Below, piece after piece: positions 1 to 64,000 of a stretch of DNA of 64,000 bases (positions are counted from its first letter, which is position 1; every line of letters starts with the position of its first letter). The stretch is from Amoebophrya sp. A120 (lineage: Eukaryota > Protista > Dinoflagellata), in the NCBI GenBank assembly GCA_905178155.1, contig CAJINV010000009.1, positions 1,961,373-2,025,372 on the forward strand, written 5' to 3'. The position numbers and the translations under genes were made by a program. Below the pieces are notes generated by a model that did not search any database, was not told the DNA's origin, and saw only the letters and a program-made list of their open reading frames with translations.

Positions 1-33
1 GGTCTCCCTCCCCCCAGGAGTGAGCCGCCTTCC

Positions 34-1185
34 TTGCTTCCTCACCCACCACCCCCACTAACCCTACTACCCATTCTAGCGCAAGTTTGCGCTGTCACGC
101 CGAGCGGGCGAAGCTATTCGATTCTCGTCAACTACTACAAGCGAGGCAGCCTGATCAAGTCCAATGTGCTCTCGCATGTCTACTACAACGCAGCAGTGCG
201 GCTGTGGAACGAGCGCAGTTATCAGGAAATCAATGTCTTCATCAATAAGATGCTGCGAACCATCACAGGCACTGCGATTCCGGGAATGGTAGGGGTGGCA
301 AACAACTACACACTACGGAGAAGGTTCGGCATCCAAAGTGCGCGAACAGCGATCGAGAGGATCACTATCGACTACCTAGGGCACAAGATCCGGATGGGAA
401 GAGACGAGCCAGGCGAAGGCCTAGAAAAAGGAAACACGTACCGCGCTCGCTTCCCGGATGGGCGCACCGACCACCACCTGATCTACGGCAGATTGATCAC
501 GATTTCGGCAGGTGCGCAAGGCAACAGGCGGATGCAGCGCAGGACGCTAGCCAAGCAGTGGCTCGAAATCATGGGGCGCGCGCAACTCCGGCCTGACATG
601 ACGCGGAAGCAGTGGAACGAGGCGGCTACGCTCTACATTCGCAAGATTGAGGAGCAAGAGCGCTTGGCAGCGTACGCAGCGGACGGCGCCGGAAACGTCG
701 AGAAGCGACGCGACGAACTGCTCGCCGGTCATGGTGTCAACGCAGGCGCCAGCGAGATACGGCTGAGGAAGAACGTACACGAAGAGGGCGAGTTGATCGC
801 CAGCCACAGCGTTATCTCGCAGTACCAGTGCCCGCACTGTTTTGTGCGTTTCCCCGACGGCGGCAGCGGCTTCAAGTCGCACAAAACTAGGTGTGGGAAG
901 GTCGATTATACAGGTGTGAACTTTGATGATGTCATCTGTATTCGAACTTTTGCAGCAGGACGGACCCAATTGCCTTGGGGCAATCGTTGGCATTGTAAAA
1001 AGTGCGGCACTACAGGCACTGATGGCAAGGCCACTAGTGGGCAGGGGGTCAAGTGTGCACTGAAGCTGGCGCAGCATGCTCAGACTTGTGACCCCGCTCA
1101 GAAGAAGGGGAGGAGGCAGGACGAGGTCCTGCAGTACATGTCTGATCTGCAAGCGTTTGATGCCCTCAACCCCGTGGCGCATTAG
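34..1185 (+). mobile_element. 3' part of a non-LTR retrotransposon (LINE, RTE-like) ORF2: post-RT region plus C-terminal zinc fingers; RT core not present in the window
   Basis: LIKSNVLSHVYYNAAVRLW...FINKMLRTITG...NYTLRRRFG...YLGHKIRM...RRTLAKQW...W follows the RTE post-RT pattern (LLYGSETW..F..CLR.I.G..N..WLGHV.RM..RKRW). It is followed by CPHC-x11-HKTRC and CKKC...HAQTC Cys/His clusters. It runs antisense to all host genes. Confidence 0.7.
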
Positions 1186-1289
1186 GTTCCAAAAGTGTTC
1201 TAACTATTCGATCATCCGTGGTGCGTGTGTTGTTGATTCAAAAAAATGATGTTGATTTTTGTGCGCCAAGAAAAAGTAAGAGCTGATGC

Positions 1290-1370
1290 GTGGCGCACAC
1301 ACCCACGCTTGTAGTGGCGCACATACCCACTACGACTACATAGTGGCGCACACACCCACTCCCTGTAGTC
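1290..1370 (+). repeat. Three copies of GTGGCGCACA(C/T)ACCCAC with short variable spacers
   Basis: Copies at ~1290, ~1314 and ~1343, between the LINE ORF and ORF 1614. Confidence 0.7.
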
Positions 1371-1613
1371 TGTCCAGATTTCTGCTCCTCCTCTGTGTTT
1401 TCGTTTGCTCTGGTTAGCTGTCTGCTGCTCGAAAAATACTCGCGTCCTACTTGTGAAACGCGATGGTAAGGCAACTTTTCAAAAAAACCTGTCTTCTTGT
1501 TGCACATCTATGTTTTTCTCCCGTTCCCTAGTTTAGTCTACTGCACTCAGATCGTAACTTCTATCTCCAATCGCCGCGCGGTCTAAAAAATCGTTTCACA
1601 TTGGAACGATAAG

Positions 1614-2225
1614 ATGCTGCGTCGTGTTGAACGCATCGAAAAAGAACGCTGCCTGATGGTGCAGTTCAACCATCCGGAAATCCGCTGGCCGCGGAAGGAC
1701 AACAGTCCAAATGGCGACTTCCTTACGACCTTCGACAAGGAGCAAAAGAAGTCCTTCCTCCGCCTGATGGGTACCCATTTCCAGGGTGCTCAGCCGTCGG
1801 CCAAGCAGATGGAGTACCAGACCAAGGACGACGGTACTTCTGAGCTGACGGAGCTGCAGGACGACTGGACCGACGCCCAAAAAGCCGACTTCACCGCCAA
1901 GAAAACCGATTTTGTGACCTTGTGGGGTTCCATTGCGGACGCCCCGGAGCTGGTTGAGTACATCAACTGGAAGAACAACAACTGGATCCAGGTCGTTTTT
2001 CACTTGGGCGAGCACCACAGCAAGGTCATGGATCTGGCCCGCGTCGTCGACAACAATCCCTTCCGCAAGTACTTCAGTCGTGGCCTGAAGTTGAAACCGA
2101 TGCAGATGGGCAAGCCGAAGGAGAACGCTAACGGTGCCAATGGCAACAGCAACGTGAAGAAGAAGGGCGGCAAGAAGGGCAAGGGCAAGGGCGGCAAAAA
2201 GGGCAACGGAGGGAAGCAGCAGTAG
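1614..2225 (+). CDS. 203-aa unknown protein with Lys/Gly-rich basic tail; probably associated with the mobile element
   Basis: Intronless ORF starting at ATG, strong G/C bias at third codon positions, ending KKKGGKKGKGKGGKKGNGGKQQ. Same strand as the LINE and opposite to host genes. Confidence 0.6.
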   Translation: MLRRVERIEKERCLMVQFNHPEIRWPRKDNSPNGDFLTTFDKEQKKSFLRLMGTHFQGAQPSAKQMEYQTKDDGTSELTELQDDWTDAQKADFTAKKTDFVTLWGSIADAPELVEYINWKNNNWIQVVFHLGEHHSKVMDLARVVDNNPFRKYFSRGLKLKPMQMGKPKENANGANGNSNVKKKGGKKGKGKGGKKGNGGKQQ

Positions 2226-2665
2226 TGGTTTGGTCTTGCGACCTTGTCACGCTACCAGTGCACTTCTTCATCATTTACACCTTCTCCGACACACTCAATC
2301 ACACGATAACGACGTGCAGCAAGCACGACAGTCCTGTGCGATCCTACGATGGGGCGCATGTTTGAAGATGATGATGAGTGACGATGAAAGAAACACATGC
2401 GTTTTTTCACAAATGTACTCCAGTCACGTAATGGAGTAATGCACTACAACACTGATGGCGCTGCCTGGCACCACATCAGCCAGGAGCACAAGCTGCTTGA
2501 CATCCTCAGTCAAGAGCTACGACAGACAGACGTTGACTTACGTGCCTCGCACGGTAAACAGACTGTAAGTGTGCAAATCAAATCAAATCAAAAATCTATC
2601 GATTCTATTTCTAAGCTAGCATCAAGAGTCAAAAGCTATCACGATGAAATTGTAAAAATAAGTAC

Positions 2666-5600
2666 GAGTTGGGGCGCCTCCGTCATGCGCCCAGCGATTG
2701 ATGTCGCCACCCAGGGACTGCCACGTTTGCATCGCCGTTTGGCACTCGGTCTGTTTGATGAGGTTTTCAAGAACAATTTCAGCGAGAATTATCACTACAG
2801 AGTTTCATCTCCTTGCTTAGCAGGAGCGCCATCATTCTCATCGTCGTACGACTACAGTATCGCAGAGCTGTAGTTTCAAAGAGCGAACGCCCCCTGCGCC
2901 TGCCGTACAAAAGCAGGAGAAGAGGCGAAAAGAAAATGTTCAAAATAGACTTCGTCTCACCGTGCTTTGGCCCGCCTTGAATCTTTGCCACCAGACCTCG
3001 CCGATGTAGTGTCCGCAGGTCCAGGTTCGGTGGTTGATGATCCCGAAATTTCGGTGCACCTCGAACTTTTCCGTCGTAATCATGTTTTTGATCCCCTCGC
3101 TGTTGCAGCTGATGCACTCCTATGCATTGCAAAAGTATCGCACTAGTATAAATCTCTACCATGACTAGTTATAAGTCAGAAAACCCATTACTTAATAGTA
3201 TCCCGCAATAAAAACAAACAATAGAAACGAAGAATGGAAAGGAAAAACGAAAACAAAGAATGGAAACGAAAAACGAAAACAAAGAATAGAAACGAAAAAC
3301 GAAAACAAAGAATGAAAACAAAGAATGAAAACAAAGAATGAAAAACAAAGAATGAAAACAAAGAATGAAAACAAAGAATGAAAACAAAGAATGAAAACAA
3401 AAAACGAAAACAAAGAATAGAAACGAAAAAGAACAACAACGAAATGCAGTCAAAGTGCCCAAGCCTCTAAGCGGCGAAACCTCCAAACGATGAGGCCTCG
3501 AAACGCCGAAGGAAGCAGCGAAGCCTCGACGCTGCGAAGCCTCGAAGCGGCGAAGCCTCGACGCTGCGAAGCCTCGACGCTGCGAAGCCCCGACGCTGCG
3601 AAGCCTCTAAGCGGCGAAGCCTCGAAGCAGCGAAGCCTCGAAGCGGCGAAGCCTCGAAGCAGCGAGGCCCCGAAGCGGCGAAGCCCCGAAGCCCCGAAGC
3701 CTCGAAACAGCGCAGCCTCGAAGCAGCGAAGCCTCGAAACAGCGAAGCCCCGAAGCCTCGAACAAGCAGCCAGCGAAGCCTCAAACAAGCAGCCAAGCCT
3801 CGACCAAGCAGCGAAGCCTCGAACAAGCAGCGAAGCCTCGAACAAGCAGCGAAACCCCGAAGCCCCAAAGCAGCGAAGCCCCGAAGCAGCGAAGCCCCCC
3901 GAAGCAGCGAAGCCCCGAAGCAGCGAAGCCCCGAAGCGGCGAACCCTCGAAGCAGCGAACCCACGGAGCAGCGAAGCCCCGAAGCAGCGGAGCCTCGAGG
4001 CGGCGAAGCCTCGAAGCTTCGAAGCAGCGAAGCCTCGACGCAGCGAAGCCTCGAAGCAGCAGAGCCTCGAAGCCTCGAAGCAGCGAAGCCTCGAAGCAGC
4101 GAAGCCCCGAAGCCTCGAAACGGCGAAGCCTCGAAGCGGCGAAGCCTCGAAGCGGCGAAGCCTCGAAGCAGCGAAGCCTCGAAGCAGCGAAGCCTCGAAG
4201 CAGCGAAGCCTCGAGGCCCCGAAGCAGCGGAGCCCCGAAGCAGCGGAGCCCCGAAGCAGCGGAGCCCCGAAGCAGCGAAGCCCCGAAGCAGCGAAGCCCC
4301 GAAGCAGCGAAGACCCGAATCAACGCAGCCTCGAGGCGGGGCAGCAACGTGCGAGACGAAACCGCGAAGCACGAGCCGGCGCCAGCTCGTGGCCAGAGGA
4401 AGCCCGCCAGGCCGGTGCCAGATCATGGCCAACCCGATGCCAAAGAATGAAACAGGGCCAAACCGGCGCCAGGTCGCGGCCAGGCCGGTGCCAGATCACG
4501 GCCGAACAAAGCCCGCAAGGCCCGCCGGTGCCAGATCATGGCCAAGCCTGCCAGCCGGTGCCACATCATGGCCAAGCCGGTGCCAGGTCGTGGCCAAGCC
4601 CGCCGATGCCAGAGCATGGCCAAGCCGGTGCCAGATCATGGCCAAGCCGGTGCCAGATCATGGCCAAGCCGGTGCCAGATCATGGCCAGAACCTGCCAAG
4701 CCGGTGCCAGATCAGGGCCGGGCCGGTGCCAGGTCGAGGCCAAGCCGGTGCCAGATCATGGCCAAAGCCTGTCGGGCCGGTGCCAGGTCGTGGGCGAGCC
4801 GGTGCCAGATCATGCCCAAGCCGGTGCCAGATCGTGGCCAAGCCGGTGCCAGGTCGTGGCCAAGCCGGCGCCAGAGAGATCATGGCCAAGCCAGCGCCTG
4901 ATGAGAAAGATCAGAGCCAAGCCGGAGCCAGATCACGGCCAAGACGGTTCCAGGTCGTGGCCAAGCCGCCCGGTGCCACATCATGGCCAAAGCCTGCCGA
5001 GCCGGGGCCAGATCATGGCCAACCCGGCGCCAGATCATGGCCAAGCCGCCCGGTGCCAGGTCGCGGCGAGGCCGACGCCAGATCAGGGCAAAGCCGGTGC
5101 CAGATCATGGCCAAGCCGGTGCCAGATCATGGCCAGGCCCGTGCCAGGTCATGGCCAGGCCGGTGCCACACCATGGCCAAGCCTGCCGGTGCCAGGTCGT
5201 GGCAAGGCCGGCCGGTGCCAGGTCGTGGCCAGGCCGGCCGGTGCCAGATCACGGCACGGCCGGCGCTTCCTCAGGCCATGGCCAAGCCGGTTCCAATTCA
5301 TGGGTGGCAAAGCCAAGTCGGCTCCGGGTCGTGGCCAAGCCGAAGCCGGCGCCAAGTCATGGCCAAGCCGGGGCCAGATCATGGCCTAGCCGCGCCCGCC
5401 GGCGCCAGATGAATCATGGCCAAGCCTGCCTGCCTGCCTGTGCCAGAGCATAGCCAAACCGGTGCGGAATCATGGCCATGCCTGCAAGTGCCAGGCCGCG
5501 GCCAAGCCGGTGCCAGCCAAATCATGGCCAAGGCGGTTCCAGGTCGTGGCCACGCCGGTGCCAGGTCGTGGGCATGGCCGTGCCGGTGCCCGATCATGCC

Positions 5601-6628
5601 CAAGCCGGTGCCGGACCCTGGCCACGCCGGTGTCGGGCCCTGGCCAGGCCGGTGCCCGACCATGCCCGCCCCCCGCCGCCAGATCGCGGCCCCGCCGGCG
5701 CCAGCATGCAAAATGACGGCAGCGGGCAACCTGCCCGCCGCGCCGGCCGGCGCCGGATCGTGCCAAAGCCGTTCTGGCGCTTTGAAAATCGCCGGCAGAT
5801 GGGCCTGCCTGTGCTGAAGCGCCGACAACGATTCCCCACAGAGAGACGCTGAGCGCTACTATTCATCTAGCGGAATACTATTAAGTCTGCAGGTTACTGA
5901 ACACGGGAAGCGGGATAAGGCTAGTTGCATTACAAACTGACTTAGTATTACAAATTGAATTTGTTGTAATGCGGATTTGCCTGAGCAAAAAGATTTGTAA
6001 TGCATAAACGCAATTAGTACGAGTGCGATACTTTTGCACAGGATAACTCCTGCTGGAACAGTAGACCGTCCTTCTTAATCGTGCGGTCGTCCCAATCAAA
6101 GACGATCAACCCGACACCTGTTTTGATGATTTTTATTTTTATTCCTGCTGCACCAGGATCATGACGAGGTACTGAATGTAGGACTTCTAAAGACGTTCGA
6201 TTTAATTTGTTGTTGTTCCATTTGGATTTTCTACATCAACATAACATTTGGAGGAGACGATGACAAACAGTGTGCTTGTTTTGCAACCTCAACATCATCA
6301 CAATTATCGCAATACGATCTTGCGGCGTGATTGCTCCCTTGACCGGCTTGGCGGGGACTTGCGGTTGCTGGACTGGCGGCGGAGGCGGGGGCGTTTCCAC
6401 AACCACAGGCGCCGGAGTGGTGGTCGGCGGTGGTGGGGGTGGCGGAGGCGGCGTTGTCGTGGTGGTTTCAGGCTCCGGTTCCGCCGGCGGCTCCTCCGGC
6501 GGTGGTGGTGGGGGCGGTGGCGGTGCGTCCTCCGCAGCGTCAGGTGGGGGCGGCGGCGGCGGAGCGTCCTGCGCTCCCGCACCGCGCAGGTGGCAGAACA
6601 GACCAAAATACCACAGAACCTTCTTCAT
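2666..6628 (-). CDS. Multi-exon secreted or surface protein (signal peptide, Pro/Thr-rich stalk, Cys-containing domain); 3' end unresolved
   Basis: Predicted exons 6628-6316, 6117-6046, 3115-2961 and 2750-2666. The joined reading is ...TPQDR|VGLIVFDWDDRTIKKDGLLFQQE|CISCNSEGIKNM...WWQRFKAGQST|TECQTAMQTWQSLGG. GT-AG sites flank the short introns; the 2.9-kb TIR element splits exons 2 and 3. Confidence 0.7.
3210..3440 (+). repeat. A-rich ~13-bp tandem repeat (AAAGAATGAAAAC)
   Basis: Array directly visible; most regular at 3305-3400. Confidence 0.9.
3460..4340 (+). repeat. Minisatellite of 8-bp subunits (GAAGCAGC / GAAGCCTC / GAAGCCCC)
   Basis: Dozens of degenerate GAAGCAGCGAAGCCTC units. Confidence 0.92.
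4375..5770 (+). repeat. Minisatellite of ~22-bp unit GCCGGTGCCAGATCATGGCCAA
   Basis: Dozens of degenerate copies; cleanest at 4620-4690. Confidence 0.92.
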
Positions 6629-8103
6629 CCCGATGTTGGTCCTCTCAGCAGTATTAGTGCGATGATGATGATGATGTACCCAACTGTGGGGTCTACCTCT
6701 ACACTGTGATTTAAATATATCAGCGCAAAGATCAAGAAAGAAACACTACGAATCTACTTTTTTTTCTGTAGAAAACAACACTGTAGGTTGTTTTCGTTTT
6801 CGTCTCTTCTGGTAGCTTCTATACGAAGCAAAATAAGCGGTGGATGCAATACAAATGCAACTCCTCCGGCAGACGCAGAATAGAGCTCGGCTAATCAAGA
6901 TCGCCGAAGTGGCGGCGAAAGCCGTCTCGTAAAAAGATGTTGATTGTTAGCGTAAAAAGAATCACCTCCAGTAATGAATCTGCGTATAAAATGTTGGGAG
7001 GGAGCAAAAAGAAATGCGTTGGAGGGAACAAGTAGAAAGCAACGTAATCCCAACAAGCACGCACCACGGCGGGAGCTGAGCCAATGTGAGTATGATGCTA
7101 ATTAAAATAAAGATGAAGTTTAAGTCCTCGCGCTAGCCTTTCGGGGGCTGCAATGGGAAGTCCTGGATTGAGTCAAATGATGTGTGGGAACAAGTAGAGC
7201 CCGTGAAACTTAAAACGATTGATCACTGCAATAAAGGCGACCACGTAGGTTTGTATTCGAAGGAATGATATTGCTACATTTTACTTTGACGTGAATAAAC
7301 CAGGTGACACCGACACAGAGAAAGAAAGGAGCAGCGGCCCCATACTTATCCCTCGCTTTTAAATAATATCACTTCGCTAGTATCACTCGCTCGTCTTTCA
7401 GAAGGACACTACATACAAGTTCACTACATATATTTTTCATCCACTTGTGAATTTTGAATGTGAGTACTAACGCAGATACTCGTCCTACAGGTTTCTGCGC
7501 ACATAAAATGCGGTGAACACAAAACAGTATTTCTTATTTTCGATGGCGCTCGTGGCCACGATAATTTACATGCGCCTACTAAAAATAGTAATAGGCAACA
7601 TTGTCTCGGTCGCTTACATTGTTCTGCATGATATGTGTTAATCCTGGTACTTTGCGTTTCATTCTTGTGTATTTGCTCATCGTCACAAGCAAAACAAGAT
7701 GAGGACAAATACCTGTGGAAAAACGAAAAAGGTCGCTGTCGCTGAGTGATAAGAGTAATCTAGTACTTCTACTTGTTCGCTCATGATCCCGATCGCACCC
7801 TACTGTTACTGAGCGAGAAGATTTTTGTACCGACACTGGGGGCGTGAGTCACCATTCTACCGCTTCAATGGTAAAGGGGGAGCTGAAGCTGATGCAAGGT
7901 AGGGCATGACGCGAGGGGGGCTTATGATTTATAGAGAAGGCACGGCTGTATGTCTTTCTGCGCCGACCCAAAAAGAAAAAAATGAAAGGAAGAGTAGGTG
8001 TCGCGGTTCTCCTCCGGAACCGGATCGAGGCTCCTGTCCCTATCGTATTGCTGCAGAGCAGGATGAGGACGTCGCGGAGGTTGCCAACACCCCCTAGAAT
8101 AAA

Positions 8104-11100
8104 TCAGTACCCGGCTCGGCCGTCAAAAAGTGAGCGGTTGACGTTGCCGCGCCGGGCCATGGTGCGTTTCTGCAGGTCCTTTTCCCAGAGGGGGAGTATT
8201 TGTCCAGTTCCGACGTCCATTTCGGCGACAAGATCGGCGTGGGGTCCCTCCTTCGCCCGCATGGGTAGCATGGTCAGGTGACCCTTGTACTCCTTGAAGC
8301 CCAAGTTGCCCCAATACTTCGGCGCGGCATCGTTATCGGCAGGATACAGTGTAACGATCTTGAAGCCTGAGGAAAATTGCGCACAAACAACTAGTTCCAA
8401 GTTTTTACTAGGTAAAACTGACTTTTGTATGTACTGCTCGGACCACTGTGACCAGCCTTGTTTTGCCCGAACGCATCAACATGACAATTGACCACTACAT
8501 GTGTAGTTCGAGCAATGGGTAGCTCTTAAGTAAGTCTACCTCAGTGCGGGACAACAAGGATGAGTTGTTGGGAGAACCTATTTATGCTGCAGCTACTTAG
8601 ACTTACCTTCTCTTCGCCACAGATTTTCCATGACTTTGTACATTCGATTGCCATCTCCCTGGCCTTCCACGAGCGCACTCATGTTCATGATCTGGATCCA
8701 GTAGAACGGGTTTGTTTCGGTTTCCCATTTGTTTCCCCGCGCCACTAGAGGCAAATTGTCTCGCTCCTCCTCGGTGAGCGGTCGGCAGTGGTTGACACGG
8801 CACGTCATCGCCGCCCGAACCTCGTTGGTTCGGTCTAACAACACCCAACTTTTGCACGACCATTGCCGATCCTCAAATATTCGCCTTTTCACCTGAAATT
8901 TTGTGCGCCAGTACAGCTACAGCTAGGCACAACACCACTATGCCTTTTGTTTGTCCCTCTAGATAGAGTGGATCATTTCTTATTCTTTTCCTATTTCGTT
9001 TTCATGCATGAAGAATAGACGTCAAGATGCGCCAGAGGACGTTACGTAATTTCATCCTATCTAGGTAACAGCAGCAAGAACAGCAAGGCTCTTGCGATGC
9101 ATTTTTTCTTCATCTCAACTTCCAGCAGTACCCAGGCAGCTTCATTTTTCTCCGAGAAAGTTGGCTTCGTCATGTGGCACTCGTAGCACGCTTGTCGTAT
9201 CTCATCGTTATCCGCTTCCCGGAGGTAGTACATGTCCTGTGATTTTTATTCTGGAGGTAGATTATTGCTTTTCAGTTTGTTTCATTACCGGAAGAAATAA
9301 AGAAGTTGTGGTGCAGCGAGCTACGAATTTCGTGTCTGTAGTGAGGGCGTCAGTTGAAGATAGATCAGTTCATCCGACTCGCAGTGCTCCTCAGACAATC
9401 AGAATAAACTGAGTCGCTGGCTCGCGCGATCGCGAATCATCTGCACAAGCCAAAATAAAGTACGTATTGCCCGATCTGCGATCCGTTTGCGCCCAGCTTT
9501 TTGCCTTTTTTCTTCCCCCGCTTGTTCGCGCCAGTTTGTGAGGAAACCATGGAGGACGCTGCGCCGCCGATGTCTGACCGCGACGAAGACAGCGGCTTGT
9601 TCCCGCCGGCAGCACTGGTCACGGCCGAGGACGCTCCCCCGACACCATTCACCGAGGACGCCGCAGCTGCCTTCTCTAATTTGCCTCCCGCGGATACCAC
9701 GCTGCTGCCGCGCTCCTCGTCGTCGGAGGGGACATTGTTCGTTCCCGCATTGTTCGCACCTCCGGCAGCCTCCCCGAGTGTGCTCAGGTTCTGCGAGGAA
9801 GACCCCATTCGCTGCAGGGAGGGGAGCGAAGAGGTCTTGGGTAACTTTTTCCCTCCCTTTATTTCGGCCGCCTGCTGCAGCAACTCCTGTTGCTGTTGCA
9901 GCACAAGTCTGTGCCTCGTTGCAGGCATAGTGGCCACGACCTTCTCGTCAGGTTTGGGCGGTGGTATTTGCGTGAGATTGATGTCATGCTCCGAGCGGAG
10001 GAGCTTGGCGGTCTCGTTCATCGTGCGTAAAATTGTCACTTTGTAATGCCCGGACTTGTTATGAAATTGCAAGCGTGTCGCTGTAGTTGCATAGAGACGC
10101 ATTTCAAGAATTTGCCCTGGCCCTGGCTTTCGTACGATCAATCATGTGCATGCATATGCAATCATTAACTCATACATTAGATATGATTTAGTTGTTGTAA
10201 TTGAAATTGTATGCTTTTCCAGTTGGAGGTTCTCTCGCTGCACAAGAACAAAAAAACGCGTTGAAGCCGCGAGCCGCGGCCGTCTGCTGTCATACAAAAT
10301 TGATGCGGCTCCTGAGCGAACTACGGGACTTTTGCACGACCGGGGGATAGTTATACAGCTCTCTGGTCTGAGGGATCGCAATCTGAGACTTCATCGGAGG
10401 CATTTTTGGAAACGCCGCATTGGATCCCACTGGTGGTTGCAGCTGCGTCGCACCACCAGGAAGAACACTCGCTGAAGGTGCTCCTCCCGCTGCGCCTGAG
10501 GAAGATGCTCCGCTCGGAGCCGGAGGTTTGCTGGTGGTCGCTCCGGCCGCAGCTGTCGCTGCGAAGAGCGATTTTTTCTCTTCGGGTTCGACGCTCTTCT
10601 TTGGCCTGATGCGCAGCGTCGGACGGGCCTTCTTGCCGGTCCCCGTTGTTCCAGCGTTCTGTTGCAGTTGTTCCTGTCCTCCGGCGCCCTGTACGGACTC
10701 CATTGAGATTCGTGGCCTCTTGAGTGCGGGCTGTTGGGCCGCAGACGCTGATGAGGCAGTGCTTCCCGTTGCTAGCGGCACGGCGGAACGCTTTAACGCG
10801 GCAGCAGCAAGACGAGGTTGGGTCGTGCTTTGGAAAGCAGCGCTGTAGCCTGCTGGGTAGGCAGCTCCTGATTGCGCAACAGCGGACGCTTGCTGGAGCA
10901 GTTGTGGACCAAATCCGAAGGAATTAACCGGCACTGTCTGTGCCTGCATCATCGGGAGCGGAGCACCTGGTGCCGCGAGTTGTAGTCCCGCTCCCGTGTA
11001 GGCTCCTGGAAGCTGCTGCGCTCCTTTACCTTTTGGTGGAGCAGAACTTGAATTAGCCCCTTTCGCGAGGACCCCCGGAAACAATACAGGTCCGAGAGAC

Positions 11101-12953
11101 GGGTTCATGGCGACCAGCTGCTGCTTTTTGCGATTCGCCTCCTGTTGCGCAAGGAGCGCTCGTCGCTGCGCCTCTTGCATCTGCCACTGCAAAGTCTGGA
11201 CGCCATTCACCAGTTCCAGTTGCCGCTGCTCCCACTGGTAATTGGGGTGGTCTTCTACCTCGGCCTCGAAAGCAGTCTTCCGGCAATTTTCCTGGGTCAG
11301 GTTCGTGTGAAACACAGGCAAAGCGGTCAAATACGACGATTCACGAATCTCTTCGCTCTCGGCGTGGGCGTCCGGGAAATGCAGGTTTTCCTCGGGCTTT
11401 TTCTCCAGCTCCGGTTTCATTTTCGCATGAATCTCCATCTTTGCGATTGTACTTGCTCCCACCTTGCTGCTCGCGTGGATTTTTTGCACTATGCGCCAGT
11501 TCGCCAGTCGCGAGAGGTACCAAGGAGCTCCGCAGTGGTCCACCTCGTGTTCTTCAGTCGCTGCATTGGGCGCAACCGCTCCCGTTCCCGCGTCTTGCAT
11601 CTTGACGTTTCCGCCATCGTCAACTGCATTTGCTCTGAATTCAGCCTTTTCGTTTGCGATCTTCTGTTGCGTGTTTGTCGAGAGGTCTTCCTTTGTGCGC
11701 ACCTTCTGACTCCGCACGATGAACTGTCCTGTCGAAATAGCGATGTCGTCGCGAAAGACGGGGCGCCACTGATGCAAGGGTTCTTGTGGGTCTTCGCGAT
11801 GCAAATCTTCCATGCCACCCTGACCGTTAGACAGAGAGGTGGACGGTACAGCCCCTCCAACTCCGAGAACAGCCGGGACCTTCGACGAGCTGGCTGCGGC
11901 ACCAACTCCCGCAACTACTGACGCTGGCGGTACTAGTAGAGCACCTTGACTAGTCAGGACAGCACCTGGCACAGCAGCGGGCCCTCCTGCGCCAAGCGCA
12001 CCGCTTCCGGCGAAAGCTCCCGTTCCTGGATTGGCAGCGAAAGGCTGCTGCATTCCGAAACCCATCTTCATCTGCATAGTCGGGACTGGTTGACGAGCAC
12101 CGGCGGGTACTGCCAGTTGAGGATGCTGCACCAGGTGCGCAGGAAGCGGGTTTGCGACAGGCACAGCAACCCCCGCACCGCGCTGGGGCGGAACAAAAGT
12201 AGTCGCACTCGTGGTTCCGGGGCGCTTTGCGTTTGCCGAGAGTACAACTTGTTGCCCAAGGACTCCTGTGGAAGAACCAACACCAAGTGGAGCAGCTGCC
12301 GCCACGTTCACGACGGCTGCGGTCGATCCAGGCAAAGGGCGTCCGATCGTTGCAGTAGACGATGAAGATGCAGCTCCTCCTCCTTGAACTAAGCTAGCTT
12401 GTTGCAGTGCCGGATTCTGAACAACTTTTTTCCCTGGCCGCAGCTGCTCACTGTTGTCGTTCTTCAGTTTTTTGTCGACGCCCCCATCTTCAAGCTCAGA
12501 CATGTCCAGGTTATCGAACAGGCCATCAAACTCGTCCCCGGCATTTCCGTCCATCATGCCTGTGGACTTGGTTTTGTCGTCCCGGTTCTGGTGGTTTGAG
12601 TTCACGTAATCGCCTTGCTCCTCAGGAGCTAGTACTACGTTGCTGCTCTTTTTTGCGTTTTCCGACAACGACGAAACCTCTACCTCTGCTGAGCAGGTAC
12701 GAGCGTGATCCTCGTGTGCCTTGAAGGAACTCGGCTCGGAGGACGGTGGTCGCGGGGTGGAGGTAGTACTACTTGCGGCGGTCGTGGCTCGGGAAAAATC
12801 GTGACCTTGTTCTATTTCCTCTCGCCTGAAACCGCAGCGACGCGGAGAGGTGCTGGCAGCCCCCTCACCAGAAGCACTTGTAGAGGTACAACGACCGCAG
12901 AAGTCTTTGGTATTTCCCGCGTCTTTTATTCGGTCCTCACTGGAGGACGTCAT
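8104..12953 (-). CDS. Large low-complexity protein with C-terminal GCN5-like GNAT acetyltransferase domain
   Basis: Predicted exons ~12953-10326, ~10051-9464, 8892-8607 and 8366-8104. GT-AG introns 9463-8893 and 8606-8367 join in frame (IGQY|VKRR; RREG|FKIV). Motif A is VEGQGDG; motif B is TLYPADNDAAPKYWGNLGF (compare Gcn5 TYADNYAIGYFKKQGF). The first intron is uncertain. Confidence 0.7.
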
Positions 12954-15037
12954 GATTTTCAGTACATTTGGATTGTGGTGATCGACACCCCATCGAGAAA
13001 TGGTCGCACTTGTTGACTGCCTTGAAGCGTGCACTTGATGCGGTAGTGAAAAAATAGCGGCCCGGTGGCACTTTTCTCTTCTACGAAAATGATAAAAATC
13101 ATCTATTCGAATTTGAGTGACAAGAAGCAAAAACTGCCGGCTTAGCGGTATATGACCCCATCGAAGAGGACAACCAGAACCGCAGGATGAGCCGCGTGGC
13201 GTATAGGGCGTAAAGCCATAATCTCCTAGAGATGTAGGATGAAAGAGCACTGCGACATTTTGGTGGCTGGCTTATTTCACGATATTTTTGTCCACGGGGA
13301 TCTTTTTTATCATCTTCAAGATGCCCGTCCGCTTGTTTTCACGCACGGGAAATGCCTTTCACAGGAATGAAGGAATGGAGTAAGTGTGTATCTTCGTGGT
13401 CGATCACGACAGAAACGCCAGAAGGCCGTGCTGAAGAGACCACTGACAGGCTCCAAGAAGAGACTGCTTGACCTTTGATGAGACAAGCAGCCCCGCCCAG
13501 ATGAAGTCTTCACTGCTTGCTGGTGTTGTTGTCAACACGATATTTATCATGTCTTGACGTGCGAGCGTAGAAACAAAAATAGTTGCGGTGTGTCACTATA
13601 AGCAGAAATATGCGTATCTTACTCTACTTTTTCAATATTCTCGTGATACTGACATTCTGAAAATTCCTGTGAATTTCTAAAAACGTCTCTAGCCAAATGA
13701 CCACATGTACGAAAAATATTCTCACATTCACAATATCCAGCGCGCTAAACTTTCTGCTGTCTCTTTCGGCCTGTTGTCGTGATCTTTTATAGGTGGGTCT
13801 TTCACAAAAAATGCATCTGCCAAAGGTAGCTCCCTGGTGAGAGACGAGGTAGTTCTGGTCGTTGCTTTTTGCTTTTTTCAAAGACGATCAATTTCTGCAC
13901 GCGGCTCCGCCTACGAGCGTGCTTCTATTGTTCTTTGCAGCTGGTGATCCTACCACGTACATCAATCACGTCGACGACACCTTTGGTATGGTAGCAGGAT
14001 CGATGTCGCCTGCGATGAAGCCACGCCGGCTTTGCTTCTCCGAGGTTAACCCTGCTGCTGGACAACTTTATCGAAAGCGCAACTACTACCGCTACCGGAA
14101 TATTGCAATTTTTGAGGGTCGAAAAAAAGAGCTTCTGAGGATCGGAAAAAAAAGCCTCTCAGGGTTGCCGGAGTCCTGACGTCAGGCTGCGGATCCGACC
14201 CTGCCGAAAGCCTGACCGCACTGCTTCGTCTCGTCGTGAATAGCTAGTAGTAGTACAACCTAAAAAAAAAAGCGGGACTTGGGGGCATTTGGGGGCGATT
14301 TTTCAGAGGATACAGGCTGAGCAATAGCATGATCTGCAAAAAATAAGAGCTCTCGTCATGGTGCACACTGCTGCTACTAGTGCTTGCGCTGGTAGCACAA
14401 AGCCGTACTAGTCGCAGCAGTGTGCGCCATCATGCAGAAGCCTTTTCGCAGCATATCACACCCAAACAAAGAAAAAAAACTGCGGGAGTTGCGGAAGAGA
14501 CGGAGGGGATTTTGTGGAGGAAGGACGGCACGGGCCAGCCTCCGCGGAGGGTACGACTACGACGCCGCTGGGAAGCGGCTGACCCGGAAGATCGAGCTGC
14601 GCCAGCTTTCCGACCACAGCGAAGCCGTCGAGCTGAAAACCGGAAAAGCTTCGCGGACGAAGGCGCTGAAGAACAACACAGCTCTATTTCTATTTTGTTG
14701 CATGGCCACGGGGCTTCTACACTAGTAGTGCCATCCGTGGCACAAGTTTTTGCTCGTCGCGGCCCTGGTCTTCTGGCCCTGGGCAAGAAGATTAGGACGA
14801 GCAGGAGGACTGACAGATGGCGTGGCGGCCCGGGTGGGGACGGGACCCAACCCCCCCGCGGCACGCCGGCCCCCTCATACATTTCTTCATCGGCCGGCCG
14901 CGTCGCCACGGACGTAGAGGCGCTTCCGGGCCGACCTTTTGGGCCGGCTATTCGGCCGGGGCTTGCTTGCTCCGGCTCTCGCCGAGGCTTAAAAAGTAAG
15001 CAAACCGCTTCGCGACGTATGTCCTTTTGGCTCCCGT

Positions 15038-15160
15038 CCGAACTCGAAAAGTAGTCGAATAATACCCGGCAAAGCTCTCGCCCGAACTCGAAAAGTAATC
15101 CATCACATCCGACAAAGCTCTCGCCCGAGCTCGCAAAGTGGTCGAATTAAATTCGACAGA
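15038..15160 (+). repeat. Three ~43-bp direct repeats inside the transposon
   Basis: CCGAACTCGAAAAGTA...CAAAGCTCTCGC units. Confidence 0.75.
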
Positions 15161-15269
15161 AATATTACGAAATATTTCGCGAGGCTCGTGCGAGGCTCGT
15201 GCACGAGCCTCGCGACAGTTTTGAACAAAAAACCACCAAGGTCACACACCTTGGCTGTGGTTTTGGGCT

Positions 15270-15678
15270 CGGTAGTAAAATCGCCAAAATCGCCAACACC
15301 ATGCGGGTTATGTTTCTACTACCGACGCGCGCCATAAAGGAAAATATTCAAAAATAATACATCTTTATTATTTCCAAAAATTTCGGCATTTGTTGTAATT
15401 TCTGAAGTATTTCTCTTGGCTTTCTGAATCGGTAGCAAATTCGCAAAAATCAGCAGCACCATGGTGGTTCTCTTTCTACTACCGACCAAAACCATGGCAA
15501 AAAGTGATCGCTTTCGTGATCAAAAAAATACTCCTTGCGAGTATATTTATTATCTTGGAAACAAATGCACTAAGTTAATTACTTTTTGAGTATTTTTGTA
15601 ATATTCGCACTCGTTGAAAATGTCGGGAGTAGAAAGATTACCCGCATGGTGTGGACGATTTTGGCGATTTTACTACCG
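15270..15678. repeat. Internal 57-bp inverted repeat pair plus a third direct copy
   Basis: 15270-15326 pairs with 15622-15678 (about 5 mismatches); a degenerate direct copy lies at 15430-15486. Confidence 0.85.
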
Positions 15679-18600
15679 GGCCAGAAGTCGACAAAAAAAC
15701 CAACAAAAAGTGAATAAATTCAAGAAAAGTGGCGAGGCTCGGGCCCGAGCCTGGTCAGACGGCCGGAGTATATTAATATACTTACTATCTTGCGAGTATA
15801 CTCATCAGATTCGTGCACAAATATGACGGCGATGATGCGTATATATATCATCAGAATCACGCACAAACATGATGGCGCTGCACTTTTTTCTGTCGGTTCC
15901 TTCGGGCTCGCGATTGTTTCGGCCGGGGTGATGGGTCGCTACCAGATGAACTAAGCTAGCAGCCAACGCGACACCTCTCCAGCCTTTGCGGGCCCCCCGC
16001 CCTGGACTTTGTCGGGCGAAAATGAATCCGGCGCATCTCCCCAGCAAGGGAAGCCGCTGGCCCCGCGACACTAGGTCCGGCGAGCAACACAAGAAGCACC
16101 ACAGGGCGGCCCAGCGTCTTCTTCTACAACGAACTGCAAAAGTAAACACGCACTAGGCTCCCGGCCGACCAGTGTCGTCGCCGCGCGTTGGTTCGGAGCC
16201 GCGAAGCCCGCGGAGTGGGTCATCCACGAGAAAGCACTGATCACGCTGATACTAGAGGGGAGACTAGCTGTGTCCGCGGACGATATCGGGCACCTCGCCG
16301 ACCTCGCGGCTTTGGTGGAAGGCTTGCAAGTTAGTAGCGCAGGCAACAACGCTACTGGTAGACAGCGCTAATGCTCTGGATAAAACTTCAACACCAAGGC
16401 AAGCGCATGCGTGCGATGCAAAAACACAAAAGAGAAAAAAGAGGTTGACCGCAGCAAACTGCGGCTGCTCAACATAGTTCAGCTATGTTGAGCCACAAAC
16501 TGCTGTGGTCAGCCCCTCTTGTCGCTGGTGGTGCATCGCAAACAATCAAACTACTTGCGATGCACCACCAGAAGCAGCGCGCTGGAATCTTCAAAGCCCT
16601 TGCATTCATCACGCATGTCTGCGCTTGTGGCTAATGTGCTAGTTGCAAATTACAACTCACGAAGATGTTGAAGACGAAGTCGTGTGCTCTTATTAGCTAC
16701 GACGATGATGAAGCAGTGCGGTCTTCAGGCTTTCGGCAGGGTCGGATCCGCAGCCTGGCGTCGGGATTCCGGCAACCCTGAGAAGCTTTTTTTTTGGATC
16801 CTGAGCAGCTGTTTTTTTCGACCCTCAAAAATTTGAATATATCGGTAGCGGTAGTAGTTGCGCTTTCGATAAACTTTCAGTTTGGTTTCTTCGTATTCAG
16901 TTATGTAGTTTTGCTCGCGAAATGGGCGCGGAGTCTCCACCGCGTTTCCCCAGTGAACGCGAAAAACGCGATCTGTTACAACGAGAACAAAATGACTATG
17001 TTTGTGGTTATCTTCTAGCTATGCCACTAAGACTAAGGCCTAGGCGATCAATCATGAAGATTCGTCGTAATAAATGAGAGTAAGGCAGCACAGGTGTTGA
17101 TCAAAATTTCAATCGGTTCTGTTAGTTTTCCAGCAGCCCTAATGCTAATATATTTCTCTTCGGCTTGGTGGTATCGCAAAAATGATCTTGTTGACCGTTA
17201 TTCTCATTTAGTATTAGTACAACCCTTACTCAAAGAGAACTTGAACTACGATGATCGAGCATAGTCGACAAAAAAAGTTTGCCTTGTCGTCGTGGCAATC
17301 CTACATACATCCTCTTGAACGCAATCACGAATACATAGGATTTCGTTTGGTATTGTTCGCAAGTATATCGCTACTCGTCGGTTTGCGATCTACCTAGCAT
17401 CGCCTTTGTTCCAACATTCATTAGCAAGAGTCGGTAACAAGGGCTCGACGATGTATTTGTAGTCTTATTTCCACTTCCATTCTAGATCTATAAGTCGGTC
17501 GAATGCAGAAATTATCGAACGAGGCCGCAAATAGAAACAGGATCTCTTATCGCTACTATCGGCCCACTTGTACGCAATGCGAGTCGCAATTATAATCAGA
17601 AGATTAATAGACCCAGCTGTGCTATTTTCTAAGCAAAGAATGATCTTGGCCGTCAAGTAGTGAACATCGCTCCGCTTTTTACGAGCGAGGATCTTCATCT
17701 TCATTCGTGGGCGAGCGTAATAAATAAATTTAGAAAGCAGGGACTTCACAGAATCGTGTGCGCCTTGTCGTCACTCGGAAGGTCGCATACGCATTTCGAA
17801 GAGTCCATAGGAACCGCACACAGGGTGACTCACTTTATTGGAAGATACAGTTTTAGTGTCCGCATTCCCATTGGCGAATTTCAAAACGAACACGAGTCAT
17901 CACCATCATCTTCGTCGAACGATGCCGAAGATGTGTCGCGGTGTTCCACCAAATGCAGGCGCACGTCGTTAACGTTATTCGTGTTTCCTCTTCATCCAGG
18001 TCCTTTTTTTATAAATTTCACTTTTTGTTTTTTCGTGTTTTGAGTTTTTGCAGCTACTGAATCTTCATCTTTGGCTTTGTTTCATTGGTGATTGCATCTG
18101 GCACAGTGCATGCGCAATAGCAAAATGTTCGTCAGTTTCGACACATCAAAATCAAATGTGCTGCAACGTTTTGCCTTGTTGGTGAGAGTGAGACCGCGCG
18201 ACTCTATCATTTCATAGAAAATACGTGGTTTCCTCCAGATGAATGTTGGGCCGAGAAGGAACTATTCCCGAGTAGCTTGCACTACTCAAGAAGTACGCAA
18301 AAATAGGTGGCAATCATAATTAGTAGCCATGTCCTGTTCGTCTGTCATCACCAGATGAACTAGGAGGAGACTTCATGTGAACAGCAACAGTGGCAGATGC
18401 GGCGGAATGTAGTTGTGCATTCGTCAAGCTCGATGTACTAGGTGCTGGTATTCGTATCTATACGTTTTAGAATGCTCTTGAAAGAGTGAGTCACATGTGT
18501 ATGCGAAGTTTTTGAGCGGGTGTAAGAACGTGACAACCCAATACTACAGTGGCTGTGGCTGTATTGATGAAGCTGAGTGAGTAGATAGATGCATCCTATA

Positions 18601-19612
18601 CCACGAAGAAGTGAAAGGCAAAACATCAATCCTACAAAGTCAAACTATACATACAACGTAGCTGTAATCATTTTTGTTGTATTTCAGTACGTTTATTAGA
18701 CTTTGACGGCGTCTGCTTGCTCATCGATCTCCACGCACCGACGGCGTATTTATACTATTTTCCTCCACACGGTGCGTTGTTTGGTCTCGTTTTTCATCAT
18801 GCTCCACCATATTCAAGAGTCTTTCTTTTTTCTAAACATCTTCACAGATGAAGCGAAAAACGTTCAAGGACGCGACGCGTTCAAATTTCCTTGCACCCAA
18901 ACCCATTGCACTTTATTACCGCGTGGGTACGATGCAGCATCCACATTCATAATTGCACCACGCGGAGAAATAAAGTACGCATGGTTCATCTTCGAGCATA
19001 TGCATGCGTCCCGGTGCAGAGCTTGTGTCCGGTACAGCTCCTGCTGTGTATCGTTCGCAGCTTCGGTTGCTGGGGCGGGGGCAAAAGAGCAACCCAAGTG
19101 CGAGGAAACAACAAGTATACTGTAGCGAGTTCTGGTATGCTCAATAAGATGGAAGGTGGTCGTCTTGTTTCATTCATATTCAAATTCATGTCGATGTGTC
19201 GCGGGTGGAAAAGAACAGGTCGAAACTCTGTGAAAATACGCGATGTGTGTGTCGAAACAAGAGGACTTTCTTGTTTCGGAGGTTACACGCGTATGAGAAT
19301 GAGTCGTAGTCGTTCGCTTTCTCTTTAGTACTAGTTGTACAACCAAAATATCATGATTCAGTGCGTCACGAAAAAAGTACTCAACAACCAAGAAAGACAG
19401 AAGTGTGCGTAAAGCAACACATCATGCCGGTGTACGTGTAATTTCAATCTAGAAAACTTAAAACCAAACTCGGTGTGGTCAGACAGCTTGCTCCTGTCCG
19501 GAATACCACCTCGCTGTCTGTCACCCACTAGAGCTTTGTCAAACCTGAAGACTTGAGGAAGATGAACAGCGCGTGTCCCCGACGAAGATGCGAGTGGTGG
19601 TCCGCTGCAGCT

Positions 19613-22600
19613 TTATGCCTTTGACAGCCGCGCTTTCAAGTCTGCGATAAGGTCCTTCAGGCTGAGCACCACAATGTCGCCCGTCAGACTCCCAGTGGTG
19701 GACTTTTTCAGCGGCGGAGCCATTTGCCCGATGGCGTGATCGATCATCAGCAGTGCCATCAGAAACGAAGACAAACTTGCGTACGCTTCTGTTTGATTCA
19801 AGCCATTGTCGGTTGTAAGCAAGCGGAGCTGACCGTGAGCCAGAAAGTCCAGCAAGTACCTGGATGCAAATTCGTTGAGGTTGTATGTGGGAAAGCAGTC
19901 AAAAATAACTAAAACTTTGATCATCATGTGCTCTGTAGTTTCAACATCAACAAAAGTAATGCATGCAATAGAAGTTTCTTGGTGGTGGACATGGGAAAAT
20001 GCACAGTTCATACGTCGAAATCGAAAAACAAATCTGTATACGAATTTCTGCTGTGTTCCAAGTCGATTACTGGTATCGAGTTCATGTCGACCTTTGCGAC
20101 AGAGCTTCGCGTGTTCACGATTGCGTCCCGGTAATTCTCAAAGTGGTCTCCAAGCCCCGTCATGGCACTGAATATGCTCCGTGCTTTAAACTTGCTCTGA
20201 CTCTGCTTGAGCCACTGACTAAACGTGGATTTCGGATTCATCAGGCCCTGATAAGTATGTAAAAAATATTTTTCTTTCGCATTCTACTATTCTGATAGAT
20301 TAGGAGAAATTTCGGAAAATCAAAGTGTCGACCAACCTCGTTGTCGTTCCCCTGATAATTTCTTATTAATCTTACTAGATACTTATTAACTTTTTTCCGA
20401 CAGTCGTGGTCTTTGCACCTTTAAGTCGATCATTAAGATTTTCTGTACCTTTGTGAATTCCGGTTTGTATTCGGACAAGCACTTGACTCCTGTCATCGGC
20501 AGTGTGAAGTCCCCCGGCTGGGTTTCATACTTTTTCGTTGCGCAGGTGGACCAGATGTAGTTCATGTAGGTGTGCGAGATGTCTTCATTGTAAATGAGGA
20601 TCTCCTTTCTGATGCTTTCTGGTAGTGGTGGTAATGACGGGCAGTCTGGGCTGGGCAAATGCTTTCTTCTTGTGATTCTTGAAGACATTGTTTGCGTTCG
20701 CTTCATCATGCCCTGCTCAATGCTCGCGGCGTTCCTCTTTGGCAAGAAGAACTGAGCGAGCACAGCGCACAGCTTCGTGGACACCCAGGTATTTCGGTCG
20801 TCCTTTACCTCCGACTTTTTTGCGTTCTTCAAGTAAGCATGTAGCGCATTAGACCGCAGCAAACGATTCAGCACCAGGTTTGCCGGCTCACACTCGAAAG
20901 AAAAGGCTACGAGGCCGGCGAGGCCAAAGGGCACTCCGTCCGGTGTAATCAGACCTGAAGATGATGATTTGGTGACTGATTCTGCAGCTTAGCGTCTGTG
21001 ACGTCAAGAACCAACAGAGACAGACAACAAGAGCGTCGTCTAAATGAAAAATTGATGAAATATCAATATAGGTGCATCTTCATCAACTACAACAAACAAA
21101 ATTCGAAGTGTTCAAGCGTGTACCTTCTTTGTGCAAGAACTCGAGCGAGTATTTTGCGTGCAAGGCCAACTGCGTTCCGAGCGTTTCGCTGGAGATGGAG
21201 GCCTGGAAGAACGGACACTCAAACAATGGCTGCAGGCATTTCTTGTGTATCATTTCATTCAGCTCAACCTTTCCGCTTTCCTTCACCTCCTGCAGGCCCT
21301 GCTCCCGGACCAGAACCCGGAGCAACGTAGTCGGGGACAAGTTCATTTCTCCGGACAACGTGGGCAGATCCGCCGCTACCAGCTGTGCGATTTTTTCAAA
21401 GGGAACGCCGAAAAAGATCACGTTCCCGAGAAGGTCGAAGCCACGACGACCCCCGCGCCCAGCCATCTGCCGGAACATTAAACCGTTCAGCTCCACGTCG
21501 TTACCGGTGAACACCACCGAGCGGCACGGCATGTTGATTCCGAGCGCGAGTGTGCCGGTGGCGAACACGACTTTCAAAAAGCCTCGACGGAAGAGAACCT
21601 CCACTAACTGCCTGTACTTCGTGGGCATGGACTCGTTGTGCATGCCGATACCGCGCTCCAGCGCTGCGATCAGCATCCTGTCCATGCGCTTGTTCAGCCG
21701 GAGCATTTTAAACTCCTCGTCGATACTGTCCTTCCACTGCCCGTACGCTTTCTCGCTGTGGAAGGAGAATTCGCGGTCGAGCTCATCCTCCACGTTGGGC
21801 AACTTCACCGGTTCCTCGAGGGTCGTCTCGTCGAAGTCCTCATCGTTCGCTTTCAGCTTCAGCTGCGCCTCGTACAGCTTCAACTTCCGGTTGAACTCGG
21901 CCTCACGCTTCGCGTTCTCCTGCTTCGTCGCGGCGCGCGCGTCCTCGGTGCCGAGGTACTTCTCGTACTGCATGTCCTGCATGTGCTTGCAGAGCCCAGA
22001 CATCATCTTTTTCAGGTCTACGCGGTTGAAGTTGAAAATGATGGTTGGCAAGTTTTCGGTCCGGTCGAGCTCCCTCAAAAACTGGTACATCTTTGCCCCC
22101 GATGCGGTTTTTTGCAGCTCCATCTTGGAAACATCCACCGTGCTGGACTGCAAATGTGGGAAGAACCCGCCTGCGCTGCCACCGCCGGGAGTCTTGCTCA
22201 TGCTCTTTTCCAGCTGGGTCTGCACCACCTCGGTTACGGGCCCACCACCAAGCGGTACGGACTGCGTTTTCCCCGCGATCACACTGGTCGCTTTCTGTAG
22301 TTCGTTGTTGTCGGAGGGAGTCGCTGTGTCCGCCGGGGTCTGGGTGTTCGAGGTCACTCCGGGCGTCGACATGTTGCTGAAGGCGAGCTTGGGTAAATTG
22401 TTCTGCAACCCCGGGAGGTTCTTCCTGGGGAGCACTCGAAGAGCGGTAAGCAACATGTTGAATTTGTCCTTGTCGAGCAGCATCTTCTTGCCCTCCTTTA
22501 TTGAGCCCTCGTCTCCGGAATTCATAGACGCCGCCTCGAACTTCTGCGCCATGACGGCCATTTTTCTTTGTCCGGCATCCAGATTCTCCTCCACTTCTTC

Positions 22601-25600
22601 GTCCTCTGGGATCGTTGTTGGCGAGTTGTCCTTGGAGCTATTCGCTGGGCTGGTGATGGTCTCCGACCCCGTCATCAGGGTGTTTGTTCTGACCAACGGG
22701 TCGCTGGAAGTTTCCGGAGCGCCAGTGCCGCCGAGCAACGTTTGCAACACGAGCTTTTCGTACTTTCTAAAGTCCGTTTTCGTGATGATTCGGTTGGTCA
22801 GGAAGAAGTCCCGCGGGTTCAACTTCTTAATCGCCGCCTGAATGGCGGGGTCCTTGTCCCCCGAAAACAGGTCGGTGAACGTCCGCACCAATGTTGATGT
22901 TTCCGAGGGTGTCATGGAGAAATCGGCAATGACGCCCTGCGTCCTGACTGTCCTCTCGTTCAAGCAGGCGAAGGGGTGGAGCGGGTACAGACTTCCGTCT
23001 ATGAAGGCAAACTTGTACAAGTCATTCCATCGCTCGGTGTGCTTAATCAGGTGCACTTTCGGATTGTGCGGGAACTTTTTCTCCTGCAACAGCGAGAGCC
23101 AGTTGTGGAAATTTTCCGGATTGGCCACGGTGGCGGACAGTGCGATAAACGGACAAGGAATCAGCTGCATCGTCCGCTCCCATTGGGCACCGCCCTCAGA
23201 CTCACCGATACAATGAACTTCATCGAAGACAATGTATCGCAAGCGCTTGACCTGGGATAATTGATCACTGACCTCCTTCATCATCTCCCTTGCGTTGCCA
23301 AAAAACAAAGCAACTGCAAGTGGTTTTTAATTTTATGAGAGGTACATAGCTTTGGAAGGATGCAACTAATTTCTACTTGCAAGAAAAAAACTGAAGAATG
23401 CTTCTCACCCATTCGTGTTTTTCTGGACTGAGCAGGATGGTCTCCAGGATGTGCGGAATGGTAACCAGCACTTGCGTATTCACCCACTTTCCTTGCTCTG
23501 CTACACCGCCAGCACTGTTCATCTCACGCAAGAAGACGCCCAACAGCTCGTTTTTTGCATTAGGTGGGTAGTTTTTCGACGAAAATCGGGCGAAAATCTC
23601 GGCAGAGACCTGTGCGTGAGATCGGGAGGAATAGGAAGTGAAGTGTCAGTGTCGTGTGCAACATATTTATTAGCCTCGCTGAAGATTCTTGACGTTGAGT
23701 AATTTGTGTTGGCCTGTTGATGAGCCACAACAGTAACGCGTGAGCAAAAGCGAAGCAGTTGAATTATCCCGCACATCAAGATGAAGACTTACCTGATTCA
23801 CCAACGCTTTACTCGGAGCGACGTAAACCGCGATGCCTTCGTGGTCCGTGGACAAGACCTTTTCCATCGTGTAGTAACAGATGAACGTTTTTCCACTCGC
23901 GGTAGGCGCCACCACCAGGGCGGACTGATTGTTGTCGACCACCGTTAGCAAATCGCTCTGCCAGTCATCCGGCTTGAACAACACCCGCTCGTCTTTCCTG
24001 GTACCCACTTTGCGCTCCATGTACCTGCCATTAAAGGACAGCTGGAACGCCTGCTCGCCGCCCATCAGCGTCGGGCCCTCATAGGGGGTGATTTGGTCCT
24101 TGCCCGAGATCGCGTCCGACGTGATCTGGCGTGGGTCGACGTAGTAGTCATCGAGCTTGTCAGACCGCCGCGAGGTGACGGACAGCGACGACTTGGTTTT
24201 CTTCAGGTCGGCAATGTTGTCCTCCTTGTTGCTTTTGCCGCCGACACTAAGCTCCTTCTTGGTCAGTTTCTGCTTCGGCATTTCGGATTTCGTCTTCCGC
24301 AATTTGTCCTCCTTCTTGCTCTTCTTGTCGTCTTTTGCATCCTTTTTTGGATCCACCGAGTCATTGGGGCTGCTTTCGTCGCCTGCTTGCATCTCGGCCC
24401 ACTGCCGAAAAACTTTGGTCGCAGACTCGGGGAAGCCCAGCGCGATGAGAACCTCTTGGAGGAGCCGAATTCCCTTCCCCTCAAGGTCCTGCCCGTACTC
24501 CTTGAACACGGTGTGGCAGAAGTTGAAGATGTAGCAGACAAACTGCGCCATGCGCGGGCTCACCCCTTGCTGATTCTCGCCCAGGTCTTGAGTCTGTTGG
24601 AAATGATACAACCAGAGTTCCTTTTTGGATATTCATCTTCATAAGGTTCATCTTCATTCTTTTGTTCAGCATAAGCTGCAAGTAGCGCTACATATAAGGC
24701 GGGCACTGCATTATGTGGATTCATGATGTCTACACCGATGAAGCAACAAACTTTCGTCCATATTATTCTATGCATCTAAAAAAGCATGTACTAGTACTTA
24801 CCATGAACGTGTTTAGCGTTCCAGCGACAGAGAGCGTTTTGTCCAAACTCCCTGCTGATGATGCTGCTGATCCCGCCTTGTACAACGCGTTGGCACTGCT
24901 TCCGGCACGCGTGAGCACATCCCCAGACTTCAATTCGGTATTCAAGTTGACCTTCTTCAAAAACTTGCGGATGTGCCCCAGCATTTTGACAGCAATCTTC
25001 GTTCGGGCCTCTTTCGTCTGGAAGAACTTGGAAATCCCGTCTTTGAAGCCGGTAAAGTCGTCCACCACGGAGTACCGCGGGTACCCGGCCGCCATCTCCA
25101 GAAGGAGCTGCTGTACTTTGAGAAACGCGGTGACGCCCGTGCTGCTCGGGTTCAAGCCCTCTGCGTCCCTTTCCCACTGGACAAGACGCTCCTCGTCCTT
25201 CTTCTTGGCTTCCGCTATCGCTTTCTCCTCGTTTTTCTTGAGAAGTTCCTGTAGATAGTTGTGAGTGGAGCAAATTGTAAGCTGGAATGACCACCACATG
25301 CAGACACGACCCTCAGGAATGGATTGTGAGCGCGGATCAACTTCTATTTTATTGGTGCCACTTCGTTATAACGAACCAGTTGCGAAAGCGCAACATTGAT
25401 AGGCGAGGTCAATCTGCGGAATAATGGTACAGTAATCAATTTGATTTCAATAATATCAATGTGGGGTCGTAGAGATATATTAGAAATACGTAGAAATTAT
25501 AGAAATAGAAATTGCAACAGCCACTGGTCTGTACCATGTGCTTTTTGCTTTTGTTATCTTGCGCGGCTGCTAGTTTTTTCTCGTCCTGCAACATTTTCTC

Positions 25601-28206
25601 GTCCTTGACTAGAATGGGCTTGTGTAGTCCCTTCGATCCGGTCAGCGAATTAGCATAGTTCGAAATCGCCCGCACCGCCAGTTGCCGTGATCGCGCGGCG
25701 CCCTTTGCGAAGAATTCCAGGTCGGCCTTGGACAGGAACCCTTTCTTTTTGATGATCGCCGCCTTCCTCTCGCGCTCCTTCTTCTGCCCTCGGTTTTCCT
25801 CCATGTGTTCCTCGAAGCCGACGGACGAGACCGCGGTGCCAACCTTCCACCCGCTCCCGTCGAACAGTTTCGGCTCATCATCCAGGTCTTTCGGGGCGTT
25901 GGGATCCATGGTCTTTAGCTCCCTTTTGCTGAAGACAACCTAGAGAGATGACGTAATATAGTGAAGACACAATGTTGATGTTGTCTGCGATGGGCACACG
26001 CCAACGCAAACCGGAGAGGCAGTTCAAAGGAGTTCGATATATATTTTCGACACAGGTCGTGGTCGTCATTTTTCAAGTGAGCAAAAATAAAAAATGTAAT
26101 ATTTAGCACTAGTACCTCTTGCAGCAAGTCACTTTTGATTTCAGCAATCTCGGGCATGGATCGCATCCCTGGTGCTGCGGGAAGTTCTGGCGGTGCCTCC
26201 GAAAATTCTTCCAAATCGACAGCAATGGGCCAAAAAGCTTTGCAGTTCGCAGGGCAGGCGCCAGATGCAACAACGTAGTTTTCCCACATGTCCTGCAGCT
26301 TCTTCTTCAGATCCTTCGCAATGTCGAACACTTTCACGTCCACTTCGCTTGCCTTCTGCTGCAAAAGGAACCCCGCAACATGTCTCAACAAGCGTACATC
26401 GACGAAGTCCTGAAAGTCACACTGCTTCTCGATGTTCACGCCCTGCATGATGCCCGAGTCCGTCTCAAACGTGTCGCAACCGCTGTTCACTTGCACAAAG
26501 CTCTGCATCACCCCCGCACTGTATTCCTGGAATTTACCCACGATCGTCTCCAGTGTGTCGTCCAGGAACCCCTCGCCGTCCTCATCCGGCTCCCAGGAGG
26601 TGAAACACCGTTGGAGCAGGGGAAGTTCGTCCTTGAACAGGTTTGTCAAGACGAACGACTTGAAGATAAACAGCAAGCTCGTCATGAACTCTCCCTCCGG
26701 CGCATAGTCCTCGTTCTGTACGTATTCCTGAATCCAGTTCAGCAACACGGCGGTGGAAAACGGAATACTCAGCTGCTTCATGCACGAAACGATGGTCGCC
26801 ACCTTCTCACCGCTTTCCTGGACGTCCTCGTGTTCTACCGGGTACAGTAAACTACACTTCGGGACGTTTTCTAACAGCAACGGGCTGCTGGGCCCCAGAA
26901 TGCTGGTGCCGGACAACGTCTTTTCGGCCAGCGCGCTGCTGCTGCTCACCTCATCGACGTCCTCCACCTCCATGGGGCTGGACGCCGACATGGTCTTTGC
27001 GCCGAGCGCAGACGCTTGCCTGTTTTCGTTGTGAGTGTCGTAATCCTTGTCGTAAATCCTTGCCATGTAGTCCGCCAGTAAGCGGCAGTTGTTCTCCAAA
27101 CCGAGCGTGAAGCACATGATCCGGTGGCCCTTGTGTTCCAGCCCGTGGAGATGCGCGACCGGGAGCTTGTGCCGCAAGCACTGAATCGTCAAGGATTTCA
27201 GCACCGGTTCCCAGTACTGCTGGACAAACTTGTCATCGATCTCCGGCTCGTTTCCCTTTTTCAGCTCCTCTTCCTCCGAGTCTTCCTCTTCCTCCTCTTC
27301 CCGGGCCAAGGCGTCGGTGAGAAACTCGTCGGAGAGGAGGAAAAACGACGGCCGCCACTCCTTTACGTGGGTAATGAAATCCTGGTCATACCAGGACTTG
27401 AACCGCGCCACGTCGAGCTTGCTGTGGTTCATGCAGTGCAGGAAGAACGCCTGTCGCAACAGCCAGAACGACTCCGCGGAGCCGGAGCCGGCGAGCTTGT
27501 GGAAGATTTGCTCGTAGCAGTCGAAGAAAATCAGCCGCATCGTGCGCCCCCCCGCGTCGCGAATGTGCCCGAGCACCTTCTCGAGTGCGTGAATGGCCGG
27601 GAGTGTCTGCGGCATCTGCGCAAACTTCGAAAAACCCACATTGTCCGCACTGGTACCCTGTTGATGGAGAGTTTTATCGATATTAAAAAATCATGCGAAA
27701 AGGACCTACAAGAACTACGAATGGGAAACATCAAGTTAGACTGAGTTCTTGTTTCATCTGGAGTACAAACACAAACTGAAACTATTCGTATTCAATTCAG
27801 GGGGTTGTTTAGCAGAGAAAAACAAAAAGACTCCTAGAAGTCCTACCTCCTTGTCCTTGTGCAGCAGTACATCCAATATGAGGGATTCCGCGGAGATAAA
27901 GTGCAAGCCCGTACCGCCTAGCTCGAGGATCAAGTTCAGCGTTCGGTGCTGGCAGTGGGTGTGATACTCTTCGAGCAGCGCGCGCGCCCCTTTCGCCAGG
28001 TTTCGATAGCCACCCTGGCCGTTGTTCAGCTCCTTCGAATACTCCCCAACAAGCTGCGACCACGACACGACCGAGGTCGCGGCGCCCAAGTCTTTTTCGC
28101 CCTGGTCGTCGCCATCTAAATCCTGGTCCGCATCCAAGTCCTGGTCATCGACTTCGACCTCGTCGATCTCAGACTCGATATCTTCGCCGCCGTCGAAGTC
28201 CTCCAT
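19613..28206 (-). CDS. DDX60-like Ski2-family DExD/H RNA helicase, multi-exon
   Basis: Motifs APTASGKT, YVAPSKALVNQV, DEVH, ALSAT, GIGMHN, ATGTLALGINMPCRSVVF and QMAGRGGRRGFDLLGNV. Canonical GT-AG introns (e.g. 27846-27658) and an in-frame exon VSAEIFARF...VLVTIPHILETILLSP at ~23410-23610. The start codon may lie further upstream. Confidence 0.88.
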
Positions 28207-29747
28207 GCTGGGCACTGGAGCTGGCTTTACTTGTGATTAAAAATTGGTGGTGGAAAATAGAAATTCGTCAAGAGGTGGTGCTTTCTGGATAAAAGGGGCA
28301 TTTATTTCGGTGCTGCTCGCACTCGCTGCAGTAGATACTTTTTTTCCTGCTCGCGTTTCCCGAGCCGGTGCTTTAGCTTTGTTCTGGAAAGACTTCCGGC
28401 ACTTCTTCCGTTGATGGTGGGTTCGTGCAACAACTTTTTTTGGCACTTGTACTTTATTGACGCTTGTTGTCGCTACTTAGCTTCTACAAAGGTTTACTCT
28501 ATTCTTCTTGGTTTGACTTGTGTGGTTCCAGATCCTAACTTAGCGCACCCTTATTTGCTTGTGCCACCTATTATACTTTTCAAACAGATGCTCAAGAACT
28601 CAAATTTGAATCATGTATGGAAACTGAATGCAATGAGAGGTAAACCTTAGCCCTTAGAATTTTCGGGCTGCGGAGCAAAATTATAGAGATTCTAATCCTA
28701 CTTGAATGACTTTTACTTGCAAGAGTAAAAGCTGCAACACTAGGAGGTTTCTATACTATCACTAGTAGTTGCAACAAGAAACTTTAATTGAGATATGAAA
28801 CGAAAATACGCGAGTAAAGTTTTCGGCCATTTGTCTAGGCAGGAGAGTATCGTCTAAATCATTGACTCTTTCTCTTTCCGTTTCCCTAGAGGCGTGCGAA
28901 ATTTACAACAAGTATTTCTGTACTGGTTTTGTGCAATTCTTCCAGGTGGTTCGTTCTATGACTATTTTATTGAAGACAACGACGACGGGTCTCAGATCAT
29001 CTTCTAGTTTGACAACTCTTTTACATATTATGTTGGTATCGGTATGAGATCTCGTTCTTGCCCTTAGGCACATCCAGATTTGAAGCTGGCTTTCCCGTCT
29101 GAGTTCATTTTTTTTTTTTTTCATTTCTTATTCTTTACTTTTTCAATATTGGAGTGCGCACGAGAAAAATGTAAATCAGGTATCTTATTATGCACTTCTA
29201 CAAAGCTGAAGCTTGAGGCTTGACAGTTCACGAAGAAGATCTATGTTCCTGTTCAGTTCGGGATTTTTTTCGTTTGATCTAGATCTTGATGACTCTACTC
29301 GTTTGACGAATCCTTCTAGGAGCGACTTTTGTTCGAGCATCATCACACGATACATCAGAGCGCATGAAAATCGTGAACAGTTCTCTTTTCTGTGGTCGTT
29401 AGCACTTCATCGAATACAAGCGCGAAAACGGATCGTGCAGAAACTGCCTGTAGTTTCGAGCATGCTCGTGCTCGTCGAAACTGCGCGTCAGTAGTTTTTT
29501 GTCTCAACCAAAAACTGCATCGACCAAAAATTGGAAACGTTGAAAAATATAGCCATTCGTGTCTCTGTTTTGTCGGTTGGTTTGGATTTGGAATGCGAAA
29601 ACAAAGTAAAAAGAGAGGAAACATGTGTATCAAATGTGTGTATCTTTGTGTTCTGCAGCGAACAACACCCTATCAAACTCAAAGCCTGTCCTCGAGGGCA
29701 CCAGCAGAAGCATAATTGTGCACCACAACAAACTACACCTTTCACTT

Positions 29748-32700
29748 TCACTTGAAGAACCCGTCGAAATTCACGCCGTTCTTCGCCATATCTTGCCGCA
29801 GGTGCGTAAACAGTAATATCATGTCGTCAAGACGCTCCTTGTGCGTCCCGGAGCATCTGCTCGGAACAGAACGCTTCCCCTGATATGAAAACGCAAACAC
29901 GCGGCGGCCGATCATGCGTCAGCCAGAATAGGCCCTCACTCCGTATCCATGACCACAGAGACAGATAAATCAATGTCTTCGGCGATCGACTAACTCTATA
30001 CATCAACTCATCTGGTGCTTGTGTAGTACGTTGGAACTATCATGCGCAGAAGCAACAGCTCCATCTGTCAGATTCAGGAATGCGGCACGACGTGCTGGCT
30101 AGAACAGCAGCGGCCACTGGGAGGTGTTTGCTTTATCATAGCCAAGAGGTGGGTCCACATGCAGCGAGATGGATGCATGGCCACACCCAGTACATGTTCA
30201 TCAGTCGGAGGAAGCCCATTGCCTCTAGCAATTGCACGCAGTAAACGTTGCTACCCAGCGAGTTCTTGAAGGTAGGGTCAAATGCGTGCCTGGTAGTTTA
30301 ATATGATTATTTCATTCCAAACAGAAAGAGAAAATGAAGCTTAAGTTGTAGTGTGTTGCCGCGAAGAAAAATTCACAAAGATTTGTTGACTCCTGCTCTT
30401 TTCGCCTCTCATCTCTAGTACCTGGTCGAGGCAGAACCAGAACAATAGCTATGGAGAGATTCATGTGAGTGTGCGTCTGGTGAGAGACTCATGACGAACA
30501 TCAACATTGTGTACAAGCTTACCAGTAGGTCGCGGTTTCAGTTTTCTCGGATTTCATGTACCTCAACGACTTCAAAATGTAGTTGACCGCCCGTTCGAAC
30601 GACTCCTGCGGCAGATTTCGGTACACCTTTCGCAAGCTCTTCCGGACCTGCAGCACATCCGTGCGAAACCTCCGATCCATGGGCCCGGTCAAACCGTCAG
30701 CGTCGAGTTGCGATTTTCTTTTTTTCTTTCGCCGCTTGCGTGCCGCGCCGCCTGCTCCTCCCGCGTTTTGCTGTTTCTTCTTCTTTTCCGCTGCAGCTTT
30801 GGCATCATCCGCGCCGTGTCCTTTGCCCCCACCTGCTGCGCCGCCCGTGCCACCGCCCGTCGGACTGCTTGGCCCACTCGCAGCTCCTGCGCCGAAGTTG
30901 GTTTGTCGGTGCTTCTCCACCGTCGTCAAGTACTTCGCGGGCAAAACCTGCTCGATCGCCATCGACATCATCTTCGCAAGGTCCAGCTCACTGGAAACCT
31001 GAAAGTGCTCGTCGTCGTCGTCGATTACAGGCGGTTTTGGAGCAGCGGAAGGTACAGGACCACCACCGCCTGACCCAGCGTTGTTTTCGACGTCCTCGTC
31101 GTTCACCACCTCCAAGGTGCTCAAATGGTCCAAAGCATCAAACGATTCGTCGCTGCTGAAGTCCTCGTTGCCGTCGCTCAGGTCGTCCGAATGCAGTTCC
31201 ACTTCCGACAAGTCGTCGTCGGACTCCCCGTCTTCCTTGGCCAGTTGCTTCGACAGGTATTGGGTCGCGTCCAAAAAGACCGGAATGTCCGACAACTGCC
31301 TCGCTTTCTGGTTCGAGGCGTTCTGCAGCAGCTGGTCGTCCGTTTTGTCATTCTTTTTCCCGGTTTTCAAGTGTCCGCCCTCACCCTCGTCCTTGTGCAT
31401 CGCGACGGACTCGCCCGACCCCGCGGCCGCGTTGAAATCGAGAGTGGGCGCCGCATCACCGGACGACTTCGCGGACAGTCTGCGCTCCATCTCCGCCACG
31501 TCCATGTCGTAGTAATCGAGGTCCATCAACTGCGTTATCCTGCTGATCTGCGGGTCTTTCTCCTGCAACTCGTGCAAGTGATACACCGCGATGAAAACCT
31601 CGAGCTTGACCGTGTTGCCGCCCTGGCGGAAAATGTTCCACATTTGCTTCTCGATGTGGTCAGGCAACGTGATGGGGATTTTCACGACGAAGTTCCGGAA
31701 CTCCGGCTCGGATAGGTACCCAGTGTCGCCGGTGTCAAACCGGTCGAAAAGGATTGGGCAGGTGGAGTAGAGCGGCTTCGTCGCGTATACGAGGAGGTAC
31801 AGGTAGAGATCCACTTCCGCGACGGCGATTTTTTCCGTGTACGTCGAAACGTCGCAGGTGGAGAGGAACATGAGGTGCTCGCGTTCCTCCTCGGAGAGGT
31901 TGTCTTTCGACGCAGGGTCCTCCAGTCTTTGCTTGGCTTCCTTCTGCACGATGTCGATGCCGGCCTTTTTCTTCTGCAGAAGCAAGGTGTTTTCCATCTG
32001 CCGGATTTCCGCAACGCGATCCTCGACGCCGAGAAAGTAGTAGCGGTCCGTAATGGAGTTAGACTTCGCCTTTGGATGATGCTTGGTGGACGAGGGCGAG
32101 GTTGTTACCTTCGAGGTAGAAGGTTCTGCAGCCGCTCCTCCGGATGGACCTGGTGCACCTCCACCGCTGGCCGAAGCTGATCCACCTTCCTTGCTGCTTG
32201 CCGTCGTTGCTCCTGCGTTTTCCTTGCTACCTGATGAGCTTGCTCCCGCGGTGGCCGGGTCAGCAGCTGCGGCGGTCGCGTCCTTTATCGCGTTTTTCAT
32301 GCCTCCGCCGGAATCCTGTTGGTCTCCGTCATCGCCAAAGGTTAAGCCAATTGCCGCCATCTCCTCCTCCTGTTTCTGCTTTTTCTTCGCCTTCTCGACA
32401 TTTTCTTGCTCTTCCGCCAGCAAGCGCCATGCCATGGTGAGCCCGCCCATCTTGAAGGACGTCAAACTCGGCATTTTCAACGGGTTCCGGTCGACCAAAA
32501 CTTCGTTCAGGTTGTCCTTGATCTTCAAGATCGAAAACGGGAGCTTCTCCAGCTGGTTCTGCACCAACCGAAGTTTCTCCAACTGGACACACCCGCCCAG
32601 TCCGGAGGGCAACGACGTCAAATTGTTGAAGGAGAGAAACAGTTTTCGCAGCTGCTTGGCGTTCTCGATCGACTCTGGGAGCGTTTGGAGGTTGTTGTGA

Positions 32701-33586
32701 TCCAGCAGAAGAACTTGCAGCACGAGTTTGCACTTTCCGAGAAACAAACTTTCCGGCAGCTGCACCAGTTTGTTCTCTGACAGGTCCAGATACTCCAATT
32801 TGCTCGTGTAAAACGCGAAGTCCTGGGGGAGGAAAACCAGTTGATTTCCCTTCAAGTTCAACACAGAAAGGTTGGCAAACCGTTCCGCGGCAAAAGTCCT
32901 CGGCTCGATGGCCTTGATTAACCCATTATCGAGATGGAGCTCCTCCAAGTACTCCACCTGGCCAAGCCGCATGTCCACTGTTTTCAACGCATGGCCGCTT
33001 ATTTTCACAATCCGCAGGTCATACATCTCGGTGAGCCGCTTGGGAAGGGTATTCACCCCGCATTTCGTGATCTCAATGGTGTGCACCTTGGGGAGCTCGG
33101 AAATGGCCTCCACCATGTCGCTGCTGAAGTCTTTTTTCTTGTTCTCCGCGCGGATGCGGAGCAATTCTTGAGTTACCTGTGGGAAAACATGAGTCGTACT
33201 AGTCGTGCTAGAGCTAGTCGTAGGCAAAAACAACGAACCACGGGTCCACCAAAACGAAAGTCTCAAGTGTTAAAAAAACGGGACAAACGCATGACATCCT
33301 TCGAGAAGTGAGAAAAGCTATGACTCTTGACCGCCAGGCGATGATCTTCTTTACCGTGTTGCCATCCCTGGTCACCTGCACCCGCAAGGGTGCCATGTAC
33401 GGTGCCAGCGCAATGGTGGAGGCACCTCCCTTCTTCTTCTCTGTGGCCTTTTTTGCCGGCTTCTTCTTCGCGGTCTTGTCTTCGTCCGATTCGTTCCCAG
33501 AATCCGCATGCTCGTCCTTGAACCGACCGAAAAACTTTGCGCAAAACATCGGCATCTTGCAACTCTTTCAAGAAAGACGGCTTCAA
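29748..33586 (-). CDS. Leucine-rich-repeat protein with EF-hand and possible C-terminal PUB-like region
   Basis: About 9 LxxLxLxxNxLxxLP repeats; EF-hand FDRFDTGDTGYLSEPEF; downstream exons HAFDPTFKNSLGSNVYCVQLLEAMGF (~30140-30289) and ...NFDGFFK* ending at 29748. Last-exon boundaries are tentative. Confidence 0.8.
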
Positions 33587-34685
33587 GAACGTGAAGATGA
33601 AAAAGAAGAACCGTCCGAGATGAGTACTTTACTTCATCAAATAGTTCAAATCTCTATCAGCAGGCTTGCTACTGTTGATTCATTTTCATGATACTGGATC
33701 TTTCAGTTACTTTCGCTTTGTTTGGCAACCTCGATCAACATGGCGGCCCTGCAAAGTTGGTATTGATCTTTCCGAAGCGCTTTTCTCTGCTGCAATTCGT
33801 CAGCAGCTGCAGCGCCGAGGTTATCGGTCAAATCGTTGCCCGATGGTCGCTCGTATTCATGTTCTTGAAAAGATACAGAAGATCTTCATCTTCCTGTGAA
33901 GACACCACTGTCACTTGTCGACGCACGATGAAACCAAGGAGGTAGCTGTCGAAGAACATATTACTTGTTGGTGGATGCATCGCCTTGCAGTCGTGGTTTT
34001 GCCGTCGTGGCGATGATTGTGCATTTAGTAGAAGTCGGGTTGTGCAACTGAATTGTATTTCAACATACCGTGCGAGGAATAGCACGGACGCTGTTGTGGG
34101 TAACAACAACTTCCGTGGCTGCGTGGCTCTTGGGGAGCCGTGTCATGCATGTATCGAAGGAAAAATCAAAATGTTGGGAAATGATGTTAGAATACTTGAT
34201 TGAACAAGTTGTTGAGTATTAGTCAGTGTGCTGGGTAAGCTCGTATGGAAAGCCATCAAACTGCGCAAAAGCGCTAACAATTTGACTGACTGCATATGCA
34301 TATCCTGGAAAATACCGTCCGAAAACAGCATCAGGAAACTTGAATTTAAGTTGAGGTTGGAACACAATGAAAAACTGAGTTTGCTGGAAAAAATAAGAAA
34401 TTCAAAAAAAAGATAAGTTTATGTTGGTGTGAGAATATTTCTGAAAGACAAAGAAAAAGAAAGAACAGAAACCGCAATGCGAGTGCTACTTTCCTACACA
34501 AGCATGCTGCTTATCTTGAAGATTCGATGTCAAAACGGCAAAGGCCAACTACGGGTAATTCCGTTGTCTGTAAATCATGGAACTTATGTGCAACATGAAT
34601 GGGGAGGGACCAAAAAGAGGCGGGGCTACCACCAAGCATTGTGAAAAAGAACGAGAACCCATGAAAGGTCACATCGTATTTTTAC

Positions 34686-35860
34686 GTCATGACAATCGTG
34701 GACCGGCTCTTCTTCTTGTGTTTTTTCAGAATGTTGGTGGTGGCCTTGGTCAAAATTTCTCCGATGCTGGTGACTCGGTTCTGGATTTCAGTAACGTCAG
34801 CGGTTTGCACGTCGCCGGGGGCGGCGCCCGCAGTGGTAATGCCGTCGTCGTCGCCCATTTTGGTCTCTTCCATCTCCACCAGCTCCACTTCTTCCCCGGT
34901 GGCCGTGGTCAGCTTCTTGGACGACACAATCCGCTGCTGGTGGTTTTTCGGACCCTGCGGGGGCCCGGCAACATTTAGAAACGAACCTTCGGCAACATCC
35001 TGTTGGCCTGGTGCGGCTGCGTCCTTCCCGTCGTCCTGCGTGGAGGTGCTCACTTTCGACGCGGTACCAGCCGGAGCCGCGGCAGCCGCTTTGATCTTCC
35101 TGTCAGCTGCGCCGTCTACACGCGCGGGGTAATTCCCGTCTTCGTCGTGGTGCGCGATGTTATTGTACTCGTCCTCTGAGTTCGAGTACAAATCATCTTC
35201 ACGGACAACTTTCGTTCGCTTCATGTTCAGCAGCGTTTTCTTGGCAGCAGCGGAGGCGGGAACAGTGGTGCCAGTTCCAGCAGGGGAGCTTTTTGGTGTT
35301 TTGACCGGCACACTGCTTGTAGTTTTCGTCTTCACGGGCGGTTTGTTGCTCTTCGCCGCCTGCTGCACAATTGGGTCCTCGGACGACTCCTCTTCGTACA
35401 GTTCGTAGTCGTCGTCGTAAACCTGGTGGTACAGGGACGGAAAGAGAACGCGAAGGAAAATGCTCAAGGTCAGCGCACCAAAGAACACACCGAAAATAAT
35501 GTGCAAGGGATTCCACGACCTGATGAAGGAACACGTTTTGCAATTTTTGGTCTTTTTTGGTTGATAATTTCTCCGTCGATGTAGTCGTAGGTAGATTATT
35601 TGTGAGTATTCATTGTTGACGCAAAAAAGAGCTGGCTGCAAAGATGTAGATGCGTCTTTTTTCTGCCGTTCATAGCGATGCTGAAACTGAAAAACGAAAT
35701 TAGCAACCAAGAGTAGAGAAAACAAAAGTGCTGCTTACTTGAAAAGTGGCTCCCGCTTCTTCTTCTGCCCCCCAAACATCATTTCCTCGTCGTCGTCGCT
35801 TTTGCTCCGCAGTCCGCGCAGGCGGCCCTGTTGCTGGTTGTTCTCGAAGTCGGGCAGCAT
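34686..35860 (-). CDS. Acidic low-complexity exons; probable 5' end of the LRR gene or a separate gene
   Basis: ATG at 35860, exon ending CAA|GTAAGC near 35738, acceptor CAG|GTTTAC at ~35421, then coding-like YDDDYELYEEES...KKHKKKS. Confidence 0.55.
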
Positions 35861-36395
35861 GGGTGCAGTCTTCTATCTAGAAGCGTACAAGATCACGAAG
35901 TAACGCAACGAAGAAAAGGACTCAGCAACGCTTTGTAATACAAAAGCAAGTTCAAGCTGTCGTGCAATCGCAACAAGCAATTAGTATTTTGAAAGTCGAA
36001 GTTATACTAGCCTTCTTGTACAGCAAGTATATTACAACACGAAATCTAGATTTCTACTCGTATGCAATGTTTTTGGACAGCAGGTAGAGCAGGTAATTAT
36101 TCGTGAAGTAGGTTCGGTTGCTGGATGTGTTTGTAGCGAGGAAGAAGATGAGTTTTCCAACACTTTTACCTGATGGGACAATTTCCGGTAGTTAGAGTTT
36201 TGAAGATGACTGGAGACTTTCATGATTCAAGCGCGTGCGGACGACAATGTGAACGAAAACTCACACAAGGTCAAGGATGAACGACGATAATTATGTGTAG
36301 ACTCAACGACAGGACGAGAGCTTAGACGAAGTGAAACTGAAACCACGACGATGCAATAATTTGACAACTGCTTCTAGTATCTACCTGTACTTGCC

Positions 36396-39300
36396 CTAAA
36401 CCTGAACCAGATCATTGGATTGGGAATAAAGCGAACAACCATGAACGACAACGATGTACAAACAAACAGTTTTCACAATACGCATTCTTGGCTCGACGAT
36501 ATAGTCACACGCAGCTGCACGATCTCTTACTCGGGCTGGTGCCCAAGTATCAAGCGTACGGAGGAGCTGCGCACTGCTGAAGCGTTGCTGTTTCTTGTGC
36601 TTCGTACATGTTGAATGCGACTTTATTTGCTTATTTTTCATTTCTTTTGTGCTTCTGCTTGTCCTGCTTTTTGACAAGTACTCTAGAGTTTTTTGATTAC
36701 GAGTCCATCGGACTGTCGCGGCGAGGCAGCAAGTCCGCAGAAATGCATTTTGCTTGTCAGGATCTGCTACCGGGCAAGACCCTGCGGCCGGCGTTCCCCA
36801 TGAGGACCCCCCTTGCGCTAGGTCGTTGTCCAACATCCTTTCTGAGGGAGTTGCTTCGGCGGGCGATGCCGATCTATTCACTGTGTCAGTTGTAGGTGTA
36901 GCAGAAGCAGCCTCGACTTGTCGAATTCTGCTTCCACCTTCGCGGTCCTCACTGTTCCTCTGTTCTGTACCGCTACCGCAACACGAGTGAAAGTCGTACG
37001 GCGGAGCGCGAACTAAGAGCGCCCACAGAAAGTCAAAAATCGGTGCGTATTCAAGATAGAGCTGTCGCCAGAACTGTAGCAGGGTCTCGATCTTGCTTCC
37101 CACTTCTTGACGATGCCGTGCGCCGCTGTCGTGCCCTTTTTCTTCGCCCATCGCGTTCGCGTTCTCCAGAAAAGGTGGCTCTATCACCGTTGTATAATTG
37201 TCCCTTCGTCGCCAAAACATGCGGTAGTAAAACGCTGCGCCGAGATCGCGAAAAAATGCAAGTCGTGGGCGGGTGTGGGACATCCAGCGATGGTACTTGG
37301 TACACATGAAGCTGCCTTGTTGATTTCCAACTCCGACATGCCCTGCGTCTTCCCTTGAAGCTGCAGCTATCCGAAGGTCCGAATTCGGTATTGCAACGAG
37401 AGCCTTGCTCATAAGTGCCCAAACGTCTTCTGCCTCGACATCATCTGCGTTTATCATTTTCATTCCGACGACAGTGTTCGTCTGCCCTTCGAAGCTAAAA
37501 TCGTGCCTGAGCAAGTCAGCATGTTCCTGCTCGACAAAACTGGTGACGACGGGGTTGCGGCTGTCAACATCCTCCACAGAGGACGCAGCAGCAGCACTGT
37601 TCGTCTTGTCTTCAAATTCCAACTCTGCAAGTACGCACTCCCTCTTCCATCTGCCAACGTCGTTGACTAAAAGCGCTTCGTACTCCCGGGCCGCTTTCTG
37701 TATCCAAACACCATCCAGAATTAGCGCAAGTTCGTCCTCCGCATTGATTTGCCGGATGTGGTGCAAAATGTTGAACATGTGCTCTATGTACTCCGCAAGG
37801 GCGGCCGCCATGGGCAGAATGCGCGTTGCCACTTGTTTTGCTTCTTGTGGAGGCTCGTTGGTAGTTTTACCCGAATCTTCATCTCCAACCTCAGATTCAA
37901 ACTCTGCATTGCCGCGCGCACCACATCGGCTGAGAATGGCTCGATCGTCGGGGTCGGCGCTACTTGCAGCTGCAACTTCCGTGATGTCAATCTCTGGGTT
38001 GTCGTAGCCGAGAAAACGTAGCTTGTCGGCAGCATACGCGTTCTCCAAAAGATCCGCAGCGATCGCGAGGTGGTGCTTTCGTTCTTCAACTGTGAGGAGG
38101 TCTGGGTAAGACACAGATGATGTTTTGCTTGCCTGAATGCGCAGCAATGCCGCGGTCGAGGCTTCGTGTTCGGCTTCATTCTTCTGGTTCTTGGGGGACC
38201 GACTTGCACCTTCCCTGTGGTCGCCGCCAAGATGCATCCCGATGTACGCCCCTGCGGCCCTCTCTTGTTGATGTGCCACTTTGACGTCCGAAAACTGCCG
38301 CTCCGCAGCTTGGTCTACCGCGTTTCGCCGATCCGCGGATGGTCCCGCGAGAAAAAGTGCACGAACCGAGTTGCTTTCCTCACCGTCGCTCCTGCGCCTG
38401 TCCACTTTCGCCGTCACGCATGTGAATCGGTAGTAAGTTTCGATCCACTGCACCTTCTGCATCTTCTCTTGCGTCGGCTTTTGTTTATCCGGGACCAGCG
38501 ACAGAAGCCACCTACCACGCTCGGAATCTTTTGGATCTCCGGGGCCACCAGCAGCAGGCGACGTCAGATATGCGTCGTGGGTACCCCGGTTGACAGTCGC
38601 TTTTTCGGTTATGTAACCGATGAAATTCTTCACGAAGTGAGTCCAACAAGTGCCATCCGTGTACTGATCCGTGCGTGTGGGGAGAGGAAACTGCAGGCTC
38701 TGGCTCAGGCGTTGTGGCACTAGACGAGGATAGTAGTCATCCGTCCACCCCGATATTCCGTCGGTCGCAGCAAAAGCGTTTTCTTGAGGCTGATGCGCAG
38801 TAAAAGCAGTAGTGGTCATCTTCGTCAGAACCACAATAGATCTGGCGTTGAAGGGGTCGCTGACCGCAAAACAGTTCACAAGTTTATTCGGCAACGAACA
38901 TGTGAATCGCGGATTTGTCTCAAAGATTACCTGCCGAGCTGCAATTCTTGTTTGGACTTGATTTTCTACCATGTGCCGCGCGGCTCCTCCCGCCACTGGT
39001 GCGAACGCCGACTGGCGAACGATTGATGCTATGGCTTCTGGGTGCGCTTGCTCTGGTGTCAGCACGACGCTGTCAACACTCGTCTCCTGGGACGAGGATG
39101 CAGGTGCAGGTCTCACCTCACGAAGAGACGTTCGTCGAACGGCTTCAGCCACAAACTCGTACGCGTTCTTCGCCCGCGAATCGAAGGGCTCGTGGTAAAT
39201 GTGGTCGACTGAAGCTGCTCTTCTTCCTCCAACCACGTCGTGACCGTTTCCGAGCTCAAGGCTCTTTCGGACGTCTGCTTCGTTCAGGAAAGCATCAAGC

Positions 39301-40856
39301 CAAAGGCAAACTTTGGGCTCCATTTCGTCTTCCAAGTCGCCAGCTGGTGCTGGCTCCTGCTCTGCGTCATCAATATCAGACGTTTCCTTTTTGCGCCACC
39401 AGGACGATTCCCTCCTGCTTGTGACGTGTTGCACGTGATCCCCACCCTCTTCGACGTAGAACGAGTTCCAGATATTCTTGCTAGTTCCCGCCGCAGGACA
39501 CTGCGCCGTCTGCGGTGAAAGCACGGCGATCGGCATGTCCTCCATGAAGTAAACCCCATGGCTCGGATGGACAAACCGCCACCAGAACGCGAGCGTCGCC
39601 CGATTTGCCAGGTATTCGTGCAGGCCGTCATCAATCAGGACGTCGAAGAAGAGCTGTTGGTGCGCTTCGCCATCTGCATTTCTCGAAAGCAGTGCTCGAC
39701 CGGCAAAATGATCCACTTCGGTTTTGTTGTAAGAATTCAATCTGTAGGGAATAATGTTGATGTTCTTGTTTCTGGTCTGTTTATCGGCAGGACCCTCAAG
39801 AACATTTACACTACCAGCCAGCACTTCGGATTGCGCAAAAATGTCCGCTCGGCACGCCTCCACCACTTTTTCGTCAATGTCGAAGCCGTACACTTTCGCA
39901 TTGGGGAAAAAATCGCTCCAAGCTCGCAACCCGCCACCAGGAGTGTAGCTGGAGAGCCAAGTTGTTACCGCGTCCTCGCGCTGCCTGTTCGCAGGATCTT
40001 TCGGTGCGGCACTTGTTCTGCGGTTTTCGTCGTCTAGTTTGCGAACTTCGATACCGGCGAACCGCTCGTAGCGTTGGGCACAATGACTCGGAAGTTGCGT
40101 GGTTGCGCCGTCAACATCCCCCGCCGGCGAGGCACTCGAATTCTTTCTCATTAATGCTTCCATCTCAGGCAGTGGATCCGTGAGCGGGCCAATGCCAACT
40201 TCGCCCACGAGCTTGACGTCACAGCGATGCAGCGGAAAGGATTTGCTGGGAGACAGAAACATCAAGTCGTACAGAAAACCGTAGTTGTGTTGCCGCGTGC
40301 CGCGATCAGAGCGATGGAAGTCGAAAAGTAAATTCATGATCCCATCGTTGTTGGTGTGCGGCCCTTCTTCTTCGCGGCGTCTGTCTTCGTTTGCACCGTG
40401 ATTCGAGCTACCTGTCGTGCCTGATGAAAAATCCGGTGTCGTGCGATGCCGATAATCCTTTGTCGCTCGTCCTTCGTGCTGGATAACGCTATTTGCAAAA
40501 TACCGCTCCAAGAACAGTCCCGCTTCACCGGGATAGGGATTTTTGTGCCCATTTGCATGCTGTTCCAAGCGTTCGTCACACTCTTGCTTCAACATTCGTC
40601 GAACGAGGGCGGCCTCGTCGAGAAAGTTCTGGAGCATGGTCCTGGTGAAGCATCCGCTCCGAACATGCCCTTCGATTCCGTAGTACGGAGGTGTGACAGG
40701 GGTCGTTGTTGTGGCGCTCGACCGATGCAAGCAAGAGACAACAACGAACAGGAACACGATGTTGCGCAACAATAAAGGCGACCGTGCTCGGTCTCGGAGA
40801 ACGACATGGGGAACTCCGGCCATGGCCGACATTTTGCTCGTCACTTCTTTGATCAT
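36396..40856 (-). CDS. 1,486-aa secreted or membrane protein with a class I SAM-dependent O-methyltransferase domain (MycE/ElmM-like)
   Basis: N-terminal hydrophobic segment; HNYGFLY, GEVGIG, GGLRAWSDFFPNAKVYGFDID, FDVLIDDGLH and GVYFMED motifs separated by insertions. Confidence 0.75.
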   Translation of the reverse strand: MIKEVTSKMSAMAGVPHVVLRDRARSPLLLRNIVFLFVVVSCLHRSSATTTTPVTPPYYGIEGHVRSGCFTRTMLQNFLDEAALVRRMLKQECDERLEQHANGHKNPYPGEAGLFLERYFANSVIQHEGRATKDYRHRTTPDFSSGTTGSSNHGANEDRRREEEGPHTNNDGIMNLLFDFHRSDRGTRQHNYGFLYDLMFLSPSKSFPLHRCDVKLVGEVGIGPLTDPLPEMEALMRKNSSASPAGDVDGATTQLPSHCAQRYERFAGIEVRKLDDENRRTSAAPKDPANRQREDAVTTWLSSYTPGGGLRAWSDFFPNAKVYGFDIDEKVVEACRADIFAQSEVLAGSVNVLEGPADKQTRNKNINIIPYRLNSYNKTEVDHFAGRALLSRNADGEAHQQLFFDVLIDDGLHEYLANRATLAFWWRFVHPSHGVYFMEDMPIAVLSPQTAQCPAAGTSKNIWNSFYVEEGGDHVQHVTSRRESSWWRKKETSDIDDAEQEPAPAGDLEDEMEPKVCLWLDAFLNEADVRKSLELGNGHDVVGGRRAASVDHIYHEPFDSRAKNAYEFVAEAVRRTSLREVRPAPASSSQETSVDSVVLTPEQAHPEAIASIVRQSAFAPVAGGAARHMVENQVQTRIAARQVIFETNPRFTCSLPNKLVNCFAVSDPFNARSIVVLTKMTTTAFTAHQPQENAFAATDGISGWTDDYYPRLVPQRLSQSLQFPLPTRTDQYTDGTCWTHFVKNFIGYITEKATVNRGTHDAYLTSPAAGGPGDPKDSERGRWLLSLVPDKQKPTQEKMQKVQWIETYYRFTCVTAKVDRRRSDGEESNSVRALFLAGPSADRRNAVDQAAERQFSDVKVAHQQERAAGAYIGMHLGGDHREGASRSPKNQKNEAEHEASTAALLRIQASKTSSVSYPDLLTVEERKHHLAIAADLLENAYAADKLRFLGYDNPEIDITEVAAASSADPDDRAILSRCGARGNAEFESEVGDEDSGKTTNEPPQEAKQVATRILPMAAALAEYIEHMFNILHHIRQINAEDELALILDGVWIQKAAREYEALLVNDVGRWKRECVLAELEFEDKTNSAAAASSVEDVDSRNPVVTSFVEQEHADLLRHDFSFEGQTNTVVGMKMINADDVEAEDVWALMSKALVAIPNSDLRIAAASREDAGHVGVGNQQGSFMCTKYHRWMSHTRPRLAFFRDLGAAFYYRMFWRRRDNYTTVIEPPFLENANAMGEEKGHDSGARHRQEVGSKIETLLQFWRQLYLEYAPIFDFLWALLVRAPPYDFHSCCGSGTEQRNSEDREGGSRIRQVEAASATPTTDTVNRSASPAEATPSERMLDNDLAQGGSSWGTPAAGSCPVADPDKQNAFLRTCCLAATVRWTRNQKTLEYLSKSRTSRSTKEMKNKQIKSHSTCTKHKKQQRFSSAQLLRTLDTWAPARVRDRAAACDYIVEPRMRIVKTVCLYIVVVHGCSLYSQSNDLVQV

Positions 40857-41491
40857 GCTCCCTGCTTGGAATCATCGTGCAGTAGATCGTCGACGGCGTT
40901 GCGATCTCCATAGATCTTTTACACAGAAATGCACCACGTCAGATGAACCAAAGATGGATACACTATCGATCTACTGCTGCTGGATCTGGTTGCAGCAGCA
41001 GCGATAATCGCCTTCTCGCCGGAGCAGAACACCGAAGGACATTTGCATGTCATCTTGAGAGTAGAAACACTAGGTCTTGACTTCCGTCTGTCACTGTCGT
41101 GCCAGTCGATCACTCCGCCCCGGCGGTCCTTTTCACGTTGATTGTTTTGTAACTGTTGCTGAAAATGAAAATCGCGGGATGGCGTCGAGGAATAGCGGTA
41201 TTCATATGTAAGTCATAGTCATGAGAAGTAACGGATCATCTGGAGCTTCAAGCTTAGCTAGCTCGAGCTCAAGAGTGGGGGAAATAGGTCGTTGTAGCTC
41301 GTCACTTTCAAAAAAATACGATGAGAAAGGAGCTCGAGCTCAAGGTGCTCCTAAATGTGAGGTAACTAAGGATGGAAAAAACAAGATAAATTTAAGTTTT
41401 GTGCTGCAGCGCAGCTGCGCTTTATACTGGTAAAATAAACTTCTGACATTCGCATATCCACGTCGTCGAAATCGGTATCTCGACTTTATTT

Positions 41492-44400
41492 CTAGAATTG
41501 AATCGCGAACTCCGGCTTTCGACCGTAGATCTTGAGCAGTACTTTGAGCAAAATCCACGTGCTAGAATGCAACACCTGCAGCTGCTCTGGCAAGAAATCA
41601 TCCACCAACACGTAGCACACCTCTCCGCTCTGTGCGATCCGGTGCGTCACAACGTAAAACCCGGCTGCGGGTGTGCCGGTGATTTTCTTTACGGTCTGCC
41701 GAAGTGCACGGAGCGCAAATCGCCAGTCGGCAATCTGTCGAGCCTTTTCTGCTTCATCTCCATCTGGACCTGCGCCTTCTGTTTCGTCGGTTGCTGAAGA
41801 TGAAGCTCCCTTCGTAGTGAAAAAGTTGGCGATATGCTGGATACCAGCATCGCTGTCGAAATCCGCGGGGATCTGTATGGTTTGGCTTCCTGAAAATTTT
41901 CCGCGTGGTGTCGGAGCTGAAACTACCGGTGGGGTGGCACTACTTTCGGTTTCTTTATTTTCACTATCGCCTGCTGGAGGGTCAACTACAGCTACTGTTG
42001 ATGATGATGTGGTGTAACTGCCTACTTCCGAGACCCGGAGCCACTTGGTCCTGCTGTTCCCACTACTACTCCTCGCAGGCGTGTCAAAAACGGAGTGGTT
42101 AAATTCTGTGTCGACAAATTTCGCGGCAACATGGCTGTTGCTGCTCGCCGTTGTTACTATTGCCGCTGTGAGCAAATCACTCGGGTTGGATTTAAATGCG
42201 ACCATCAAGGGGCCCGTCCTCTGTATTTGGTCCAACAAAGGCTCCAAAGTCATATCCTGATCGCCTAACTTCGCAAGCCACTCCTCCACCGACTGGTATT
42301 TCTCCCACTTCTCCGCACTACGGTTGAATATTTCGACGGGGAGATCTTTCTTTCTCTGCATCGCGCTGATGCCAAGTATGTTCTTGCTACTTCCGCTCGT
42401 TGCCTGCACCGTTTTTGCGTACAAGCTATGCGGTCGCTCTTCAAAGCGAAAACACAAGTCGCTGATCAGCTGCCGCTCCTCGATGACGGGGATCCCCTCG
42501 CCTGTTATCGTGATACCACCGACAGTCGCATCGTTCGCCGACGCACCAAGTGGCGTTTCGCCTGTTGAGGTGCTTGAAATTTGGCTTTGCTGGTGGAGAA
42601 TTGTTCCAGCGCCCTCGGTGCTTTCTTGTTGAGTGTTCTCGTCTACTGGTGCACCCGTCGACGCAGGAGCACCACCATCCTTTGGGTGTAGATTTTCTGG
42701 CTGCTCCACCGGCGCCGCCTTGTTGATGCTCAGGAGCGTGTCTGCTTGCCACTGCTCTTCGACCATATCTTTCTTTTCCGCCTCGGTTTTCGGCGGGGGG
42801 AAGTGCACCAAGTTTTGCTGCAACGCAAACTGCTTCGCCTCATAGTGCGTCAGGTGCTCCAACAGTGGGAGAGCGGATTTCTCCGCCTTGTTGCGCGAGT
42901 TTGACGGAGAAGATGATGATCCGCCTGCTCCCCCGCTCGGACTGCCGCTCCCGGAGCTGCTGCCACCCCTGATATTTAGGCTGATTTGCTTATAGAATTT
43001 CAATAAGTCGTCATCGAGCACGATACGATTGAAAGTCGGGAGGCCAAACAGACAGCTCGCATCCGGGTTGAGCTCTTGAATCATCAAAGGGTTTTTTTTG
43101 TAATCTCGATCCCCCAGCAGGTAGACTCCGAGTCGAGATCCGACGCGGAACGTCGCATTTCCAGCGTTCGCTGGCATCAACGCACTGCAGTCGATGTTGG
43201 GGGAAAGTTTGTCGATTTGAATTTCAACCGGATTACCGTCGTTGTTATTGTCGGCGGAAGGAAGTTCCTTGATCAGAATACTGTTCTTCGTCATGTTGTT
43301 GGAAACAAAAAGTTGCACATTGGGATTGTTAGTCGTCGCAGCCCCCGCTAGTTGATGCTCTTTCGACGACGATGTACTCTTCATTTGATGAGGCGACTGC
43401 TGCTGGTCTGCCACGTTTTTGTTCGACGGCGCGCCGCTCTCCGAGCGATTATCTTGTCCCCCTGGGTAGATAACCGACGTCGGGAAGAGTTTTTCCAAAT
43501 TCTCGCGTTCCCAGTTGCCGCTGTCTTCGTTGTAATACCTCAGCGAGTTCCTCTCGCGCTGCTGGAGCGCGAGGGAGCGCTCCTTCAACTCCAAGGCGAT
43601 GGGCTCCGGGCCGTGCGGGAAGTAGCTGGTATCCGGGACGTCGCGTCGCAGAAAATCATCCAGGCACTTGAAAGTGATTTCAGTCTCAAGCTTCATGTAC
43701 TTGTCCCATTGCTTGCCAGTGGAAAAGTACGATAACGCACGCTCCTGTTCCTTGCGGTCCTCGTTGTCATCATCTTCAGTGGCATCGTTGGCGTTTTCCA
43801 GGGGGGCTTCTTCTTTTACTACGGGCTCCCCATTTTCGTCAAGTTCGGGGTCCGCTGGTTCCACCGCTTCGTTTTCTTCATCATCTGCAGGTGCTCCCCC
43901 TGGCCGAAATTTCACGCCGGAAGTCGCGCCGTTGGACGAACCGTTCAAGCCGTATCCACAGAAAAAGACCCATCCACATCCATTTTTTGCATGACAAACA
44001 CAGGACTTTATGTATGTCTATGTTTTGCATGACAAATTGGATGTGGATGGGTGTTTTTTCCTGGATAAGCCGAAGCCTGGAACCAGCGGCCCCGCGGCGT
44101 TGCGATAGAACTCCAAGTCTTTCTTCAAGTCGCTGGGGTTCCTGTATCCTATGTAAAAACGTCCCCACACCATAGTCAAGATGGGAAGTCTGCAAGACAA
44201 ATTTTCTTGCTTTGGGAGTTCTGCATGACAAGTTTCCACCTGCAGTGTAGTACTGGCTAGGAAGGAAAGCCGCATGACAAAGCCACTTTTCTATCCTGTT
44301 TACAGCATTACAAATGTCAAAACACGACTGAAAATGCCTCCCATGGAGATGCGCATTACAGATGTTCCTGCCCTTGCGCATTTGCATGACAACTCTGGGG

Positions 44401-47400
44401 TGGGGACGTTTTTACATAGGATATCCTGTCCGTGTTATTCTCGGGCGCAGGGACAATGTCGGTCCGGCGAATTTCCAAGAACTCGATGAAGGCCGAACGC
44501 TTTTCGCGGTCCTGTAGAAAGCTGCTGTCGTCGTCCGCGAGGTCGACCGAGAACCCCGCGGGGAACTTCGCAACGCTTTGCTGCTGCTCGAAGGTACTTA
44601 GCTGGCGATCGGTCGTACTAGCTCCGACAAGGGCACCCTTACTGCCGCTCGATGTAGTCGCAGCTCCCAGCACCTTTGGCACATCGTCGCTGAAATCCAA
44701 GTGTAGCTTCGCGTTCCGGAAAAACTGGATCTCCTCCCTCGTCAGTTGATCGGAATCAATCAACTCCTTTTCCGCGTCGGTGTCAATCAACTTGAAGGCG
44801 TACTCGTCCTCCGCGATTCGCGGCAAGGGTTTCTGTCCGAGCAAGGCGGGAAATTTTCTCCTGTCCACAAACAAACCAATCTCCGGCTTCTGGTGCTTCA
44901 CGTGGTTGTCGTTCGACTTCTGACTCTGCAGCTCCTGTGTTCTCCGGTAAAATGATCCGACCGGGTCCAGGTAAACCAATTCAAACTTGTCAAAGTGCCC
45001 GGGATTGGCGAGGTTTGCCTCGTCGTCCGGCCCAAGCGCGAACTTCGCGGTGGACTGCGAGCCTCCGAAGGCGCTGTTGTATTTCAGGGCCCGGACTGCT
45101 GGGGAATTCAAATCCAGGTTGCACAGAACCGATCTCGTGTTTTGCTCCCCATCAAGATTGCTCGCCGGCGCGCTTTGCTGCACAATGGTGTCCAACCCGG
45201 TTTGCTGCAGCAATTCCAGAAGCCTCCCCGGATCGTCCCCTCCGGTCCGGAGGATCTGATTGGAGCTGCGCTTTCGCAGAAGCATCTGGCTCTTTTCCGT
45301 AGCGCTGACCGCGCCCGCGACGCCGGTTGCGGATGCCAGCATAGTCTTGGCGAACGCCCCACCGGCGTTTGCGGAGGAGTTGAAAAGGAAGCCAAGAGGG
45401 TCAAGGAAAACCACCCGCATACCGAGACAGTGCTGGTTTTCCATCGCGCCGACATCAATGGTAATCGGGAACTTTCCGTTCGGCATCGGCGGCTTGTCGA
45501 GTTTGAGGGACTTTATGGGAAGCAGATTTCTCGTCTGTAGGTACGACTGAACCACCGGTAGTGCGCACAAACCGCCCTTCTGCTGTTTGAAGTAAAACGC
45601 GGCTTGTTGGAATTCAAGATTCTGCTCTGCCATCAAACTGTACTGGGTCGTCGCGGGACTGCTTGTGTAGCTGGACCCCAACCACATCTGCTTCAGGCCG
45701 GTGGAGCCAAGCCGCATGATGCAATCCTCGAGGAGTTCCATGTCGATGGTGAGGTTGTTTTTCCCGGGTTGGATACGCCAGTAGTAAAACGGCTCGGTCT
45801 CGTTATTGTCCGAGAGAGAAGAAGTCGCGTTGTCACCAGCGCTGGGCAAGTTGTTCACGGTGTTCTCTTCCAGATGTAATCGAAACTGCAAAACGGACCC
45901 CACTTGGAGTTGATTCGGGCATTTGTAGACGCAATTCTTGCTCATGTCGCTCATCCCGAAGTTCAGCAACTGTGCGCAACTCGCTTTCCCCAGCTGCCAT
46001 TGCTCCCAATCAGACGTGGTTTGGATTGCCGGCACGCGCGTCAGCCGAAACTGCTTCCGTTCGGATTCGCAGTACACCGCGAGCGTGAACCGAGTGGGAA
46101 GGTTCTTCAGCTGTCTCGGGAAGGAGTTGGGTTCGAACCCCGCTTCGACGGGCGGAAGAAAGTTCTTGATCACCAATGATTCTGCGAAATGCAACGGGTC
46201 GGGAATTTGTGCTTTTTTCAGCAAATGAGTAGCGAGCTTCGGCGACATGAGCGTGTTGAGCGGGTTTTCGACTGGGAGATTATCCAGGAAGGCGATCTTC
46301 TCCAACATTATGCTGATTTTCACATTCAACGCTTGGTCCTCGTAGTAAAACTCAAGCGTCGTTGATTCGGCGCGCGCGCCTTTCGCCAGCCGGAAGATGT
46401 ACTTCTCGGGTTTTTTGAGCAGGTCGCTTTCTGGAATGAGGGGCTCGTGGCCCCCGGCGGGAGATGAGGGTGATCCCGGTCGATTCACGGGCAGGAACGG
46501 CTTCACCACCAACTCCGCAAATTGCGTGGGACACTCGAAGTAGATGGTCTCGCAGATGGACAAATCTGCCGGGCGAATGGTTGCGGCCTCGGCCGTTGGA
46601 AAAAGGAACAACCCCCGGTCGACCGAAACGGGGCACGTCATGTCGAGAACTTGACTCGTGCTTTTCTTTCCGCTTGCTGTGGCGACATTTCCCGAACTAG
46701 AAGTACCCACTACACTGTTGTTCAGGGCCGGTAGTCCCAATTTCCCTCGGGGCACGCTGTAGCACATGCGGTAGACGCCGTTAAAGTTACTGGCGATATC
46801 GATCGACCGGTGGCGGTTGTTCCCTGCCGCAGGACTCGCCCCCATCTTCGCGCCAAATGCGCTCTGGAAGGGGTCTTTGCGGACAAAGACGATTTTGAAC
46901 GGCCCCTCACCTTCTTTCGACAGCTCGAAGACCATGCGCTCATCCCCGATGTTGCAGCTCGGTCGGAGCAGCATCGCGGAAACCGGTCGGGACTTTGGCT
47001 TCTCCGTTTTTTCCACCGGAGACAACGCCTTCACCGCACCAAAAGCGTTCATCGCGACGTTTGCGGTCTGCATCTTGTACAGCGGCTTTGGCGCCTTCTT
47101 CTTGCCGTCGTCCTCTTCTCCTTCGACCTTCACTCTTCTCTGCAGATTGACCGGAATGTCTACCGGCGCCTTCGACCCGATGTCGGGAAGCTCGAAGTGC
47201 AGGGCCTGGAACCTTCTGTCCGGGCCTTTCAGTCGGTACTTGAAGATCTCTCCGGCCATCTTGAACCGCCCGTCGACGCCAACAGTCGTTTGCAAGATCG
47301 TTTCCGGCTCGTTACTTGTGAACAACGGGTACACTTCCAGCTGCCATTTCCCCGCAAACGCGTTCAGCAACTTCTGCAATTTTGCATCCGGCTCGGGTTC

Positions 47401-50400
47401 GCGGCGCCAGCGCATCCGCACCTTGCGGTCCTCCTCGTTCTTCGGGTTCTGCACCCGAAACTGGAGCTCCGTCACGTTTGCCGCCCAGTGGCCCTGGACT
47501 TGGGGCTTATTCTTGTCGTTTTTCATCTTCTTGTCGTTTCCCCTGAGTCGGTCGGCGCGGCTGTATTTGCCGCCAGACTTCGAACCCGTCGTGGACAGCG
47601 TGGACACCAACGCCGTGGAGGCGGTTTGCTTCCTGAGTTCCTCCAAATCCGGGGACTCGAGGACGAAGAAGTTTTCGCGGTCGTCCAGGCTCTGCGCGTA
47701 CCGGGGCACGTTGACCCGATCCGGATCCTTCTCGAGGATCGACATCTTCTCGTTGTTCACAGAGATCAAACCAGATTTCACGGCCAGAACCATTTCGGTC
47801 GTGGTGCGGACGATTTTCGGGCCCTTTTCCTTCTCCGGTTGGAGTTCTACTGCTGATGCGCCGCCAAAGGTCGACGTCGTGTCATCCTCAATGGTCTCTC
47901 GTTTCACATCCACCTCCGCGTTTGCCGCGACCTGCCGCAGGTCGAAACTGAATTCCTCCCCGTCGTCCTTTTCGTTGTCCCCGCCCTTGTCCGGGACGAA
48001 GACGAGGTACTTGTTCCCCGTGATCGAATCCTCCGCTTTCTGCAAGGAGCCGATTTCCCACGTCCACTTGCCGTCGAAGTCCTTGCAGACGTCGATTTTC
48101 GTCCAGACGATTTTCTCCAGGTCCGTGAAAATCGAGTGTTTCATGAATCGGCACATCTTCGGTGCCTGGAACTGTGCCGAATTGCGCCAAACCAATTTTG
48201 GCATGGCCTGCGGTTTCTCCGGCTCTCCGGGCTTGTTCCCTTTGCTGCCCCCGACGACTGCTGCGACGGTGGAGGATCTGTTCAGGTTCGGGGTGGTTTT
48301 CATTTTCTGGAATTGTCCCGTCCTGGCACCCCCACCACCACCGCGATTCATGATTTTCCGCAAGTCGTCCGACTCCGCAACGTCGAGCGCGAATCGCGTC
48401 CAGTCGGGCGTGTCGAAGTAGTACTCCTTCGGCTTCGGATCTTCGGGCTCCTTTCCCGTGCCCGGGCGCCGAACGCAGAACTCGTCGCTCAGCGCGTGCA
48501 TGGACAAATCGAACAAGTCCATGGGAACCACCTTCCGCAGGCTGTTCATGTGGAAAATGCCGTTTTGCACGGTGATCACCGCCTCCGGGACTTTGAAGTT
48601 CATGCGCATTTGCTCAATCGTCTCCTTCAGCTCTTGTGCTTCCTGTGCTTGCTTGTTCACGAACAGCTTCGGTTTGTCCGCCGTCAGGCTTTTCTCCTGC
48701 TCCACCTTCTGCTGACGATTCGCGGAGAACGCGTGCTTCTGCGAAGCCGGCTGCTGGTCTTGCTTCTGCTCCTCTGCAGTTGTTTTTTCGCCCTCGTCGC
48801 CTCTCGGGGAACCGGTTTGCTCTAAGTCGGACAGCTGTTTCGTCCCTCGTACCAACGCGCAGGTCCACAGCCCGTCGAAAACGTTTACCACGTATCGTCT
48901 TTCCAGCAGAACCCGACCGTAACTGCACATGGCGTCGTCGAAGAACTTGCTCGTCAAAGTGAAGTTCAACCGGTGCAATTTCTGTACGGCACTGGGGTCG
49001 AGCTCCCACTGCTTCAGCTCGAATTTCTGCTCCTTTTTGGCCGTCGTCTCCGTCCCGTCTTCGTGCTTCACCGTAACGCTTGTCATTTGCTTCGGGAAGG
49101 CCTGCTTTGCGGGGTCGAGCTCAAACGTCATCCCCTCGCTCGGGTTGAACCAGGGAAATTTCGCGGACCCCGGGGTCGCCGCGTTGCCCGTCCCGCCGAG
49201 AAAGCGGTTCCGCAGCGGCAAAGCCACGCGCGTTTTGGAAAATTTGATGTGTTCTTTTTTCGAGTCTTCCTTTTTGGTTGTATCAAGCTGCATGTCGTCC
49301 TTTGCGATCGAGATTAGGGAGTTCGTGGTGCCGAAACCGCCTCCCGGACCGAAAACGCTTGGCATCTTGCACACCCCGTGCTCGATCTTGAGGGAACAGA
49401 GGATCCGGTCTCCGGAATTCACCTCCACTTTCATCACGTACCGTCCGTCAAGGAACGATGGCGTGAGTTCGAAAATCGCCCGCATCTCGCACTTCTTCGA
49501 TTCACTGAGCCAGTTTAGCGGGAGGCCCATCTGCCTCGTTTTTTCCACCAGCTGCGACTTCAGCGGCTGCTCCGTGTCGTAGCCAGACGCATCGAAAACA
49601 AAGGAAGACATCTCGTTGCTGTTGGGGTTCGCACCCGGGACAGAAAAATGGTAAGACCCATAGAGATCCCCAGGTCGCTGGATCGAGGAGTTCTTCTTGT
49701 TCTTCTGCGCACTACTAGTGCCAGAAGTTGCACCTGCACTGCCGCTTGTTCCACCGCTGCTCATCTGCGTCACGTCCCCGTAGTCTTTCCCAAACAGAAT
49801 TTCGTGCAGGCTCATGCTGGCTTCCTCGGCAGATAACGTGGCGATGTCCTCCCTCTGTGCGAGAATCAGCTCGCCCTCTTCAATCGAACAGCGAATCTCC
49901 ACCAGCGGTGGCGGCGGCTGCAGCGCGACCGTGTTCGCTCGGGCAAGTTGCGCTTTATTCCCGGCGCCGCCCCCGCGGGGGGAATGGCCGTTGTTTTTCC
50001 TGTTTCCGTTTGGAGATGCGGGAAGAACCTGTATGACGTTTTTCTGCTCCATCGCCTTCTCATACTCCTCGACAAGGTCCAAGTCGAAGAACCGGAGCAA
50101 CCACCGTCCGTCAAAGTGCCCCACGTGAAACCTGCGGTCCCAGAAGATCCGGGCGGACAGGAGCATTCGCTGCAGCTGGTTCTGCTGGGAGAAAAAGCTC
50201 GCGGAAGAGGCCAAGGTATCTCCGACGCCGACGATGGGCCGCAACGATTTGTAAATCCAGGGGATGACGACCGACGACTCCCGCTCGCGCAACTGCGCTG
50301 ACAAAACGGAGATCGAAACGTCCTCGGGAAGCATGAGAGCACCGTGGTTCCATTCGGGAATGATAAAGTGGAAGTTGGGGAGATTGTTCGCCCCGGGCGG

Positions 50401-53400
50401 AAAGAACCGGACGCCCTTCATGGTCGGCTGGTAGGGAAAGTGCAGGTCGAGGTTTCCAAGTTTGTCCACATTCACCTGCAAGTTCAGCGCCTCCCCGGTG
50501 CTCGCTTGTCTGGTCTGATCGTGCTCGAAGAGCAGCTTGTCCTCGGACTGCGTGTCCTATCCTGTGCAAAAGTATCGTACTCGTACTCATTGCAAATATG
50601 CTTTTCCGAGGGGAAAACAGCATTACAAATTCCACTTCCCTTCTTGCCAAAATTTGTGATGCAATTTATACTAGTTCTAGTACGATGCTTTTGCAATGCA
50701 TATGTCCGTAGTGGCGTTGATTCCACCCTCCCCGGTGGTGGTACTGTTCAGGTCTTGATCTTCCTCCCCGTCATTCAGGTCGGGAAAAGGCATCATGTAT
50801 TTCTCGTCCTTCATCGACATCGCTTCGATTTCCGCATCCAGCATCTGCAGTTGCTTCTCCTGCCGCTTCGTGTTCACCACCCGCTCCTCCTGGGCGAAAA
50901 CCTTCATCACGAAGTGACCCTTCAACTGCGTCAGTAGTTCCTTCGACTCCGGCGAGTGCGCGGCCACGTTTTCGACCACGTTCTCGTGCACGTCGTGGAT
51001 TTTGGAAAACACCGCGGAAATGTTGGCGTTTTCCGGGTGCTGAAACCGCAGCTCGCCGAAATCCTCCACCTGCAAGACGCATTTCGTCGTGTCGTCGTTG
51101 GGAACGAAGTGAAAAAACACCGGCTGGATTTTCTCGTTCATCTTCATAGCTTTCGTCTGCTCCAGATCCGTCACCCCCGGCGGGCGCGGTCGTGGCGTCA
51201 GATTCGGCGTCACGTCGTTCGGATTTAGATTTTCATTCTGCGGAAGGTTGGAGATCGTTGGCTCTGGCTTCTCCTCCTCAAAAGCGGACTTCACTGAGGT
51301 CACGTTCCCCGTGTCGGGGTTGACGAAGAGCAGGGTGAACATACCGTTTTTCACCACCACCTCCCCGCTGGAATCCAGCGAGTCCTGCTCTAGTTGGCAA
51401 CTGAAGTTGTACTTGCCGTCGTATTTCGTGAAGGGAACTTGCTTCTCCAGGAGGAAGGAAAAAGCCCCGTCAAACCATTCCTCCTCGACCGTTTCGCGAT
51501 CTAGTTCGAAACGGAATTGCGGAAGTTTCGTTTGCGGATGTTGAGCCTGCTTATTTTGTTGGGCCTGCTGTTCCTCCGCATCTTCGTCCATGATCTGCAA
51601 CCCTTCATAGGTATCGTCAAGGCTCTGGTAGTACCGTGCGGGTTCTCCGCGATCGCCGAAGTGGGTGACTGGTGCCTCCAAGTCGAAAAAGATGTCCGCA
51701 TTTGCGGGGATTTGCTTCATTCGGATCGCGTCGTTCGCGGCCTTCGCGCTCGTCCCAGTCGCGGAGCCCGGGCGGAGCGAGAGCTGCAACGTCTGAATGA
51801 CATCCGGCGATGCGATCTCCGCGGGGAACGTGAATTCCCCGTGCTCCACGTGAACGCGGAACTTCGTCGGGGCTTTGCTGTTGTCGTTCACGATGGGCTT
51901 GTCTAACCGGTCGAGCGCGGTGACAAGGTAGACCCCGTCAAACTGCGTCACGTCAAACCGTTTCTCCAACAGAATCCCCTCGGGGCCGCAGAACATGTCC
52001 CGCTTGTACTGATACGGGTCCCATTGAAATGGGATAAACCGTAGTTTTGTATTCGCGGGAATCTCTTTTAGCTGCTCCTTTTTCGTCTGTTTCGCCTTTT
52101 CCTCCAACTCTGCGGCAGTCTGCTTCCTTGCGACATTCGCCCGGCTCCGAGGGCTTTTTCCTTTTTTCTTCTTGCCATCGGTTTCCTTCTCCGTTTGGTC
52201 TTCCGCTGAGGGGCTTATCCCCATCAGTTTATCCAGCTCCGAATCGTCCTCCAGCCTGACGATCGGTCGGTCGCCGGTTTCCTCCAGAAATTGCTTGCAC
52301 CAGGGCAGCTTCATGTGCAAGTGCGGACACACGGAATCTGGCTCACATATTTCTAATTCCATCAACTGATCACTGTGGTCTCCTGCTTCCTGCTTGTTGT
52401 TCGTCGGCGCCCCGCCCTTTTCCCCCGCTCCTGGCAGGTAACTTCCACCAGTCAACCGGAATTTCAGCACTCTCCCGAGGTCCGCGAGCGCCGGCGCTAA
52501 GTTCTTCTGCCCCGTCGTGCTAACCGCTGACGCGGCGAGGTTGACGCTGTCTGCGTGCTGGTACAACGTCCAGGGGCCGTCGAAGAGCGTGAACGGGTGC
52601 TCGGCTTTCCGTTTTCTCTCCTGCCTATCGACCGCGGTGGAGATGCCCAGGTAGCTTCTTCGCCTGCTCGCGGACAGAAACTCCTGATTGAAGCCGTCCA
52701 TGGGGTACATCCAGAAATCGTCGTCCAAGTTCTGGAACCACAGCGTCGGTGGAGCGGGCTCCGAGCTTTGCTCCGCAAATTCCGACCGCACCGGGACAAA
52801 GGGGCCCAGCATGTTCGCGCGCGACCCGTCGTTCTGCTCCAAGTCCAGCCGCCAGCAGAAGTGGAACTGCGGGTACACGGATTTGAAGTGCAGGAAAGGG
52901 ATCACGTCGTTCGGCAAGCACATCTGGAATCGCTCCTTCGGGAGCGGCTCCGCGGCAAACTGGTTTTCCTGGAGGTTAAACGTGAAATCTTTCGTGATGG
53001 TGATGTCCCACGAGTTCAGCGCATCAATCGCGCCGGTCGTCGTGCTTTGGTCATCAAACCTCACCGCTCCTTGGCTCGTTTCGTCGTTGCTGTTGGAACC
53101 ATTTCTGTCACTAATCGGTTCCCTGGTTGCGCTCGCGGGCGACTCGAACCCGCCCGTACTTCCCGGCTCGAATAAATCCCGCACCACCCAGTTGCCCACC
53201 ATGACGCCCAAATCCGCCTTCTTTAGCAACGCGTGCTCGTTCTTGAGCGTGGTGGCCAGCGCGAACGGGTTGCAGCGGCTGTCGTTCGGAAAATTGCGGT
53301 AGCCGTCCGTCTGGTGGATCGGGATGGTCAAGAAGGGCACCTCGATAAAATCCAGGTGGTCCGCCGGCTGGTTCGGCCACCCGACCGGGGTGACGTTGTG

Positions 53401-53958
53401 CGTTTTCGTGTTGTACCAGTAACCGGACTTGGCGTTTGGGTACAGCTGTTTCATCTGCTGCAGGGTCTTGCAAGACTTCGGATCTTGTTTGTACTTCTGC
53501 ACCATTGGATTCAGAGGCGGTTGCTCTTTATTGCCGTTTTTATTTGCATTCCCATTGCTACCCCCTCCGGCTCCTGCTGATATCCTACTTACCTGCCCCT
53601 GTCCCAATTCGTGCCCGTAGCAGGGCACAAAAACCCAACGGTTCTGCTCGAAAGACTTCTTTGCGGCGAACTCGATCAGTGCGCTCTGCAGCTTTTTTGG
53701 TTTCGAACAGGACTCCAGCAAACCCTGCATGTGATCGTGAAACTCGTCCAGGTCGATCTTGGAATCGGAGCCCGCGGACTCCCGAAAGATCTCATCCAGC
53801 TCGTTGGGCGACAAAAAAGACCCGATCGCCTGGGCGAGGTACCGGAGCACCGGGCCGCACTCGTCGATGGAAAGCGTACCGTCCTGAGAAACATCGAGCA
53901 GATAGAAGACCGTCGTGATCAGGTCCTCCATCTCCTCGTAGGCAGTCTTCGCCGGCAT
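41492..53958 (-). CDS. Giant (~3,970 codons) protein with N-terminal EF-hands and ~11 FDGxW/Y repeats, interrupted by three introners
   Basis: Exons 53958-50703, 50552-44424, 44139-44068 and 43947-41492 sum to 11,913 nt, divisible by 3. Junctions read TTD-TQS, TDR-NPS and GFG-LNG. EF-hands are DVSQDGTLSIDE and DSKIDLDEF. Confidence 0.85.
43953..44067. mobile_element. 115-bp TAT...ATA introner
   Basis: TIRs TATCCACAGAAAAAGACCCATCCACATCCA and TGGATGTGGATGGGTGTTTTTTCCTGGATA; TSD AGCCG. Confidence 0.92.
44145..44423. mobile_element. 279-bp TAT...ATA introner with perfect 24-bp TIR
   Basis: TATCCTATGTAAAAACGTCCCCAC and GTGGGGACGTTTTTACATAGGATA; TSD TCCTG. Confidence 0.95.
50558..50702. mobile_element. 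145-bp TAT...ATA introner
   Basis: TATCCTGTGCAAAAGTATCGTACT and AGTACGATGCTTTTGCAATGCATA; TSD TGTCC. Confidence 0.95.
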
Positions 53959-56085
53959 TTTATTGCTCGTTGTTCAGGGTCGTCTATAATGACAAAGACC
54001 TAGTAAAAACGAACTCTAGATCGATGAATGATCTAGGCTATAGGCTTTAGCTGCACCCACACCGCACCAGGTGGGCTTACTTAAAAAGCCGCGCCCGCAT
54101 AGAGCGGGCCTTGTTCTACATAAAGACAAATCGCGGAGGTCACAGTATCAACAACATGGCGAGGGCTATTGCATGATGCGCACGAGGTAAAATGACAGGT
54201 AAGCATCATTTTAACTACTTCACACTTGATAACGAAAAATCTTCTGGGGCTTGAGTGGCTAGCGTGGGTGGGTCGTAGTATTTTTCGTACTAACAATTTA
54301 ATATCCTTCAGGTAACTTAGCTCGCTGTATGAATACGAAAAAAAAATGATGGGCCGATCGGGAGAGTGCCCCTCGTATTTGGCGAAAAAACACAAGAAAA
54401 AACCAAACCAACGACGAACGATTGAAGGCACTTGCGACGGTCCCTTTTCACCCTGTACGACAAAGGGCGTGCCGGGGGTTGAAAGATGATGATGATGATG
54501 ATGAACGACAGGTACAGTGAGCGTGTTGTGAAGAAACAGGACGACAAAGGACGACACATTACGCAACACATGCGAAATGAAAAAGTATCGATACGGACGG
54601 TTTTTTTCGATTGCAAAGATGACTCTAGTAGGTACCACAAGCACACCGAGGGTTCTTCAAATGCAAGATACAAGATCGATCCCAGCACAAACGCGACTAC
54701 AACTACAAGCATAGGGTGCAGCTGCGCGGCCGTGGAAATAACGAATTGCTGCATCATGATGATTTACAACTTGAACTTGTTCGTTGCAGTTCAAGTAAGT
54801 TTATATTTTTGTCTTGTTTCTCTTTCTACGCACGAGCGACGGCGTTCTTGTCGATGCCTACGGACTACACAAACGACAGGACGACCACAAATGAAGGAAG
54901 CAAAATACCACCAGTACGACATGACACTGAGCCACGTGGTCCATGTTGCATTCACATGTTTCTCTCCGCGAGGTGCAAGTGGAAGATGACCACTGCCAGA
55001 AGCTAGTGTGGATTCGTGTTCGTTGACGCTTTTGCGCCGATAGCGATAGTTCCACAGAGGGATAAGTTGGTTTGCATAGAGCTGAGGCTGCGTACGTACG
55101 CAATGCTAGTGTAATATTCTGGTGCATCAAAATGCAAATAATCTTAAGGATAAATTCTTACATGTTATTCAAGCATTCAACAACATTTACATTCGTTATA
55201 AATCGCAATGCAATTATGGTGCACGTGCAACAACATCACATGATCATGATCTCACTTAGTACAGTGGTTTTACAGAGGGCAGGGGCTAACACATGCACCG
55301 CCGACTTCAACGTCAACCACGTCAAAATCATCGAGCAAGCGATAAAAGCCCATATCTATATACAAATTGTGTCATATCGTCATTGAGAAATCAAGTTACA
55401 GGGCAGGGCAATCATTAATTGGGTAAATTTGGACAATCGCTCAGTTGATTCTAGGAATTTTATTTTTTTGATTTTTTTTCCTCGCTGAGACCCAAAGACG
55501 CCGCTGAGCTCGAAGAGGCTAAATGAAGTTCGAGTTTCATTTTTACAATAGGTTCTTGACTTCAAAAATAGTCTTTACGATTGCACATGGTGCAGTTGTA
55601 AAAAAATGTAGTGTACGAGGGAGTATGTAGTGTAGGTATCAGCAATAAAAAAGTTGTTCATCTCCATGTCCACTGCTCATGGGAGACATCTTCCTGGCGT
55701 TACGCCGGTATAAGCTTCGAGACAAATAAAAGTACACTGTTGTGACAGGGATGACATCTAGCTCGGAGAAGTGAGAGAAGTGACACTCGTGCAACAGAAA
55801 TCGCATTGACACGACTGAGCGCAGTATCTTAGCGGGAGTGAAAAGCTCGTCGGCGTCGGGTCTGCTGCTTCATTGGTTTTGCCTCTTCTTCTCCTGCTGC
55901 TGTTGTGCCTGAGAATTTGTCTCTTCAAAAATCATCCCACAACTCAGACATGGGAGTCTCTTCAGTCGTCTATGAGGCGAGCGCTTGGACGACTAGCAGC
56001 GAGGACATGATTTTGTTTTTGATGATACTTCTTATATGTTAATTTTCTTCCTGCTTTGACTTATAATTTTCGCTAGCTGTCATGG

Positions 56086-59000
56086 CTATGTATTGATTTG
56101 CAGGCATCGAAGACCGTCAAGCACCGCAGCGATGCCGATGGATTCGTCACAGCCACCGGCTTGTTCTCCTACAGTTTCACCGTCTTTCTCCGACGAGGAG
56201 TGTCGTCCTGCAGCTTTCTGCCCCGCACGCACCACTCGCGTCAGATACAGCAAGGCCTCATCAAGCGGTCCTGCTTTCGGGGTGTCCCTGCCATCGATCA
56301 TCTGCGAAAGCGTGAGCGGACTCATCGGGTCGGGTGACCGCGCGCGTGCGTCGCAAAAATGTTCCCAAGATGAAAACACGGGAAACCGGTCAGACTCTTC
56401 CTCGTCGATCTGCATCTGCTCCTGGTCTTCATCACAATTCTTCGCCTCGTCGCGCCCCCGCGAGGAGCCAGCCGCCACGTGGTTCATCTCCGCGTTCGTA
56501 AAAGAACCCGTGTCGACGTCTTGTTCCAGACACAAGTCCCGATGCTGTGACCGTTTGCCGCCCAGGTCGCTTTCCACCGCCGTTCCACCAAGGCAAAGCA
56601 TGCCAAGAAGTTCGCGACCAAATTCTCTGCTGGGCATCATGTTCCACAACGAGGAGACCATGCACGAGTCGTGACTTTCAGTTTCGTTTCCAGAATACTC
56701 TCCAGCACGTGCCGGCGAACATTCGTCCTTCATCGTGTGAGCTTGTTGTTGTTTTATTATCTCCAGTTTTCTCATTATCATTTGCTGCAGAATGTTTGCC
56801 TGGAGAAACTCCACTTTCCGCTTCTCCAGCACCTGCCTCACGTACACCTGGTTGCAGTCGTGTCTCCGCAAGAGTGCCCGTTCGTGCAGCTGCTTCCACT
56901 CTTTGTCTATCTGCTCCGCAGTCCAGCGTCTGCCCTCGTCCAGTTCGCACAAGTCACATGGCAGTTGCAGCCCCCGTCTCGCGATGCACAATAAAGGGAG
57001 GTCTACTCTGGCGTAAAACTCCTCGCACATCACCTGTCTATCCCGCAGGAGCTCGGCGAAAACGGGTGCAGAGTCAAGGCGGCGACGCGCGTGTTCCACC
57101 AGGTCGCGGAACAAAACGCGACCAAGCACCAGGCGGCGGTGTTGATGGGCGGGGAGTTTCGGCTGCAACACCTCTTGCGCTATGCTGTGCAAAAGTATCG
57201 CACTCGTACTAATTGCAACCATGCATGACAAATCTTGTTTCTTAGCGAAATCAGCATTACAAATTCCATTTTTCCTTCTGGGAAAATTTGTATTGCGATT
57301 CATGCTAGTACGATACTTTTGCAATGCATATGCGCGACGAACTGCTGCTGCTCCACTTTCTCCTCAGCGGTCAACTCCTCGTCGTCCAGAACTTCATTGG
57401 AAAGCCGGCGGCGCAATCCGTCGAATTCCCGCTCGAGATTCACGAAGTACTCTGTCAACAAGCTCGCCACGCGAGCCGAGGCGGGATTTGAAGACCGAAA
57501 TACCAGGTGGCTCTTAGACGTACTTGCACTTCTTTGCGATTGCGACAGCGACTCTTCATCCGTAGAAGAACTACCTTGCTGTTGCTGTACGACAGGAGGA
57601 GGTCGAGAGCCTTCAGCATCCGGCTTCGAAGCAGCACTACTTGTGACTGCAGCACCGCCGCTGCTTGTACCCACGGTGCCCGCGCCGCGTCCTCCTGCTG
57701 TTCTTGTTGACTCAGTGCCTTCACAGGAAGATGTTGAAATCGGCTCCATTATGCCAAAGCCTGCCCTGAAATGATGGAGCTCCAAGGCGTACAGGAGCAA
57801 CTTTTCGACTCTCTCACGATGCATCTGCAACGCGCCCGCGTCATCGCCAAGCAGCGAAAGCTGTCGTTCCTGCTCCTCTTCCGCGAGGAGTGTGTCGCAC
57901 TGCTTCAGAGTGTTTAGCAGGTCCTCGAGAAACGTCGTGCCCACGATTGAGTCTGTTCTCGCGTCAGGACGATACTGCCTCTCCAGGAGTTCGCCCGCGT
58001 TGACCCACCGGTCGTCTTGAAGCAGGTGTTTGTACGCAACGTCGAGTGCCTTGAATTGGTCGCCGATGGGATCGGCATCGGGTTCTGCTGGAGCGTCAAG
58101 TCTATAGCCCGCGTGGCCTTGCGCTTGTGCCTCCATCTCCATCTCCTCCTGGTCAAGGACGTCTTGCTTTTCCGACCGCACCGCAGCCGTCAAGGCAGGG
58201 CTGGTTTGAGCCGATCCGCTACGACTAGTAGCGGGGGAACTTGTTCTGAGCGAAGGAGCGGGGCTGGAGGCGAGTTGCCAGGAAAAGCAAGGCGCCGCAG
58301 ACGAGCTCGAGCAGGAGCTAGAAGACGAGAAAGCACCATCATCTGCAACATTGGAGATCGCGTCTTGGCCGCTTGCCCGCTGGTGCCCGTCCTTCATGAT
58401 CTGGGGTTGTTGTAGTTTTTCGTGTTCCTGTTTCTGCAAATAAAAAGGCGATGCTCGTTGTCGTGCGTCAAGAGGACGTAAGAACGCCGCATTAATCGTC
58501 TCATCTCCGCAATAAACTACATCTTGCACAGCACCAGCACTCCTATGCACTTGCACGTCACGCCCTTCTAGTCCTTCTTTTGCCTTCACAAGAAGGGATG
58601 TTACCGACCGGAGTTTCTTGCTCCCGCGGGCTGGGCTGCTAGCGCTAGGCGTTGTAGACTTCGATGAAGAGGTCGGAGCAACGGTTTCTGCATAGGGCGA
58701 TCCGCCTGATGTCGCTCCGGGCGACAGCACTAGGGAGGCATTGGAGGGAGCATCCTCCTCCCGTGATGCGAAATCCAGAAACTCGGCAATGCCAGCTCCA
58801 CGGTCTACAACTGTTGTATTAAGTGTGACAGGACGAGAAATCTTCGGCTGGCGAAGGATCTCCTCAGTGGGGTCTTCCCCAGTTCCTCGTACTTCTACTT
58901 GTGGAGGTCCCCCTGTGACTCCTTGCGTGGTGGCTTGCTCACTCGATGGAGAGCCCGTACTAGATTGGTGATGTTGATGCTCTGCTATTGTTTTCAAAAA

Positions 59001-59246
59001 AGAAAGCTGCGGTTGTTGTACGCCACGCGCGGCACCAGATATAGAACAAGTAGCGGGCACTAGTAGCAGAAATGGCAGCTTCATGAACGCGAAAATTGGC
59101 CGTGTTCTGCTCCTTGTTCCGGTCATACTGTTTGTTGCGACCGCGCTCTGTCGTCTTCTCGTGCGGACGGGGTTGCTGGAAAACTTCCGGGTAATTCCGG
59201 AGTTTTTCTCATCCGAAGCTGGTGCTGGAAGAGTTACACTGCGCAT
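56086..59246 (-). CDS. Unknown ~1,000-aa probably secreted protein interrupted by one introner
   Basis: ORFs 57300-59246 and 56086-57324 join in frame (QQFVA-QEVLQP) after removing 57181-57330 plus one TSD. Signal-like segment MKLPFLLLVPATCSISG. The 3' end is uncertain. Confidence 0.75.
57181..57330. mobile_element. 150-bp TAT...ATA introner (same family as 50558 and 3121)
   Basis: TATGCTGTGCAAAAGTATCG and CGATACTTTTGCAATGCATA; TSD TGCGC. Confidence 0.95.
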
Positions 59247-60367
59247 TTTGTTCTTGCCAATTGGTTTTTAGTTGCTTTTCTGAGTGAAGGCAAGGTGAGA
59301 CAGGCCCTGCCTGGCGGGGGTACGAGAATGAGAATTAACAATACAACAGGGAAGCGAGAGGTTTGCAACAATCGTGGCGCGACCACATGTAGATGTACTA
59401 ACACGACGGAAGAAAAATTCAAATGGTATTTAGTACTTAATACGACTGATTGCGATTGATCATACACAGGGCTCAAGACATTTGCGTTTGCCACCTTCAA
59501 TTGAAAAAAATAATAAGAAGCAGGGGTACAACTTAATCAAGAAAAATAATCAAACACAAACAGCAGTCAACACCTAAAAAAATCATCAGTTGAAATCCCA
59601 ACAAGATAATTGCAGCAGCAACAACATCATCACGGGGCTGTAAAAATAAATCTCGGAGGGTAGCAGGCAAATAATGACACAAGAGCTTCAAAAAAAATGA
59701 AAAAGCGTGCCTCATATAGTGGCGCGCGAGGAAGTTAAAAGCGTTACAATGAATGAAGAGCAAAACTGCAACTGGGGGAAAGGAAAACTGCAAATCTCTT
59801 AACCCTTAATGATATTACTTTCCTGATTGTGATTCACATTATGAGTCTGATTGGAAGATGAGAAACAAAAATAAAACTATGTATAACTAAATAAAAGATA
59901 AAACGGCATGCGTGCGGCACACTGCGTGCCCGTGGTGCTGGAGTAAGTTCAACACCAGTAGTTGAGAGCGACAGACAGGCAACTCCGGCTGCTGCCGCGA
60001 CTAGAAGTGCCAGCCCCCGCTGTGGCACTTTCTTAATGCGGATTATGTGGCGAATCAATGTTTGAAAGTGCCCGATTTCAGATCTGTAGGCCAAGAAAGA
60101 TACGAGCGTCAATCTATCAGGTAAAGGCACCTGTGTTCTACCAACCGCTCTTTCCTCGAAGATGATCCTCAATGATGTTCTTTAGTCTGGGTGGCTGTAG
60201 CTGTTACACAATCAGGATCTGCTGCTGATTCTGTGCTGGCACCTCCACCTCTTTTCGAAATAGAAGACCTGTGTGAAGTCGTGCCAGCTCCTTCTGGTCT
60301 TAGCAGCTTCCTCGCAGAGGGGAGTTATGGGAGATGAGCGAGGAGTTTCTTGTTCTTTCACTTGCAG

Positions 60368-63300
60368 TTAGACAACGAAATGCTTCAGTCCATACTGGAT
60401 TTTTGGGCGGACCAGAGACTCCAGAACTGAATACGGCACAGTCAAATTTCTATCCCTTCCGAGCGCCAGGCGCTTGGAAAACTCTTCCGTCAGATGGACG
60501 CCACGGAATCGCTCCTCGCCAAAGTCGTCGTAGGGGTTGTCCAACGGCAGGTCGGGAACCCCGATTTGCAGATTGTCGTACGTGACCCCCGCTTTCCGCA
60601 AGAAGTCTGAGTAGTACCCCATGCTCCGACGGCTCGGCAACCGATCGTAGTGCGGGCTTGACGATGTCGGACTTGTTGTTGGCACCTGGCGTTGTGCGGC
60701 AGCTCTTGTTGTGCTGATCGGAACACCAGTTTCTTGACTTCCTTCCGCTCTACCCGTAGCAAGATATGGATCGAGATTTTTTTCATCACCCGCCGAGTAG
60801 TACGTGGCGATGGTGTCATTTCCAAGCCTTTTGCAATGGATTTCCTTGTACCGGTCGGGGTACAGCCGGCGACGCCGCAGAACCTCGTGGTGGGCATAGG
60901 AGTTCTGCTATTCGCTGAAAATCGTTCATCCCCAACCACATTTTGCATGACAAAAGTCGGCTCCCACTTCACTCGCGCGCGCGCGCGCACGACCATGTCC
61001 TGCATGACAAATTGGATGGGACTGCTTGAGTTCCAGGGAATATCTGCGTCCGGTCCCAGGAAAGGGATATGCTGCTATCTGCGGTGCGGAACACCCAAGG
61101 TTCCATCTCTTGCCACATCATGCCCTTCAACGCGTCGCACCGCCAGTGATCCTGTGATTTCTTTTCCTGCTTTTCCACTGAATTTATGTCTGCACGATCT
61201 TCAGGCTCTACATTTCGTAAACTACCACGTTTCTGCTCTCCCACTTCGTCCTTCTCCGCACCGGTGGCGGCGACCGCGGCCCCTTCGCCGAGACTGATTT
61301 CGATCATGTAACTTTTGTTGCCCGGTCGCATGAAAATGGTGTTCACGATGTCGGCTCCGTGCATGGCAATCACGATGAAGGCCCGGTGCATCAACCGCAT
61401 CTGCTCGCAGGGCGTCTTCGAGGTCATCTTCACGCGCTGAAACTCGATTTGCGTGCGAAATTCTTTGTATTGCAGCTGGAATCTCTGCAAAATCTCCTGC
61501 AGGTTCGTGATCTGCCGGTTGTTGCCATCTTTTTCCATAAACAAGACCAGAAGCTTGCTGCTTGACGTTCTTCGCGGCATTCCCTTTTCAAGATTCTGGT
61601 CTGGTGCGGATCTTCTAGTACTATCCGGTTGTAGTTCTCTTTTGCTCGTTGGATCTTGCACGTGGTGGCTGTCCTGGTTTATGATTCCGCATTCCGCCCA
61701 GACCAGCTCCCGGAATCGTGCCAGTGCTTCTGGGGTGCTGATACCGTCGTGGGCGCGCTGCACGACGAAACTCGGATATCCAACCTCCTGGATTGTGGTA
61801 ACCGCGGCTGAAAGAAATTTCAATCTCTTCCGCTTTCTCTTTCGAAAAGTTGTTCCCCCGTTATTTGATGGTTCTATAGGTGAAGAACCTGGTCTCTGGC
61901 GTGGTGGTTCCCTCGTGCCACTCGTAGTCGACATAGAGAGCAGGTGGGGCGGATCAGCACCCGCGTAAAAGGCTCGCTCCTCGTCGTCGAGCATGACTTC
62001 GCCTAGGCTACTATCTCGGAAAGCGTCAGCAGCATTCTGCTCAGGCGCTGTCTCGAATGTTGCTTCAACAGCCGCTGCATCACTCTGTGCAACCTCGTTG
62101 GCTGAAAGGCTATGATGAGGCTTTTGCGCCGTCTCGTGTGGCGTGGTGAGCAAAGATGTTGAACCATGATCGTCGTCCGCGTCCTCAGCGTCTATTCCGT
62201 AAGGTGATGTGCCATCGGTGTGCTCGGCGCTGCCTCCGTCGTGTTCCATTTCTTCTTTCGGCACCGCGTAATCGTAGCCATAAAGCAAAAACTGGTGCTG
62301 CCGTTCCGTATCATACATGGGAACGTTTTGCTTCGACGCGTCAAACTTGCTCATGGAACTATCAACATCTTCACTCCTACTCTCTACTTCATCGCCGTTA
62401 ACGTCGGTGTTCGAAGATGTTTTCGGTAGCGGGTCGTACTTCCAATCGATGCAGTGTCTCCCGGTGATGCTTGTTTTGATGAATTCCCTGTCCAGAGGCC
62501 CGTGGTAATCCATGAAGTAGGGCGGATCCAGGTACATGCAGAACTCGACCGCGCTCCAAATGTGGGCGAATTTCTCGCGCAAGTGCTTGAACAAAACGTC
62601 CAGCAGGAACTTGTTGTGCGGCAACAGCGAGTGAAAGTCCTGCAGAAATTTCGTTGGGAGGATAAAGGGCTGCAGGTTTTCCCGCTCGATCCAGGTCAAA
62701 AACCAGTCACTGGTGAAGAGCTCGAAGAACCAGATCACCATCCGCGTGAAGTGACTGATGTTCTGCCACTCTGAGGCCATGACCACGATCGTGTTGCTAA
62801 ACTCCTTCACGGGATTCACCGGGAAAACGTGGTAGGGGTCGAAAGGGAGCTTGTCATCTTGCTCGTGTTCAACAGCAAAACGGCTCGAGGAGGATATTGA
62901 CGGTGTACTGCTCTGAAGATCGTCGGGCGCTTGTAGTTCGTTCACCTGATCACGTCCTTGAAGATCCTCTCCTTCACTACGAAGAACACCATGATCACCA
63001 GTTGCGCCCAGTCGTTCCTTCTCCCGATCCACCTCTTCCGCGAAGGCTTTCCGCCAGGTCTGGCGGTGGTAAAACTCCACACTGTCCTCGTCTTGAATGA
63101 TCCCGCTCAGGTTCGACACGAACGGAAAATCCTCGATCGGCCGCCCCGTGCGGGACGCGATCAGGTCGTTACTCGGGTTGCCCCGGCGAAACCAGATGTT
63201 GCTCGCGTCCCGATCCGGAATGCGGATCACCTTTTCGCGGATCATGGTGGACAGAAAGTTAGTCACCTCCGTCACCGTTACCGCGGTGAAATTCTTATTC

Positions 63301-63981
63301 TGTGCTTTTGTTGCAGGTGGTCGCTCACTATCCTCTGGTCGCGCGGCGGTCGAAGAAGAACTTTCTGCGACGACGCTGCTGGGGTGGTCCTGGTCGTCCA
63401 CGCGCTGGAGATGCTGTTCCGTTGGAGAAGAAAGCTGGAACACATCTGGTATGCCGAACCGCACCACACCCTTTGGATACCGGTCGGATCCGTGCACGAG
63501 AAAAGTCTCGTACCCGCGCGTTTCCCATATCCGATCCGGAAATCTTCGAAAGTACTTCTGGTTCAGAACGCGGAACAACGGCCATAACATGTTTACTTAG
63601 ACGGAAAAATAAACAAGCAACGGACTAACTTCTACGAAGAGATGCATCAATACATGGACGATTCTTAGTCGGTCGAGAGCCGAACAAAAGCACTCCTGGA
63701 GCTGCAGGCTGAGGGAAGGTTTTACCGAAGCAAATCAATGCAAAAGAAAAAGGAGCTAATCGGCCGTCCTAGTCGCACTCGCAATACTGGCTCTGGTGCT
63801 GCGTAATTTTCCGGTGATAATATTCAAGGGAGTATCCGTTGTATCCGCCGTGTGTTTTCAAATTGGCCAGGGCGCCAAGCTTCTCGACGATGTCCATCGG
63901 GGTCAGCGTTTCGAAATATCTGTTCACTGCGGATCGCTGGTCCGATCTAGATCCCGACTTGCGTGTCGTGCAGAGATTCAA
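60368..63981 (-). CDS. Glycosyltransferase family 61 (DUF563)-like protein; 5' end probably outside the window
   Basis: Signature EQMRLMHRAFIVIAMHGADIVNTIFMRPG..MIEI, plus RQITN and NISHF. The frame continues across the 60909-61042 element (DRTQ-NSYAHH) into ORF 60368-60685. Probable upstream exon at 63769-63981. Confidence 0.75.
60909..61042. mobile_element. 134-bp degenerate TAT...ATA introner
   Basis: TATTCGCTG and CAGGGAATA ends; TSD TCTGC; two internal GCATGACAAA motifs. Confidence 0.88.
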
Positions 63982-64000
63982 AAGATTCTTCGCGCGCTGC

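What the first reader, a model, noticed from the sequence alone, without database searches (positions are those of the whole stretch)
3121..61042. Family of TAT...ATA / 5-bp-TSD transposons acting as precisely removable non-canonical introns
Seen: seven elements (3121-6045, 14069-16871, 43953-44067, 44145-44423, 50558-50702, 57181-57330, 60909-61042) all begin TAT, end ATA, have TIRs and carry an exact 5-bp TSD (ACTCC, AACTT, AGCCG, TCCTG, TGTCC, TGCGC, TCTGC). Six interrupt exons of four genes and bring stops or frameshifts. Removing the element plus one TSD restores the frame each time. Known: repeat-flanked introner elements and non-canonical introns are described in Amoebophrya. Inference: one transposon group with several TIR subfamilies is creating introns, and a removal machinery reads the element ends.
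Basis: partly seen in the sequence, partly recalled or inferred. Interest (0 to 1): 0.92.

Follow-up and report, generated by a model that had tools for sequence, protein, structure and literature searches.

The report
Known Amoebophrya transposon-introns, removed exactly
These are real but already published jumping-DNA inserts of the marine parasite Amoebophrya that sit inside genes and are missing to the base from assembled spliced transcripts (one insert is 2.9 kb long) without normal GT-AG intron ends, likely cut at a fixed offset from their own ends by a loosened splicing machine.

Summary
Observation confirmed: all seven elements have TAT...ATA ends, inverted repeats and exact 5-bp duplications; six interrupt coding exons. 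They are the published introner elements of Amoebophrya A120 (Farhat 2021: TAT+7 nt+AAA ends, 3-5-nt direct repeats); element 1's host matches an NCBI A120 protein that already lacks it. Likely-RNA contigs skip element 1 (2,930 nt) and element 6 (155 nt) exactly, while a DNA run keeps them. Element 7's spliced form is colinear with two orthologs, though one contig retains it. Elements 2-5 remain untested by RNA. In 255 copies from a second record the 5-bp rule holds, orientation is unbiased and GT-AG is rarely available. No transposase lies in the window; the removal machinery is inferred. This scan reported the same system and register on many other windows of this genome. Already known; interest 0.3.

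The parts
3116..6050 (.). Element 1 (3121-6045, 2,925 bp) with 5-bp TSDs 3116-3120 and 6046-6050; ends of the ~150-bp family of elements 5/6, interior of 13-, 16- and 22-bp tandem repeats
   Evidence: skipped 3115->6046 in X4, X5, X6 and kept in DNA run X1
2666..6628 (-). Host gene of element 1 (proline-rich, 358 aa in NCBI's model; continues left of the window); GT-AG introns 2751-2960 and 6118-6315
10055..10354 (.).
   Evidence: joint 10055->10351 (295 nt) in X4 and X6, absent from X1
7603..13348 (-). Host gene of the eighth element; three further GT-AG introns; 1,388 open codons after splicing
14064..16876 (.). Element 2 (14069-16871, 2,803 bp), 152-nt arms 91% complementary, no AAA motif, no Pfam-recognisable ORF; host context unproven
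43948..44072 (.). Element 3 (43953-44067, 115 bp) with TSDs
   Evidence: not covered by the RNA runs laid
44140..44428 (.). Element 4 (44145-44423, 279 bp) with TSDs
   Evidence: not covered by the RNA runs laid
50553..50707 (.). Element 5 (50558-50702, 145 bp) with TSDs
   Evidence: not covered by the RNA runs laid
41492..53973 (-). Giant host ORF of elements 3-5 (N-terminal EF-hand pair, weak Pfam hit); 3,975 open codons once all three are removed
57176..57335 (.). Element 6 (57181-57330, 150 bp) with TSDs; no GT/GC/GA-AG register
   Evidence: joined 57175/57331 with no other letters in X3 record 10 and X4 record 16
56086..59267 (-). Host ORF of element 6, 1,008 open codons after removal
60904..61047 (.). 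Element 7 (60909-61042, 134 bp) with TSDs
60368..63596 (-). Host ORF of element 7, glycosyltransferase 61 domain (PF04577); colinear with two orthologs across the site

Best explanation
These are non-coding, inverted-repeat DNA transposon copies (Amoebophrya A120-type introner elements) that inserted with a 5-bp duplication and are absent, with exactly one duplication copy, from assembled spliced transcripts; they are likely cut by the host's own, relaxed spliceosome at a fixed offset from the element ends. Shown: anatomy; exact removal of elements 1, 6 and the eighth; retention in DNA; no GT-AG needed. Inferred: (1) a DDE-type transposase encoded elsewhere made the 5-nt staggered cut; (2) the intron is N+TAT...ATA+NNNN, so the element's own TA supplies the +2 U and +3 A of an ordinary donor; (3) the paired arms bring the two ends together in either orientation, standing in for U1 and AG recognition.
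For: Element 1 is skipped 3115->6046 in 3 of 3 likely-RNA runs laid (X4, X5, X6; two samples, one study), in the same contig that lacks two GT-AG introns; X1 shows no such joint and reads into both ends. Element 6 is skipped in 2 of 2 contig RNA runs and has no GT/GC/GA-AG register. Element 7's spliced junction aligns without gap to P0003 and the A25 protein P0004. End motif TAT-N7-AAA at 11 of 14 ends equals the published A120 motif (PMC7789003 sec. 11). Eighth element: the mRNA takes base 2 from the upstream and base 5 from the downstream repeat, so the cut lies 2, 3 or 4 bases in. All 9 predominant A120 non-canonical motifs in the paper's Table S4 begin N-T, as a cut after base 4 predicts. 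RNA-supported canonical donors here have +2 T in 5 of 5 and +3 A in 4 of 5. Second record (154 loci): 98 of 142 anchored copies have an exact 5-bp repeat, 128 at most one mismatch, other lengths 3-10 at most 2 exact; orientation 24:26 among main-family copies and a GT-AG register in 4 of 111 oriented copies; repeat mismatches fall on third codon positions 28 of 45 times (p 9e-5), and at repeat base 4 the upstream copy gives the better codon in 7 of 7. Arms pair more stably on the transcript strand in 83 versus 44 copies. The paper found U2, U4, U5, U6 and most spliceosomal proteins but no U1 in A120.
Against: No experiment here identifies the catalyst; contigs cannot show lariats, strand or level. 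Only one element constrains the cut, to three positions; the codon test is weak (base 5: 8 versus 4; bases 1-3 near even) and uses a strand caller checked only on its training ORFs. The eighth element's very ends are not predicted to pair (z -0.82) and by sequence alone it scores no better than shuffled hits, so either end pairing is dispensable or its assignment is wrong. One X4 contig (depth 4.2) retains element 7 whole. Elements 1, 4 and 5 do offer a GA-AG register. G-U versus A-C excess is absent over arm positions 4-20 (64:54) and rests mostly on position 21, found post hoc. The 3' end has no conserved AG, which a spliceosome normally needs. The RNA runs are one study, their kind is a guess by the tool, and they may be the data behind the public gene models.
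Confidence: 0.65

Rival explanations
1. Same elements, but removed by a separate hairpin-guided, non-spliceosomal machinery, as proposed for euglenid nonconventional introns.
For: No conserved acceptor; either orientation works; four young window elements fold end to end with z -2.4 to -8.6; U1 not found; euglenid introns with TIRs and TSD-like repeats are excised as circles (PMC11282704 passages).
Against: A cut after base 4 reproduces +2 U/+3 A of the host's ordinary donors; the decayed eighth element is removed exactly although its ends are not predicted to pair; spliceosome components are present.
Confidence: 0.25
2. Ordinary splicing at canonical, GA-AG or nearby cryptic sites explains removal.
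For: Elements 1, 4 and 5 offer GA-AG within the repeat; cryptic in-frame GT/GC-AG pairs lie 3-9 nt away for several.
Against: Element 6 and the eighth are removed as exactly length+5 with no such register; G[TCA]-AG is available in only 11 of 111 oriented copies, any AG in 60, and G after ATA in 37; the paper puts GA-AG at 1.5% in A120.
Confidence: 0.04
3. The giant gene with elements 3-5 is a recently killed pseudogene and those three are never removed.
For: Frame restoration is automatic for recent insertions; no RNA support for these three was obtained.
Against: Three insertions of different families and no other lesion in 3,975 codons; element 5 belongs to the family of the removed elements 1 and 6.
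Confidence: 0.04
4. Elements are excised from DNA (somatic elimination or polymorphic empty sites), not from RNA.
For: TA-like ends and exact removal recall ciliate IES excision (recalled, not tested); the tool only guesses that X3-X6 are RNA.
Against: DNA run X1 reads into both ends of elements 1-7 and has depth 0 at the joints for element 1 and the eighth; the skipping contigs also lack GT-AG introns.
Confidence: 0.02

Closest known systems
Introner elements / non-canonical introns of Amoebophrya sp. A120 (Farhat et al. 2021, PMC7789003; Gozashti et al. 2025, PMC12130899)
   Same: TAT+7 nt+AAA inverted ends, 3-5-nt direct repeats (5 bp in Fig. S19 legend), RNA-supported removal without GT-AG, strain-specific families; the host proteins match A120 entries; Gozashti's table lists 58 A120 families, TIR-type ones over 1 kb among them.
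   Different: Nothing in kind. The paper leaves the intron border 'unknown' and variable and limited its intron analyses to 40-1000 bp; here a 2.9-kb satellite-filled member is removed exactly and one junction narrows the cut.
Euglenid nonconventional introns (review PMC11282704, passages)
   Same: TIR-paired ends, TSD-like repeats, no GT-AG, lengths to several kb, MITE origin proposed.
   Different: Different end motif (CAG/CTG inside the ends, Y|R borders); excised as circles; not tested here.
Fritillaria borealis non-canonical introns (as described in PMC11282704; primary paper not seen)
   Same: MITE-derived introns with TIR and TSD removed by a tolerant U2 spliceosome.
   Different: Dominant AG-AC/AG-AT borders; animal lineage.
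hAT5 DNA transposons (5-bp TSD; PMC12730594 passage)
   Same: 5-bp TSD; TA start fits hAT-like termini (recalled).
   Different: No transposase in this window, so membership cannot be tested; not known as intron formers.

Membership tests
Amoebophrya A120 introner elements | Inverted repeat starting TAT, 7 variable nt, then AAA | tested here: met
   11 of 14 window ends; element 2 (both ends) and one end of element 7 lack AAA; 224 of 255 copies in the second record have it at one end or both
Amoebophrya A120 introner elements | 3-5-nt direct repeat at the exon/intron border | tested here: met
   7 of 7 exact 5 bp; 98 of 142 exact in the second record
Amoebophrya A120 introner elements | Removed from transcripts without GT-AG | tested here: met
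   elements 1, 6 and the eighth; 0 of 7 have a GT-AG register; elements 2-5 untested, 7 indirect
Amoebophrya A120 introner elements | Repeated in the genome, hairpin-forming, no transposase inside | tested here: met
   DNA depth over element bins in the thousands against about 27 elsewhere; folds; no transposase Pfam hit in the ORFs tested
Amoebophrya A120 introner elements | Host is Amoebophrya of the A120 type | tested here: met
   53-aa exon 100% identical to an NCBI protein labelled Amoebophrya sp. A120, whose first 208 aa equal the spliced model
U2-type spliceosomal introns | GT/GC/GA donor and AG acceptor | tested here: not met
U2-type spliceosomal introns | Lariat with branch A, dependence on U2/U6 | not testable with these tools
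   needs raw reads or bench work
hAT5 transposons | 5-bp TSD | tested here: met
hAT5 transposons | hAT transposase in an autonomous copy | tested here: inconclusive
   none in the window; no genome held; unpaired ends not followed
Euglenid-type nonconventional introns | CAG/CTG near the ends and excision as circles | tested here: inconclusive
   end motif differs; circles not testable

The most novel reading that the evidence does not exclude
Amoebophrya removes these introns with a second, U1- and AG-independent (possibly non-spliceosomal) system that measures both cuts from the transposon's own TAT...ATA ends, in either orientation and across at least 2.9 kb of arbitrary interior, and RNA-level selection now shapes the arms (U-G favoured over C-A at arm position 21, 29 versus 3 in the main family, in both orientations).
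Probability: 0.25. Interest if true: 0.85.

Novelty: already known. Interest (0 to 1): 0.3.

Why it matters
The system itself is published, so the finding adds little as a discovery. What stays open in print is how a cell removes tens of thousands of introns with no shared splice dinucleotides. A fixed cut read from the transposon ends would turn every insertion of this family, in either orientation and of almost any length, into a harmless intron, explain the runaway intron gain, and give a direct test: predicted lariat or circle junctions, and reporter introns with altered TAT, ATA or arm pairing. Element 1 (2.9 kb, abundantly represented host contig) and the decayed eighth element are good test substrates.

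Tried and rejected
No genome is held for the window nor for the metagenome loci, so no genome-wide scan or transposase hunt was possible. No holder on record as RNA was listed; X3-X6 are guessed RNA. Elements 3-5: host gene not covered in X3 or X4, no verdict. Element 2: low depth in the two bins holding its ends and none inside could be a transcript skipping it or arm copies from elsewhere; 5 joints were not displayed; no verdict. My first idea, that the element's last A plus a G of the repeat forms an AG acceptor (4 of 6 window cases), failed: G follows ATA in 37 of 111 oriented copies, about the flank frequency, and the eighth element excludes that cut. Direction of change in repeat mismatches gave no usable signal, and no alternative created a stop codon. 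Empty DNA sites were not found: the search with element 1's exon returned only the A120 protein; orthologs for element 7 are proteins, so their genes' intron state is unknown. Rfam gave 0 matches at gathering score. A relaxed scan for more decayed elements returned only the eighth, at a score that shuffles also reach. No nested element with clean ends and TSD could be defined inside element 1. Loci of the second record share no flank with the window, but whether it is a different strain is unknown.
Full report
Observation. All seven elements are at the stated coordinates with TAT...ATA ends and exact 5-bp flanking repeats. A blind scan of the window for any segment with an exact 5-bp repeat and arms of at least 15/24 gave 21 candidates; the 7 that begin TAT are exactly these, and five shuffles gave none beginning TAT. 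Six lie in minus-strand open frames, which become 3,975, 1,008 and 1,029 codons long once element plus five bases are removed; element 1's host becomes a 208-aa prefix. This is expected of any recent insertion, so I looked for RNA and ortholog evidence.

Identity. The ends read TAT, seven variable bases, AAA at 11 of 14 ends. That is the motif that Farhat et al. 2021 give for Amoebrophya-type introner elements of Amoebophrya strain A120, together with 3-5-nt direct repeats (PMC7789003; I saw the abstract, passages, sections 10, 11, 12 and 16, and supplement passages with the legends of S19-S25 and Tables S4, S5, S7; not the figures). A 53-aa exon next to element 1 is 100% identical to an NCBI protein labelled Amoebophrya sp. 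A120 (the only candidate), and that protein's first 208 residues equal my spliced model, so element 1 is already treated as an intron in public annotation. Gozashti et al. 2025 (PMC12130899; passages and 6 supplement rows; 2 of 14 files not searched) list 58 A120 introner families, several TE classes, mostly non-canonical borders, some over 1 kb.

RNA. Ten runs were listed, none of the holders on record as RNA. On 42600-62400, contigs of X3 and X4 (one sample) join 57175 to 57331 with no other letters, that is element 6 plus one repeat; DNA run X1 reads into both ends of elements 3-7. On 1-19900, X4, X5 and X6 (two samples, one study) all skip 3115 to 6046, 2,930 bases, in the contig that also lacks two GT-AG introns; X1 has depth 0 at that joint. 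The contigs are therefore spliced RNA, and a 2.9-kb element filled with tandem repeats is removed exactly. For element 7, X4 record 18 stops at 60903 with 30 letters unlisted and record 20 starts at 61043, which fits a spliced form, but record 19 retains the whole element. Independent support comes from proteins: the spliced junction is present in database protein P0002 and aligns without a gap to P0003 and to the A25 protein P0004. Elements 3-5 were not covered, and element 2 gave no displayed joint.

Where the cut lies. With perfect repeats the junction can slide over six positions; none of the seven has a GT-AG option and only elements 1, 4 and 5 have GA-AG. One search revealed an unreported non-canonical intron of 295 bases. 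It is a 290-bp TAT...ATA element (10060-10349) whose flanking repeats differ at bases 2 and 5; the transcript takes base 2 from the upstream and base 5 from the downstream copy, so the cut is after base 2, 3 or 4. Earlier unchecked notes of this scan propose a cut after base 4; my one junction is compatible with that and rules out my own first idea of an AG acceptor after base 1. All nine predominant A120 motifs in the paper's Table S4 start N-T, which is what N+TAT predicts, though those borders depend on the aligner. With that cut the intron starts N-U-A, like the host's ordinary donors (+2 T in 5 of 5, +3 A in 4 of 5). The eighth element's ends are not predicted to pair, whereas four young elements fold end to end, and its assignment rests on the RNA joint, not on sequence score.

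A second record. A scan of metagenome contigs with the main family's end motif returned 154 loci, all from one public record (80 with up to 1.5 kb of flank, the rest about 300 bases). They hold the families of elements 1, 3, 4, 5 and 6 at other sites; whether this is another strain is unknown. Of 142 anchored copies with a partner end, 98 have an exact 5-bp repeat and 128 at most one mismatch; lengths 3, 4 and 6-10 give at most 2 exact. A de novo finder gave 255 elements and none in three shuffles. Removal of element+5 leaves a coding-like open frame in 113 of 232 with enough flank, against 18-23 for off-frame removals. Host strand was called for 111 of those 232 with a codon model checked only on its training ORFs. 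Among them main-family orientation is 24:26 (12 ambiguous), GT-AG is possible in 4 and G[TCA]-AG in 11. Repeat mismatches fall on third codon positions in 28 of 45 cases, showing that host exons are under selection; the upstream copy gives the better codon at base 4 in 7 of 7 and the downstream copy at base 5 in 8 of 12, while bases 1-3 are near even. Arms pair more stably on the transcript strand in 83 versus 44 copies. This comes largely from arm position 21 (U-G 29, C-A 6; p 0.003 after correcting for 27 positions); positions 4-20 show no excess (64:54). It was found post hoc, the copies are related, and strand-biased mutation is an alternative.

Mechanism. Shown: TIR elements with a 5-bp duplication, kept in DNA and removed from RNA as length plus five without GT-AG, at up to 2.9 kb. 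Inferred: insertion by a cut-and-paste transposase encoded elsewhere (no Pfam transposase among the window ORFs tested; hAT5 is a precedent for 5-bp duplications, PMC12730594 passage; other scan notes name candidates that I could not check), and removal by a relaxed spliceosome at a fixed offset (0.65), since the paper finds U2, U4, U5, U6 but no U1. The main rival is a separate hairpin-guided system as in euglenids (0.25; PMC11282704 passages).

Novelty. The class, organism, end motif and exact removal are in print. Six literature searches and passages of PMC9860276 showed no paper that fixes the cut position or the catalyst; the 2020 preprint 10.1101/2020.10.14.339549 was seen only as a listing, its journal version not at all, and unseen figures (Farhat Fig. 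3, S19-S23) may already imply the register. The scan has reported this system and the register on many other windows of this genome. Verdict: already known, interest 0.3; the small additions are the 2.9-kb exact removal, one direct constraint on the cut, orientation neutrality in a second record and a testable U-G bias.

Noticed in passing
window 1-2665: The transcript of element 1's host leaves the window at a GT donor at 2665 (loose end at 2666 in X4, X5, X6), so 1-2665 is part of an intron over 2.6 kb; it holds plus-strand ORFs (1-1185, 1587-2225), the first with Cys/His-rich stretches, perhaps the tail of a retroelement (impression; no significant Pfam hit).
   Followed up: partly
window 3166-5900: The interior of element 1 is multicopy in DNA (depth 270-1770 against about 27), has an inner inverted repeat near 3186-3206 and 5871-5890, and sibling copies join about 3162 or 3194 to about 5896-5901, so a family with variable satellite-filled interiors exists.
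   Followed up: partly
window 14069-16871: Element 2 has its own 152-nt arms, inner inverted repeats at 15266-15326, 15399-15486 and 15622-15709, and no relative among the 255 copies of the second record; RNA depth hints that it may sit in a long 5' UTR.
   Followed up: partly
window 60896-61072: An X4 contig of depth 4.2 retains element 7 whole beside a likely spliced form of depth about 5; possible inefficient removal of the element with the weakest arms.
   Followed up: no
window 18000-28236: Multi-exon DDX60-like helicase gene (PIN-like DDX60, DEAD, Helicase_C hits) on the minus strand with no TAT...ATA element detected, in line with the published scarcity of such introns in conserved genes.
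   Followed up: no
L022, L030, L036, L054, L079: Family ends with no partner end within about 1.5 kb in the second record: candidates for long or autonomous elements.
   Followed up: no
L001-L154: Insertion phase is uneven: repeat starts at codon phase 2 in 66, phase 1 in 43, phase 0 in 42 of 151 oriented copies.
   Followed up: no
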